Positions 1-64,000 of a stretch of DNA of 64,000 nucleotides are shown here, one piece after another; the first letter of the stretch is position 1, and every line of letters starts with the position of its first letter. The position numbers and the translations under genes are program-made. This stretch comes from Amphiscolops sp. MND2022. Lineage: Eukaryota. The notes beneath the pieces were generated by a model. The model saw only the letters and a program-made list of their open reading frames with translations, was not told where the DNA came from and did no database searches. The stretch spans positions 31,992,001 to 32,056,000 of the forward strand of contig OZ076409.1 of the NCBI GenBank assembly GCA_964187785.1, read 5' to 3'.

Positions 1-258
1 AAAGTTCTACAAAAATTACAGAAGACACCAAAATGTACCTGGTGGCCCAAGGAATTGAACCAAAAAGGTTTCCCGCGTAACATACAATACCGGACGAGAC
101 CAAAGGGTCCTCCCTTTCAGTTTTTTTTGGGATTGTGAGACTTTTTTGAAAACTTTTCGTAAAAGTGTTCCCAATTCACCAATACTTGGAAATTTGAAGT
201 CCTTTTGCTATTTTTGATCCTTGGATATGGCGCCGACTTGGGCTGTTCCCGGCTTGTT
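1..258. repeat. Copy of an interspersed repeat family (also at ~9770-10490, 11440-11955, 22800-23260)
   Basis: Ends in GATATGGCGCCGACTTGGGCTGTTCCCGGCTTGTT, nearly identical to 11921-11955; shares AAAGGGTCCYCCCTT motifs with the other copies. Confidence 0.75.
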
Positions 259-259
259 A

Positions 260-860
260 CTACTTATAATGGGAAAATTTTTGTTGGTTCGGAGAAAGAA
301 ATAACAGACCGGCAAAAGATATTCAGAAATGAGTATTGTCATTCCTTGCAGGTTGAAGCATCAGGCTTGCACATCAAGTGCTTCTTACTCCCTCCAAGAG
401 CGGCCTTTGGGAATCACCAATCAAGTGTGCAAAGATGCATCTCCGAAAAGTTATGGGAAACAAAATTCTCTCCTTTGAAGAAGTGTGTGCTCTACTTTGT
501 CAAAGTGAAACGATTTTGAATTCAAGACCAATCTGCCCATTATCAGAAGATCCGAATGACCAGTTTTTTTAACTCCTGCTCATCTCTGCTTGGGTGGAAA
601 AGAAGTGAATCTACCCTTGAGCCAGACAACTAATGATTTGAAAAATCCTGACCGTTGATATTCACCCAAAAAATATGGATACCAATGCAGAATATGGTCT
701 CTCTTGTTTCCCCACTGCAGTGGCCATTGGCTAAAATCCAACAAGTCTACAACGGCCCAGACAAGTTTGCGAGAGTTGTAAAAATGAAAACCGGTACAGG
801 AATCTACAATCGACCGGTACATAATTTGACGAAAATGTTTGATGCTAATTTCAATGATGA
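260..860 (+). pseudogene. BEL/Pao LTR-retrotransposon integrase C-terminus plus DUF5641-type tail, frameshifted
   Basis: GLWESPIK...KILSFEEVCALLCQSETILNSRPICPLSEDPND(LTPAH) and WPLAKIQQVYNGPDKFARVVKMKTGTGIYNRPVHNL are typical BEL/Pao pol ends. Confidence 0.85.
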
Positions 861-1009
861 TTTCAAATATCTTTGTTGCCTAAAATTATATTTCTCTTAC
901 TGTGCCTTATTTCATTGCGCTTGCGTGTTTAACTCTCTTGTTAATTTCTTTTCTGAGAAGTCAAGGCAGGCAGTGTTATGTTCTGAATGGAACTTTATTT
1001 GACATTAAT

Positions 1010-3899
1010 GAGTCATTGGTTCAAGTAAATGACTTCAAATTACAGTTCAAATTTGTAAATACTTACATGTATCTTGGATGAATCTTTTTCCCCACATTTT
1101 GTAAATACTTTCACATGTTTTTTTGTTTTCCTGCATCCTGTGCGTGCGTTTTAATTTCTAAACACTAATTTTCCGGAAACAATAATTTTTCTTTTTTATC
1201 ATTTTTTGGCTAATGGAGCGGCCTGGTTTGCCTTTAGAAGTGTAGTTCTATTTGTGAGACACACACCTAATTACCACGTAAGTAACTTCCGACTTTCAAG
1301 TGTAACCCGTGAAAGTTAAACATATAACTTCAAACTTTTCTAGGCAGAGAACATATAATGTAAAATAGTCCAGTGAACAATTTCAGGGCTTAGGAGTTTG
1401 AGCTACATACTGATTGTGGATGTTCAACTGGTGAGGTGCAACTAATTCGTTTTCTGTGCTATCAAGTTTTCTTTCAACACATTTTTGATTCATTGTTTAG
1501 AAATTTCAAAAAGGTTTGTCAAATCCGTGAATAATTTGTTTTGGTCTTTTGTGCTGCACAAGGAAGCAAAAAACTTCCGGTGCTCACCATTTTCAATAAA
1601 ACAAATCAAATTAGGTTTTGAAACAAGTGATTAAGCGTCATTCTATTGAAACGTCTGATTTGATATCCAACGTACCCATGTTCAACTTTTCGGTTTGCAG
1701 AAAAGTTCGGCGTTACATTGCTTCAACGAATAGGTAAAGTTTCAATCGCCAAAGACAGCCTATTTTCTCAGGTAGATTGATGCGACCATCGTGACTGAGC
1801 CAACATTGAATGTTTTTCGGGTGACCGCTTCAGGTTTCCGGTTGGTGTCAGATCAGACAATCAACAAAAATTGCGTAGCAACAAATGGTACAATGCGTCA
1901 CTGATTCCACTACGCAAAGAAAAGTAACTGCAACCAAGCTATCAATTCTACCAACTCCAATACGAGCAGCCAAGAAAAGGTTATGCGCCGATGAGCACAG
2001 AGCGCGGACTGGTTCCCAGTTGAGCGCAGAGCGCCTGAGGTGTGAAGAAGTGAAGATATGAAGAGGTAGCAACTCGACTCATTGAGTGAAAATTGAGTTT
2101 TGAAAGCTCACAAGTGAAACTTTGAAAGTAAATAGCTTCAGTGGTCTGAGTTAGGCCTTACAACTATATACGAATTCGTCTGACTTGTATACAGCGATCG
2201 CGTTGTATCAAAACAGTGGATAAACATGGGTTGCTGTGTCTGTTCTGTTGAGAAAAACTTGATTTGCTGCTGATGTTGCTGTCTTATATAATTTTATACG
2301 AAGAAGAAAAACTGACTTTCAACATCTGATTACTGGGTAGGAAATCCACAGAAAAAAAGTGAGGTAGTAGTCCAACAGAGTTTCCAATAGTATGCTAGCA
2401 TTTTCATTCTGAATCGCAATATGTGAATACTGGCTAAAAAAAGGTTTTCGTGAATCTTTGCAAATCAGAAATTTTTAGTTGAAGTCGACAGTTTTGGAAC
2501 AATGCTAAAACAGTTTTCAGAAGTTTTGTTGAGCCTGTACCCTGAAACTGAACTCAAAAGCAACCTACAATCACTTTTCCCGACTTCAAAACGGATTCTA
2601 TGTGTCTGGTAACGCCGAGACGAAAACTTCAATTCAAGCTTCAATTAGATACAATACAAATCTGAGTTGCATCAAGCGATCGGATCACGGGTCAAACTAT
2701 TGTTTTGATTGGACAATTGAAGACTAGTCGTTGTCCATCTTGTGAAGTCGTACAATAACTTTTATGGACTTGATTCAATTCTCAACTGACGGATTGTCGT
2801 CTCACTCCTTGATCTAAAAGCGACTCCTTCATCGAAATGTCGCTCCTGAGGCAACTGACCAAAAACCAACAGACGTCGAAAAAGTAGTGACTTTCAGGAA
2901 GCAGACGTTTTTTGATACTCCAAGATGTTTTTGTACAGCTGTTCGAATTTCACATCTCTACCAACCATTCCGTTACCGGACACTCAGTTTCAACACAAGA
3001 AGCACAATGTTTAAACGGTAAGAATTCGATAACTTGTGGGGAATAAAAGTGATACAAGTAGATTGAGTTTTGAAGTCCGTAAAAGTGATTGTAGGTTGCT
3101 GTTGCTGTTGTTGTCGTGTAGAAACAATTAGTCTGGGCTCCGTCACAATTCTCGCAGCAAGCTACCTAGAAAAATAGGCTGCACTTGGTTCTGAAAATAT
3201 AACTTATTCGCTGAAGTATTGTGACGGCGTACAAGGGTACGTTGGATATCAAATCAGACGTATCAGAGGCAGCACAATCGAACGACTCTTAATCTTTCGT
3301 TCCAACTCCTAAATTGATTTGTTTTGTTGAAAACGGTGTGCGCCGGAAGTTTTCTGAAACTTGCTGACAGTTCAATGACATGAACATGAACAATCATCCG
3401 AAAAAAAATATTGACTGAGTTGACAAAAATATATTTAAACTTTCTATACATGTGAAAGAAAATTTATAGCACGGAAAACGAAATAGTTGCAACCCACCAA
3501 ATGAACATCCACAACCAATAACTAGTTCAAGCTCCTAAGCGCTGAAATCGTTCACTGGACTAAATTGCATTGTGTTCTCTGACTGGAAAAGTTTGAAATT
3601 AAATCTTTTACTTTCACTGGATACACTTGAATGTCAAAATTGTTCACATGTTAATTAGGTGTGTGTCTCACTGATCGCCCTACACTTCTAAAGGCGGATT
3701 ATGCCGCTCCATCAGTCAAAAAGTGATAAAAAAACAAAATTAATATTTCCGGAACTTTTGTGTTTAGCAATTGAAGCGCACAGGATGCGGGATAACAAAA
3801 ACCAGAAAACACACCTGGAAGGGGGAAACATTCATCCAAGATACATGTATGTACAATTTTGAACTATAAGTTGAAGTCAAATGTTTGAAGCAATGACTC
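1010..3899. mobile_element. Foldback-like element with ~800-bp diverged inverted arms (1010-~1810 / ~3130-3899)
   Basis: Reverse-complement matches along the arms: ACGTCTGATTTGATATCCAACGTACCC vs GGGTACGTTGGATATCAAATCAGACGT, GTGAGACACACACCTAATT vs AATTAGGTGTGTGTCTCAC, TACATGTATCTTGGATGAAT vs ATTCATCCAAGATACATGTA. No TSD or transposase seen. Confidence 0.65.
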
Positions 3900-3999
3900 T
3901 TCGATTTCAAATAAAATTCCATTCAGAACAAGGTGCTTGTATTCGACGTTGAAATGCTCAATTTCTTCTTTAATGTTGTTCTTCGAGTTGCTAGCACTT

Positions 4000-4593
4000 G
4001 CAGCACAGTATGATGAATTCAGTCTCACCACTAAATATTTGATTCTTCCAATTCCATCCATAATGTTCGATGCCTTGTGAAACAACTTTTCTCTTCCGAA
4101 CCCATACCACAAAAAGTTGTCAACATCCTAAGTGAGTAAACTTTGGGTAGGAGATTAAGAATTGTTTTGAAGCCTTCTCTGCGGAGATTACCAATCAGTG
4201 CCGCGACGACGACAATTGTCCCTGCCATAACCAATTGGTCACACATTTCACAAATGTCACCAAACACCTGTCCTTCGTCAATGCCTGAAATGATTTCTGA
4301 GCAATCGTTCAGATGATAAGAACGGAAATGCAAGGTACCACAATTTACATACAACGTCATATTACGACATTATTCCCTAAACTACTTCCAGTGTCAATGT
4401 CCCAAATTCTTCAAGTGATTGGCCGTCGTGAGAAATATCATGGGTGGAGCTGTATCTCAAGTCACCTGCGTATTTAACAACGACGCAGAATTTTTGACGA
4501 TGACTATAACGCTTAACCCGTCTGAGAAGCTCAGTCGTTTTCTCGCTAAGTATAGGACCGAATAACTACTTTAATTGATCCGTATATGTTCAT
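4000..4593 (-). pseudogene. TK1: Thymidine kinase (TK1/type II) pseudogene with a 64-bp intron (4285-4348)
   Basis: Reconstruction MNIYGSIKVVI/GPILSEKTTELLRRVKRYSHRQKFCVVVKYAGDLRYSSTHDISHDGQ...YDVV|GIDEGQVFGDICEMCDQLVMAGTIVVVAALIGNLRREGFKTILNLLP matches TK1 motifs (GPMFSGKSTELMRRV, KYAKDTRY, IDEGQFF, VIVAALDG). Contains frameshifts and in-frame stops; intron GTAAAT...TTTCAG. Confidence 0.88.
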
Positions 4594-5586
4594 TGCGTGT
4601 TCGTTGCAGCACAGTCGTTCAACAGAGTTTATCGTCGAAAAGTGTACGATAATAGAAACGGTTTTTGTTTGATGGTCTACAAGTTTAAGTCTACTTTTCG
4701 ATATCAATCGTTTTTCCTGGATTTTATTAGAGTCAGCTTTGTATTTATCAATACCGAGATCCGACTGTGTCAGTTCCAGTAGACAACGTAGAAACATTAA
4801 GTTGATTCTGTGGCAATATTGACTATGAGGATGAAAAGAAACTTCAAAGTTCAACTCGAATGGAAAGTTCCTTTGGGTTATCAAGATAGTTTCAGTCTGT
4901 TAATATCACCAGACCTCGCTGAATCAACTCGCTCGGGTTTCTTCAGTCAGAATATGGTACCAACGAGATTATGGTTAATTCAGAAACCAACATCAGTCTA
5001 GTTCAAAATGAAAAAAAGAAACAAGATTGAATTTCGTAGGATCGGAAAGCTGAAAATTCTTCCTGAGGTGAATTAATTTAGCTTCTAATATCACATCACT
5101 TGGGTCTAGCTCATCTTTTCTGGTGTGTACGCTATTCGTAAAACGCCTCCAGTAAAGTTCAATATCGAAAACAAGAACACTGGAAACTAGATAGATTTGT
5201 AAACCGACCCACGTTCTTCCTTATGTGGAATGTTTTCCTTCGGATTTAACATCAAAAATTCGGATTTAGCCCGTTTCTTGTTGTAGAAGGTCATCCCGTA
5301 AACTCAACTGCAAAAATTCAATATGCTACCAAACCAAAGATCCAATCAGGTTAGATTTGAAAACCTGCGACATTTTCGTGAGTAAGTTTTTCGTTCTACT
5401 ATAATATCAAAGGCGCAATTGTTCTGCTGCCTTCAGTATTTCGGAAAACGGTCTTATGCTGCTGCAGAAGATTTGTGCAGCTGAGATCATACTAAGATTC
5501 TCATTACCACTCTTGATGTGATTATTCATCTTTTCCATGGGACCTAAGTTGATATTATTCCACCTCAGTAACAACTGGAGAAAATT

Positions 5587-6065
5587 TCATTCGAATCGCG
5601 TGTACAGTTTTAGAGAAAATCCAAAAAAGTCCAAATATGGTTGTTTTCTGGTCATTTTCGGGTTAAATTCGAACTATGTTGCTCAAAATCCCAGTCATGC
5701 AGTTTTGATGAAATGACATACATAAGACCCTGATATGGCAGAGAACGACTGTTATCGAATTCATTCGAATCAGGTTTTGAGAAAATCGAAAATTGTTTGA
5801 AAATGGCTTCCTTTTGGTTATTTTTTGTCCATTTTATAGTGTGTTTCTCAGATCCCAGTCATACGATCTCAATGTAATCGCAGACATAGGAGCCTAAAAA
5901 GATAAGGAACGACAGTAGAAAAAACTGTTTGAGTCGTATGGACAGGTTTTGAGGAAGTGAAAAAAGTCCAAAAGTTGCAGTTTTTGGTAATTTATGGGCG
6001 AATTTTGGCTATGTTTCTCACATCGCAGTCAGACGATTTTGATACCATTGCTCACGCAGGAGCAC
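5587..6065. repeat. Degenerate tandem repeat, ~3 units of ~170-175 bp
   Basis: Recurring TTCATTCGAATC / CAGGTTTTGAG.AA / CTCA.ATCCCAGTCA blocks at ~5587, ~5761 and ~5925. Confidence 0.6.
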
Positions 6066-6328
6066 CTTTGAGTGTAATAAGTGTAAGGAGCACATTTGCC
6101 CTTCGTACTTTATTTTAGAAAAAGCTCTTTTGCTACTGGTGAACGTTTGTGCTTGTTTACAGCTCTTTGGACGAAAAAGTTCCAAGATTTTTATTGCACT
6201 TTCAGGACTCCTAAGTTGTGATTATTCTAAGTCGGAAAAGGCCATGTAAACAAAACTTGATATATGGCACACATTATGAGTGATGAATCAGTGACCTTTG
6301 AGCTGGTTGAAAGTTTACGCGTTGGCAG

Positions 6329-6433
6329 CCCAAAACGTGCATAGTGAATCTATCACGGAATAATTTTGCTTGGAAGCCCAAAACGTGCATAGTGAATCTT
6401 CGAAAATTTTCAAAAGCGCCAAAACGTGCATAA
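6329..6433. repeat. Three spaced copies of CCAAAACGTGCATA
   Basis: Copies at ~6329, ~6378 and ~6419; the first two extend with GTGAATCT. Confidence 0.7.
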
Positions 6434-6439
6434 ACCCCA

Positions 6440-9190
6440 CCGTCTTATACAACTTACAAGCAATAATGTCGAACTGGGAAAACGAAATGGAAAAGAACCA
6501 GTACTAAGCATGGGCCAATTCACAACGAGACGGGAAATATACGGGAAATACACGGAATATAACTGATACTGAAAAAACAACAATTGGAGAAGGAACCACG
6601 AGAAACGAGCATTTGAAGAAATGAAAGAATCGAAAGAATATTTGTTGAAAACAAATACTTCACATACACAGTGAAATTTAATGGCACAGAGATTGAATTT
6701 GTTTCCGATACAGGGCCACCACTTCCAATATTGCCAGCGCGGACAATAAAGACTGAAAGATACCGAAGTTCGCAAAGGGAAACACCGATTCCTAGGAAAA
6801 GAACGAAGTGATTCTGAGGGCAAGTACTTGTTGAAATTGAATCCGTAAATAACAAACAAAAATGCAGATACTAATTATCGAAAGCAACCACATAACACTG
6901 GTACTCGGACCGGACTGAATGAAAAAGCTCAAACAAACAATCGGAAACATCCGATGCGCGAAGACAGAAAAAAAAAGAAATTATTACCAAATTTCCGGGT
7001 CTCTACAAGAACAACACCACCATAAAAGATGCCAAAATAAAAATACAATTGAAACCAAGACACTATCCATTCAAACGAAAATCAAGATCGGTAACCCTTC
7101 ACCTTCAAGAAGCAGTCGGAGATGATTAAGAAAAAAGACCGAATTTCGAGCACATGGAAAGAGTGAAACACGTGGATGAATATTGTGTTGTGTCATCAGA
7201 AGTAATATCTATGCAGAAAGATAAATCTGTGAAAATTTCTTAAAATTCACGGAAATTGAATGACAGCTGTAGAAAAGTAGACAAATTCGACCAATTAGGC
7301 CGAATATGGAAGAAATGTTGCATCAAATTTTGGTGAAAAGAGCAAATAACTAGACAAAAGAACTCATGATATCAATGATTGGCCTCAAGTACGCATACTA
7401 CCAAATTAGATTATCGGAAATGACGAGCAGACGATGTGTATTCACTAAAAACGACGAAATACGAGGAAACTATCAATTCAATAAACCTCATGGATTGGCC
7501 GAGATGTCCACAATACTCCAGGAAAACGTTTACTGAAAATTGGAATACTGCAGACTCACATGGCGAGACGATATCAAAGTCGTAACACGGGATATCGAAA
7601 AGAACTTAAAATTGGAAGATGTATCAGAAAAAAACGAAGAAAGCTAGATTTCGAGAAAGCGAAAGAGAATCCGAACTTTTTCAAAACAAAACAAAATGGC
7701 TGGTTCACGAAATGGATGAAAGTGGAGTGTTGACCACCACGCAAAAGATAAAGACAACAAGTAACAACCGAAGCAAGCAAAACCGGTCTCAGCTTAACAT
7801 TATGGCAGAAACAAGCCGATAGGGAACTACAACCGATAGCCTCAATTGACAGAGAAACGGAATGATCTGTTAAAGAGCTGGAAGTATTAGCAGTTGTGAA
7901 GGGATTCAAAAAATCTGATTCCATTTTTTCGGAACGAAAGTGCTTTTATATACCGATCACCAACCATAGAGCCATTGCCAAAAAAATGCAATGAGCGATA
8001 CCATGCCATATTAACCAGACGTTAGATCAATCAGCCATAAAGCGAGCGAAGGAGAGAGTCGAATAACTCTTGTGGATAATCTGCCTATAGTAGATTTTGG
8101 AAACTATCTGCAAATCATCCAATTAATCGGGGCTGCAACTAAAAGAAACATGGTCACCGAAGTGACAATAAAAAGGATCGGAACGGACTTTAAGTTGGAC
8201 CTGAAAAACCTGATTGCAAAATTAGCAACAGAAGTCGAACTGACTCGAGTATAGTTAGCACTAAATCAAGATGACCACAACATGGCGCCGGAGCATTACA
8301 GACAGTAATTTGCTGCCAATGAAATGCGGTTTGACATTCGTTTGTAGTGCCGACTAAACTCCGGAAGAAATTGCTGCATACCCTACATTTTGGCCGATCA
8401 GTGAGAACCAGGATGGCTTCCAAGGCAAACATCTACTGGTGACCAAGCATCCGCAAAGACATTGAAGAACGGGTCAAAAACTATGTAGCTTGTTTGTCAT
8501 CCGGTAGGAATTTAAAATATCAAATGCCAAAACTGAAGGTGGCAAATTAAAAACACTCACCGAACCGGGAGAAAAACAAATTGATTTCACTGGGAATTTA
8601 CATAATCAAAAATTGAACGCTGAGAACCAGGTTTTAATAGCAGTGTACCGAGGTTTAGTGACTGGTCAACCGTGAAACCTTTCAAAACTTCCGAAACAAA
8701 GGAAGTTAAACGTTTCTCAACGCAAATCTTTATTTTATACGGAATACCGGAGCAACTCAGATTGGATTAAAGCTAGACGAAAGAACGGACACCGCGAATT
8801 GGAGATGAAAAAACACCAAAAAAGTGGCACTGTCTCCGAGGTGTGGATGGAAAATACATACAATGAAACAAAGTCCTATGGGGAAAACTTGGTGGGAATG
8901 GGAAATTGAAGATCATCCAAAACTGTACCGGAAAATCAAGATCTGGATCGGAAAGTGAAGAAGGGGAAATAGAAGACCAAGACGGAAGCGATTTGGAATT
9001 GAAGAAGACGGGAATACCCGAAAAGGACGGATACAAACCGATCCACACCAGCTCCGATGACGAATTGAACCTACATACCGACGCTGAGATACCTACCGGT
9101 GAGAGTAAAAACGAAGATTTAATCATCCCGTATACCGAAAGATTTTGGAGGTTAAAAAAACGTTTGTTTCAGGACTTAACTAAACTAGTT
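6440..9190 (+). pseudogene. Decayed Ty3/Gypsy pol (protease end, RT, RNase H, integrase)
   Basis: LKYAYYQIRLSEMTSRRCVF...HGLAEMSTILQE (RT, ~7385-7525); WQKQ...VKELEVLAVV (RNase H); IRKDIEERVKNYVACLSSGRNLKYQ and QIDFTGNLH (integrase). Many stops and shifts. Confidence 0.8.
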
Positions 9191-9222
9191 TGACGGGAAC
9201 GCTATTGAAACCATCGGAATTC

Positions 9223-9250
9223 GAGAGAGAGAGAGAGAGAGAAAGAGAGA
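9223..9250. repeat. (GA)n microsatellite
   Basis: Direct reading of GAGAGA run. Confidence 0.9.
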
Positions 9251-9769
9251 AGCCTGGAACTTCGAAAGCGTAGAAGAGCCCCATTCGTTGTAATACACGT
9301 CCGAAATTATTCGGTTCATTGGAAGTGTCAATCAAAACTGAAAAAGAACAAATATCAACAAGCTCTGCATGTTTCAGTTCCGTTGATACATATTTGTAAA
9401 CATATGTATGTTAGATTACTTTTGTAAGGAACAATTGATGATTAAGTACTGCCACAGTATACTTGGCATAGATTATCAACGTTGAACATAATTTTTACCT
9501 AACATAGCAGAAATAGAACAGGGTTTTCCCATGTAGTGGACGAAACATACCGTTAATTTTTGGAAGAAAATATTCAATATATCGGGGAAAACCAAAATGT
9601 TTTAGTTAGAAGATTATTTCAGCCATTCAAGCAATCTAAGAATAATTATAAACAAGAAGAAACATTTAAAGTCGGCGTTTTATCTGAGACCCAGAAAGCG
9701 CAGTTTTCAATATATGCGTAGGACGTTTTGACGTTTTCATGAAAAACTACTGTTTTCGATCATCCACCT

Positions 9770-10490
9770 CCTCCTTTGTTAAACGCATTATAGTTCGCAT
9801 ATAACGTCAAAATTTAGTGTATAGCTGTTTACTCCGGATGTTACGTCAAAGTTTAGGATAGTATTGAAAATTTTTGTTGTGGGTATATTTTGAGAAAACC
9901 TACTTTCAGACGAAAAATGAGAATTTTGAAGCAGCCTCAATGTGACAAAACATGTAAAAGGCAAGACCCTTTGGTTTTTTGGAAACTTTTTTGTTTTGCA
10001 AAATATCAGAAAAATTGGAGAGAAAAAAAATTTCGAAAAAAAGCCCCACAGTGCCGAAAAACATGAAAAAGGAATTCTTTAGTCTCATTCTGTTTGAGAA
10101 ATTCACGATGAAGTTTTTGGCTGAAGCAGGGAGTCGAACCCGCGACCGCTGGGTTCCCCCTAAAGTGATTAAATGTCCGTACTAAAATGTGGTACCTACA
10201 GGGTGAGCTCTTTGGTCTGACGAAAAAAAAGAAAAAAAAATTTCGAAAAACAAAAAATGAGAATTTTGAACACAGTTTAGTAGTGCCGAAAATGTGGAAG
10301 GGGGGACCCTTTGGGCTTTTTCAACATCCACTAAGTTGCATAATATCAAAAAATTGAAGGATTTACGACTAGCCAGTGTAATAGTCGGGCACTTGTCACT
10401 GGAAAGGCGCCGACTAAAAAAATTAGCCACTGTAACTGTCGGGCAATTTTCACTAGAAACGCGCCGACTAAAAAGAGATATGTATGGAAA
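9770..10490. repeat. Interspersed repeat family copy, inverted relative to 11440-11955; includes a tRNA-like B box on the minus strand
   Basis: AAAAATGAGAATTTTGAA and GTGCCGAAAA...GGGGACCCTTT units; 2x ~58-bp GTCGGGCA...GCGCCGACTAAAAA; GGGAGTCGAACCCGCGACC at ~10128. Confidence 0.7.
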
Positions 10491-10824
10491 ATTGATTTAT
10501 TAATTGCAGTATTCTCGGTAAAAACGATTACATAGCTGAATAATCTAGTCACTATCAACATCAATAGCACCACTGAAGTATATCTAAACTATCAGCAATG
10601 TTTGTTTACACAATTGTTTGTGAACAACTTTTTATCTTTGAGTTCAGTCATGTTGGTGACGTCTAGCTGTCAGCGATACGTCTTAAGATCTTTCTTAGTT
10701 ATATTTTTTGTCACTGTTATAAATAGTGAATTATGATAGTGTTATATTTTGTCACTAAGTTTGCCAAAAAATATTTTAATGATTCTACTTTTCCTAAGCA
10801 CTTCAAATGTATTTTTACAAACAG

Positions 10825-11013
10825 GCAACCCCATTAACTGCTGGTGCCCTGGGCATTTTGAGGGTCAGTGGGTGGAGTACACCAACAGCATCTGCTGGGT
10901 CCAAAACACCTACTTCCTTCCTTTCCACATTGCTCCCGAAGCGGGAAAAACGGCTGCCAAGGATTTCGACATTTCCTACTACCAGTGGATTCCAGTCATC
11001 CTCTTCGTCATGA
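10825..11013 (+). CDS. inx: Innexin internal coding exon (first extracellular loop to start of TM2), 189 bp, phase 1-1
   Basis: G-NPINCWCPGHFEGQWVEYTNSICWVQNTYF...DISYYQWIPVILF has the two conserved Cys and the YYQW(V/I)P innexin signature; open frame with TTTTACAAACAG acceptor and GTAAAA donor. Confidence 0.9.
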   Translation, partial: ATPLTAGALGILRVSGWSTPTASAGSKTPTSFLSTLLPKREKRLPRISTFPTTSGFQSSSSS

Positions 11014-11439
11014 GTAAAAAATGATCTAATTATTTCCTTGAGAAAACTTTCAATAACGATGATAATCTGGTGTCAATTTGATAGATTTGAGTTGCGGAGC
11101 TAGATCATTTGCGTAGCTAGAGAACGACAAGTCATTTGCGCATTGACGCACTTGATTGCTGAAAATCTTACGTAATCGTTATTGCTTTAATGCGTTACTT
11201 GACCAACATCTCCAAATCAAAGAAAACAAGCCGGGAACGGCATAAGTCAGCGGTCCGCTTGAGGCTCAAAATGGAGCCAAAGTACTGCAAAGCCTCAAGG
11301 ATTCTCTTTTGAATGAAATCTCATTTTCACCGTAACGGAACACCCAAAAGCGGACCATTTTGTGCCTAAAACGGCTTTCGTGCTTTTTCCCCACGAGAAA
11401 TATCAATTACTTCAATAATATCAAAAGTTCAGATACAGC

Positions 11440-11955
11440 GTGTTTTTTTAGTCGGCGCATTTTAGTAGAAAATGTGCCCGACTATTACAGTGGGTAGTTT
11501 TTTTTAGACGCGTGAGGTCCACTTTTTTGTTCATTTGTTCAACAACTTCAAACCTCAACAACTTCAAACCACAACAACTCCAACCTCAGAAGTGTGTCCA
11601 AAACGAAAAGAAAAAACAAAACAGACGTCCAAAGATGCCACCTTAGCCCCACTTTTTTTCGGCACTATGCGACTTTTTTTGAAGTTTTTTGGATTGCATC
11701 AGAGGGTCCCCCCTTCATTCGTTTCGATATTTTGCAACACAATGGATGTCAAAAAATCGCAAAGGGTCCCCCCTTTTACATTTTTCGGCACTGTGACACT
11801 GTTTAAAAATCTCATTAAAAAATTTTTTTGGGAAATTTTTTCATGTCTCCAAAGGGTCCCCCCTTCAATTTTTTAAATTTGTGCTGCCTCCTTAGTAACC
11901 CTTTTAAATTTTGAGCCTTAGATATGGCGCCGACTTAGGCCGTTCTCGGCTTGTT
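11440..11955. repeat. Interspersed repeat family copy (same orientation as 1-258)
   Basis: Reverse complement of 9900-10490 motifs (TTTTTTAGTCGGCGC, AAAGGGTCCCCCC, TTTTTCGGCACT); ends GATATGGCGCCGACTTAGGCCGTTCTCGGCTTGTT. Confidence 0.75.
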
Positions 11956-12481
11956 TCTAATTTGGAAAGAACGGAAACACCAGAACTTGTAAAATTCGAA
12001 CCTCCGCCTCCTCTGCAGCAAAACACAATTTACTTCGGATATAACGTCGAGAGTTCGGGTAAAGTGCGATACTTTCGAACGACGGCCTCCTCCTTAGTAA
12101 CCCGGATTTCCTTCGGATATAACGTCAAAGTTTCAGATATAGCGTCCTGAATTGGGAGCGCCTGAAGCGGCCTAATAGGAGTGCTTTTTTTAACATTCGC
12201 CTCCTCTTCAGTGAAACGCAATTTACTTATAAAATAAGTGTCTAAACGCATTAAATAACAAAAAGTCGGAATTATCGCAAAATTTTTAAACATCCGCTTG
12301 CTCCGATGTAAATCACAAAACACTTGGGATATAACCTCAACATTTCTATAAGGGCAGAGTATAGAAACATATAGTAATGCTCCAAGAGACAATCTCTCAG
12401 TTTGCAGGTCTTGCAAAGGCTACTGCTATAGTTGGTTCTTTTCTTCTTAAAGCGGGAACAAATTAAAAATGAAGTTGTCTG

Positions 12482-13142
12482 TGTAAAGGCTGATTCTAAT
12501 AGCTAAGGCGTTCGAACCGTCGGCCTGTCCCTGGTATGAATTTTACCCAAGAATTTTAGCAAGGTCCCCGAAAACTTACCTAAGCCGTGTTGAAAACTGA
12601 AGAATTTGTAACTTGCTTTAAAGTCATTTTCCGTTCTGATATGGTCATACAAAAACTCAGATACATCGACTAATAAGGTAAACAATATACAAGCCAATCT
12701 TCATCTATAAATATGAATTTGTGAGTGAATATTCGTTGGTTTACTACAAGTAGCCCTACTTTCGTACTCAGTAAATAGGCTATGCTGGGAACCTTCTGCC
12801 TATCTAAGTAGGCTAATATTGACTACAAATACTGAAATATATTCCAACAACACGTTCATAAACAAATATGAGGGCTAATGTGGGTTAAACGGGAAATGGG
12901 AGGAAATAAGTAGCTCAAAAGTGATATATTGCAAAGGTCCAAAAAACTCTCCAGAAAAGATCATTTTGAACAAAAATTTCTCATTTAAAAAAAAAATTTA
13001 TCTTCTGTCCCGGTAGTTTGGCTCAAATGAGGAGGTGACCTCTTTATTTGGGGTTCATTCCTTCATTGGGATCAGAGTTATGGCTCTCCAGAGTCACCCA
13101 ATTTGAGATTCGTTTTTGTGCACTGGTTTTCAGGCCTTTTCA
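12482..13142 (-). repeat. 3' LTR of BEL/Pao element
   Basis: Aligns over its length with 19700-20365; TG...CA termini with short inverted ends. Confidence 0.88.
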
Positions 13143-16100
13143 TTGCCGGCCCTGTGTTTCTCTTGAGGAGGAACACACCAAAAGCCTTCAAATACACGGG
13201 ACAACTTGACTGTAGGACGAGAAACAACTCCCGACTGAGTAGGGATGTCACAGGACCACCTCGTTTTTCCCGATCGTCCACAATCCACACCAGATCATAT
13301 TCTTGCAATTGGGGACGTTCTTTGTACCATTTCTGGCGAATATTATGCACCGGAAGGTGTTCTTTCAACCATCTTGACCAGATGTTGTCCATGTGAGCCT
13401 GAGCCACACGGAACATTTTCATATGATTCTGATACTTCTGCGCATCTGGCAAAATAAGGAATCGCGATACACGGCAGGCCCAAAAGGAAATGTTTTGGCG
13501 TGAGTGCTTTCAAGTCTGTCGGATCATTAGAATTAAGAGTGAGAGGGCGTGCATTTACCAGTTGCTCCGTAAGACAAAGAATTGTAGCTAGAAGCTCATC
13601 TGTAAGTCGTTGTCCATTTAGGACATGGTGGATGGCCAAGATCCACCAGACCGATGGGCTGCGACCGGGTTGAACTTCCAAACGATATTCTTTCAACGCA
13701 GTTTTTCCTGGAAGTCACTCGTTTGCCACGTTGATGTAAACTGCTCCAGTTCGTTGTTCGCACCATCAAAATTTGTTCCATTATCACTCTAAATTGTCCA
13801 TGGGTGGCCTTGTCTGGCTCTAAATTGCGTTAATGTGGTCAGGCAAGAATCTGTATCTAGTGGATGAACCATTTCGAGGTTAATAGCTCTCGTGGATAAG
13901 CAGGTGAAAACAAACACAAGCCATGGTTTTTCGCATGTACTTTACCTTTAAATGTCCAAACTAGTCAACTCCGACATAAGTGAATGGGAATTCTACCTTT
14001 TCCACTCTTTCGCGAGGTAAATTGGCCATAAGTGGAGCCTAGACATTTGCACTGTTTTTCCTGCAAAGACAGCAGCGACTTTTAAGGCTCCGTCATGCAT
14101 TTCTCAGGCCCAATATCCAGAACTTTTGCTGTAATCGTGTCGCATACTTCCAGCACCTTGATGGTAGATTTCTGAATGTTATTTCAGCATCATCAGCTGC
14201 ATAGTAGGGTGTTTTGATGGCAGAAGAATTTGATGTTTTGTGTCGAACTCGAAATCCGCTTTGGATAATTGTCCACGAGCTCGCATAATGCCATTGTCAT
14301 CAATGAATGGGCAAAGTAGAGCAATGCTTGATTTCAAAGATAACTACTTCTTTCAAGTCAAAGCGGCATATTCCGTCTAAAACGCCTCCTCCTGAACCGA
14401 TTTGAATATCATTCGTTCTGCTTCCTGGTACTCGTCCAATGAAATTGGTCCTTTAAGTTGATTAAGGCTTTTATCGCGAAGTATGTAGCAATTAATTTGA
14501 ACAAGTTTGTCCAACAACTGATTCGCTCCCATCGTATCTTAAGCAACTTGTTTGGCATCAGAGTAACCACTTGAGCTATTTCTAAAGTGTCCTCAACAAT
14601 AGTGTGCTGGGTGGTAGCTTTTGGCCATTGAGCTTCATTTCCTCTCAGCCACGCCGGCCCGTTTAACCACACACTAGTATCAATTTCATTGGCTCTCATC
14701 CCTCGCGTGCCGAGATCTGCTGGATTTTGTGCACCGGAGTTGTGATTCCACTCACCCAGCTTTCTGTTTTCCAAAATTTCTCCTATACGAGTTGCAACAA
14801 TAATCTGCTGTTTTTTGTCGAAAGCTTTCAGCCATTGTATTACCGTTGTCGAATCACTCCACATATGAACTCAATCGATTATGATATCGTGTTGTTCGAG
14901 AATTGACACTTTTATTCGAGACGCTTGAAGGGCTGCTTGGAATTCCATTTTGGGAATAGTAGTAGTTTTGATGCGTTTTACTCGTGTCTTTCCCATTACG
15001 GAAGAAATATTGATAATATAAAATCTCAGAAGCGTGTGCAAACACGTGTAATTGAACTTCGCCCTTCTCCCAACAATTGTATCGATTGATTGAAAGCTCT
15101 TTCAAAGGAGGAACTTCTTGCAGCCATTCGAGATGTTTTGTTTCGTTATATCTTCTGGAATTTGTTCATCCCATCACTTCAGAGTCTTTTGCCAACTTTA
15201 TCGAATTCTGATAGTGAATGACAAAGCCAATCCCAGTCTGTCAAAAATGGATGATACAATGGAAAGAACCACTCGATGAGTGATTACTGATTTTTTTACC
15301 AGTGAAACCACGGCCTAATTATAGGTCGTCTGTCGTAAGACTCAACTCCAAACTCAAACCGTAACACTCTCTACATCACTATCATTCTCGCAATGTTCTT
15401 TCACTTTCGATTGCCATTTGGATTGGTTTAATTCACCTCTCTTCAAAAACGTAATCAGATTTTGCTTCAGAGTTTCTGCTTCTTTTGTACTTCCAGCCGA
15501 ATAGAGGAAGTCATCCATGTAAAAATTGAATTTGACTAATTGCGAAACATCGGGAAATTTGTCCTCGTTGTCCGTGGCTGTGCGTTGTAAAGCATATTTC
15601 GCACAGGTAGGGGAATGCTTGGCTCCGAAAATGTGGCGGGTGTACTCATAGGGTGACAAATCATCAGATTGGCTTTCTCTCCAAATAAAACGTAGACATT
15701 TGGCGTTCACCTGCAGGAACATTGCTTCAATGTCTGCACTCATATCGAAGGGCTTTTCACGGATCCGGCAGATAATACAGGTGAGATTTTGCAACAAATC
15801 CGGGCCAACAAGTAAAGTTTTTCAAAATGAAAACCTTTCAAGTTTGCTAGCGGCCTTGCAGACTGATCTCACGTTTCCAGGTTTGTTAGGATTGATCACT
15901 GGATGATGAGGTAGATACTTTTGAGGGTCATTTCTGGTCTCACAAATCTCAATCGCGTCCAGTTTGCGAATGTAACCAGATTCTTCATCTGTTTTGATCG
16001 TATCAGAATGAGCTGTCTTCAATTCGGCATTTTTGGATAACCGAGTCTCAAGTGGCAAAAATGGCTTAACAGCGCTTCGATAATTATTTGGCAACTCCAC

Positions 16101-18990
16101 AGCATTCCTACCGTATATCTGTTGTCTTCGCAAGCTGTCGTTTTCTCTAAAGATTCTGGTGCCTTGACATCTAAAACGTCCAAAAAGTTTCACTCGTGAA
16201 CCATAACTTTCATTGTCCCACCAAGTCTTGATCTAATCATTCTTGTCTTTTTCGCTTGTTTGAAGAATTGAAAATTGTTATGAACTCAAGATTGACACGA
16301 CCCGTTTTGGCAGAGGACCACCCACAGTCCAACCGAGTGCACTTCTGACAGCCCATGGCTCACGTGACTTTCCGCCTCGATGTTCTAATGGCTTCGTTAT
16401 GGAAAAACAACAGTCTGTTCCAAGGATCACTTTGACGTCTTTCAGATAGATATTTTTGCAGGAACACTTGCCAATTGTGGATACTGTCGTTTCATTCGTT
16501 GAACGTCGTAATAACTATCACCAATAACCATTTTTGTGCGAATTGCCATTTGCAGTTTCTGAATTCCGCAATCCTCAGTATTGATAGTAACTTGTACCAG
16601 CTCACTGGTTTTCTATGTCAATAATGCCACTGACTGTAAGATTTTGATTCACACCATGCAAATTCAGCTGATCTGATAAGAATTAGTCAATCCATGAAAG
16701 ACTAGATCCACTTTCGATTAAAGCGAGCACTTTCAATCAGGTAACCATGGTTCAACAGTTCAACTTTATTGACAGCTAGAATACCAAAATTATTCAAACC
16801 GACACTTGCATGTGTCTCTACTGTTTTAGTTGCTTTGGTAAATGGCTTTAAAGGTGATTCTGACCTGTGAAGCGATCGGTTGTGTTGTTTTTGACAACCA
16901 TCGATCCCACATTTTTTCATTTTGCACTCTTTCACGGGATGTCAACTACGCAAGCAGAAGAAACACAAATTGGCGTCTTTCACCTTTTTGTAACGGTCAA
17001 TTGTGATAAGTTGCTTGAACGCATCACACGCTCATAATCCATGCGCATTTCCACAAACAACACATTTGTTAGTGGGTTTTGAGTTAGCAATAAAGGATGA
17101 TTGCTCCGCCTCATTATGCGTGGAAGACATCGAAGAACCAGTTGTGCGTGGTTTATCTGCAGATAATGACTGTTTCTTATCGAAACCCTGGCGGAATTGT
17201 ACAAGCAGCTCGTCGTGAACGAAAGTTACTTCATTGAACCAATCACTAAATTTGCCGAAGTTTAATGACTCGAATCTTTTTCCTTTTGCATAGAACAACC
17301 ATTTCGTCTTGAGTTCTGGTGGTAATTTGCGTAGAGCAATGTTGAGCACTGATTCTTAGCTAAGGTCTTCAGAGGAACCATACTGATGGAGAACATTCAC
17401 ACAGGTTGAGATAAGTTGGACGTACTTTATAATTGCAGCTGAGTCATGTGATTTGATGAAAGGGTACTTTTGGATCTCAAGGGTACTCAATTTCATTTGA
17501 GCATTAACTACTGTTTGGGGTCGATGTAAATTGCCGACTAGTGTGTCCCAAGCAGTGTGATATAAGGCTCCTGAGTAGCCTAGACCTGCCATCGCGCCCT
17601 TAGTTTTGCCTTTGACAAACGTCTTCAGATGGCTCATCTTCGCCTTGTCATCGATTGGTGCATTGTGAATGACTGCATTAAACAGACTGGACCATTCGGG
17701 CCAATCCAGAGGGTCACCTGCAAATTCAGTCATCTTCAATTTCGGTAAGCTTGATGCTTGCACTGTCCAATGAGGAACGACAGCTTGCTGAAAAGGTATA
17801 TTGTCGACACGGGACGCTCTTTTGGCTACTTCGTCGTTCACATTGAGACGTCGTTTCTGTGAGATCGTTCTTGACTTTGAACGACACTGACTTCTATCCC
17901 CGCGGTTACTTATTCGTCCACCCTTACGCTCGGCAGACGGATCCTTCATCTCAAAAAGTTTTCAAATATTGTCCTCTACTTCGTGAAACTGCTGCATTGC
18001 TGGAAATCGCTGTTTTCTCTTTTTCGGCATTCTCTACAATCTGCAATTTTTGGTTCTGAAGATCCATAACGTCACTGTTTTGATCTAACCAGTTTTTGAC
18101 GCTGTTGTGTTTTTCCTCATCAATTGATAAAGACATCAGGCTAGCGCCAATAGTTGACTCATGACCTTATCCTTGTGATTCTTCAATTTGAAGTTTCATT
18201 TCCTGCGTCTTTAAGAATTTCTGATGCCGTAAATTGGCTAACTGGGTTTCAGCTTGCATGGTATTGATTTCCATCTCCCATTGCTTGCGTTCTAGTTCAA
18301 GCTCTCTTTCCTTCTTTTCATTTGCCATTCTTGACTCTTGCTCCAATAGTTTCGCTCGACTCTCAAGTCGACGACGTTCACTGAGTCGTGAAGATCGGGA
18401 ACCGGCATTGGAATGTTGATAGTTCGAAGGTTCGCTCGCTGCGTTCTTCATCGTGGACAAAAACTTACTGCTGGATTGCTTCAGCCTTCGAATCCCGTCT
18501 GCTGGAGCGTCGTACTTCGTCTCTCTAAAATCTACTGGATTCGTCTCGTAAGATTATATCATTGAGACTCTTCGAGAATTTCTAGCTCTGGTCCATTTTC
18601 TCTACAGCACTTCTCTTGCGTCCATTAAGATCTGTTTCAGCAATCGCCGGAAGATTCAGAGTTGCCGAACTTTCTTCGAATACCGTTTCAGTGTCAGCAG
18701 CGGGCACTTCTGACTGAGAAGTCAGGTCCCTGCTTTCTGGATCGACCTAACTAATCCATTCAATCGTTGCCTTTTGAAGCTCTGTCTCAACTTCAGCTAG
18801 AATGGCTTTTTTCGATGATTGAATTGATTTCTTTATTTCGTATTGACTGTGAAAGCCCTGCTTGACGAGGTAGAGCTAGGTAGAGATGATTTGATTCTAC
18901 TTGATCTGGTGCCCTGCGCTGTCAAGGAGTCTGTCATCTTTATTTTTTTATTGATTTTATCATGCGCATTATAAAATTGATCTGACAGTT
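13143..18990 (-). pseudogene. BEL/Pao gag-pol (DUF1759-type gag, zinc knuckles, protease, RT, RNase H, integrase, DUF5641)
   Basis: EFAGDPLDWPEWSSLF (gag); CGIDGCQKQHNRSLH; DIEAMFLQV...FYMDDFL (RT); HVFAHASE and WSDSTTVIQW (RNase H); EQLVNARPLT...ALTPKHFLLG and WSRWLKEHLP (IN/DUF5641). Many disruptions. Confidence 0.9.
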
Positions 18991-19076
18991 CACAATAGCG
19001 TAGAAAGTGACTTTCATCCTTTATTTGTTGTTGAATTACAGAGAAGCCAATTAGGGGTTTGAATATAGCTCCAGAT

Positions 19077-19696
19077 TCCGATAAAGTTCTTCCAGACTAC
19101 TAGTCTGATGTTGCATTACCTTGCGACGTTCTGACTGTTACTTTGACTGATGTCTTTGAGTAAGTGAATGCAACTTTCGCATTCGTGCTTCATTTCTTCA
19201 ATTGGTTTACTATAGTATAGATAAAGACTACCGAAATCGTATATGGTGGGCTTGTAATCTTTTCCTTTACCTTACAATTCCTCGAACTTCGAGGCAGTCA
19301 GTGCCAGTGCCTCGATTGTTTTACCAAACCGCACTTCGTGTTTTCTCTATTCTGCGGAGTAGGACAAATTCTTCAAAGCGTTAGAAAACAACAACACTTG
19401 AGTTATTCCGCCCTTTTTCACCGTCATTACTTTGTGGTCGGTTGGGTCAAACGTTGCCATCTTTGTGCAATAATTTCCGCTAAATCGTGTGTTGTGTTGT
19501 AATTTGGTCAACCAGACGGACAGCGCCCCAAGTCCCTTGTGATTTGAATGCATTCTCCAGTTAAATAAAATTTTTACTCTACTTTAAGATGAGAGTAAAC
19601 CAGTTGGGTATCTGCAAATCTAACAAAGCTGAGGCTTAGGGAACAGAAACGTCAAAGATAGTGAATAATAACGCAACTGTCCCTGGCCAGGCAACA
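19077..19696 (-). repeat. Probable solo LTR of a second family inserted 3 bp inside the 5' LTR, at the primer-binding site
   Basis: On the minus strand it starts TGTTGCCTGGCCAGGG after LTR-CA+TTT, and a PBS-like TGGAGC resumes at its far end. Non-coding; the far CA end and a TSD are not clean. Confidence 0.5.
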
Positions 19697-19699
19697 AAA

Positions 19700-20365
19700 T
19701 GTAAAGGTGAATTCTAATAGCTAAGGCGTTCGAACCGTTGCCTTGTTCCTGGTATGAATTTTACTCAAGAATTTCAGCAAAGTCCCAGAAAACTTTACTA
19801 AGCCGTGTTGAAAACTGAAGAATATTAAACTTCCAAAACACTCTCAACTTGCTTAAAAGAAGTCAATGCTCCGTTTTAATATGGTCATACAACATCTCAG
19901 GTACATCTACTAATAGAGTAAACAATATACAAGCCAATATTTTTGTATAAATATGAGTTTATGAATATCCGTTGCTTTTCTACAAGTAACCGCACTTTCG
20001 TAATCAGTAAATAGGCTATGCTGGGCACTTTCTCCCTACCTAAGTAGGCTAATATTGACTACAAATACTCAAATATATTCCAACAACACGTTCATAAACA
20101 AATATGAGGGCTAATGTGGGTTAAACAGGAAATGGGAGGAAATAATTAGCTCAAAAGTTATATTATGCGCAAAGGCCCAAAAAACTCTCCAGAAAACAAA
20201 ATCTGTTCGAATTCCAATTTTATCTTCTGTCCCGGAAGTTTGGCTCAAATGAGGAAGTGGCCTCTTTATTTGGGGTTCATTCCTTCATTGGGGGTCGGAG
20301 TTATGGCTCTCCAAAGTCACCCGATTTGAGGTCCTTTTTTGTGCATTGGTTTTCAGGCCTTTTGA
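19700..20365 (-). repeat. 5' LTR of BEL/Pao element
   Basis: Direct repeat of 12482-13142. Confidence 0.88.
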
Positions 20366-21199
20366 GTCTTACTCTTGTTCTTAAATTACCAAAAACGGTA
20401 GAGAAATGGGAGTCTGACTTTTTTGAACAACAAATCAGGTCGTTATCCGTATAAACGAAGTTACTGACCTTCCAAAAAGAGTTTCAACACAATTATATAC
20501 AAACAAAAGTTGCATTTTCAAATTTTTTCTATTGGATTAATCGTCTCCATACATCCAGACTAGGAATATAACTTTTGGACATATGCCGGACTCCGGAAAC
20601 TGCCGAAAACAACCAAACTTTCGCCAAAAACAACAAAAATCAAAAATTAGCCTCAAATCAACACAATTGCCTTACTTGCTGTCACTCGGCAAATCAAATT
20701 AAATGTTGAGTTTTCATTGGCTTAGCCTCGTTAGTGATTTCGTCCTCAAATGAGGACCGCGATTTTTTTTCGCAATCAATGAAAAAGTACGAAACGCAAA
20801 AAGCATATAGGAAAACGAAAGTTTTTCTTTCTTATCAACAATCTATCGGACTATTTGAGGCGAGTTGTTATTTGTATTAAGATGGTTTGTTTTCCGAAGT
20901 TTTTTTCGGTGAAGCTTCAGCTAAGAGTTTCGACCGGTATTCGACCCACCCCAAAAAAAGGTGCCAAGTCGCAGCTTAGCTACTGTGCATTTGAAAGCTT
21001 AGGTGAAGTGCTTTCAGGAGCAGAAAACTGATTTGAGCAGTGGCTGTTATTCGTAGAGGAATTAAGCACTAAAAATGTTGCCAGTTTTTTGTTAGGTTTT
21101 CGACTTCTCGGTGTGCTGACGAGGTTAAATCAAACAAAGCAAGAGTGTTTTGTCACGCTCACGTGCATACGTTAAATACCTACCTCATGTGTATACCTA

Positions 21200-21497
21200 C
21201 CAGACACCGCGGTTTCATGCTGGTGGTTTTATTTGGATTCAACCCGCGTGTGCGGACGCGGAGCGAAGGTTTTCGCTGTTACACATTGTCGCTGTCCCCG
21301 GAAATTGCAGCTCTCAGACGATTCTTTGAAAAACGCTGTTTATTGTATATTATAATAAACACTTCGTTGAATCTTGACATAATTGAACTCGAAATTGAAA
21401 CAAAAAACCTTTTTAAAGCAAAGGATAAAAAAGCATAATTCGAATTGCGTGGCAGCATAATCTGTGACCGCTGGCAGCATAAAACCTCGGTGTCTGA
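21200..21497. mobile_element. MITE-like element with ~23-bp TIRs and TA flanks
   Basis: CAGACACCGCGGTTTCATGCTG (21201-) vs CAGCATAAAACCTCGGTGTCTG (-21496); TA at 21198-99 and 21498-99. Confidence 0.6.
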
Positions 21498-22799
21498 TAT
21501 CTACCCAAACTTGCATTACGTTTCACATTGATATGGCGTCTCTAGAGTTTCACGTCAAAACCGAAAGACCAGCAACGTCTCCTGTAACGTTATATCAGTT
21601 GACGTTGAGCGCTTATTTTCGTTGCTACACGCATTTATAACTGATAGGTCAAATATTGTTGAGAACCTTGCAAAATTGATGTTTTGAAATATAATAACAC
21701 AATTTAGCATGTTTTGCCGAAAAAATACAAATTTTTGCGGGAAATATGTTTTTTTTCTGCTTCCGGCGCCGAAAACAGTAGTTTTCACGCCGAAAGATTA
21801 TGTTCCAAATCCAGATCTGAATGCAGTTATGAGGCGGGTTTTTAAAAACTTCTTCAAAGTTTGAGGTAGCACCACGTGATTTGTAGCGTTGTCATCTAAG
21901 TCGGCAAATCCAAGTTTTAACGGTCCGAAAGTTGTTAAGTTCTGGTTTTGTGACAAAAACAAAGTCAATGCACAAAGAAAACTCCTGGCGGGTTGTCAGG
22001 AGAACGAAAAGAACTTATTTATCATTGAGAGGCTGGCATGTGATTGTTTAGATATCGAAAAGGCTTCTGATGGCCAAAACAGACCACATTACTCCGTAAC
22101 TGCGAGAGAAATGTATTTTTGAAACTTTCCAAAGGAAATATTTTCAGCCAAAAAGTTGAATCGACATTTGCTGACGATCAACTAGCGCATAAAGCTCTCC
22201 AGCTAACATACAAAATACCATTCAGCAAAAAATGGTACTAGAATGATTGATGCCAAAAGAAACTCCGTGGAGGATAATAACGTGAAGCAGAAAATAATAT
22301 ACGAAGAAATTTCTACCCCTTGGATATAAAGTAAATCAAAACACTTCACCAGAATTGGAAGCTGCAGGCGGCGATGCATAAAACGCAAAACCTGACTCTG
22401 AATAAGCTGCAGAGCGAAAGCAACTATTATCCGCAAACAGAATTGTTTAAATGTTAAATGTTTGAGATGCAACCATGGCGAACAGTCAGTTTCACTTGAA
22501 CTGAGTGATCCCAAAGCAAATGTCATAATTTTAACAGCCTGTATAGCTAAAAATGAATATATTGGGAGCTAAGACATTGATTGGCAACAACCGATGAATA
22601 AATAAGACTGGAACGTCTCAAATCGGCGCTATACCAAGGGCTCAAAAAGCACAATTTTTAAAAATATTAAAGATTATCAGTATGTTCTTTATGAGAAACT
22701 CACAAAAACGTTCCAAAAAACCCAAAGTGTGCCTTTAGTGCTCAGAAAAAGCTTCAGAAGTTCGGATGTAGCGTACTGAGACAAATGATAGCCCTTTTT

Positions 22800-23260
22800 A
22801 AGTATACAGCTTTCTCAGTTTAACGCAAACTACTTCGTATGTAACGTCAATATTCGGATGTACCGCAATATTTTCGAACCTCCAGTTCCTAACTTCGGAT
22901 AGTAATGGAAAAAATTATCGGCGGATTCTTATTGAAAAATTCTAACATCAGAACAAAAATGAGAATTTTGAACAGTCCCATGGCGCCAAAAATGTTAAAG
23001 GAGATCCATTTCTGCTGCAAAATATCAAAAAATGAAGGGGGTCTTCTTGTGCAATATAAAATATTTTGAAGTCAAAGTGCCGAAAAAGATCTAAGGTAAA
23101 AACACTAAGATAACCAAAGAGGGGATCCTCAGTATGTTTTCGATGTTTTGGACGTCGGTTTTTTTGGACGAGGCTGTGACGTTTCCAGTATGTTTTGGAC
23201 ATCCGTAGTTCAAGTTGAACAAATGAACAAATTCTAGGTGTCTAAAAAACTACCCACTCT
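22800..23260. repeat. Interspersed repeat family copy (orientation as 9770-10490)
   Basis: AAAAATGAGAATTTTGAACAGTCCCATGGCGCCAAAAATG and TTCG.ATGTAACGTC motifs shared with the other copies. Confidence 0.65.
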
Positions 23261-23705
23261 ACTCAGGATGATTTTTCTTAGAAATTGACATCTCAACTGC
23301 TGTCCAGACAACACTTGAGTAAAAATGTCTGGTAATCATGCTATCATCTGTATAACTCGTATTTGCGTGAGCAAGTCTACAACCAATGACAAGCCAACTT
23401 TGCTTTATCTACCGAAAGGCCTTTACACCATATACGTCAGGAAGCTTAAAAAAACTTCTGAATTACGACTTCAGAAGGAATAATATCGAGGTTCTCAAAA
23501 GTTTTGTGGGACCGTTCACATGAAAACTTCATTTAAAATTAGGAGAACCGCAAGGATCCGTCTCGAGGCCGTTTCTTTCCTTTCAAAGTGTCGCAACCCA
23601 GAAGTTGCGTGGAACCCGTAGTGCAACGTTGATTGAAGGCAAAGAGACCAAACACCATTACAAAACTGTGAAACTTTCACCCAGAAACTTTGTTTGTTTC
23701 TATTT

Positions 23706-23990
23706 GTATACTGCAGAGAGACAGGTCACATGATGGCCGACTGTCCCAAATTAGCCAAACGGCGCAAACTCGAAGAAGATCCAGACGCCTAAAAATGCCA
23801 AAAATGCAACACACCAGGCCATGATGAAAACAATTGTTACTTTGGCGCGAGCATGGAAAATCGTCCACCCAAATGGACCCTTACAGAAGCCCAGAAAAAG
23901 GTTATTGAAAACTACAAACAAGCCAAAAAACCAATAAAACCAAAAATAGAACGACAACAACAATATTCTTCCAAGGATTTAAACTAGAAG
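23706..23990 (+). pseudogene. Gypsy gag C-terminus with two CCHC knuckles
   Basis: YCRETGHMMADCPKL and CQKCNTPGHDENNCYFGA. Confidence 0.75.
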
Positions 23991-24336
23991 CGCCACGCCT
24001 TTATACAAAATTACCACAAGAACAAAACACAGCAGATGACTGGCAGCATAAGCTGATCCCAAAACCTACAAAAACAGCAATTTGCGAAACTAAATCAACA
24101 TCACAAATCTCTCAACAGTCAACACTGGAAACTCAATCTGAAGACTTATATGAACTCTTACATGACGCACCAGACAACTACTTTCGACAAAAATCAACCC
24201 ATCCCAAAATCGACTCAACTCCATAAGTTCACCACACTTCAAAAAACCATGTCACAAAAAAACTTGGAATGATGAAAAACAACCCCTTTTAGATGAAGAT
24301 CTCACTGAATACATACAATTTGACAAGGAACGAAAC

Positions 24337-27300
24337 TTGTCATATCTCCCAATTTCAACCTCCTTAACCTTGAAGAGGAAACGCCACATGTACTACATAC
24401 CGATGGACTTCGAACAACTCACACTTGATGGTCTTATTGATACAGGAGCGCTTACAAGTGCAATCTCTGAACAACACTTCAATAAAATCAAGCTGTTTGC
24501 AAGCGAAGCCATTAAAAAAACTGGTCCTCCACCAAACTTCCAAATTATGGTGGCCAATGGACAACTAGAAGTCCCCGTCGGTACAGTATTACTTGAATTC
24601 GAAGTGGCTGACTTCATGTTAAAGGAAAACTTCACGATCATGAAAAATCTACCAAACCCACTCATTAGATTGTGTTTTGTTAGAAGGAATAATGCAAGCT
24701 TCGATGTCACTCAAGGCATCTTAACTTTTCCTAACCTCTCAATGCAACTTAAACCTGATGCACAAATAGCAATACGCCAAGCAACACCACTGTTTGCCAA
24801 AAACACCTACACCCTACAACCAGGCGAAAAACTTGCGATAGCAAGCAAAATGCCTCACCTGATGGACCATGACGCGACAGGAATTGTCACGCCATCACAA
24901 CAATTTGAAAGCCATAATAGCATTTTTATCACAGCATCTCTTAGCACTGTTAATAACATGGCCATCAGATATCAAATCATCAACTTTTCCGAATTACCAT
25001 ATACAATAACCCTTGATACCCATTCAGCGGATTTCAAGATACTTACTCCAGAACAAATCAACCACACCCAATCGATGGACCCGGCGTTGCTATCCTTCAT
25101 GATACAATATGAAGAAACAACAGAAGTCTACATAAATGAGTCTACTTCTAAAAGTCTCACAACCCAATGCCGAGCAGGATGCAAACTGGTGCCCAACCCC
25201 TGAAGAACCAAGCGACCCAGCTACTTACACCCCAATTCAACAACGAATATACAACGAACTTCTCGAAATAAAAGAGTTCGTGAAACTAAACCCTCATAAT
25301 GATGAATAATCCCGGGAAGCTTTTCTTTCACGCTTCGATTGGTCTGATTCGACACTCAAACATCAAGAACAACAGAAAAATGAAGAAATCCTCATCGAGT
25401 TTCCCGATATCTTTGCCAGACACCGTTTCGATATTGGCACAAACCGTGAATTTAAAAAGAAACTAACTCTGAACGATGACAGACCTGCTTATAGCTAAAG
25501 CCTACCAACACCGATTAACCTAAAAGATGACATCACGGTAGATCGTGCACTTCTCCACAAACTCGGGGTTATCACAACTCTACCTTAATAATAACCACCC
25601 GGTAAGCACTTTATCGGAGGCAGCCTAACACATGGCAGGAAAAATTTTTTCTACAAATTGGAATGCTCCCAGGATTACCACTACCTTCAAATAGCAGATT
25701 ACCAATCAATCCAAATGCTAGCTATCAATTTTGCAAGCAGAACATTTGCTTATATTCGTCTTGCCCAGGGCCTCAGCAGATCGCTTTCTGCATTCTCAAG
25801 CTTCTTGAGAGAGTACCTCATTAAAGCAGACCAATGTGCCCAACATGTAGATGACATTGGAATAGCTGCCAATGACACAAAACAGTTGTGTACAAACATC
25901 AGAACCGTCTTTGAATGCATACGTAACGCGAGATTGAAACCGTCCATGTCAAAGTGACATTTCGGAGTCAAACAAGTCGACTTCTTGAGACGTACAATCA
26001 CACCACATGGGGTCGCCCCTCAAGCCGGCCAAGTGAAAGATTTCCTCTCAAAACTTCGTTTTCCCAAATCAAAAAAGGCGTTACAAAGATACATAGGATT
26101 CCTAAACTATTATCGAAACTACATTCCACGCCTTTCCGAACGGCTTGCCCCGTTCTTCAAACTCCTTAAAGAAACTTCCAAGTTTTATGAACCAACAAAT
26201 CTGGTAGAAGATTTCATAAACCTCAACAATTTTCTTGAACTTTCTTGCCAATTAGCATTGAAGAAACTTTTGAAAACAAGCTACTTATAGTCATGTCCGA
26301 TGCAAGTTTCATGGCAGCAGCATATGCAATCATGATACAAGATGACTCGAATCAAAAACTACAATCCAAGCGCAAAACATATGCATTAATAGCATTTGGC
26401 TCAAAAACATACAATCCAACACAAACGAAAAAGTCAATATTTGCGGAAGAATTCCGTTCTATATTTTTTGCATTTGTTGAATTTGGACACCTCATGTGGG
26501 GAAACATCTTCACAGTCATAGTGTTCACAGCCGATCGCTCAGTAACTCCATTTTTTCAAACAAAAATGATTCTTCCAGCACTCTGGAACTCATGCGATTA
26601 TGTCTTGCAATACAATTTCGTAACCGCCCATGTTGCTGGTTCAATGAACACCGCAGCTGACTTCTTCTCTAGAACAGAAGTTGACCCAATTGAAAAAGTC
26701 GAAAAGACCATTCGTAATGATATTCACACAAAAGCAATTGAAGTGATTATTCAATCATCTGGCATCGTTGAAGAAGAACAAATCTATGTTCTCCCCGACA
26801 ATGAAATTGACCAAAATCAACTTTGGGAAGAAAAACAAAATGAACGAAATCATGCTCAAACCGAAATCCACAATGACCCAGAAAATGAGGTCGCTGAACT
26901 ACAACAATTTCACAAACCCACATCAGATTTGATCTCAGTATCATCAGGGTACTTCAAAAACAATGCAAGAATTCGTCTCGAACAAAATAATGACATAGTC
27001 CTCAGAAACCTGAGAGCCAAAACCGAAGGCGAAAATGAGAGGCTTTTGGCAAAAATGAATTGGCATCTGATTAGAGAAAGCAACATTACCTTCAAAACAT
27101 ACCAAGAATAGAAATTAAACAGGAAGTCCCTACCAGAAAATATTATACAACACAGGAACCACATCTCACAACCAAATTCTGCTACCAATCCAACTTCTAG
27201 ATGAACTTCTTCAGGCCCTACATGGTCATAATTCAAACCATCCAGGAATCACGAAAATGATACAGGAAGCAAGACAAAAGTATTACTACCCATGTCTAGC

Positions 27301-28730
27301 TAAATACATCAAAAAATGGGTCAATAATTGTCAAACTTGCATTCAAACAAAACGTAATAACAACGATCTCTTTAGAACCGATCTCCGCAATTGCCCCGAA
27401 TTGGATCTTGGCCCAGAAGACATTCCACAGATGGATATTTTACCAAACCTTCCTCCCAGCGGTGGTTATGATCATTTCATCACAACAACAGATGTCTTCT
27501 CGAGATACTTGTTTGCCTATCCTGTAACTCGCATTACTGCAACAGCGGTATCGAGAGTCATCATGTACATACAATGCAAGCACACCTACCTTCCAAAAAC
27601 CATAATTACTGATTTAGGAACTCAGTTCGACGCACAAGTAACTAATTAAATTGCAGCAGTGCTAGAAATCGAGCTCAAACACGCAACAATGAAACATGCC
27701 CAAACAAAAGGACTCCTTGAGAGAACTCATGCATCTGTAAAAACACACCTAAAAGCCGCAATAGGCGAGTTCAGGAAAAATTGGCAGTCCTTAATCACAA
27801 CACGACATACTATGCATCACTCGGTTGTGAGCCTTCACGAGTCTTCCATTGTCGGATAGGATACCTCACAATATCCTAGACTATAAACTTGGATATGATC
27901 CCAATCCAAGATATCAACCACAAACTGACATTGCCGAGGAAATTCATAAACGAATGAAAAGTCTTCTCGATCAACCAAAAAAGAATAATTTGCAATCTTA
28001 CCTCAAGTACGAAGCCTGTTACGATAGAAAAGCAAAAGCAGCTCCACTTGAAACTACGGACTATTACGATATTCTGAACCCAAAGGATGATACGCAAGCA
28101 ACAAAAATACCAATCCGAGAATCCAGATGGTGTGGACCGTATCACGTAGAAAAAGTGCTTCATATCAATAACTATTTTGCCCGGAGTCTTAGAACTAATA
28201 AAACGCAACTACTACACAAGATTAGTCTGCAAAAATTCACTCCGCAAGCCCCATCAGCAAACATTTTTGTTCGTGAAACTGATTGGCAAAAAGATGACCA
28301 AATACCAATAGCAAATGATGATCTATATGCCCAATCATGGAACACGAACTTTGGGTCTAACCGTTTGATGATGGTCCGTCAGAGTATCCACAAGATGCAG
28401 AAGACACGGAATACATCCCAATACAAATACCCGAGAAAAAACCGCCCAACCTCCCCAGGATTTTCAAAAAAATGGCAGATGCCCAGTGGAACAGACCATT
28501 GAATCAGATAAAAATCATGCAACTGAAATCCCTCAGCAAATCAGTGAAGATGATCAAAATACCCAAAAAAACCATAAAGATACCAATAATTCATCGGAAA
28601 ATGACATTCAAAAACCCCAGAAAAATTCAAAAATACCTCATTGCAAAAAGGACCCATAAACACCCGTGGTGAAAATTACAACTTACGTCCCAATCTCAAC
28701 CCAAATTACTCTGATTCTTACAGATACTAG
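24337..28730 (+). pseudogene. Ty3/Gypsy pol (protease, RT, RNase H, integrase), frameshifted
   Basis: LIDTGALTSAIS (aspartic protease); LAQGLSRSLSAFSSF...QHVDDIGIA (RT); VMSDASF (RNase H); YYYPCLAKYIKKWVNNCQTC, MDILPNLPPSGGY, ITDLGTQF, LERTHASVK (integrase); ends NLRPNLNPNYSDSYRY*. Confidence 0.92.
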
Positions 28731-28911
28731 ATAAAAAATGGAGAGAAATCTTCTTATCCTTTTCTTCGTTATGCGATATAGCGCATCATTTTCTCCTCTC
28801 ATTTTTTCTTCTGAACACGTAACAACACCAAAATAAATACAGGCAAACATCAAAGAATAATACAAAGAAGACAAAAGAAAAGTTAACAAAACTACAAACG
28901 ACAGTAGTTGA

Positions 28912-29253
28912 TCAGTTTTTCTTGCCTTTAGCAAGCTGGGAATTGCTCTTTTTTGCGATGTTTTCTTGAACTGCCTCAGAACAGCGACTGAGTGACACAC
29001 TGATTCTGTCCAATGTAGGGTCCGGTGACGGTGTGCTGTTGACGCTACTCGCACGACTGACACTTGGAGTGGTAGTGTTAGAAGTGACTACCGGCCTGTC
29101 ATGACGCAGAACCGCCTTTCTGTATTCGGCTTCCAGTTTTCCAAGCATTGTTGTTCGTCGGGGGCCACTTTCCTTCATTAAATTCCAGATGGAAAACTTC
29201 TTATCTACCAACGAATCGTTCCCGCGTCCTAACAATAGGAAGACTCGGTTCAC
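28912..29253 (-). pseudogene. Antisense ORF remnant downstream of Gypsy pol, product unknown
   Basis: 113-aa ORF opposite to pol with helical and Ser/Thr/Pro-rich parts; upstream frames broken. Confidence 0.35.
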
Positions 29254-30589
29254 AGTTTTCGGGTCCTTTTTAAAATTTCTCTTTTAGCAGGAGTATTATT
29301 GAAATCCAAAAGTGTTTACTTTTCTTTCAGTACATTTTTTGGGACGATACTCAATAATTCAGATATTTTGTTGGGCAGTTACGCGTGAGAATTGAATTCA
29401 TCAAGCTGCCGACGACAGTTCAATTCTAGTGCGATGGAGCGAGCGAGTGGTAATTTTCCATTCGTATGCTGACGTCATTGACATGAAGCGAGCGAATGTT
29501 CGTAATTGTGCTTTCGTTGCCCCGAGTTATTGTGATGAAGCGAATAAGTGTTAATTATTCGTTCACGGAGGGCTTCGCCTGCATTCAAATGCGAATGCGA
29601 AACTTCGTCTACGCTTAGTAGTTACATTTTCTTTATTCCGAGAAGAATTGAAGGCGGTCTAAACTTGTACAATGATTAATTGTGCGCTAAATAATGATTA
29701 AACAAGGGTGTTTTGATATTCCAGATATGATTTTTTTTATTAATGAAAGATTAAAGCAAAAGTAGTACTGAGCCCTGGAGGTGCCTATTTTATAACCTGG
29801 AGACGTGAGGGACAGTCAAATAACACAATTGAAGGCTTCTCAGACACGACTCGAACATCTCTACATCAGAAGCTAATTGTGGTAGTGGGACGGTAACAGT
29901 CGGAGGAGCTTCAACTAGAGGTGGCAAACAGAGGCAAGAAAGTTTAAACAAGTGAATCAATTCGGGCCGACATTGAACTTCATGATGAGCTACAAAATTT
30001 GAATCCAGTCAGTGACGGACTCGGAACGCACTTTGATGACAAAGGAACGATATTGGCCGATCGCTTTTGTTTTGTCACTGGAATTAATCAACTTCATGAA
30101 AACGAAATGGCTGGATACAAATTTACTCGGACGCAGCAACTTGCTTGCGACTACCAATCGGTGGAAGTCTTCATTCAAGATATATTTATCTGCGGTCTTG
30201 GAAGGAAGCGTGGATTGACTGCGATTCAACTGCAGATATCCATCTCAGTCAGAAATTGTGCCCAAAGTAGCGTCGGGCAATATAGTCTGGAGTTGACTGC
30301 AGATGAACACTGAGAAATGATGGAATAATCGGAAACCACCCTCCACACTTGTTCTGACCTCAGAGAATGCAGAATTGTCTAAAATTCATCAAATAACTCA
30401 ATGCTTATTACTGCTACACATGAGAACAAAACGAAAACGGGTATAAAATAATTCCTGGTAGGAGTTTCATTAATACATCAACAGTGAAAGCACTGTATTA
30501 AAGCATGCTTTCAAAGCAGACAATTGGAAATTATGCATTATCCAGCAGATCAGAATGACTATGAATTATCAATCGGAATGATTATGCGT

Positions 30590-30840
30590 TCTTATGCGGA
30601 ATTAGCATGAATGAAATCTATGCTCTTGTTTAAAAACTGTATGTGTGAATATACGTCACTATGCGGATCGAGGTGAAGTGTCTATGTGTCACCATGCGGA
30701 AATTCCAGAATAGACTATACGACACTCTACAGATCGAGGTGAAGTGACTAAACGTCACTCTGCGGAAATTCCAGAACAGACTATCGTCACTATGCAGATC
30801 GAGTTGTACTAGATCGTTACTACTATACGGCACCAAGCGG
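30590..30840. repeat. Tandem array with GTCACTATGC(G/A)GATCGAG / TGCGGAAATTCCAGAA.AGACTAT units (~60-66 bp)
   Basis: Direct reading. Confidence 0.7.
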
Positions 30841-31156
30841 AAATGAGCACAAGCAAGTATGACAGTAGAATACGTCAGAGAAGGAACACTTACACTACTA
30901 TCGAAAGGAAGAGGAAATGAGAACAGCAATTATAAAGAATTTCGCAAACAAATAGTGAAATACAAAAGACATCATTCGCAAAAGGGAAATCTGGAAGAAA
31001 TTTGTCGAAATGAAAGTATCTGCAGATGAAAAGCATTGTTTTCAAAATTCCTGGAACGGACTGAAATTTCCATAAATGTAGATAAACGAAAACTAGACAG
31101 CTGACAATGATCAATGACGCATCTTGTGACAAAAAGCCGGGCAAGGTACGCTGTGT

Positions 31157-31794
31157 CTAATTGGAAACACTCATCCAAATTGTTGGGTTAAAACGAAAAA
31201 AACACGGATGAAGGAAATGGAAACATTGCACCCAAATTTTGGTTAAACAGGGAGAATTACGAATTATACATACCTCCCGCAAATGGAAACCGTAGGCAGG
31301 GAGCCTGGCAAGCCGATTTAGATGGTACTTAACATGGTCCCAGTTGTTAGACAAGCTCTCAATTATCGCTGATGCTTCCTCGAGAGAATATTTCAGGTGG
31401 ATTACGCTCTGAAGAGAAAAAGAATGTAATAGAAATGAAGACCTTTGACGATATTTGGAATGACCGGTAAAACAATTACCTTATGGAGGAGAAGCAATTT
31501 CTTCAGTCAATCCCGGTCTAAAGCTGTACGCAACTTCATCAAATGAAAATCCAGTATTGTACGATAGTCATGCCGTTCTATGATTTGGGAAGTTGGGATC
31601 GAAAGACTTTGTTCAACCTCTGCAGGATTGAAGGTATTAACATTGACAGGTTGGTGTTTTCCCATGCGACAGGATTTTAGACATTCGCCTAATTTGCCAT
31701 TGTAATCCTTTCCGGAATAGTAGGGAACTTGATCTTTACGCGATCTTCGTTTCCCTGATGACTCTGCTCCTTGCAATGGATCCATCGTATCCAA
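31157..31794 (-). pseudogene. Decayed ORF of unknown function in retroelement context
   Basis: ORFs 31507-31794 and 31157-31354 read as parts of one broken coding region; no recognised domain. Confidence 0.3.
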
Positions 31795-32199
31795 GAAAAT
31801 GTTGTAGGTAGGGAAGGCCGAATTAATGAAGATTCAGGATGAGGATGAAGGGACTAATCTGCTCCGTGGAGGACAGAATAACTCAACAATAAACAGAATT
31901 GAATGAGAAGATTGATCGGCAATGATAACAAACTTTGACTAGAAAGACTATTTTAACAAACAAAATGACTTGATTAAGACAATTCGATTTAAAGGTGGGG
32001 CGTATCGAAAGAAGGCAAAAAGCCAAAAGCGAATGAAACGAGTGTGCACAAATGTGCAAAAGAATTGCTGAAATCTGATTGGTTAATTAAATGTCAATCA
32101 CGCCTGCCAACGTGATTGATTGACTCGCTATACCCTTGGATGCAAGAACACACGTGGATATATTACTGCAAAGCAAATTGGAACCATTTGATACGCGAG

Positions 32200-32345
32200 A
32201 GTATGCGGCAGTATGCGGAACGATTAGTGACGAGTATGCGGCAGTATGCCGAATTGCAGTGACGAGTGTGCGGCAGTATGCGGAATTGCAGTCGAAGACT
32301 ATGCGGCAGTATGCGGATCGAAGAGTGACGCATACTCGGCATTCT
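32200..32345. repeat. Short tandem array GAGTATGCGGCAGTATGCGGAA, ~33-bp period
   Basis: About 4 units read directly. Confidence 0.75.
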
Positions 32346-33185
32346 GCGGTTTTCGCTGTCTGCATTTAAAGAGATGGATTAAAACTGCTAGTTGTTGGAA
32401 GTGAATGAATAAGGCAGTATTACGTAATGCAATGAAGAAACTACACACTCTCAATGACAAACACGTGTGATATTACTGATGTTTGATATACATCACCAAT
32501 GCTCTTCTGAACATAATATGTTCGCGGAAGCTCACACTGGTGGTACCTTTTGGAAGTCTTTTGAAATAAATTACCAGTAAAACTGAAACTTATTTGTTAA
32601 ATTGTCAGCCCATTTGCATTTTTCAAATGCAGGACCAGAATTACTGTATGTCTTTTCTTAAAAATAGAATTTAGCCTAGAAGTGACATCAAATTAAAATG
32701 AATCATGTATCCTAACATTTTTCGTTTTCTCTTAAACTTAGTCATGCAAGGATAAACAAATTTGATTCTGAACTGCTTTAATGAATATATCCATGAAGTT
32801 GTTTTTTAGTTAAATTTTTTGTTTTATATCATTTGATTATCGGAGAAATGCTGTAAGCTTCGATGATAAGTGATGGTTCGTTGAAGTGTTAAGTGAAACA
32901 CCTTTTAAGGAAATTGTTTATAACTTGTTGTGAATGAAACCCGTGACACAAGTCTCCACGAAACCTTTATAAGGGTGATGAGGAAATCAAGACATGACAC
33001 TCAATTTTTCCTCGGGTTTTCCACCAAAGTCAGAAGGAGAAGAAAGATCCATCACCATATGGTCTTTAACTCAACTGAAAATCAGCAGCTTCTTTGTTAC
33101 GAACAACTTTGTGAAAACTCTGCACTAAACAGTCCGCCATCAACTGAAATTCAAGCCAAAGCGAGAGACGACAACCCTGAGGAAA

Positions 33186-34097
33186 ATGGAATTCAGCATC
33201 AATGTGTCCTCAATCATCGATGTGTCCAGTGAGTCCGAGGAGGGGTTCGGTGTGGAGCCCGGAGATGTCCAGGCCCTGGATGAGAGATTCCGAGTAGGGA
33301 GCCCAGGTACAGGTGCCATGTCCGCCTTTTTGGGCGCTGCTGCAGCAACTCTTTTCCCCTGTACTTCGCTCCCCTACTAGTCAGAGGAAGTCATTGACAC
33401 CACTGGGTCACAGATCGAAAGGCAATTAACGGAGTTTATCGAAGAACATCAAAATTACGACTCAGTCTCGTCACCGTCATTCTTTGATACGGAGTTCGAG
33501 GAATCTCCAGAATCATCAGAAGATGGACAATTGTTTTCCATTCAACAAATACGGCCGGGCCACCACTGCAGTTTTACCAACTCCGAGAGGTCGAAGCAGA
33601 GGAAGAGGATCAGCTACCCGTGCGGTACCAATTTACCCACCAGGCTACTCCTCGGAAATGAGCAATATCAGCGCAGTGGGAAATGGTATACGAGAAGTGC
33701 AAGCAGTGGACTTCAGAAATGAGTATAACTACCACAAAAATGGACCTCCTATCACCAATCTTAACGCATAACTCGTCAGCGTGCATCAACAACCCAATGC
33801 TGTCCCGCTGATGATACAAACACCGCCAATCCGCCAATTGTGCCTGACTTTATGGCCGTTCACAGAGGTCATCAAATCCAGCAATCAGCGCAATATGGGT
33901 TTATGCAGACTACTCACAGTACCAGTTTTCTCTCTTTACGCGCAAGCGAAAAGGGACACATACCGATTGTCCCCTACTGGTGCGGCAGAACTTACGATCA
34001 CATCGGACTGGAAATCTTAGGAGAGTATCTGCTTGCAACAGCATACGACGCAGAAACTGTCAGAGACCGGATTGTGCGATCACCGAGCTTTCATTGA
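33186..34097 (+). pseudogene. Decayed acidic/low-complexity ORF, probable retroelement accessory gene
   Basis: Overlapping ORFs 33186-33380, 33484-33771 and 33840-34097 read as one broken protein ending YWCGRTYDHIGLEILGEYLLATAYDAE. Confidence 0.3.
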
Positions 34098-35087
34098 TGG
34101 GTTTGAGGCAGCTCTGTTTACCTTCAAGAATGCAGGACTGTCGAAACCCAGAAGTTGCGTGGAACCCGTAGTGCAACGTTGATTGAAGGCAAGCAAACCA
34201 ACCATCATTACAAAACTGTGAAACTTTCATCCAGAAACTTTTTTTGTTTCAATTTGTTTCTCTTTAAATTGTCATGTAAACATTTTTATACAGTTTAACC
34301 TAAATAGGGTTTAGTTTTGTATGCCATTAAAAGCTTATGATTTCCTAAAATCCAGTTAAATATAGTGGAAACCAATGCTGATGAGCAATAGGTTACGTAT
34401 TGATGACTTTTATTTAGCGCAACTTGACTTAATTACCAGTCTGTGCTAATGACTATGCGGTATTATGCGGTTCGAGCATTACCACATACTCATCAATGTG
34501 CGTTTTTATCAAGCTCACTATGCGACATCCTGCGGTTCCAGGAGTGACGAGTAATCGTCATTTTACTTCACAACACTATGCGTCACCCTGCGTTTTCAGC
34601 AGTGTTAGCTATAAAATATCGGTATTGCTAGAGTGATTCGAATCGCGTTCAAGGTAATCATTTGTACGATGCTATTTATTGAGTTCTAGGGTCGTTGGGC
34701 TTTATATTTCTTGAGATATAAATAGTTTGACGTTCCTGACGTAATTCTCTTTTTATAAATCCCTGTATGATTCCCATAAAAAGGGGTATCAGGGTCCCCA
34801 TTTTCCTCGGGTTAGAAGCGCAGTAAATAGGGAGATTCATTCGAAAATTAACCTTCATATTATTCAGTTGTGCAAAATGGCCATCAAAATCAGCTCTGTA
34901 AACGCAGTTTTTTTATCAATTGTTCTATCACTTCTCTTTTGGATTTGGAAATACATGAGAGATGGGAAACAAGAGATACAGAAGGTCTCTACAGAAGGCT
35001 GGAAACCCCATCTCTTGACAGAGATAGAGAGAACACAGGTAGAAACCTCAATCACAGGTAAGGAAACCCAAACTAATTCTAATACGG

Positions 35088-35540
35088 TTGTTCGAGAAGA
35101 TAGGTGAAAACAACTCAGAAAATCAGTTGACTGAGCCCAGTCAGTTCAGCAGTGAAATCCAAGTTTGGACCCACATAATGGAACAAAAGAATGTTGATAA
35201 GATTGAAAAGATGAGACAAGAAATGGATAATAAACTCGAAGCGATTTTGAAAGAAGTTAAATCCAATAAAACTGCATCAACAGCAACAAACCCAAGGTCA
35301 GAAATCAATGAAATTCAAGATTTACAACCTTCGGTATACAAAACAAATAGGTCTATTGGACTTTGCGCATCTAATATTGAAAACACAGACTCTGAGAACG
35401 ATGATTATCCTCTAAAAGCTTCAAAAATGAAGGACTTGAAACATCCTGCAAGAGCATTGTTTCAAAACGAATCGGATGTAGACGTAACAATACATTCAAA
35501 AGAAGAGTCCGAGGTAGAGGATTATCACACAAAGAAATGA
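35088..35540 (+). pseudogene. Gypsy gag N-terminal fragment, copy 1 (copy 2 at 38460-38912)
   Basis: NQLTEPSQFSSEIQVWTHIMEQKNVDKIEKMRQEMDNKLEAILKEVK coiled coil, cut at ...EVEDYH by a different element. Confidence 0.6.
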
Positions 35541-37369
35541 TCTTCCTGAACTTTGTGAGAAGATGGAGTGGCAGTGTATTGTTGATGTTACTACACTCAT
35601 TCAGAACGGTAAACGCGTCCACCTTTTGCTACAAAATCATGTGGAACGTCTTTGTAGTGGTTTGAATCGAACAAATTGACAGGTTTTGCTGAAACAGTGA
35701 AGCAGTTTCTTTCAGAATGCTTAAAGATGTATAGATTTCGGAAGGAAAAAGTATTCGCAAAAACGCAAAGGTATTTGGGTATCCAAACTTGATGTCAGTG
35801 TTTACTATCTAGTGAGAAATTCAGTAGTTTAGTATACAGTGTCCCACTTTAATAGCCTGGAACTTCTGAAATCCACTCTTGAAAATGTCTGATAATGTTT
35901 TCACTATAAGTATATGGTTTTTCCTAATATGGTGGTACAGCGAAAACAAACATACAGAAACTTGAAACAGTGCAGGGACGAATTAAATGAGCTGTTTGCT
36001 TCAAAAGAATGCGAGTCTTCTTTGTAGCAGTTTGAGTTCTTTCTATTCGAAAGTATACAGAAGTTGTTTCGCAGATTCCAAAAGAGTCTCGGTTGCACGT
36101 ATTCGATGTCGACAAATCATGTGAGGTAATTAACACCCGTAGATGTCAAAATGTCTTGATTGATATCATATCTAGTAGAGCGGCTGGCGAAACTGCTGCT
36201 CTTTTTGCGTCCTCGTTCTAATTGCGTCTCTTCATCGATTAATTTTCTTGAGGTTTTGATTATTTTCATAATAATTCTAACTTATTCAATAAAATTACCT
36301 GTTCTGTTCTTTTGTAATGTTGATGTAACGACAAGCCATAGCCGTTCAATATGAAGTAGGAGGAACTCGTGACATGGGAATGTGCCCGGACATTATGCCT
36401 CCTGGGGTAAGAATCGTCCCGTCTTCTGGGGCTCGCTGGCTTGTTCTAGTCTGTTATTGCCAACAGCAACGTCATTTCGCTTTTTTCTCGGAACCACCGC
36501 TTAGCTGGCTGAATTAGGTTGATTTCTCTGGCTGATTCAAGACAATCGTTTCTTCTCTGTTTGTGCTGTTGGCACAAGGGTTGCCCAAAGGCAAAACCTG
36601 GTCCGCAGTTCGGAAATTCGAAGTAGGCTCGTCTAGAGTTGCTTGGGCTGATAGAAAGGTTGTGCACATTTCGGTTTTGTCATTTATGCTGAAACTGTCT
36701 TTCCTGATCCGAATTCGAAATACCCATACCAGAAAATTCTATGGTTATCAGGTTGGCTTTGGTGCCTTTCACGGCTTTCATACATGATGTGGTCGGCACG
36801 GCTTGCACCTTTGTGCTAGGTTTAAGTTTAACGTGCACACAGGAAGATTGGGAATCTGGTACAACAGTTTTGAACTCAATTAGACAGGCGGTGCTACTGA
36901 TTCTGTCGATTTCAAAGCTAGATTCTTTGTAGCTTGCGTCATTGACGTTTCTGTCTCCTCGAACAAGTCTCTGACTTTACCCCCCGAGGTGTTGGGGTTG
37001 ACTTTTTGCAAAACGCTGCTCATCGATTGAGTTTGGGAACACATCTCGTGCATCTGTGTTTCCATGCGAATTCACGTTGCCAAAATGTCTTTCTTTTCGG
37101 CAAATCGATAATTCATAGCCGTAACGGCTGCTTGACCTTTTTGCTGAGGCTTGACAAATTTTACGCCGCCTAATCCGTTGCTTAGTACTGTGGACCGTCA
37201 CTAAACAATTCCTGGTTTTCTTGTTTTTAAAGTACTGTATCTCTTGGCTGGTCGGTCCGAAGTGACCCGTAGGATTCTCCTGCGATCCCCTTTTGCACTC
37301 GTTTGGATCCGATGTGATCAGTAACACACTTCCCTCACTGTATCTTCACGCGCTCCGGCTCTCCAACTA

Positions 37370-37756
37370 TGAGAGTAGCTACTTAGTCGCTCTAACTCTA
37401 GTGAAAAGTTGTGAAGATTGAGAAGTTGATTAATTAGTCTCTTGGTCCTAACACCCAACTTGACTATAGCTATTCAGTCGTGAAAATCTCTATCTAATAA
37501 TGGTATACATATTGTTTACAATTCTACAGTAAATATTGCGCAAATATGAGTAAGTATAAATAAATGACATTTAAAGCATAATATGAAGTTATTAGCTATG
37601 TAAACAAACAATGTGGTGTTTTGGAGTGTTGATTAGGTGGTCTAGAAAGTATGTTTACACAATATAAATATCATCAATTCCAACAGAGTTACATTTTCTC
37701 CAATGACATATGACAAAATCACATAATATTTAGTACATCAAAATGTGTACCGTACA
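37370..37756 (-). repeat. 5' LTR of a minus-strand LTR element (copy 2 at 40738-41118, end-truncated), followed by PBS-like TGGAGAGCCGG and gag-like remnants to ~35540
   Basis: Minus strand reads TGTACGG...CTCTCA, then TAGTTGGAGAGCC, then broken ORFs 36977-37327 and 36880-37065. Confidence 0.6.
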
Positions 37757-40700
37757 AAAAGTGACTTTTGATGACTTTTATTCACCGCAACTTGACTTAA
37801 TTACCAGTCTGTGCTAATGTCTATGCGGTATTATGCAGTTCGAGCATTACCACATACTCATCAATGTGCGTTTTTATCAAGCTCACTATGCGACATCCTA
37901 CCGTTCGAGGTGTGACGAGTAATCGTCATTGTACTTCACAACACTATGCGTCACCCTGCGTTTTCAGCAGTGTTAGCTATAAAATATCAGTATTGCTACA
38001 GTGATTCGAATAGCGTTCAAGGTAATCATTTGTACGATCATTTGTACTATTTATAGAGTTCTAGGGTCGTTGTGCTCTATATTTCTTGAGATATAAATAG
38101 TTTGACGTTCCTGACGTAATTCTCTTTTTATAAATCCCTGTATGATTTCCATAAAAAGCGGTGTCATGGTCCCCATTTTCCTCGGGTTAGAAGCGCAGTA
38201 AATAGGGAGATTCATTCGAAAATTAATCTTCACAACATTCAGTTGTGCAAAATTGCCACCAAAATCAGCTCTGTAAACGCAGTTTTTCATCAATTGTTCT
38301 ATCACTTCTCTTTTGGATTTGGAAATACATGAGAGATGGGAAACAAGAGACACAGAAGGTCTAGAAGGCTGGAAACCCCATCTCTTGACAGAGAGATAGA
38401 TGGAACACAGGTAGAAACCTCAATCACAGGTAAGGAAACCCAAACTAATTCTAATACAGGTGTTCGAGAAGATAGGTGAATCAAACTCAGAAAATCAGTT
38501 GACTGAGCCCAGTCAGTTCAGCAGTGAAATCCAAGTTTGGACCCACATAATGAACCAAAAGAATGATGATAAGATTGAAAAGATGAGACAGGAAATGGAT
38601 AAAAAACTCGAAGCGATTTTGAAAGAAGTTAAATCCAATAAAACTGCGTCAACAGCAACAAACCCAAGGTCAGACATCAATGAAATTCAAGTTTTACAAC
38701 CTTCGGTAGCCAAAACAAATAGGTCTACTGGAGTTTCCGCATCTAATATTAAAAACACAGACTCTGAGAACGATGATTATCCTCTAAAAGCTTCAAAAAT
38801 GAAGGACTTGAAACATGCCGCAAAAGCATTGTTTCAAAACGAATCGGATGTAGACGTAACAATACATTCAAAAGAAGAATCCGAGGTAGAGGATTATCAC
38901 ACAAAGAAATGATCTTCCTGAACTTTGTGAGAAGATGGAGTGGCAGTGTATTGTTGATGTTACTACACTCATTCAGAACGGTAAACGTGTCCACCCTTTG
39001 CTACAAAATCATGTGGAACGTCTTTGTAGTGGTTTGGATTGAGCAAATTGACAGGTTTTGCTGAAACAGTTAAGCAGTTTCTTTCAGAATGCCTAAAGAT
39101 GTATAGATTTCGGAAGGAAAAATTATTCGCAAAAGCGCAAAGGTATTTGGGTATCCAAACTTGATGTCAGTATTTACTATGTAGTGAGGAATTCAGTAGT
39201 TTAATATACAGAGTCCGACTTTTATTAGCCTGGAACCTCTGAAATCCACTCTTGAAAATGTCTGATAATGTTTTCACTATAAGTATATGGTTTTTCCTAA
39301 TATGGTGGTACAGCGAAAACAAACATACAGAAACTTGAAACAGTGCAGGGACGAATCAAATGAGCTGTTTGCTTCAAAAGAATGCGAGTCTTCTTTGTAG
39401 CAGTTTGAGTTCTTTCTATTCGAAAGTATACAGAAGTTGTTTCGCAGATTCCAAAAGAGTCTCGGTTGCACGTATTCGATGTCGACAAATCATGTGAGGT
39501 AATTAACACCCGTAGATGTCAAAATGTCTTGATTGATATCATATCTAGTAGAGCGGCTGGCGAAACTGCTGCTCTTTTTGCGTCCTCGTTCTAATTGCGT
39601 CTCTTCATCGATTAATTTTCTTGAGGTTTTGATTATTTTCATAATAATTCTAACTTATTCAATAAAATTACCTGTTCTGTTCTTTTGTAATGTTGATGTA
39701 ACGACAAGCCATAGCCGTTCAATATGAAGTAGGAGGAACTCGTGACATGGGAATGTGCCCCTGACATTATGCCTCCTGGGGTAAGAATCGTCCCGTCTTC
39801 TGGGGCTCGCTGGCTTGTTCTAGTCTGTTATTGCCAACAGCAACGTCATTTCGCTTTTCTCCCGGAACCACCGCTTAGCTGGCTGAATTAGGTTGATTTC
39901 TCTGGTTGATTCAAGACAATCGATTCTTCTCTGTTGGTGCTGTTGGCACAAGGGTTGCCCAAAGGCAAAACCTGGTCCGCAGTTCGGAAATCCGAAGTAG
40001 GCTCGTCTAGAGTTGCTTGGGCTGATAGAAAGGTTGTGGACATTCCGGTTTTGTCACTTATGCTGAAACTGTCTTTCCTGATCCGAAATACCCATACCAG
40101 AAAATTCTATGGTTATCAGGTTGGCTTTGGTGCCTTTCACGGCTTTCATACATGATGTGGTCGGCACGGCTTGCACCTTTGTGCTAGGTTTAGGTTTAAC
40201 GTGCACACAGGAACATTGGGAATCTGGTACAACAGTTTTGAACTCAATTAGACAGGTGGTGCTACTGATTCTGTCGATTTCAAAGCTAGATTCTTTGTAG
40301 CTTGCGTCATTGACGTTTCTGTCTCCTCGAACAGGTCTCTGACTTTACCCCCCAAGGTGTTGGGGTTGACTTTTTGCAAAACGCTGCTCATCGATTGAAT
40401 TTGGGAACACATCTCGTGCATCTGTGTTTCCATGCGATTTCACGTTGCCAAAATGTCTTTCTTCTCGGCAAATCGATACTTCATAGCTGTAACGGCTGCT
40501 TGACCTTATTGCTGAGGCTTGACAAACTTTACGCCGCCTGATCCGTTGCTTAGTACTGTGGACCGTCACTAAACAATTCCTGGTTTTCTTGTTTTTAGAG
40601 GACTGTATCTTTTGGCTGGTCGGTGCGAAGTGACCCGTAGGAATCTCCTGCGATCCCCCTTTGCACTCGTTTGGATCCGATGTGATCAGTAACACACTTC

Positions 40701-41119
40701 CCTCACTGTATCTTTACGCGCTCCGGCTCTCCAACTATGAGAGTAGCTACTTAGTTGCTCTAACTCTAGTGAAAAGTTGTGAAGATTGAGAAGTTGATTA
40801 ATTAGTCTCTTGGTCCTAAGACCCAACTTGACTATAGCTATTCAGTCGTGAAAATCTCTTTCTAATAATGGTATACATATTTTTTAAAATTCTACAGTAA
40901 ATATTGAGCAAATATAAATAAGTACAAATAAATGACAATTAAAGCCTAATATGAAGTTATTAGCTATGTAAACAAACAATGTGGTGTTTTGGCATGTTGG
41001 TTAGGTGGGCTAGAAAGTATGTTTACACAATGTAAATATCATCAATTCCAACAGAGTTACATTTTCTTCAATGTCATATGAGAAAATCACATAAGAATTA
41101 ATACATCAAAATGTGTACT

Positions 41120-41700
41120 TCATGGGGTTCGACCTAGGTCACTTTGGGTGTTAATTACTCGCAACCCATGGAAGATACGGGGTTCGGTGTTCCGAGTGAA
41201 AAGTTGAGCTAGCAACTCTAGTTTCTACCTGCGAAGCTTCAGGGTTATTGGTCAAGTGCTTCTGTGAAAGGTGGTGGTGTTATTTTACACGAGGCCAAGT
41301 TTGCTAAAAGTTGTAATTTTCCAACTGGAATCTTGGTAAAATTTCTAAGTTTTCTGAGTTATAAGTTTCATCAGTCACGGTCGAATTTGAGTTTCTGATC
41401 TCGCAATTGACTGGCGCCAACAAAAGCACTCATATAAGCCATTTGGGCATCTTGTCCCTCCATATGTCTTTCCGTAGACATTTGAAGTTCCATCTGAAGT
41501 GCCTCAATGTCAGCGGTAATTGCTTCATTCTCGCAGCTGCACTCAGCTTTGCTCCCAGTCAATTGAGTGGCTGCCTGCCTTGCTTCCACTTGCGAGTCCA
41601 GTGTTGCTTTACGAGCGACCGCTGCCTAATGTACCGCCCGATACGCAGAAGATCTATTCAAAGCTCTGGACTGAGGTGATAATGATGCGCCATGAGGTGC
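41120..41700 (-). pseudogene. Retrotransposon gag N-terminal fragment (coiled coil and EPRIFHG)
   Basis: ORF 41371-41589 is coiled-coil-like; EPRIFHGL near 41180 resembles the P..F.G start of a gag capsid. Confidence 0.4.
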
Positions 41701-42353
41701 GGTAGTCGTGGTTTGTGCCAGTATTTCAGAGAGTTTTACTGCGTGCCTTTCCTTTACAATCACTTTTTATCAATGGTTGCAACTTACACCTGATGCGTTC
41801 CTCTCTTCTACACCCTATAAAAGTTTTTTGAAAGTTTTTTTCACGTCTTGAGTACACTAAGCAGCATGTAAAGCAACTTAGTAGTGCTTGAACTTTGTTC
41901 CAGTTCACGGTCAACTCACGGTCGAAAAACAACAGAAGAATTTGCTGGCAAATCCTGCATATAATGTCAACCGACTCACGGTGGAGACAAAAAAACTAAC
42001 TGAGGAAATCACTGAAAAATCATTCCATATAATTTTTGGGGTGAAATTTTATCACCAACTAGTGAACGCACGCATAACATTGTAATTTTAGTTCAACGTG
42101 CAATCAGATGTTTTAAAACAGGCGTTGAAGATTTAATTAAACAGCGTGCGGATCAGTAATACCATGAGAAAAATGTTGCAAGATTAGTTTGATTGAGGTT
42201 GAAGTTGAGGCTAAAATTGAGACGTGTCAGAAGACGCAACGGGCAGGAAACTGAAGCACAAAGGAACGTATATTGATAGTCTTTCGGCGTCATCATTGTC
42301 GACGAATTGATAAACCATTGATACGCTCAATTTCATTGTCTACAAGTTTAGAA

Positions 42354-45199
42354 ATGTCAGAATTTGAAAAATTCAGTCTACCACTAGATGAAGGGAAAGA
42401 ATGCATTGATTCCAAAATTTTAGACTTTATATCAGGACACACGTTACAAAATTGTCAACGGAAACTTACTTCAATTGTTGCTGAAATGGTCGTAGGGACC
42501 ACTCTGAAGACATTCGATCTTATTCAGAAATTACCAATTAAAGGGCAGCCCCAGGGATCTGTTTTTGTTGCATCGAAAATAATGAAACTTTTAATTGTGC
42601 GAGGCTATAGAGACTTACCTTGGAACGAGAAGAGAAGAGAATTCGTTGCAAAATATTTTAACACCAATTTTTTTCCCGACGTCGGTACTTTTACGAATGA
42701 TAAATTTTCTTCTCAACATGGGATGGTTATAATATTACGCAGTTGCAACTCAAAAAGTGTCAAAGAACTATTAAGAAAACTTTTTGGACCCAAGTCTTGA
42801 ATTTTGCTAGAATGCATGGTATACATATTCACGTATTAGCCACAATTCTCAAAGAACAGCATCAGAAACGTAGCGCGTGGCGGAAAAGGAGCGCAAGCGG
42901 TAATCACATTCGAGACTTGTTCACGGGTCTTTTGGAGGACAGGGGCTACTCCGAGTGCTTTAGGTACAAACGTTCAATCAAAATGAAAACTGGAAACATA
43001 GAAGATATCCTCAATGCAATTCGACAACAGCTAGTTTCGGTTGACTTAGGAGGCGGTTGCCTAGTACCGTCAATTCGTCACATCAATAGAGCGACTAGCC
43101 TCATAATGAAATTGTTTGTTACAATATGCGAGCCTGAGCGAACCTATTCTGGATTTCGAGTCAATTTACTGGAAGCAGTGACGTTTGCGTCATTAGTTTT
43201 ACTGCAAAAAATCAATCTTGAAGGCCTTAAAACTGATATTTGGGGTGACGGTTGTGAAATAGGGGAGTTGAGGTAACGCGTCTAGCATTCAGAATTTTGA
43301 ACACCACAGTTAGCAGCCAATCATCGAAAGCTGTCTTCTGTTTTGCATCCTATCGTGGCCAAGATGGCCGATGTGCAATGGAACACATTTTTGGACCGTC
43401 TATCCTGGGTAAGCAAGAATCTGGATGGCTATACTGAACGTTCAACTGAACGTTCAAGTTCTCATCCCTCACAACTTCCGATATTTGTATGCGATAAAAA
43501 TTGCCTCCCCACCTGGTGCTCAGATGTCGATGAAAGACGCACATTTTTGAAGATCCCATTCAGACAACATGTTCCTAGAGAAGCATTATCAAGCATAATC
43601 GATGTCAGAACAGCCTGCCCAGACGCTACACACATGATAACGCGTTGCACCGAGAATGATATTAGAAAAGTGGCTCAGAAGGCAATTAACGACAAACATC
43701 TCCGGGAAACTTTAGGCATACAGCGCTTTGAAAAAAAGCTGACCAGCCGAGAAGCTAAATGACCGTCTTTTCAGTTCAATATTACCCACAAAAACCTAGG
43801 TAAAATAACCAGGAACAGTAGGACCACTGTCATTAGCGGGGTCGAATGCACTCACAGTTATAGCTGAAACAGAGAACTTAGAAATGCTCAACTTGGAACA
43901 ATCACGAACCTTTATAACGGAGTTTGGACGACAGAGACACGTCTTGGAAGTGAGGATGGATACAACTTGGGGGCTGCAAAAGTACTGAAGTCTTTACATC
44001 CACATTTATTTGACAAACGGGACCCCATAAATCCAAGAAACGAAGAAAGATATATGTCAGTGTTTGAAGCTTGTGAGCTTCAACGACAAAGTTTAAACCA
44101 GTGTGCTATTCTGTTGAGAAGTCAGGGAACATTTGATGTCGACACTCACAAACGATGGGCTGAAACATACTTTCAAATTAATTTGCTTCTCTTCGGGCGA
44201 AAGGGGTTGTCACCATACAAACTCAAGCTTCCATTGATAGCCCAACTAGTTGAAAGGGGATACATTGAGAGGCCATGGAATCACCTCTGAGAAGGCTTGG
44301 AAAAATCGAACCACAATGCCAACAGAAATTTTGAATCCTGAACCACGAGAGGCGGTGTCTCCATTTATCATCAAGATCCATTATTTCCGGATACTGCGGT
44401 TTCATTTTGCCGGTTCCTGGATATTTCTCCAACAATTTCCGAAAAAAATATCCAATGTCATTGAACATGTAAGAAAAACACTCACGACTGAAGAGACTCT
44501 CGAGGGTGTCAAAACTTATCTAGACATATGTAGAGCTCCCCTGGCGGTACTCTGCCTTGCTGTTGGCGAAACGAGAGAATTTTGCGACCTTCTAAGAGGA
44601 TTGAGATTTACAATGGTAGATAGGTTCAAGCGTGGTCTCACACAGGATTTCCTCAAAGATAAAAATTCCGAAATGGGAGGTGTCGTTTATGAGAAAGAAA
44701 ACGCAGAGAACCTAATGAAATCCCTTTCAAATATCTTGAATTTTTACGTTATTGTCAAAGATGAAGAGAACCTTATTAATGCGACCGGCGAAAAACATCA
44801 ATTGAAAGCCATGGGAACAAAACTGAAGCTCCATAGACATTGTTCCGCGAACGAGTTGTCAACAGTGAAAATGAAAATTTTGCAACAAAAAAGAAGTTAT
44901 CTTCAGCAGCTTTGGCCTGCAAAAGATTTGCGTCGGGGGGGTTTGATGTTAATCACTGTTGATTACGTACTCAAAATGAAAAAATCTACCGTATTTCTAG
45001 ACCCTGAAATATATATATCATAATGTCTGGACTCTTGATCAACCGGATGAAAATTAATGACATGCGACCACTCTTAATGGATCAAATAGATGATAACAAA
45101 TCAATAGAGAATACTTCTGCCATTGTTGCATTGAAAAAAATCCGAAACGCCTTAGTGAAACTTAACAAATTTCGAGCTGATGATCGTCTTTCAATGTAA
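42354..45199 (+). pseudogene. RAG1/Transib-like DDE transposase with C-terminal BRCT-like domain, frameshifted
   Basis: DIWGDGCEIG/GVEVTRLAFRIL...SSQSSKAVFCF (cf. RAG1 D600 SCDG...RFSF); CPDATHMITRCTE (cf. DALH/DELH); SPYKLKL...ERGYIERPWNHL*EGLEKSNH (cf. TNYFHK...EGNESGN, E962); tail LRGLRFTMVDRF...EMGGVVY...VDYVL...LDPEIY. Confidence 0.7.
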
Positions 45200-48100
45200 T
45201 TTTTGCAAGTGCTTGTTCATTACTTGATTTTGAAGACATATACTTTTATCTTTGCTTGTGGTAATAAATTAGCTTTTGAACAATTTTTTCTCGGAAATTT
45301 AGAAGAAACTCATTTATTGAAAACTAAAAAAGGATTTCTCAAAAAAGTAGCAGTTTTTCGACCTTTATAGCAACTGGTAAAACTTTGGCGGTCCTTTTCA
45401 CATTTGGGGTGGTAAATAAAACAGTTTGAAAAATGAAGTCCGGAGCGTGCTGAAACCACGTAGTTTTCTAACAAGTGGGATGGTTACAGGAGTAAAAAAA
45501 CACCAGTTTTGTAAAAATTTGAAATCCTGAATAGTCTTGAATTTTATTGCAGTGAATTCCACTCTTTTGGAAAGCGTTCCTTGTACTGAAAAAAGCAGTT
45601 AGTGGAATTGAAAAACACATACAAGTACATTGACAGTGGATTCCACAATCAAATGCTTAATTATTAGCAAAACAATCCAAAGGGGTCTTTTCAGTGAATT
45701 ACAGTTCTAAATAGATTTAAATTTCTATTGCAGTCGATTCCACTAGTCTGGAAAGTTTTCTTCACCCTGCGAAAAGTGATATGTGGAATCGACTAACGTA
45801 TTCCAAAACATTGACAGTGGATTTCACAAACGAATGCTTAAACATTTGCAAACCAATTCAAAAGGGGTATGTACAGCAAAACGAATGACATCAGGCTACA
45901 TTAATTAAAATTAACAATTAACGCACTCATAGTCACGACGAAAGAAATCATGAACGAATTTAATGATCAAAATAATCATAAGTTCCAATAATAGAAAACT
46001 TTGATTACGTTTGTCCTAAAAAAATGTGACTTCAGAGAAGTTGTCCAATAAAATAGGTTTTCGCAAGACGTGTGCAACGTTCATCTATCTAAAGTGCATT
46101 TAAAAAACTTTTGGTAGGTCAAAAGTTGAATCATTTTGTGTTCTAGAAGGAGTCTGCTCTCTTTCCGTTTTTCATTTTGCTTAAATATGTTTCCTTTTGT
46201 TTACCATTCATTTGTTCAAATGTATTCATTCACTCAGCACAATTGGAATGAATCTGAAGAAAGTGTCAATTTGGTAAACTTGTTTGTAGTTGTAGCGTCA
46301 TAAAAAAACTGTTACAAAAGTTCACGGAACCGAGAATGCTAATTCGATTTTGAATGGCTGCCAAAGTGGATGTAGGAAATGTTTTTCTAGTTCAGGAAAT
46401 TGATTCTCTGTCGTTCGATCTTTCAATTCAACCGCTTGCTAGTTTCGCTAATTTCAACCGCTGGCCAACTTAATTCAAAAAGCCTTCTTTAAGCCTTTGC
46501 CTGACCTTTGTCATACTAGTTTTTAAAATCAATATCCTTATACGTTGCCTGCTTCCTCTGTTCATATTGGTTAGTGTCTTTTTTTTAATGTTTTACCTCT
46601 ACAATTAGGGATACGAAATAAAAATGTTAGTTACAGTTGAAAAACTTTGTGCATCCACCGTCAGTAGAAAAAGAGTCAGTTGTAGAAGTTTTTTGGTACA
46701 CACCGTGAGTAAAGTTTTGTTCTGCTTTTGTATAGAAATTTTTTGTATCCACCGTGAGTGGTGGAAAAAACCTGAGTTTGTATAGAAAAAAGTTGGTACA
46801 CACTGTCAGTAAACAGTCCTCTTGAATTTCCATAGGGAAAGTTTCGTTTCCCCCGAGTAGAAAAACAAATCTGAGTTTGAACTGCCATCTTCTTTGAACA
46901 GGCCTGAGTGAAAAACTGTTCACCATTTGTAGAAGCAACTTTTCGTTTCCACAGTGAGTAGAAGTAAAAAGCCCCCCAGCATGTTTACTCTCCCCCCCCT
47001 CAATTCGTTAAGGAGTGAGTCAAAGGAAATGAGTCTTTCAATGTAATTTTTGCAAGTGCTTGTTCATTACTTGATTTTGAAGACTTATACGTTTATCTTT
47101 GCTTGTGGTAATAAATTAGCTTTTGAACAATTTTTTCTGGGAAATTTAAAGAAACTCATTTATTGAAAACTAAAAAAGGATTTCTCAAAAAAGTAGCAGC
47201 TTTTCGACCTTTATAGCAACTGGTAAAACTTTGGCGGTCCTTTTCACATTTGGGGTGGTAAATAAAACAGTTTGAAAAATGAAGTCCGGAGCGTGCTGAA
47301 ACCACGTAGTTTTCTAACAAGTGGGATGGTTACAGGAGTAAAAAAACACCAGTTTTGTAAAAATTTGAAATCCTGAATAGTCTTGAATTTTATTGCAGTG
47401 AATTCCACTCTTTTGGAAAGCGTTCCTTGTACTGAAAAAAGCAGTTAGTGGAATTGAAAAACACATACAAGTACATTGACAGTGGATTCCACAATCAAAT
47501 GCTTAATTATTAGCAAAACAATCCAAAGGGGTCTTTTCAGTGAATTACAGTTCTAAATAGATTTAAATTTCTATTGCAGTGGATTCCACTAATCTGGAAA
47601 GTGTTCTTCACCCTGTGAAAAGTGATATGTGGAATCGACTAACGTATTCCAAAACATTGACAGTGGATTCCACAAACGAATGCTTAAACATTTGCAAACC
47701 AATTCAAAAGGGATATGTACAGCAAAACGAATGACATCAGGCTACATTAATTAAAATTAACAATTAACGCACTCATAGTCACGACGAAAGAAATCATGAA
47801 CGAATTTAATGATCAAAATAAACATAAGTTCCAATAATAGAAAACTTTGATTACGTTTGTCCTAAAAAAATGTGACTTCAGAGAAGTTGTCCAATAAAAT
47901 AGGTTTTCGCAATACGTGTGCAACGTTCATATATCTAAAGTGCATTTAAAAAACTTTTGGTAGGTCAAAAGTTGAATCATTTTGTGTTCTAGAAGGAGTC
48001 TGCTCTCTTTCCGTTTTTCATTTTGCTTAAATATGTTTCCTTTTGTTTACCATTCATTTGTTCAAATGTATTCATTCACTCAGCACAATTGGAATGAATC

Positions 48101-50715
48101 TGAAGAAAGTGTCAATTTGGTAAACTTGTTTGTAGTTGTAGCGTCATAAAAAAACTGTTACAAAAGTTCACGGAACCGAGAATGCTAATTCGATTTTGAA
48201 TGGCTGCCAAAGTGGATGTAGGAAATGTTTTTCTAGTTCTGGAATTTGATTCTCTGTCGTTCGATCTTTCAATTCAACCGCTTGCTAGTTTCGCTAATTT
48301 CAACCGCTGGCCAACTTAATTCAAAAAGCCTTCTTTAAGCCTTTGCCTGACCTTTGTCATACTAGTCTTTAAAATCAATCTCCTTATACGTTGCCTGCTT
48401 CCTCTGTTCATAATGGTTAGTGTCTTTTTTAATGTTTTACCTCTACAATTAGGGATACGAAATAAAAATGTTAGTTACAGTTGAAAAACTTTGTGCATCT
48501 ACCGTCAGTAGAAAAAGAGTCAGTTGTAGAAGTTTTTTGGTACACACCGTGAGTAAAGTTTTGTTCTGCTTTTGTATAGAAATTTTTTGTATCCACCGTG
48601 AGTGGTGGAAAAAACCTGAGTTTGTATAGAAAAAAGTTGGTACACACTGTCAGTAAACAGTCCTCTTGAATTTCCATAGGGAAAGTTTCGTTTCCCCCGA
48701 GTAGAAAAACAAATCTGAGTTTGAACTTCCATCTTCTTTGAACAGGCCTGAGTGAAAAACTGTTCACCATTTGTAGAAGCAACTTTTCGTTTCCACCGTG
48801 AGTAGAAATAAAAAGCCCCCAGCATGTTTACTCTCCCCCCTCAATTCGTTAAGAAGTGAGTCAAAGGAAATGAGATTTTCAATGTAAATTTTGCAAGTGC
48901 TTGTTCATTACTTGATTTTGAAGACTTATACGTTTATCTTTGCTTGTGGTAAAAAAATTAGCTTTTGAACAGTTTTTTCTCGGAAATTTAGAAGAAACTC
49001 ATTTATTGAAAACTAAAAAAAGTAATTCTCAAAAAAGTAGCAGTTTTTCGACCTTTATAGCAACTGTTAAAACTTTGGCGGTCCTTTTCACATTTGGGGT
49101 GGTAAATAAAACAGTTTGAAAAATGAAGTCCGGAGCGTGCTGAAACCACGTAGTTTTCTAACAAGTGGGATGGTTACAGGAGTAAAATACACCAGTTTTG
49201 TAAAAATTTGAAATCCTGAATAGTCTTGAATTTTATTGCAGTGAATTCCACTCTTTTGGAAAGCGTTCCTTGTACTGAAAAAAGCAGTTAGTGGAATTGA
49301 AAAACACATACAAGTACATTGACAGTGGATTCCACAATCAAATGCTTAATTATTAGCAAAATAATCCAAAGGGGTCTTTTCAGTGAATTACAGGTTAAAT
49401 AGATTTAAATTTCTATTGCAGTGGATTCCACTAATCTGGAAAGTTTTCTTCACCCTGCGAAAAGTGATATGTGGAATCGACTAACGTATTCCAAAACATT
49501 GACAGTGGATTCCACAAACGAATGCTTAAACATTTGCAAACCAATTCAAAAGGGGTATGTACAGCAAAACGAATGACATCAGGCTACATTAATTAAAATT
49601 AACAATTAACGCACTCATAGGCACGACGAAAGAAATCACGAACGAATTTAATGATCAAAATCAACATAAGTTCCAATAATAGAAAACTTTGATTACGTTT
49701 GTCCTAAAAAAATGTGACTTCGGAGAAGTTGTCCAATAAAATAGGTTTTCGCAAGAAGTGTGCAACGTTCATATATCTAAAGTGCCTTTGTAAAATTTTT
49801 GGTAGGTCAAAAGTTGAATCATTTTGTGTTCTAGAAGGAGTCTGCTCTCTTTCCGTTTTTCATTTTGCTTAAATATGTTTCTTTTTGTTTACCATTCATT
49901 TGTTCAAATGTATTCATTCACTCAGCACAATTGGAATGAATCTGAAGAAAGTGTCAATTTGGTAAACGTGTTTGTAGTTGTAGCGTCATAAAAAAACTGT
50001 TACAAAAGTTCACGGAACCGAGAATGCTAATTCGATTTTGAATGGCTGCCAAAGTGGATGTAGGAAATGTTTTTCTAGTTCTGGAATTTGATTCTTTGTC
50101 GTTCGATCTTTCAATTCAACCGCTTGCTAGTTTCGCTAATTTCAACCGCTGGCCAACTTAATTCAAAAAGCCTTCTTTAAGCCTTTGCCTGACCTTTGTC
50201 ATACTAGTCTTTAAAATCAATCTCCTTATACGTTGCCTGCTTCATCTGTTCATAATGGTTAGTGTCTTTTTTTAATGTTTTACCTCTACAATTAGGGATA
50301 CGAAATCAAAATGTTAGTTACAGTTGAAAAACTTCGTGCATCCACCGTCAGTAGAAAAAGAGTCAGTTGTAGAAGGAGTTTTTTGGTACACACCGTGAGC
50401 AAAGTTTTGTTCTGCTTTTGTATAGAAATTTTTTGTATCCACCGTGAGTGGTGGAAAAAACCTGAGTTTGTATAGAAAAAAGTTGTAACACACTGTCAGT
50501 AAACAGTCCTCTTGAATTTCCATAGGGAAAGTTTCCGAGTAGAAAAACAAATCTGAATTTGAACTGCCATCTTCTTTGAACAGGCCTGAGTGAAAACTGT
50601 TCACCATTTGTAGAGGCAACTTTTTGTTCCCACCGTGAGTAGAAATAAAAAGCCCCCAGCATGTTTACTCTCCCCCCTCAATTCGTTAAGAAGTGAGTCA
50701 AAGGAAATGAGTCTT
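45186..50715. repeat. Three tandem copies of a ~1.84-kb unit (45186-47032, 47033-48873, 48874-50715)
   Basis: Unit starts GTCTTTCAATGTAATTTTTGCAAGTGC at 45186 and 47033, with a variant at 48874; each unit ends GTCAAAGGAAATGA; non-coding. Confidence 0.95.
45545..45880. repeat. ~180-bp tandem repeat with palindromic GTGGAWTCCAC cores (present in each triplicated unit)
   Basis: ATTGCAGTG.ATTCCAC...ACATTGACAGTGGATT.CAC...AAAGGGGT, two units. Confidence 0.8.
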
Positions 50716-51048
50716 ATACTACGATTCTTACCGTATAATGATTGAAATGGTGATGGGTGTTCATTACGAAGTGAATCATTAGGAAGTGAGTCATATACTA
50801 CGATTCTAATCCTGACAAATAAAGTATTGGGGGATACTTTCTAAGAAGTAGGTTTGGGGGATAACAGAAAAGACCCGAATTCGATCTTCATATCTCAATT
50901 TAAGAGTGAGCAATCCAATATTTTATGGTTCTGATGTCAAAGATCAATTCTTTTTGATACTCATACATATATTTACATAACAATTGAAAAAATCAGTACT
51001 TGCGCAAAACTTCAAGGTGAAACTATAGTGTTGTGCTTGTTTCTAAAG

Positions 51049-53700
51049 ACTGAATACAACTGCCCCGATTGTTCGTACAAGTCGAATCGACGCACGAATT
51101 TTGAGAGGCACCAAAAAACTTGCGGTACGAAGCAGCCGCCAAACAAAGCCTGTCCCCGTTGCAAGAGGGCCTTTGCCACCCCTGTAACCCCCAAGCGGCA
51201 CATCGGGAATGCGGGGTACTGCACGACAGACATAGCCCGAAAAAAAGGAAATTATAGTAAGTAGACCATCTATGTCAACGATTTGCCTGTGAGAAAACGA
51301 AAACATTTTTGTTACTTGGTTTAGCATTCACGATGGTGGAAAAATACTGTTTTTTGGCGGAACTGTTCGATGAGTAGTTTGAATGTTGAACATAAAATTT
51401 CGTAGGAACAGCCGACCCCAGCAAGAAATATCCTTGCACATCCTGTAGTGAAGAATTTGCCCGGAGTGACTTCCTACAGAGACACCTGACACGCTTTCCC
51501 CTCCACAAAGAAAGCGACATGGCAATGACGAGCGAGCCAAGTCGACGGGCGTACGAATGACAAGTCACTTCGTAAAGCACCTAGATGACATGTCGCTTTC
51601 AGAGGAGCCATGGAACTGCTGCAGGTGGGACAATGAGCAAGAATATGAAATTGGCATGGTCATGAAAGCATTTTCTCGTAGCCAGCCAATACTGTGGAAG
51701 AACGGGGCAGTGAACTAGCGAGGTTTGAAGCTCCCAGTTTTGCCCGCTGAGGACTTCCTCAACCAAGTAGAGTTCTTGCTGCAGCACGTGGCTATTCCTA
51801 CAGCGAAGCTTGCTGCAAAGTCATCACGACTACCACCTGACCAACAGGTGAACATATACCGCCATTCTTTGTACTTTTCGAATTTCACAAACTTTTTTTA
51901 AAAATTATAGCGTTTTACCATTAGTGGTAAACGGTATTGTATATGTTGAACCAAAACTTATTGAGATTTAGTATCCCTTTGACATCGTTCGCAGCGAATT
52001 CCACAGTAAGTTATCTAAACATTGGTAAAGTAATTTCAGAGGAGTATGCTTGAAATATAGATTTTTTGAATTTTAGGTCAGGTCTTTAGCAGTGAGCGAG
52101 TACATGGAGTACCTCTGCAGCGCCAACGGGGACATTTCCTGTCAATGTCATTGACATTTCACTTGAACGGAATGTATGTTTTTTTTAATCATATCTTGGA
52201 ACGGCTCATATTGGAAAAAATTAGTCTTTGAATTTGGTGTCTTTACAGTGACAAAAGTCAGTGAAATACATGATGCACTCTTATGTTTTTCAAATTTTTA
52301 GCAACCAAATGGATTTTGAAAATGGCGACCAACGTACGGAGTCTTTGTTCTGAAACCGTTTGCTGATGTCTTGTCGTTTTGCTTCAGTTTTTTCAAGTAC
52401 CGGATTTCGTCAGACACTGTGCGGCCGATCATCTGGCAGATGTGTGTGTGGATGTAGCAGGGCACATCGCCGAGGCTACATCCAATTATTTGCTGGTCTC
52501 AAACGACTTTTCTAACACGGCTGCCTTTTATACTCTCGCCCGAGGGCAGAAGATCCTCTGGCTGGTGGAGCCGACAAATGCCACTTTACAGCTCTTTGAG
52601 GAGTGGAGCAATAACCCCACAAACAGGTAAATGTACTCAAATCATGTACTTAAAACATGCTCATCGCGAAGTCATCATTTTGAGAAGAGCAAACTATCAA
52701 TCAAACACATGATTCAAAATCATTGAACCAGTTGTTTCGTTTATATGTATAATAATTTGTCTTTATTTAGTCCAACTTCCTTCCATTCTCAAGGTCATCA
52801 TTTTGAGAAGAACACATTCTCAATCAAGCACAAGATGCAAAATCATTGAACCAGTTGTTTCGTTTATATGTATAATAGTTCGTTTTTATTTAGACCTTCT
52901 TCTTTTGGGAACCTGAAAGCGCTGAAAGATGGGGTCCACGAACTTGTGATGGAAGCAGGCGACATCCCGGTTTTGCCTGCACGCTGGCCACACGTAGTTG
53001 CGACAAAAGGCGACTCCATTGCTTTTGGCTCCAACTTCCTCGCTGTTACACATTTCCCTCTGATTGTGGACAGCCATTTCAATGCCCGTCAGCAAGAAAT
53101 TGATGACGAAGAGGTTTTTCCTGGAGTTGTTCGTATTTATGCTGTGTTATAGTTTAAAATACGACAACTCCAGCGGATACTCAATTCCCTGAGAGGATCA
53201 TGGAGCCCCCTCTTCTCAAGCCAACAACTTACGCTTCTCAAAGAGCAGATCAGCAGTGAGCTCGACGCCATCAAAATGGTAATGAATGTTTGTTAATAAT
53301 GAATGGGAACTGATTATGTAGGAAAAATAAATCATCTCTTCCACACACTGGGTTGTGAAGTACGAAATGTATTGGTTCTGGTTTCGAAACGTTTAACAAT
53401 TTCATTGTCTTTTCTTCAAATAAAAATGCAATTTTGCACGTTTCTTTTTGAATTCGCTCTACTCAACATTGTCAATGCCTTTTGTTACCAGGTGTATCCA
53501 GCTTTCAATTTGCATCAACTGGGACTGAGGGATCCAGAGAAGCCCTATCGCGACCCAAAAAGGCCAGTGTACGCCTTCACAGAGACAATAAAGGAAGTGC
53601 GAATTGGACCATTGCACCAGGCCGAAATCCCCGAAGCAATGCAGAAGACCAGCACACGTGACCGCAGCATCCTTCAAAAGGAAACATACCCCGAACATAC
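51049..53700 (+). pseudogene. Spliced gene: 3 C2H2-like zinc fingers, KDM2/KDM7-like JmjC domain, start of ELM2; disrupted and truncated
   Basis: Exons ~51049-51256, 51406-51847, 52077-52173, 52388-52626, 52894-53278, 53492-~53700 have GT-AG ends and compatible phases. CPDCSYKSNRRTNFERH; YPCTSCSEEFARSDFLQRH; PILWKNG..*RGLKLP; FYTLARGQKILWLVEPT...LFEEWS; LPARWPHVVATKGDSIAFGSNFL; EVRIGPLHQAEIPE. Stops at ~51717 and 53150. Confidence 0.78.
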
Positions 53701-54135
53701 CCCTTTTGAATTGGTTTGCAAGTGTGTAAGGATTTGTTTGTGGAATCCACTGCCAATGTATTGGTATACGTTAGTCGATTATACATATTGCTTTTCGCAG
53801 GATAAAGAATACTTTCCAGAATAGTGGAAACCACTCCATTAGAAAATAAATTCTATTTAGAACTTATAGTTCACTGAATGTACCCCCTTTGAATTGGTTT
53901 GCAAATGTTTAAGCATTTGTTTGTGGAATCCACTGTCAATGTATTGTTATACGTTAATCGATTCCACAAATCACTTTCCGCAGGATGAAGAATCCTTTCC
54001 AGAATAGTGGAATCCACTGCAAAAGATAATTAATTCAATTTAGAACTAAGAATTCACTGAATGTACCCTTCTTGAATTGGTATGCAAATGTATAAAGATT
54101 TGTTTGTGGAATCCACTGCCAATGTATTTGCATAT
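53690..54135. repeat. Inverted array of the same ~180-bp GTGGAATCCAC repeat
   Basis: 53878-53945 is a near-exact reverse complement of 45807-45870. Confidence 0.85.
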
Positions 54136-54504
54136 GTTTGTCATATCCACCTACCGTTTCTGGTTTTCACCTACCGATGCCATCAGATTTATTAGACCGT
54201 TTGTACCGAAAGTTTTGAAAGTGCCACAACCTAAGTAACAAATCAGTAATACGCATGTGGAATACGCATTACTTGAAATTATCTACTGGAGACTTTCTCA
54301 AGAATGTAGTCACAAGTAAAAAAAAATTTCGACATCATTTACTGTAACAAGGACAATATTACTGTAACAATCGATTTAAGAAAAAAGAACTTTAATAGAA
54401 CAAAACCAACAGAAATACTATTCAGTTTTTTATGGTAACAAAACAGACGTTTTTTGGAGACCTAATCGCACACTTACTCACGGTGGATACCAAAAATGCT
54501 ACCC

Positions 54505-55790
54505 CTATTGGTCAACAAAGTATTCAATGTGCGCATGTTGGGTGTTATGTCTAAAGCTTTGTCGATGATCTTCAAGATTTTTGTGGTGACCTTCGGTTGT
54601 AGTTATGTGGCATCTGATTGAGAACATCATAAAGTCGCGCTGTTCCGTGATTTTCAAAGTCTTGATCAATGTGGCAGGCTCATCTTCAAGCACATCTGCA
54701 ATGATGTCCCAGTTCTTGCCCAATATAGAATCTAAGCTGTTATAGCTTCCCAAGTTTCCCGTTTCAACTTCCAATAAAAACTTCACGGTTTCTTTGCTTG
54801 AGTGCGACTTGAACCCAAAGACACGTTTTGTGAGCTCCGTTGCAGGGATCATATTTGTCACAGTTGATGATTTCTTAAACGACAAACCAACACATCTCTT
54901 GATTGTCGAAAAGACTGCAAACGTTCTATCAACACCGTTATCAAGAGTGAAAAAGTTTAATCCCACGTTTTCGAAATTCCGAGTTTTTCAACGAACAGTT
55001 GTTGACCGGCATCCTAAGGTCGCAGTCTTCATCGTTCACGGATACCATTATTGCAAATGGTTTCAACTTCTGCGCACTATAGTATAAATCTTCAACTTTG
55101 AATTCCATTCCAGACAAAGTAATGATGGATCCTTCGACAAATTCCATTGACACATGGTACATAACTTAATTTGACATCAACATCGATTTTCGGGATCAAT
55201 GTTGAAAAATCTATTTCCGGTATTTGTGTTTTAGTTCTTTTCTGTTTTGGTTCTTCCCGATGTTCCTGCCTCGTCTCTTCAGCTTTCTCGTTGTCTTCCG
55301 CTTTCTCATCGTGAACATGGATGTCTTCCACTGAGTTCTTCAAATAACAATAGGGGATAAATCTAAACATTTCGTCCATCTCCACGACACACTCATGGGT
55401 AAATGGGTCATTCGTCGAATTAGTTCTCGTTTGAATTTTTCCATGGGAATCAATAAAACAATGCCCCACACAATCACATTCGGGTAGCAAGAATGTCACG
55501 GGCTCGTTTTTTTTGCCGCCAGTTTGTGTTATACGACAGGGGTTTAGAACGCTTCTTCGACATGACTGGTTGCGAATGTCGATCTTTTCTAGTGTTCCAC
55601 CTATTTGGGTCAGTACGCAATTCTACAGGAATTCCTATTGCCTGCAGACGATTGTTCCAGTCGATCCATTGGATTTTCAGAGATCTAATGACTTATGAAC
55701 GCTATTATCTTCGCAGACTCCCAAATATAAGTTTCGGGGTGGAGGATTTGAACAACTTCGTATAGTTTAAAAGCTTGCAAAAGCATTGTA
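54505..55790 (-). pseudogene. Frameshifted gene with a putative N-terminal Tudor/chromo-barrel-like domain; remainder unknown
   Basis: KLYEVVQILHPETYIWESAKIIAF/IRSLKIQWIDWNNR resembles Tudor-knot/Agenet patterns; ORFs 55685-55888, 55092-55499, 54941-55162 and 54505-54966 join by frameshifts. Confidence 0.45.
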
Positions 55791-56244
55791 GTGGAGTTTA
55801 AAATTGACCGCAACGGGAAGAAACACGTGAGCTTCCTCTGAGCACAAACTATTCGAATTTGTGCAAAGTGATTACCAGGTGCCAACACAAAAACTGCGCA
55901 AAAGTGAGGCTAATTTCACGGTGATGGACCTAAAAAAGGTGTCATTCCTTTCGAGCGCCTAATAAAAGAATTATCACTAGGAATTAATTTATCTAGTGAG
56001 TGTTAGTATGTTCAAATAGGTATTTGAGTCATGGAAAGACTCAATCACCGTATTAATCTGATAACACTTACTAGTTAAAGCTATTAATTTAGTCACCGTG
56101 AGTGTGCAATATGTGAAATCGACTCTTCTGCTGTTTAGTAAAATGACGCTTTTCCAAAAAAACTATTAACATTTTAATTTCTTTTTACATCATAATGTTG
56201 ATTCATTCATTGAAATCCATTGTCAATATTTGAGCTCCAAGGTT

Positions 56245-58010
56245 ATGAATAATTCCAGCATGCCTGACAAAAATTCAACTCTCGAATTGACACTCTTGTG
56301 TCCATCTCAGACTTCTACGCCTGTGCAATACTCACATCAACGATCTACCGACTGGAATCTGCCACCTAGAAAATTTACTGCGGAATGCTCACAATCTGAC
56401 ACAGATTCCTTTGCCGCCTCAGAACCTCTTGCAACAGACCCTCCGTCGCGGAATTTACTGCCTCACCAGAACGATGCCACCAGAGCAATGAGCCCCCGAA
56501 TAATGTGTCACCCCATATCAATGAGCTACCCGAGAAGCGTCCAAATGACTCCCAGTGCAGTGAGGATAGTTTAAGTAATAGCCAATCCAAATGCGCGAAA
56601 GTTACTTACATTGACAACAACGTGTACGAAAGCACGTTGACTAAACATGTGAAGGCATCGAAAGAAGACGTGGGACTAGTACAAAAAGCTAAGTTCTTTC
56701 GATGCATAATTACAACCCTGTTCCATTTTGCGGTACCACCTATGCTTGAAAGTTCCATCAGGAATGTCCCGGTACACTCAGTTGTGCAAATCGTGATGGA
56801 TCACGAAGAAAATTCATTGAGTGACTCCCTCAATATCTGTGTGGAACACATAATTGGATCAACGGAACGAACAGTTCACAAAGTACACGGAAATCTTGTT
56901 GAAGCATTCAAAGTATATTCTACACAAACTCGGCCATATTTTGTTACCAACGACACCAAATTAGCCATTGTTCGATACGAAAAAGACGACAAACGTCCAA
57001 TTAATACAGAGTTATTCTTAGTGAATTCAATTGGTTGAAAGGACTCCCACGTTATATCTGTTGTGGATCTTTTCATTTCATGCAAAAAAGCAGAAAAAAA
57101 AGAACAAAATACATTGAAAAGTAAAGTCGCGGAACTGATGCCACTTTCCAATGACCCCTGCCTCAAAATCGCCAAGCTGAAACATGCAATGACTTTGGTT
57201 CTTTCGAATGTCGAAGGTTTCGACAGAGATGAGGTGAGAAACGCTGTTCGCGCCCGCCAAGACCAGCAAAGGTACACTCGCCAGTCAGCCAGGGCATTGA
57301 TATACTTTGAACACGTTTCTGGAAAAGTTGCTACTAACTGTCTTGAGTCGAGAGTGGCGGCAATTTTCCAGCGACAAAAGTGGACTTCGCTAGAGGATAA
57401 AAACCATGACGTGAAAAAACTGACAGCGCAGTTATTGATTCTCTCTAACAACCAGTCAATTAGAAAAACCTCGCAGATACCTGAGAGCAGTAGAAATTGG
57501 TGTGCTGGACTGGCCCAAAACTTGCCGTATGAAAAACAAATTATGTTGTCGCAACGTGGCGAGACGCAGCTCTGGCCTGGAATCTGTTTTGCCAAAAAGA
57601 CAAAATTTGGGAGATGTGTGATTGCCCTACAGAAATTTTCAAAGGACGACATTTTAATGGATTACCATGGCGAGGTGTATTTGAACGTGTCATTGAGCCA
57701 GGTCTTCGAGAAAGAAGGTGTGGAACAGGAGTTCGTTCTGGAGGTTAAAAGTGGCGCCTCTAGAAGAACCACTGATGCCTCGAAAGAGATTTGCCCCTTC
57801 ACCCAATTATTCGCAGCCCTGGACGCCTTGCCAACCACTCGCAGTTGAAATCAAACGGCGCCAACATGAAGCCTATATTGATTGAGTTGTTTCAAAATGG
57901 CAATAAGATTGTAGTGTTCCTCAAACGTTCTACCATTTGAGCAGCTCCGTTTTGATTACAATGACCCTATTGCCAATCAGTTTTTTCAGGAACGTGATGA
58001 TTCCCAGCCG
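56245..58010 (+). pseudogene. Tyrosine-recombinase-like domain fused to a PR-Set7/SETD8-like SET domain, frameshifted
   Basis: SET: GRCVIALQKFSKDDILMDYHGEV, DASKE...GRLANHSQ, EQLRFDYND (cf. GRGVIATKQFSRGDFVVEYHGDL, GRLINHSK, EELLYDYGD). Upstream YR-like boxes MLESSIRN, VEH, LFLVNSIG, KLKHAMT, QQRY. SET is confident; YR is weaker. Confidence 0.75.
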
Positions 58011-58809
58011 ATATTTGACTGATGGAATCGTCAGAACACTCCGTTTTCAAAACAATTATCTTTTTGTTGTTGTGTATTCGTTTGTTCTTTACTTTCGTTT
58101 TAATTTCACTTGCGATTTTGTATTTAAACACTGATTGCTACAGATACAAATGTTTTTTTTTCGTAACACTGGAACAAAACACCGTGAATAACAATTTCAG
58201 TGAATCCTTGCAACGTCTTCTTCACCTAAATCTAGATGAGGGTAAAGATAATGATAGAGATTAATAATTTGATTTCCATTCATCTTTTGGCTTGTAGTTT
58301 ATTTTGAAAGTTTGGTATCCACCATGTGTTAATTGAAAACGAAAACTAGTTATACCTAAAATACACGGAGAAGCTGTGGGTGAAATTTTGATATCAACTC
58401 TCTTGATGTAATAAATTCTGAAGTAGCGTCACATTCAGCGTGCAATTTGACTAACAGTGATTTGACGCTACTTTTAAATATACTAGATGACTAAAGTTGA
58501 ATTTGTAGAATGGTAGAATTGATAAGGTCCCCGTTGCAGTCTGCTTGGAAGTATGATTCAATCAAAGAATGAAAAAAAAAACAAGTCAAACTAAAGTGGT
58601 AAAGCGGTGCGTGTATCAAAATAAATTGATTGACAAAAACTCTGTAGTAATAATTTTGAACCAAATGAAAAAAATCTGAATTTTGCTTTTTGTGACACTT
58701 GCTGACTCTGAAAATGTTCCTCATTCTCAAAACTGAACACGTGAAGGAAACACTTTTAGGCACTGAAGTACATGAACTCCACTTCTTTTCGTTGCGTTGC
58801 TTCGTTACC

Positions 58810-59215
58810 TCCTGTCCCTTGTGAAGATGAGAGGTGCTCCCAGGCATTCCAATGACTCAATCGGTTGATAATAGATGTCCGCATACTACACTATTTGCAG
58901 AAAAGACGTTGAAATACGTCTCGAGAGGGTCGAAATTTTTTTTAGCGGGTGTAGCGTAACGAAAATCACACGGCGTGTTGATATTGATGCGGTAAGGTGA
59001 AAAATAGTCGTTTACGGCCGCTGGGATAGCTATTTGGAACACCAGAGGTTTTTTTGGTTTTTAAGTTTTACAAATGTTTCAATTAACTGCTCGAATGGGT
59101 AGTGAACGCAATGTAAGCGTCGGATTTGGTTCAAAAACGGCCATTCGTCTGTGTGGTGTGTTTTTGCCATTTTACAAAGAGTATCGTACCAATCGAAACA
59201 AAATTTGATAGTCAT
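58810..59215 (-). pseudogene. Putative JmjN/JmjC (KDM4/KDM5-like) fragment
   Basis: YPFEQLIETFVKL...GVFQIAIP (JmjN-like) followed by VIGMPGSTSHLHK (cf. YVGM.FS.F.WH.ED); frameshifts and a stop. Confidence 0.4.
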
Positions 59216-61049
59216 TGCCAGTGAGTACTCACAAAGTTGTTGGAGTAGTCTAATGGATGCACGGGTGTTTCGGTGAGGTTCCGACTAGGTACTGTCACAG
59301 CCCCAGCGGTGCTGCGAGGAAATATATCAGTTGAGAACGCTTGAGGAGGAAAGTGGAGAAGATGACTAAAATAACAACATAAGAACCTGAAAGAGCTAAA
59401 CCAACAAACGTCCACTAACACATAGAACAAATAAATAGTTATTTAAATATTATTAATAAATTTATCCCAGTGCAGTACCTAAAATACATGAATATGTAAA
59501 TACCTAAATAATATTAAAAGCTATAAAGATGATTTGTATACAGTAAAATGGCCGGTGCGACGAGCGGAAGTAATCCAACCAGCATACCGACTAGCTTACT
59601 GTCTCAATAACAGCGGAGCTAAACGAATCAATTTTCATTCTCTCATAAATCAACCAATCAGCGATTAGCGCAAATGAACAGCGCTAGCGGAGTAGTCATC
59701 CTAGTCAATTCTCCAATCGACCGAAATCTGGGACGACCGCCCAGTCGCTCGACTGAATAATTGATAAAGATGGCTTAGATAATCAACATTCTGTGGTAAC
59801 CGTAATACTATCCCAGCTCAAAAGAAGCTGAATTACGATAGAATATTCATGAAAACGATAGAATAATTACCTAATGATGTGAAATTGATGCTAACGAACA
59901 GACTTAATACTTCTAATTTTGAGTCAACCACCCAGGCAACCTTCCAACCATACAATTTTGAAATTAACTCCCATTACCTATATTACTGTCCTAAAGATTT
60001 ATTACGATCAATGTACAATGTATAATACATATACGGTCCTAATCGAATTTGTAAAACGTTAAAAAGATGAATAGTAGTGAAATGTGCCGTAATGCTATTG
60101 ATGAGATAGCAAGTGTGAAATATATTTGTCTGAATCCAAAATGACACCCCAGTCTCCTCCCCGACAATCTAAACTTTATTTTTTCGCAGAAGTGATGGAA
60201 CCATTCGATTTAAGGATGTACACTATTTACACCCATCGATGCGGTATTACCAGTCCCTTGTTACGTATTAACAACTCTAATATGCTGTTCTGTTAAATGT
60301 TTTACTAATAGTGAAATTTGTTCAAGCAATTCTGAGTCAACACTCTAGTCAACCGTTCAGTCAACTTAGACTAGAACGAGCTACCAGAGGTGCGACCAAG
60401 ATAATTAATTGTCCAATCAGTGTAAAAATGTTGGTGCTGAGGAGTACTTAATTAATATTCAAATTGGAAAATGTACTTATTTCATATTTTGTGATACCGG
60501 TGATTAATTCCCATTTTTGTTTCGATTTAAACTCAGTACTTTTCCCGCGTCAGTTGCTAGGTCCATGAACTTTCATTGCCAACTTTGAACTCGGCGTCAC
60601 AAATTGGCGGGAAACGAAGGAGAAGGAATGCGGAATCAGGACTTCGGGAGCAAGTGAATTCCCACTTTTCTTGAAGTGAGATGAAGCTGAATGTCGAGGC
60701 TTGAGGAACCTTTCCTAATTCGGATTTTCCCGCCTTGGAAAGAAGCCGAGTGGAACGAGGTGTGAGTTCACGCACGAGATTTATCTCGCGTGTCTAGCGA
60801 AAAGTATAAATATACCTGACGCTGGTTAAGAGTGTTAATTGTTGAATTTTGTTAGGATGAATCTAACTTGAAGCAGTTTTACCCTTTGAAAGATCACACC
60901 TTTGAAACTATCAGTGATCTCATTTCAGCATTTTGTATCAACATTGTTTGTTAATTTGCCAACGTCCAGTTGTTTGTATTTTGTTGTTCATCTTGATCAA
61001 GTGAACTTGTCTTTTGTTGAAGTTGGAACTTCTTTGATGAAGTTGGAAC

Positions 61050-62345
61050 TTGTTAATTAATTCAAATCTTGATAACCAGATAGTTTCCGTCGATATGCTC
61101 GAACGGTCTCTGAAAAGCAAACCGAGAAGAGATCCACCAGAGGACCATGAGTTGGCTGAAGAGTCCATTTTGCAGACTGACGACAACAATTGTATCTCAG
61201 AGCAGGACTTCGAAGTAAAGTTGGAAATAAAGTGTCTAAGCGTTTGAGAGATACCGAACATTGTCAGAGAGAAATCCTTAAATTGATAGAGAACTTATCA
61301 GCAAAGGTAGATCGTTTGTGTAATTCGATATCAATCATCGGAACCTAACTACCTTAACTCTAGAACCGAAATCAACGGTAATTTGCAAGATATTTCGATA
61401 TCCGAACACATCGATATTCCCGGACCAAGTATGAGTACTCCAACATGGTGACAGAAGTATCAACCAACCAACAGGAAAACAACCATCAACGATCATTAAG
61501 CCTGCCACCTCCAAACCAGAGGTACCCCGATGATATCATTGACAATTTACTACAATCGTTGCAAACGGCAACTAACTGCAACTCCGTTGTCCCCAGGCGA
61601 CCCAAGGCCATGTCTACCACCATGCCAACATTCGACGGTAAAACAGACAAATTTGAGGACTTTGAGGACCTTTTTCGAGCAAGCCTACGGTATACCCGAA
61701 CATCACAGAAGAAGGAAAAATACATTATTTCCATTTCACCCTGAAGGTCGAAGCGTTGCAAACATTCAGGAATATGACTGAAGCAACACGAGGACACCTC
61801 AACGACATCCTCGCAGGCTTCTGCCGCCGATACTTGAGACAACAATCAGTGCCAACAGCCCGCTGCAAATGGGAAAACTTGTCATTCAACCGAAGCCAAC
61901 AAACATTCCCAGATTTCTTAGAGCAGTATCAGAAGTTGGCCCAGGAGGCTTTCGGAGAGGATGCCCCCCGCTTCATAGAGACCTCCTTCTATGCCAAGAT
62001 GCCAACCCACCTCAAGAGGGTTTTAAGCCAAGCCCGACTCCAAGCAGAATCATACGAAGCCATGGTACAATACCTTGAGAGAAATCGAACTGAACGGACT
62101 GGCCACTACTGACAGCCCATCAATTACAGGGGTACACAACCTCGAACCAAACCTACAACAACAAGAGAAACATCCCAAAACAACGGGAACATGTTTCGGG
62201 TGTGGCAACACAGGACACTTGCTACGAAACTGTCGCAAGTCCAAGAGGGACAAACGATCCCAGAGGAACCAAAACCCAAGCTACACTGTGTGAAACTTGC
62301 GGAAAATGAGCCATGAGACCAAAGAATGCTACTAGGGAGCAAACT
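61050..62345 (+). pseudogene. Ty3/Gypsy gag, frameshifted
   Basis: MPTFDGKTDKFEDFEDLF; QQTFPDFLEQYQKLAQEAFG; CFGCGNTGHLLRNC and CETCGKMSHETKEC knuckles. The non-coding 59.5-61.0 kb region is probably LTR/leader. Confidence 0.85.
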
Positions 62346-63429
62346 GGGCAAACCACCCAACATGGTGGAAAACACCCAAAACAACACCACTAAACAATTT
62401 CCCGTTCCCCCAACAATCACAAGCCCACCCAATGCAGCACAGCAGCCACACACCATGGCACCAACAGATACCGAATGAAAAAACTTCTAAAGCCACGTCT
62501 TGCCTTCGGGGATTACATCGACTACAGATACTACACCATATCTGAACCTCAGAAGAACCATGATTTAGAAATGTTCGCAGAGTGTTCGGGTGAACCATCG
62601 ACGGACTGGCAGCGGAGATGGCTCATTAGGCGCCTCATAAAGGTCAGTAAATCCACCATCGACAAACTACAATACCCAGAATGGTACCACGAGAACCCTC
62701 AACTGCATAACTGAACTAGACGCCCACTTCCACCCAGTTATACGCCTGACACCTACATACACGACCCAGACTACGGCTGTGACCCTTGCCACAACCCTGA
62801 CTTATATTACCAAGTGACTCTAACTTTCAAAGAGACGGTCAACGTACCCTTCCATGATTTCGTCAAGAAAACGAACATGAACGTAGACATCACCAAGAGG
62901 AAAGATGTCGACAATGATAGTCATTCATCCGCATTCTAAGCTGAGGAACAAGATCCGGAGATACAAGTTATCGTCACGCCACGTGCGGTACAACCCAGGA
63001 CAATACTCAAACCGCACATCTCCAACCTCACCGAGAACAGGTCACCACCAAGAACACCTTCACACAAAAACGAAATCCGGGCAGCGATGACATCATCACC
63101 TTCATCGCCCCAAAGTCCAGAACACCGGATAAAGTAAACAACAAAACAACCAGAAATCTCAACCGCCAAGGTGCCAGACGCACACAAAGCCGGGGACTCC
63201 CCCACCACCCCTGCAAATCGAACCATTGCTGCCCCAACCCAAAACTAACATGCGCGTTCGACCAGAAACCTCATCCCAATACCAACGATGACTTCAAACC
63301 TGGAAATATTCAACAAGATGATCACAACTCGCTGCTAATACTAGACCCAAACCAACTAGCAAATATCACCACTACAAACAATCCAACGGGGGAACAATAT
63401 CTACGACTATTTTCACCAATCACCCTCAA

Positions 63430-64000
63430 ACAGAAGAGGCGCATGCTTTTTTCACCAATGGACTTCCAACACTTCTCCATAGAGTGTCCTTCTCGGGAGC
63501 CCTGGTCAACTGCATGGCCGAGAACGAATACCAAAAAACATGAGTCCCAACAACATCTTACAGGAAGCTGACCCACCACCCTTCAAACTGCAAGTCGCAA
63601 ATGGCGATATAGAAACCCCAATCAAAACAATCCAAGTAGAGTTTGAAATCGGCGACTGGACGTTCCAGGAAACGTTCATCGTAGCCAGTAAGATCACAGG
63701 TCCCATCCTAGGCCTTACCTCCCTAAAAAACAGCGCCATCCTAGATGCCAGTCAGGGACTCCTACATTTCCCCCTCTTAACCTGCGCAATAAACCCTGCA
63801 TCTGACGAACAACCAGCAAAACCACACAAATTGATCATCCCCAAACAAACAACGTTGGCCCCTGATCAGTGCATCACTGTCGAAGCCCTGGTCATTATCA
63901 AATCAATTGCAGACACCACTGGCGTTATTCACCCAACGTCAGCCTATGCAGAAGACAAACCAATAGAGCTAGCCAGCTCGCTATCCACAGCCCATGAGAT
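63430..64000 (+). pseudogene. Gypsy pol start (protease region), runs off the window
   Basis: KQKRRMLFSPMDF...SGALVNCMAENEYQK...FKLQVANGDIETP...PILGLT, paralogous to 24337-25050; the catalytic Asp appears lost. Confidence 0.8.

What the first reader, a model, noticed from the sequence alone, without database searches (positions are those of the whole stretch)
41880..59400. Candidate giant DNA transposon island carrying chromatin writer/eraser/reader genes
Seen: five decayed genes packed in ~17.5 kb between retroelements, namely a RAG1/Transib-like transposase, ZnF-JmjC-ELM2, a Tudor-like gene, YR-like-SET and JmjN/JmjC-like. One ~21-bp motif recurs in the gaps between them in both orientations. 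Known: SET domains methylate lysines, JmjC domains demethylate them, Tudor domains read methyl marks, ELM2 occurs in HDAC corepressors, and some large DNA transposons (e.g. KDZ/Zisupton-type) carry chromatin domains. Inference: a cargo-carrying element, or cluster of related ones, that encoded its own chromatin toolkit, possibly to evade silencing. I know no described element with this combination. This copy is dead.
Basis: partly seen in the sequence, partly recalled or inferred. Interest (0 to 1): 0.9.

Follow-up and report, generated by a model that had tools for sequence, protein, structure and literature searches.

The report
Giant transposon carrying histone-modifier genes
This stretch is a dead, end-truncated copy of a 16-17 kb jumping gene that carries its own histone demethylase-like and histone methyltransferase-like genes; intact, recently mobile copies sit elsewhere in the same assembly.

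Summary
Window 41752-58799 is one decayed copy of a multi-copy DNA transposon. Complete copies on other contigs of the same ENA assembly are 15.9-17.0 kb. They end in a 21-bp terminal inverted repeat (TIR; 5'-CATTACAGTGCCAAAAGTGGG) and have a 2-bp target-site duplication (TSD) in 5 of 5 pairs. Gene order is the same in at least 9 copies.

The element has four genes, not five:
- A 1001-aa DDE transposase with no Pfam match. Its predicted fold matches only RAG1/Transib/ProtoRAG. A BRCT-like tail is weakly supported.
- A five-exon gene with C2H2 zinc fingers, a KDM2/PHF8-type JmjC domain and a partial ELM2 motif.
- A 420-aa protein of unknown fold. The "Tudor" call could not be tested.
- A 677-aa protein ending in a SET8/KMT5A-like SET domain. 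The "YR" call found no support.

The fifth "JmjN/JmjC" gene is not supported and lies mostly outside the element.

All four genes are intact in young copies, which are 97-98% identical to each other. dN/dS is below 1 for all four. A relative whose transposase is only 28% identical also carries a SET gene.

The 21-bp motif is real and forms inverted clusters around the transposase gene.

The closest analogue is the giant red-algal Plavaka elements with a SET/2OG-oxygenase cassette. I rate this a new variant of a known kind.

The parts
41752..58799 (+). Truncated, decayed copy of the giant TIR transposon. It lacks about 1.0 kb including the TIR on the left and about 0.4 kb including the TIR on the right.
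   Evidence: Collinear blastn at about 85% identity with M1 (L002+L001), L003/L012, L004, L006/L009, L007, L008, L010 and L011. The terminal sequences found in other copies are absent from the window.
41914..41994 (+). Left cluster of the 21-bp motif in + orientation, upstream of the transposase start. There are two copies here, the first weak; intact copies have three.
42354..45160 (+). Transposase pseudogene (intact homologue 1001 aa). At least 7 in-frame stops, at least 3 frameshifts, and residues 126-157 unmatched (about 32 aa missing).
   Evidence: tblastn with the L011 ORF. The family has 242 clusters in the 1.84-billion-protein representative library. The AF2 model has pLDDT 87.7. Its top 45 Foldseek PDB hits are all RAG1, HzTransib or BbRAGL.
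45143..50711 (.). Three tandem copies of a 1845-bp unit (one unit in other copies). Each unit carries 181-183-bp sub-repeats and three minus-orientation copies of the 21-bp motif.
51028..53704 (+). Gene 2 pseudogene with C2H2 zinc fingers, a KDM2/PHF8-type JmjC domain and an ELM2 N-terminal motif. Exon blocks lie at about 51028-51255, 51406-51845, 52388-52624, 52895-53278 and 53519-53683. The start codon is lost, the HxD iron-binding motif is deleted, and there are 9 in-frame stops.
   Evidence: Pfam on window pieces: zf-C2H2 2.4e-6, JmjC_2 5e-4, ELM2 3e-4. The exon blocks are conserved in all copies. Introns in L011 are GT-AG. PDB hits: KDM2A 5e-11, PHF8 3.6e-10, ceKDM7A 4.5e-4. Lesions.
52241..52261 (+). 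TIR-like sequence (CTTTACAGTGACAAAAGTCAG) inside intron 2 of gene 2, at the same place in the other copies checked.
53693..54159 (.). 183-bp repeat array, inverted relative to the arrays inside the 1845-bp units. It carries the subterminal motif GAAATCCACTG.
54476..54496 (+). Single exact copy of the 21-bp motif, just 3' of gene 3.
54532..55786 (-). Gene 3 pseudogene (intact homologue 420 aa) of unknown fold. Four frameshifts.
   Evidence: There is no Pfam or PDB match and the AF2 model was unusable. dN/dS is 0.32.
56245..58111 (+). Gene 4 pseudogene (intact homologue 677 aa) with an N-terminal region of unknown function and a C-terminal SET8/KMT5A-like SET domain. The SET remnant lies at about 57600-58020. 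Residues 42-89 are lost, and there are frameshifts and at least 6 stops.
   Evidence: The intact copies pass Pfam SET at 5.7e-9 with 36.8 bits against a 22.4-bit cut-off. PDB hits are 4ldg 1.4e-7 and KMT5A 1.5e-4.
58112..58799 (.). Non-coding tail of the element with a weak minus-orientation motif copy at 58309-58329. Homology to other copies stops at 58799, about 400 bp short of the right TIR.

Best explanation
Window 41752-58799 is a dead copy, truncated at both ends, of a 16-17 kb cut-and-paste DNA transposon family.

Shown:
- Complete copies end in a 21-bp terminal inverted repeat (5'-CATTACAGTGCCAAAAGTGGG ... CCCACTTTTGGCACTGTAATG-3') and are flanked by a 2-bp target-site duplication of no fixed sequence.
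- They carry four genes in a fixed order. The first is a 1001-aa transposase with conserved D, D and E residues on an RNase-H-like topology and a RAG1/Transib-like predicted fold; a BRCT-like tail is weakly supported. The second is a five-exon gene with three C2H2 fingers, a KDM2/PHF8-type JmjC domain with the HxD...H iron triad, and an ELM2 N-terminal motif. The third is a 420-aa protein of unknown fold. The fourth is a 677-aa protein ending in a SET8/KMT5A-like SET domain.
- The whole unit moves together. Young copies are 97-98% identical end to end and sit in unrelated flanks.
- All four genes show dN/dS below 1.
- A relative whose transposase is only 28% identical also carries a SET gene and a weak gene-3 homologue.

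Inferred: the accessory genes act for the element. The most likely route is that the zinc fingers bind the 21-bp motif arrays inside the element. This would bring the demethylase, and the methyltransferase with it, to the element's own chromatin and keep it transcribable despite host silencing. This parallels VANDAL/VANC and the PAG3-plus-repeat-array arrangement of red-algal Plavaka elements.
For: - Collinearity at about 85% identity with 9 other contigs.
- TIRs, and 2-bp TSDs in 5 of 5 complete copies: AA, AA, AC, TT, TA. A third base never matches. My estimate of the chance probability is about 1.5e-6.
- The flanks of different copies are unrelated.
- L011 has intact ORFs of 1001, 420 and 677 aa plus five open exons with GT-AG introns.
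- L010 and L011 are 97-98% identical over 16 kb.
- There are 76-92 distinct ORF sequences per gene at 90% or higher identity, on recurring contigs. One exon product is identical on 8 contigs.
- Transposase: D203, D289 and E371 are 98-100% conserved in 68 relatives. The strand/helix order is that of an RNase-H fold. The Foldseek top 45 hits are all RAG1/HzTransib/BbRAGL, best E 1e-5.
- JmjC and SET.
- dN/dS of L011 against the window: transposase 0.55 (0.45-0.68), gene 2 0.38 (0.27-0.52), gene 3 0.32 (0.22-0.44), gene 4 0.65 (0.50-0.87).
- Distant relative L013 carries a transposase, a SET gene and a gene-3-like ORF.
- The motif core occurs 13 times against 0.58 expected, as a + cluster upstream and a - array downstream of the transposase gene, about 1 kb upstream of gene 2.
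- The analogous Plavaka cassette is described in 10.1101/2025.02.11.637652.
Against: - No expression, splicing, enzymatic or DNA-binding data exist. The anti-silencing role and the finger-to-motif link are inference by analogy.
- Substrate specificity cannot be read from about 30% identity to KDM2/PHF8 and SET8.
- The pairwise dN/dS values mix selected and neutral branches, and the tblastn-based codon alignments leave out the broken parts.
- The ELM2 match covers only 23 of 53 profile positions.
- The host organism is unidentified. An animal is suggested only by the BEL/Pao-type elements nearby.
- JmjC was not seen in the one distant relative with readable neighbours, so it may be a recent addition.
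- The Foldseek TM-scores are low (about 0.3), and no sequence profile links the transposase to RAG1/Transib.
Confidence: 0.78

Rival explanations
1. Same element, but the accessory genes serve the transposition reaction or DNA repair rather than anti-silencing. A SET8-like enzyme writing H4K20 methylation, a PHF8/KDM2-like eraser and a BRCT tail on the transposase would tune double-strand-break repair or target-site chromatin at excision and integration sites. SETMAR/Metnase, linked to end joining, is the precedent.
For: SET8/KMT5A is among the closest characterised relatives of the SET domain. PHF8/KDM7/KDM2 are closest for the JmjC domain. BRCT-like matches recur in the transposase family: P0032 reaches 22.7 bits against a 21.3-bit cut-off, others give E 3e-4 to 7e-4. 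From general knowledge, H4K20 methylation and BRCT domains act in the DNA-damage response, and PHF8 removes H4K20me1. The SETMAR literature appeared.
Against: Substrates are unknown. Most BRCT matches are below Pfam cut-offs, and none appears in L011 itself at E <= 0.05. The repeat arrays next to a finger-bearing demethylase fit self-targeting better. This reading does not exclude the main one.
Confidence: 0.2
2. The accessory genes are passengers. They would be host genes picked up by the transposon, as in Pack-MULEs or Helitron captures, with no role for the element.
For: Gene 2 keeps four spliceosomal introns, as expected for genomic capture of a host gene. Inverted 183-bp arrays bracket the gene-2 module, and a TIR-like sequence sits in its intron, which hints at a secondary acquisition. 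No JmjC was found in the distant relative L013.
Against: The ORFs are full-length and intact in young copies. The catalytic motifs are retained. dN/dS is significantly below 1 for every gene. The SET association persists at 28% transposase identity. Captured fragments are normally partial and decay neutrally.
Confidence: 0.07
3. The transposase belongs to an already named Repbase superfamily that has no Pfam model or solved structure (Mirage, Chapaev or another CMCT lineage). The element would then be a gene-carrying member of a known superfamily, not a new lineage.
For: 5'-CA...TG-3' termini and a 2-bp TSD fall inside the range given for the CMCT clade (PMC12730594). The RAG1/Transib-like fold is what a CMCT relative would show. 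From memory, unverified, Mirage is listed with 2-bp TSDs.
Against: The C(2)C and H(3-4)H motifs said to be shared by all CMCT lineages and RAG1 are absent. The second D and the E are only 82 residues apart. The termini are CAT...ATG, not the invariant CAC...GTG of Chapaev. There is no hit to the Pfam Plavaka, Transposase_21 or RAG1 models.
Confidence: 0.35
4. It is not one transposon. It would be a segmental duplication of a host gene cluster, or a nest of independent elements that happen to lie together.
For: Internal repeat arrays and a TIR-like sequence show a composite history. L005 and L007 are rearranged or deleted copies.
Against: Five complete copies share the same two ends, each with its own 2-bp TSD and unrelated flanks. 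There are dozens of copies. Young copies are 97-98% identical along the whole length.
Confidence: 0.03

Closest known systems
Giant Plavaka (EnSpm/CACTA-related) DNA transposons of red algae with the PAG1-3 accessory cassette (Bostrychia moritziana preprint, 10.1101/2025.02.11.637652)
   Same: Both are TIR DNA transposons of 16-19 kb. Both carry three accessory genes besides the transposase: one of unknown function, one with a SET domain, and one joining a DNA-binding module to a 2-oxoglutarate-dependent oxygenase. Both have tandem or inverted repeat arrays beside the oxygenase gene. In both, most copies are degenerate.
   Different: The transposase here does not match the Pfam Plavaka model, Transposase_21 or any other transposase model. 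The SET protein has no N6-adenine methylase domain. The oxygenase is a histone-demethylase-type JmjC with C2H2 fingers and an ELM2 motif, not a ParB-like fusion. The TSD here is 2 bp. The host looks like an animal, not a red alga.
Transib transposons / RAG1 / ProtoRAG
   Same: They are the only strong structural neighbours of the predicted transposase core. Both have a DDE triad on an RNase-H fold with a D(2)H motif just before the E. Both termini start with CA.
   Different: There is no sequence-profile similarity. The TSD is 2 bp, not 5 bp. The terminus is CATTACAGTG rather than a CACAGTG-like heptamer. [quoted passage not shown] A BRCT-like tail is present. No RAG2-like gene was recognised among the element's genes.
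Fungal DNA transposons encoding TET/JBP dioxygenases (KDZ, Plavaka, ESTA, hAT7 and others; Kojima 2025, PMC12730594), and HarbingerS/MuDR and proto-Helentron elements encoding SET proteins in Phytophthora (PMC12730594, PMC4067079)
   Same: These are transposons that carry an enzyme acting on epigenetic marks, interpreted as escape from silencing.
   Different: Those elements carry one modifier, either a DNA demethylation enzyme or a SET protein alone, and use other transposase superfamilies. Here a histone-demethylase-type JmjC and a SET8-like methyltransferase travel together. I found no paper in the searchable library describing a JmjC-encoding DNA transposon.
VANDAL (MuDR) elements with VANC anti-silencing proteins in Arabidopsis
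   Same: A transposon-encoded factor binds short motif arrays in non-coding parts of its own family and removes silencing (cited). This is the model I use for the finger-to-21-bp-motif idea.
   Different: VANC has no recognised enzymatic domain and acts on DNA methylation. The link between the fingers and the motif here is untested.

Membership tests
Transib / RAG1 superfamily | RAG1-like core fold | tested here: met
   AF2 model pLDDT 87.7. The top 45 Foldseek PDB hits are all RAG1, HzTransib or BbRAGL, with best E 1e-5, probability 1.0 and TM about 0.3.
Transib / RAG1 superfamily | Sequence-profile similarity to the RAG1/Transib catalytic core | tested here: not met
   No Pfam hit even at E <= 10. 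A profile of 68 relatives finds no RAG1 or Transib chain in the PDB.
Transib / RAG1 superfamily | 5-bp target-site duplication | tested here: not met
   The TSD is 2 bp in 5 of 5 complete copies, and the third base never matches.
Transib / RAG1 superfamily | TIR ending in an RSS-heptamer-like 5'-CAC(A/T)(A/G)TG (from general knowledge) | tested here: not met
   The terminus is 5'-CATTACAGTGCC.
CMCT clade (EnSpm/CACTA-Mirage-Chapaev-Transib, as defined in PMC12730594) | 5'-CA...TG-3' termini and 2-5 bp TSD | tested here: met
   CATTAC...GTAATG with a 2-bp TSD.
CMCT clade (EnSpm/CACTA-Mirage-Chapaev-Transib, as defined in PMC12730594) | [quoted passage not shown] | tested here: not met
   No conserved Cys or His pair lies between D289 and E371 in 68 relatives. 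Only D361(2)H364 is conserved, and the D-to-E spacing is 82 aa.
CMCT clade (EnSpm/CACTA-Mirage-Chapaev-Transib, as defined in PMC12730594) | Transposase sequence similarity to Mirage, Chapaev, ESTA or Lanisha references | not testable with these tools
   Repbase and Dfam are not on hand. Pfam models for Plavaka and Transposase_21 gave no hit. Chapaev's CAC...GTG termini and 3-4 bp TSD do not fit.
   No Pfam KDZ-family hit. The TSD is 2 bp. The 8-bp TSD of Zisupton is stated.
JmjC demethylases, KDM2/KDM7 (JHDM1/PHF8) group | JmjC fold with the HxD...H iron-binding triad, and closest similarity to KDM2A/PHF8/PHF2/KDM7 | tested here: met
   Met in the intact copies. Exon C gives KDM2A 5e-11 and PHF8 3.6e-10 with 'WHVDF' aligned to 'FHVDF'. 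Exon D gives ceKDM7A 4.5e-4 with 'WPH' aligned to 'WIH'. Single exons score just below the Pfam JmjC cut-off (22.0 against 24 bits). In the window copy the HxD segment is deleted.
JmjC demethylases, KDM2/KDM7 (JHDM1/PHF8) group | Histone lysine demethylase activity and substrate | not testable with these tools
   This needs an enzyme assay.
SET-domain lysine methyltransferases (SET8/KMT5A-like) | SET domain above the Pfam gathering score, with NHS and C-terminal Tyr motifs | tested here: met
   L011, L010 and L009 proteins score 36.5-37.8 bits against a 22.4-bit cut-off. PDB hits are 4ldg 1.4e-7 and KMT5A 1.5e-4, with 'GRLANHS' and 'LRFDY' aligned. The window copy keeps only a frameshifted remnant, with a weak KMT5A hit at E 0.2.
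ELM2 domain | Match to Pfam ELM2 | tested here: inconclusive
   The score is 23.2 bits against a 21.7-bit cut-off, but only profile positions 1-23 of 53 match ('VRIGPTHQAEIPE'). No SANT domain follows.
Tudor / royal-family reader (gene 3) | Recognisable Tudor, MBT or chromo barrel | tested here: inconclusive
   No Pfam hit. No PDB hit with the single sequence or the profile. The AF2 model had pLDDT 28.5 from a shallow alignment.
Tyrosine recombinase (Crypton-like 'YR', N-terminus of gene 4) | Integrase/YR catalytic domain | tested here: not met
   Neither Pfam nor the PDB matches anything outside the SET domain in the intact 677-aa protein.
Plavaka PAG cassette (red algae) | Plavaka/EnSpm transposase; PAG2 = N6-adenine methylase + SET; PAG3 = ParB-like + 2OG oxygenase | tested here: not met
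   There are no Plavaka, N6_N4_Mtase or ParB hits. Only the functional layout is shared: SET, a DNA-binding 2OG oxygenase, an unknown protein and repeat arrays.

The most novel reading that the evidence does not exclude
This is a previously unnamed, superfamily-level lineage of RAG1/Transib-related DDE transposases with at least 242 clusters at 50% identity. Its marks are a minimal insertion domain, no zinc module, a BRCT tail and a 2-bp TSD. It has travelled with a SET methyltransferase across very distant hosts. In this host it added a finger-guided JmjC histone demethylase that recognises 21-bp arrays in its own DNA. That would make it a self-targeted writer/eraser system by which an animal transposon resets its own chromatin.
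Probability: 0.3. Interest if true: 0.9.

Novelty: new variant of a known kind. Interest (0 to 1): 0.76.

Why it matters
Transposons that carry their own epigenetic enzymes are known from fungi (TET/JBP), oomycetes (SET) and red algae (the Plavaka PAG cassette). I found no report of a DNA transposon carrying a JmjC histone-demethylase-type gene, nor of a JmjC/SET pair on one element, nor of any such element in an animal-like genome.

Intact copies at 97-98% identity exist, with open reading frames, matching TIRs (one mismatch in L011 and in L010) and clear TSDs. The idea that a transposon edits its own chromatin can therefore be tested directly, by expression, enzyme assays, motif binding and a transposition assay.

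The transposase is of separate interest. It belongs to a large, unannotated family whose only structural relatives are RAG1/Transib, yet it lacks their zinc module and makes 2-bp TSDs. That bears on how the RAG1-type catalytic core diversified.

Tried and rejected
- Pfam on stop-to-stop pieces of the window and on all 116 pieces of at least 40 aa from 50.6-59.8 kb. Only zf-C2H2, JmjC and ELM2 were coherent. The single LRR_14, YEATS, WAK and similar hits were treated as chance, given 116 queries.
- PDB phmmer on window pieces of the transposase found nothing.
- A PDB profile search with 68 transposase relatives found no RAG1/Transib. Pfam at E <= 10 found nothing.
- Gene 3: the homologue search found only same-family copies, AF2 gave pLDDT 28.5, and PDB single and profile searches were empty. 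The Tudor idea is neither supported nor excluded.
- Empty-site search using the flanks of 9 element ends against all held sequence found none, so the TSD rests on 5 flank pairs.
- TSDs of 3 or 5 bp were rejected by inspection.
- Host identification failed. No source names were attached to any protein, the ENA accession is not in the paper library, and Rfam found nothing in 146 kb.
With A7 it returned 5 short environmental contigs with no accessory-gene neighbours, which is uninformative.
- L013 shows no recognisable termini, so the contig probably lies within or across an element.
- KDZ/Zisupton, Chapaev, HarbingerS and canonical Transib membership were rejected on TSD, termini and domain tests (see the membership table).

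Full report
**What is in the window.** The window is eukaryotic-looking DNA of about 39% G+C with no N runs. Between 42.3 and 58.1 kb there are four runs of broken reading frames.
- A run of about 920 codons on the + strand at 42354-45160.
- A set of short conserved ORF blocks on the + strand at 51028-53704.
- A - strand gene at 54532-55786.
- A + strand gene at 56245-58111.

Pfam on the window's own pieces gives only zf-C2H2 (2.4e-6), JmjC_2 (5e-4) and ELM2 (3e-4). These lie in that order on one strand. A frameshifted SET remnant can be read at about 57600-58020, with a weak KMT5A match at E 0.2. The 21-bp motif is real. All 12 matches in the 64-kb window fall between 41974 and 58329, and nine of them lie in the tandem units.

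**It is a repeated unit with defined ends.** Protein searches with two window pieces found only unnamed ENA proteins. Fetching their contigs, all from assembly ERZ25074608, showed the same genes in the same order at about 85% nucleotide identity. The contigs are ctg184305 (L001+L002), ctg185264 (L003/L012), ctg181801 (L004), ctg183372 (L006/L009), ctg183676 (L007, internal deletion), ctg180354 (L008, with a retroelement inserted), ctg184008 (L010) and ctg176529 (L011). Contig ctg185493 (L005) holds a rearranged partial copy.

Homology among the other copies extends beyond the window copy on both sides. It stops at sharp common points. Those points are a 21-bp terminal inverted repeat, CATTACAGTGCCAAAAGTGGG on the left and its reverse complement on the right.

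Five copies have both ends, and each has its own 2-bp direct duplication: AA, AA, AC, TT, TA. The third base never matches. I estimate the probability of five 2-bp matches at this base composition as about 1.5e-6. Flanks of different copies are unrelated. Complete copies measure 15,876 bp (M1), 16,114 bp (L010) and 16,964 bp (L011).

The window copy starts about 1.0 kb inside the left end and stops about 0.4 kb short of the right end, so it has neither TIR.

**Copy number and age.** At 90% identity or more, the protein clusters of the transposase, gene 3 and gene 4 hold 77, 76 and 92 distinct ORF sequences. Many contig lengths recur across the three lists. One exon product is identical on 8 contigs. 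L010 and L011 are 97-98% identical over their whole length, with synonymous divergence of 0.01-0.02. The window copy is old, with dS of about 0.22-0.27 to L011. The family has therefore been active over a long period and recently.

**The transposase.** L011 carries an uninterrupted 1001-aa ORF. It has no Pfam match even at E <= 10. An exhaustive phmmer search of 1.84 billion representatives with the 524-aa core from L006 found 242 clusters at E <= 1e-3. Among them are intact proteins of 1000-1300 aa, none with an informative name. Several have weak BRCT matches near the C-terminus.

In an alignment of 68 relatives, D203, D289 and E371 (L006 numbering) are 98-100% conserved. They sit in the motifs DIWGDG, SGDxPF and CPDxxHxxxRxxE. 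The AlphaFold model has pLDDT 87.7. It places the two Asp on strands 1 and 4 of an RNase-H-like sheet and the Glu on the following long helix.

Foldseek against the PDB returns only RAG1, Helicoverpa Transib and amphioxus RAG-like chains in the first 45 places, with best E 1e-5 and probability 1.0. The IS256-family ISCth4, the P element and Hermes follow only at E > 1e-2. TM-scores are low (about 0.3), as expected for a multi-domain comparison.

So 'RAG1/Transib-like' holds at fold level. The family nevertheless fails the other Transib criteria:
- The TSD is 2 bp, not 5 bp.
- There is no heptamer-like terminus.
- There is no sequence-profile similarity.
- The C(2)C/H(3-4)H zinc motifs are absent. 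[quoted passage not shown]

The CA...TG termini and the 2-bp TSD do fit that paper's 'CMCT' range. Whether the family is a named Repbase lineage without a Pfam model cannot be decided here.

**Gene 2.** Five ORF blocks are conserved in every copy. In L011 they join through four GT-AG introns into one open frame that starts at an ATG. The introns are 9616-9887, 10331-10879, 11146-11294 and 11680-11935.
- Exons A and B hold three C2H2 fingers (zf-C2H2 1.1e-8).
- Exon C matches KDM2A (5e-11), PHF8 (3.6e-10), PHF2 and KDM7 over the segment with the HxD iron ligands.
- Exon D matches C. elegans KDM7A (4.5e-4) over the segment with the second His.
- Exon E carries the N-terminal ELM2 signature. It passes the Pfam cut-off at 23.2 against 21.7 bits, but only over 23 of 53 positions.

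In the window copy the start codon is lost, the HxD segment is deleted and nine stops are present.

**Genes 3 and 4.** Gene 3 is a 420-aa ORF in L011 and 427 aa in L010. It has no detectable domain, and structure prediction failed for lack of diverse homologues. The 'Tudor-like' call can be neither supported nor excluded.

Gene 4 is a 677-aa ORF. Its C-terminal 130 residues are a SET domain (Pfam 5.7e-9, 36.8 bits). The closest solved relatives are a SET-domain protein (4ldg, 1.4e-7) and SET8/KMT5A (1.5e-4), and the NHS and Tyr motifs are present. Its N-terminal 480 residues match nothing, so 'YR-like' has no support.

The proposed fifth gene (58.4-59.4 kb) has no domain hit. Most of that span lies beyond the end of element homology at 58799.

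**Are the accessory genes part of the element's biology?** Three lines of evidence say yes.
1. They are intact in the young copies.
2. Nei-Gojobori dN/dS between L011 and old copies is significantly below 1 for all four genes. Against the window it is 0.55 (0.45-0.68) for the transposase, 0.38 (0.27-0.52) for gene 2, 0.32 (0.22-0.44) for gene 3 and 0.65 (0.50-0.87) for gene 4. Gene 2 against L012 gives 0.26. These comparisons include neutral decay in the dead partner, so they understate the constraint.
3. A 10.5-kb contig from an unrelated run (Logan ERR15087781, L013) encodes a 1301-aa transposase only 28% identical (E 3e-71). Next to it is a divergently oriented 419-aa SET protein, 32% identical to gene 4's SET region (E 3e-26). 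A 452-aa protein weakly similar to gene 3 (E 5e-4) is also there. No JmjC was seen, so gene 2 may be a later acquisition. This fits with its introns, with the inverted 183-bp arrays that bracket it, and with the TIR-like sequence in its second intron.

**The motif.** In L011 the 10-nt core ACTCACGGTG occurs 13 times, all inside the element, against 0.58 expected.
- Three + copies lie about 0.6 kb upstream of the transposase start.
- Eight - copies form two 230-bp repeats downstream of the transposase gene, about 1 kb upstream of gene 2.
- One further + match overlaps one of those - copies.
- One + copy lies just 3' of gene 3.

A second motif, GAAATCCACTG, is subterminal at both ends and also fills the internal 183-bp arrays.

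**How it most likely works.** The following are shown: a TIR/TSD-bounded unit, a DDE transposase, retained catalytic motifs in the JmjC and SET genes, and purifying selection.

The rest is inferred. Cut-and-paste transposition is driven by the DDE enzyme acting on the TIRs and subterminal repeats. The three-finger JmjC protein is recruited to the 21-bp arrays; three fingers would read about 9-10 bp, which is the length of the conserved core. This brings a demethylase, together with the SET enzyme and gene 3 protein, to the element's own chromatin to keep it expressible.

The model follows VANDAL/VANC and the PAG3-plus-repeat-array arrangement in red-algal Plavaka elements. A rival reading is that a SET8-like writer, a PHF8/KDM2-like eraser and a BRCT tail act in break repair or target choice. 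Nothing here separates the two.

**Comparison and novelty.** The closest described system is the 17-19 kb Plavaka family of Bostrychia, which has PAG1 (unknown), PAG2 (N6-methylase + SET) and PAG3 (ParB-like + 2OG oxygenase) with adjacent repeat arrays. Fungal TET/JBP transposons, and HarbingerS/MuDR/proto-Helentron SET genes in Phytophthora, are further precedents. The layout here is parallel, but every component differs in family. Searches of the paper library found no DNA transposon reported to encode a JmjC protein. The BEL/Pao-type elements in the window and loci (DUF1759, DUF5641) suggest an animal host, because BEL/Pao elements are known only from metazoans (general knowledge). The host was not identified. 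I therefore file this as a new variant of a known kind.

**Limits.**
- Repbase and Dfam were not available.
- The host is unknown.
- There are no expression or biochemical data.
- The TSD rests on five pairs without an empty site.
- The catalytic triad assignment is by conservation and topology, not by a residue-level structural alignment.
All proteins used are direct translations of natural copies.

Noticed in passing
window 34400-41118: A 3.37-kb unit is duplicated in tandem at 95.7% identity (34400-37750 and 37768-41118), each copy with a 165-aa ORF. Segments 37121-37744 and 40488-41422 match the roughly 950-bp LTRs of a BEL/Pao-type element that is inserted into the L008 copy of the transposon.
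   Followed up: partly
window 13081-17961 (-) and 24166-28499 (+): These are decayed retroelements. One is BEL/Pao-type (DUF1759, RVT_1, DUF5641) and one is Gypsy-type (RT_RNaseH, Integrase_H2C2, rve). The 24-28 kb and 62-64 kb stretches show strong strand skew (GC skew about -0.25, AT skew +0.2 to +0.34).
   Followed up: partly
L003 11857-17327: The right TIR appears four times; three of the four share the same downstream flank. This suggests a local tandem amplification across the element boundary.
   Followed up: no
L005 3165-10912: A palindromic partial copy. The gene-3/gene-4 part of the element is present twice in inverted orientation and joined near L005 6217.
   Followed up: no
L009 1-1646 (-): A second SET-gene copy (435 aa plus a 196-aa SET fragment) lies about 4 kb beyond the right end of the L006/L009 element. 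This suggests a neighbouring second insertion.
   Followed up: no
window 52241-52261; L011 10733-10753; L010 10733-10753; L004 4432-4452; L006 16558-16578: A TIR-like 21-mer (CTTTACAGTGCCAAAAGTCAG) sits inside intron 2 of the JmjC gene at the same place in every copy checked. It may be a relic of how this gene module entered the element.
   Followed up: partly
L011 element positions 5049-5415 (-) and 11158-11524 (+); window 45495-45885 (and its tandem repeats) and 53693-54159: The subterminal motif GAAATCCACTG also fills two internal 183-bp repeat arrays. The arrays are inverted relative to each other and bracket the 21-bp arrays and gene 2.
   Followed up: partly
Transposase family alignments A6 and A7, roughly residues 690-730 of the L011 protein: A strongly conserved C-terminal motif (HMTEALEKSNHHAHK...TMRGGG) lies downstream of the modelled core. 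It was not covered by the structure prediction and its role is unknown.
   Followed up: no
L014-L018 (OOEE01000468.1, OFKR01000163.1, JAAUXW01 contigs, Ga0265306_10048084): Environmental metagenome contigs encode transposases 36-49% identical to this family. They are too short to show neighbouring genes.
   Followed up: partly
L008 124-390: A MATH/TRAF-domain ORF lies in the flank of one copy. It is the only clearly non-transposon host-like gene seen near any copy.
   Followed up: no

Follow-up and report, generated by a model that had tools for sequence, protein, structure and literature searches.

Does a gene that joins a tyrosine-recombinase-like (YR-like) domain to a SET methyltransferase domain give a mobile element a second recombinase beside its DDE transposase, or does the recombinase-like part serve some other end? 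The question arises in the window analysed here, a 64,000-nt stretch of the Amphiscolops sp. genome, where a first-pass annotation described such a fusion and took the YR-like part to be either the true integrase of the island or a catalytically dead DNA-binding module that targets the methyltransferase. Our best explanation, with a probability of about 0.55, is that the gene travels as cargo on a cut-and-paste DDE transposon and that a dead half-YR fold aims the SET domain at the element's own repeat arrays.

The gene lies at 56245–58022 on the plus strand and, if intact, would encode 643 aa comprising a YR-like domain, a helical region and a SET domain. The motifs named in the annotation are all present: the ATG of MLESSIRN at 56742, CTT (Leu) at 56745, VEH, LFLVNSIG (followed by TGA at 57036–57038), KLKHAMT from 57174, a Tyr codon at 57273 and SET motifs from 57609. 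The window copy itself is dead. It has a 146-bp deletion after 56365, small indels at 56436–56480, a 6-bp deletion after 56694, the stop codon at 57036–57038, a 1-bp deletion after 57793 and 8 bp missing around 57920–57928, and its SET part carries frameshifts; the omega value of its YR-like part, measured against an intact copy, is 0.97, as decay would give.

A search of the same genome with the window gene yielded 70 candidate places; the 40 that were scored were all 87–100% identical. Among 11 other loci fetched, three (L005, L006 and L010) each contain a single open frame, 680 codons between stops and 643 aa counted from the Met region, that runs without a break from the N-terminus through SET, so that the fusion is independent of reading through breaks. 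In a distant family the upstream domain and SET likewise lie within a single 807-aa frame (L264). The intact copies thus have the upstream domain and SET in one frame, not as separate genes. Analyses made after this search used natural intact copies. In the intact copy, the 170 residues upstream of the YR-like domain, where an active YR would have its core-binding (SAM-like) domain, are rich in Pro, Gln and Ser and have no Pfam match. For the YR-like part of families B and C, dN is 0.15–0.21 and dS is saturated.

The YR-like domain (56604–57107, plus strand; model residues 1–170) is predicted to correspond to the N-terminal half of the catalytic fold that tyrosine recombinases share with topoisomerase IB. 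It is followed by a helical region (57108–57455, plus strand; model residues 171–286) with a conserved RQDxQRY motif and the Tyr at 57273. When the predicted model was superposed on 48,161 chains, the nine best all belonged to one superfamily and covered the same range, namely the box I helix, the beta hairpin and the following helices (rmsd 3.3–5 Å, identity 7–20%); topoisomerase IB is among the closest folds. In the same model, the helical region and box II did not superpose on the C-terminal half of YRs. The recombinase likeness proposed for the upstream region was thus recovered, as a prediction, for the N-terminal half of the catalytic domain and not for the C-terminal half. A profile alignment to 78 XerD-like sequences covered residues 35–146 in the same register as the superposition (P 0.024, above 40 of 40 shuffles). 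The profile of the C-terminal region gave no significant match to XerD-like sequences or to the YRs of this genome (P 0.45–0.58), and the YR-like domain had no profile match to the genome's own YRs; the profile test is insensitive, because an undoubted YR scored even lower (14.5). In family E the helical stretch looks by eye like the boxes at the C-terminal end of an intact YR that this genome carries, a likeness to which the profile test gives no support. Residues 171–240 may represent the C-terminal half of a YR in repacked form, or else a bundle of unrelated origin; in either case, the canonical active site is gone.

Database searches with the domain gave little. Pfam applied to the upstream domain and 67 homologues returned no integrase-type family and no DUF3504, a PDB sequence search with the family profile returned nothing significant, and Foldseek against PDB and BFVD, by which the integrase fold was to be checked, gave no match at E ≤ 0.001, with integrases as weak rows only. 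The best ESM Atlas score was 0.77, a lead only, and one row at 0.75 was a 613-aa chordate SET cluster. Of 71 candidate stretches in viral contigs none was confirmed as a relative, and a eukaryotic YR (L031) tried as a bridge to PDB or phages gave no match. The recombinase likeness might reflect a remote or convergent fold, and the domain might be a protein-interaction or nucleosome-binding scaffold without sequence-specific DNA binding. The missing Foldseek, Pfam and PDB-sequence matches, the high rmsd and low identity, and a profile match that is marginal, and absent against the genome's own YRs, all speak for such a scaffold. It is decidedly unlikely in our estimation, given that the nine best chains fall in one superfamily over one range, that the sequence profile aligns in that same register and that the profile test is too insensitive to place an undoubted YR any higher.

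When catalytic residues were compared across the family copies, the Arg, Lys and His positions were not kept and the Tyr was. The box-I register assigned to MLESSIRN proved correct: in the profile alignment Leu50 (56745–56747, plus strand) stands opposite XerD Arg148, and Ile86 opposite XerD Lys172. The annotation had read CTT as a CGT changed by one base. We rejected this reading, since Leu, found at the position in 12 of 12 family-A loci, is what the family as a whole has and did not arise by recent one-base decay; Arg is found there in two of 38 homologue rows. The beta-hairpin position has Lys in three of 44 rows, and neighbouring columns 84–88 have at most three. KLKHAMT had been likened to LRH..AT; its His occurs in three of 39 rows of a noisy column, and it was discarded as an LRH or HxxR-type box. 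Under either candidate register, no conserved His or HxxR of box II was found in columns 170–183, 190–199 and 212–235. The proposed nucleophile, Tyr226 (57273), is conserved in 35 of 40 rows. Because the stretch that superposes on recombinases does not include this residue, it stays a putative nucleophile. The confident predicted model places it in a long helix of a separate sub-domain.

The loss of the tetrad could have been followed by the gain of a new active site (e.g. His60, Arg112, Arg151 and Tyr226), with which the protein would nick or relax DNA or resolve intermediates of the element. Near-invariant polar residues across homologues that are ∼30% identical are compatible with this idea, as is the presence of topoisomerase IB among the closest folds. 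We give it a slender chance, because the sub-domain location of Tyr226 tells against it, invariant residues can equally be structural or DNA-contacting, and no precedent was found in the literature covered.

The window gene is part of a remnant of its host element at 41753–58799 (plus strand; the extent of the match to a full-length copy on contig C5) that lacks both inverted ends; no terminal inverted repeat was found in the window copy within three mismatches. Full-length copies measure 16.2–16.9 kb and end in 23-bp inverted repeats, CATTACWGTGCCAAAAGTGGGT, which have 274 exact matches in the genome (control, 0). CA..TG ends with a 2-bp target duplication were observed at 12 of 13 insertions (six of six and one of one in two sets, four of four in families B and C, and one of two in family F); the only miss, F1, is without a clean 2-bp duplication. 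The inverted ends also occur in pairs only 0.2–2.5 kb apart (C1:5002016-5002245 and similar), which are probable non-autonomous derivatives.

At 42255–45160 (plus strand) the element carries a broken RAG1/Transib-like DDE transposase gene with a C-terminal BRCT-like domain. In the window copy the second-Asp motif is deleted and a stop codon stands just before the Glu motif; in six families the motifs GDG, GD(S/T/N)PF and EGxEKSNH-type (D, D, E) are conserved, and all families examined have a DDE transposase whose motifs are intact. Atlas scores of 0.93–0.95 with RAG1 RNase H families are a lead without an alignment, and the nearest Atlas clusters are unnamed cnidarian proteins; the transposase had no Pfam or PDB sequence match. 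In the six-family alignment, read by eye, no C(2)C or H(3-4)H motifs were seen in the interval from the second D to the E. The transposase with its BRCT-like tail (also at L021:526-2937, minus strand) possibly represents an unnamed lineage.

Insertions bear the footprint of a DDE enzyme; the YR-like domain is therefore dispensable for this step, and the DDE enzyme alone would excise and insert the element. The YR was accordingly rejected as the integrase: its Arg and Lys are lost, only half of the catalytic domain superposes, and inverted ends with 2-bp duplications fit the DDE transposase. The idea of an island with two working recombinases, DDE and YR, found no support either, as the YR catalytic residues are not kept. 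We can hardly credit a working tyrosine recombinase here, as true integrase or as second recombinase, despite the YR-type fold in the correct box-I register, a conserved Tyr at about the expected distance and the family E helical region that looks like C-terminal boxes; Arg, Lys and His are not conserved within the family, box II failed to superpose, and every family examined has an intact-motif DDE transposase, next to the inverted ends and duplications. That a dead YR fold joined to SET travels on a DDE element is, in our judgement, very probable.

CA..TG ends, a 2-bp duplication and a RAG1-like DDE transposase are shared with the CMCT-clade DNA transposons, and the element's ends and duplication fall within the clade's criterion of 5′-CA..TG-3′ ends with a 2–5 bp duplication. 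C(2)C and H(3-4)H motifs are given for the whole clade (PMC12730594); the present element differs from the clade so described in being without them and in its cargo of SET, JmjC and an unknown gene. This points to a RAG1-like transposase lineage without the zinc motifs of the clade.

The SET domain (57609–57962, plus strand, frameshifted in the window copy) has GR, DYHG, GRLANH and FDY motifs. Pfam PF00856 matched the intact copy (E 4.5e-9), and the broken window translation itself gave no SET match in Pfam. A profile of nine element SETs searched against solved chains ranked SETD8/KMT5A first (E 1.3e-17, 67 bits) and MLL1 as the next family (E 4.6e-10, 42.5 bits), so that the closeness to PR-Set7/SETD8 was borne out as the best match among solved chains. 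With SETD8/KMT5A/PR-Set7, an H4K20 monomethyltransferase, the element SETs share the GR, YHG, RL.NH and DY motifs, and in their own alignment GR, DYH, RL.N and FDY are invariant or nearly so. Unlike SETD8, to which their identity is only ∼23–25%, they have a C-x2-HP-x3-C insertion and Phe in place of the wild-type Tyr334 in nine of nine rows, matching the Y334F chain 3f9w. Phe at this Phe/Tyr switch predicts di- or trimethylation, and given this residue the element SET probably goes beyond the mono state. In a 27-row tree, 13 element-type SETs group together (support 90/88, short of the starred level); outside the group fall host SET1, MLL, NSD, SUV39 and EZH-like sequences, which were labelled by reading their motifs. 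A host SETD8 was absent from the 30 top PF00856 loci read and from the 16 of 146 motif matches read. The label ‘H4K20-type’ holds as a best match; it does not extend to a demonstrated substrate or to orthology with host SETD8, and H4K20 is our best guess, from sequence, for the target.

The element is young and multi-family, with copies up to 99.9% identical and at least seven families, in which transposase identity to family A is 25–53%. The transposase and the YR-like+SET gene are kept together in at least seven families, with varying gene order. A PHF8-like demethylase gene accompanies the YR-like+SET gene in the families examined. In the window it is a spliced cargo gene at approximately 51050–53700 (plus strand) encoding C2H2 zinc fingers, a JmjC domain (PHF8/KDM7-like) and an ELM2-like piece (Pfam zf-C2H2 E 2e-6, JmjC_2 E 5e-4, ELM2 E 3e-4); the family-B JmjC exon is closest to PHF8 (E 7e-12). 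Another cargo gene of unknown family, also present in the families examined, is broken at 54477–55849 (minus strand); its intact product of ∼430 aa (L020:2101-3477) had no Pfam or PDB match, and its N-terminal part may, by eye, be Tudor-like.

The element also carries repeat arrays: three tandem copies of a 1.84-kb non-coding unit with arrays of the GTGGAWTCCAC motif (45143–50711) and, at 53673–54159, a 183-bp repeat array that contains this palindromic motif too and runs in inverted orientation to the upstream ones. Within the window, 20 of 21 matches to the palindrome fall inside the element (1.0 expected). Counts of the core are 40, 11, 17 and 36 in families A, B, C and D, and four in 72 kb of flanks; families E–G, with 0–1, are enriched in other words instead.

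The explanation we prefer starts from what was seen directly (the fusion, the lost residues, the element ends with target duplications, the DDE transposase, the JmjC gene and the motif arrays) and from the half-YR fold that the model predicts. The YR-like domain is kept before SET in every family, and dead YR-fold regulators have precedents in the SPbeta phage protein MrpR (PMC10516654) and in DUF3504 proteins derived from Cryptons, among them QRICH1/ZMYM (PMC3212892); on these grounds a non-cutting DNA-binding role would be most likely. The dead-module proposal stood as to catalysis, the Arg and Lys positions being lost; DNA binding and targeting we infer. The YR-like domain would bind DNA without cutting and steer the methyltransferase to the element's own repeat arrays, where SET would methylate a histone lysine, H4K20 at best guess. 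Writer and PHF8-like eraser together would reset the element's chromatin, which would stay transcribed and mobile. Both the binding of the arrays by one of the element's proteins and the activating or repressing sense of the mark are conjectural, and a targeting and anti-silencing role for the YR-like+SET protein has, in our estimate, about an even chance.

Higher methylation states of H4K20 are linked to heterochromatin and repair. The module might thus target the methyltransferase with the opposite outcome, self-restraint, in which a repressive H4K20me2/3-type mark would keep copy number down or shield the element's cut ends; or else its substrate might be a non-histone protein such as the transposase. 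The Phe at the switch, the low identity to SETD8 and the BRCT-like tail on the transposase are in keeping with this. The PHF8-like demethylase travelling along argues against it, as do published transposon-borne modifiers, which are interpreted as anti-silencing (PMC12730594; PMC5735166), and we regard it as unlikely.

With XerH/XerD/XerA, Cre and lambda Int, the YR-like domain has in common the predicted fold of the N-terminal catalytic half, the box-I register and YxxxxRP and LF-type motifs. Unlike them, it is without the catalytic Arg, Lys and HxxR, its C-terminal half is not superposable, it is fused to SET and the insertion footprint is not its work. MrpR and the DUF3504 proteins keep the whole YR domain without a SET fusion, whereas the protein here is a half-fold plus SET, still on a mobile element and without a DUF3504 match. 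Cryptons use a YR as mobility enzyme, and the present element a DDE transposase with inverted ends and duplications. Element-encoded epigenetic enzymes or regulators are known from HarbingerS and MuDR elements with SET in oomycetes and TET/JBP elements in fungi (PMC12730594) and from VANDAL/VANC in Arabidopsis, where the tandem targets of VANC parallel the motif arrays seen here (PMC5735166); VANDAL also shares family-specific tandem motif arrays. Compared with these, our element has another transposase lineage and host, writer and eraser together, and SET on a dead YR fold. SET genes on oomycete transposons (PMC12730594) and dead YR folds are thus already known; their joined architecture was not found in the literature covered. 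Neither a YR-SET fusion nor the element was found there, Repbase Reports and most subscription journals, where they may already be listed, being outside coverage, and the available parts of PMC4738411 and PMC9406493 contain nothing on a YR-SET fusion.

For plants, anti-silencing functions encoded by transposons are established, and they have been suggested for fungi and oomycetes; how the elements of animal-like genomes counter chromatin silencing is much less clear. Here one unit combines a histone writer with an eraser and with candidate target motifs, which makes the idea directly testable with intact natural copies. The protein also offers a second route of recycling the YR fold without catalysis, half a domain fused to an enzyme. 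More tentatively, the 16–30 kb RAG1-like transposons may form an undescribed lineage with a self-targeting chromatin toolkit, a SETD8-like writer on a new half-YR class of sequence-specific DNA-binding domain together with a PHF8-like eraser, the toolkit co-evolving with the motif arrays specific to each family. If true, the toolkit would parallel, in animals, the VANC anti-silencing of plants but with its enzymes included, and would provide programmable epigenetic writers.

The genome holds further YR and SET genes. A separate repeated gene has an N-terminal SET, zinc fingers and a C-terminal YR (L259:6865-9999; L268:1834-4131 and 7235-10000; L260:7295-10000). Its R, RxRKT and GH..Y boxes look intact, with one long frame in L259; judged by these motifs it is likely an active SET-YR fusion, from which the dead YR-SET form may have been derived. 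Elsewhere a Suv4-20-like SET is followed by a zinc finger, a SAM-like domain and a YR showing the motifs R, HKT, NSIRK, H and Y (L262:5920-9857; L263:6315-9688), to which 151 YR places in the genome are related. L033 (C3:2082584-2085766) has a frame of at least 951 aa with three near-identical CryptonA-like YR units at 993-bp spacing. L031 (C1368), a DIRS-type YR on a small contig, is GC-rich where the genome is AT-rich, and may come from a co-sequenced organism. In the window, the element is flanked by decayed LTR retrotransposon frames at 13000–18600 (minus strand), 24100–28500 (plus strand) and 61400–64000 (plus strand), which we take, by their motifs, to be BEL/Pao-like and Gypsy-like.
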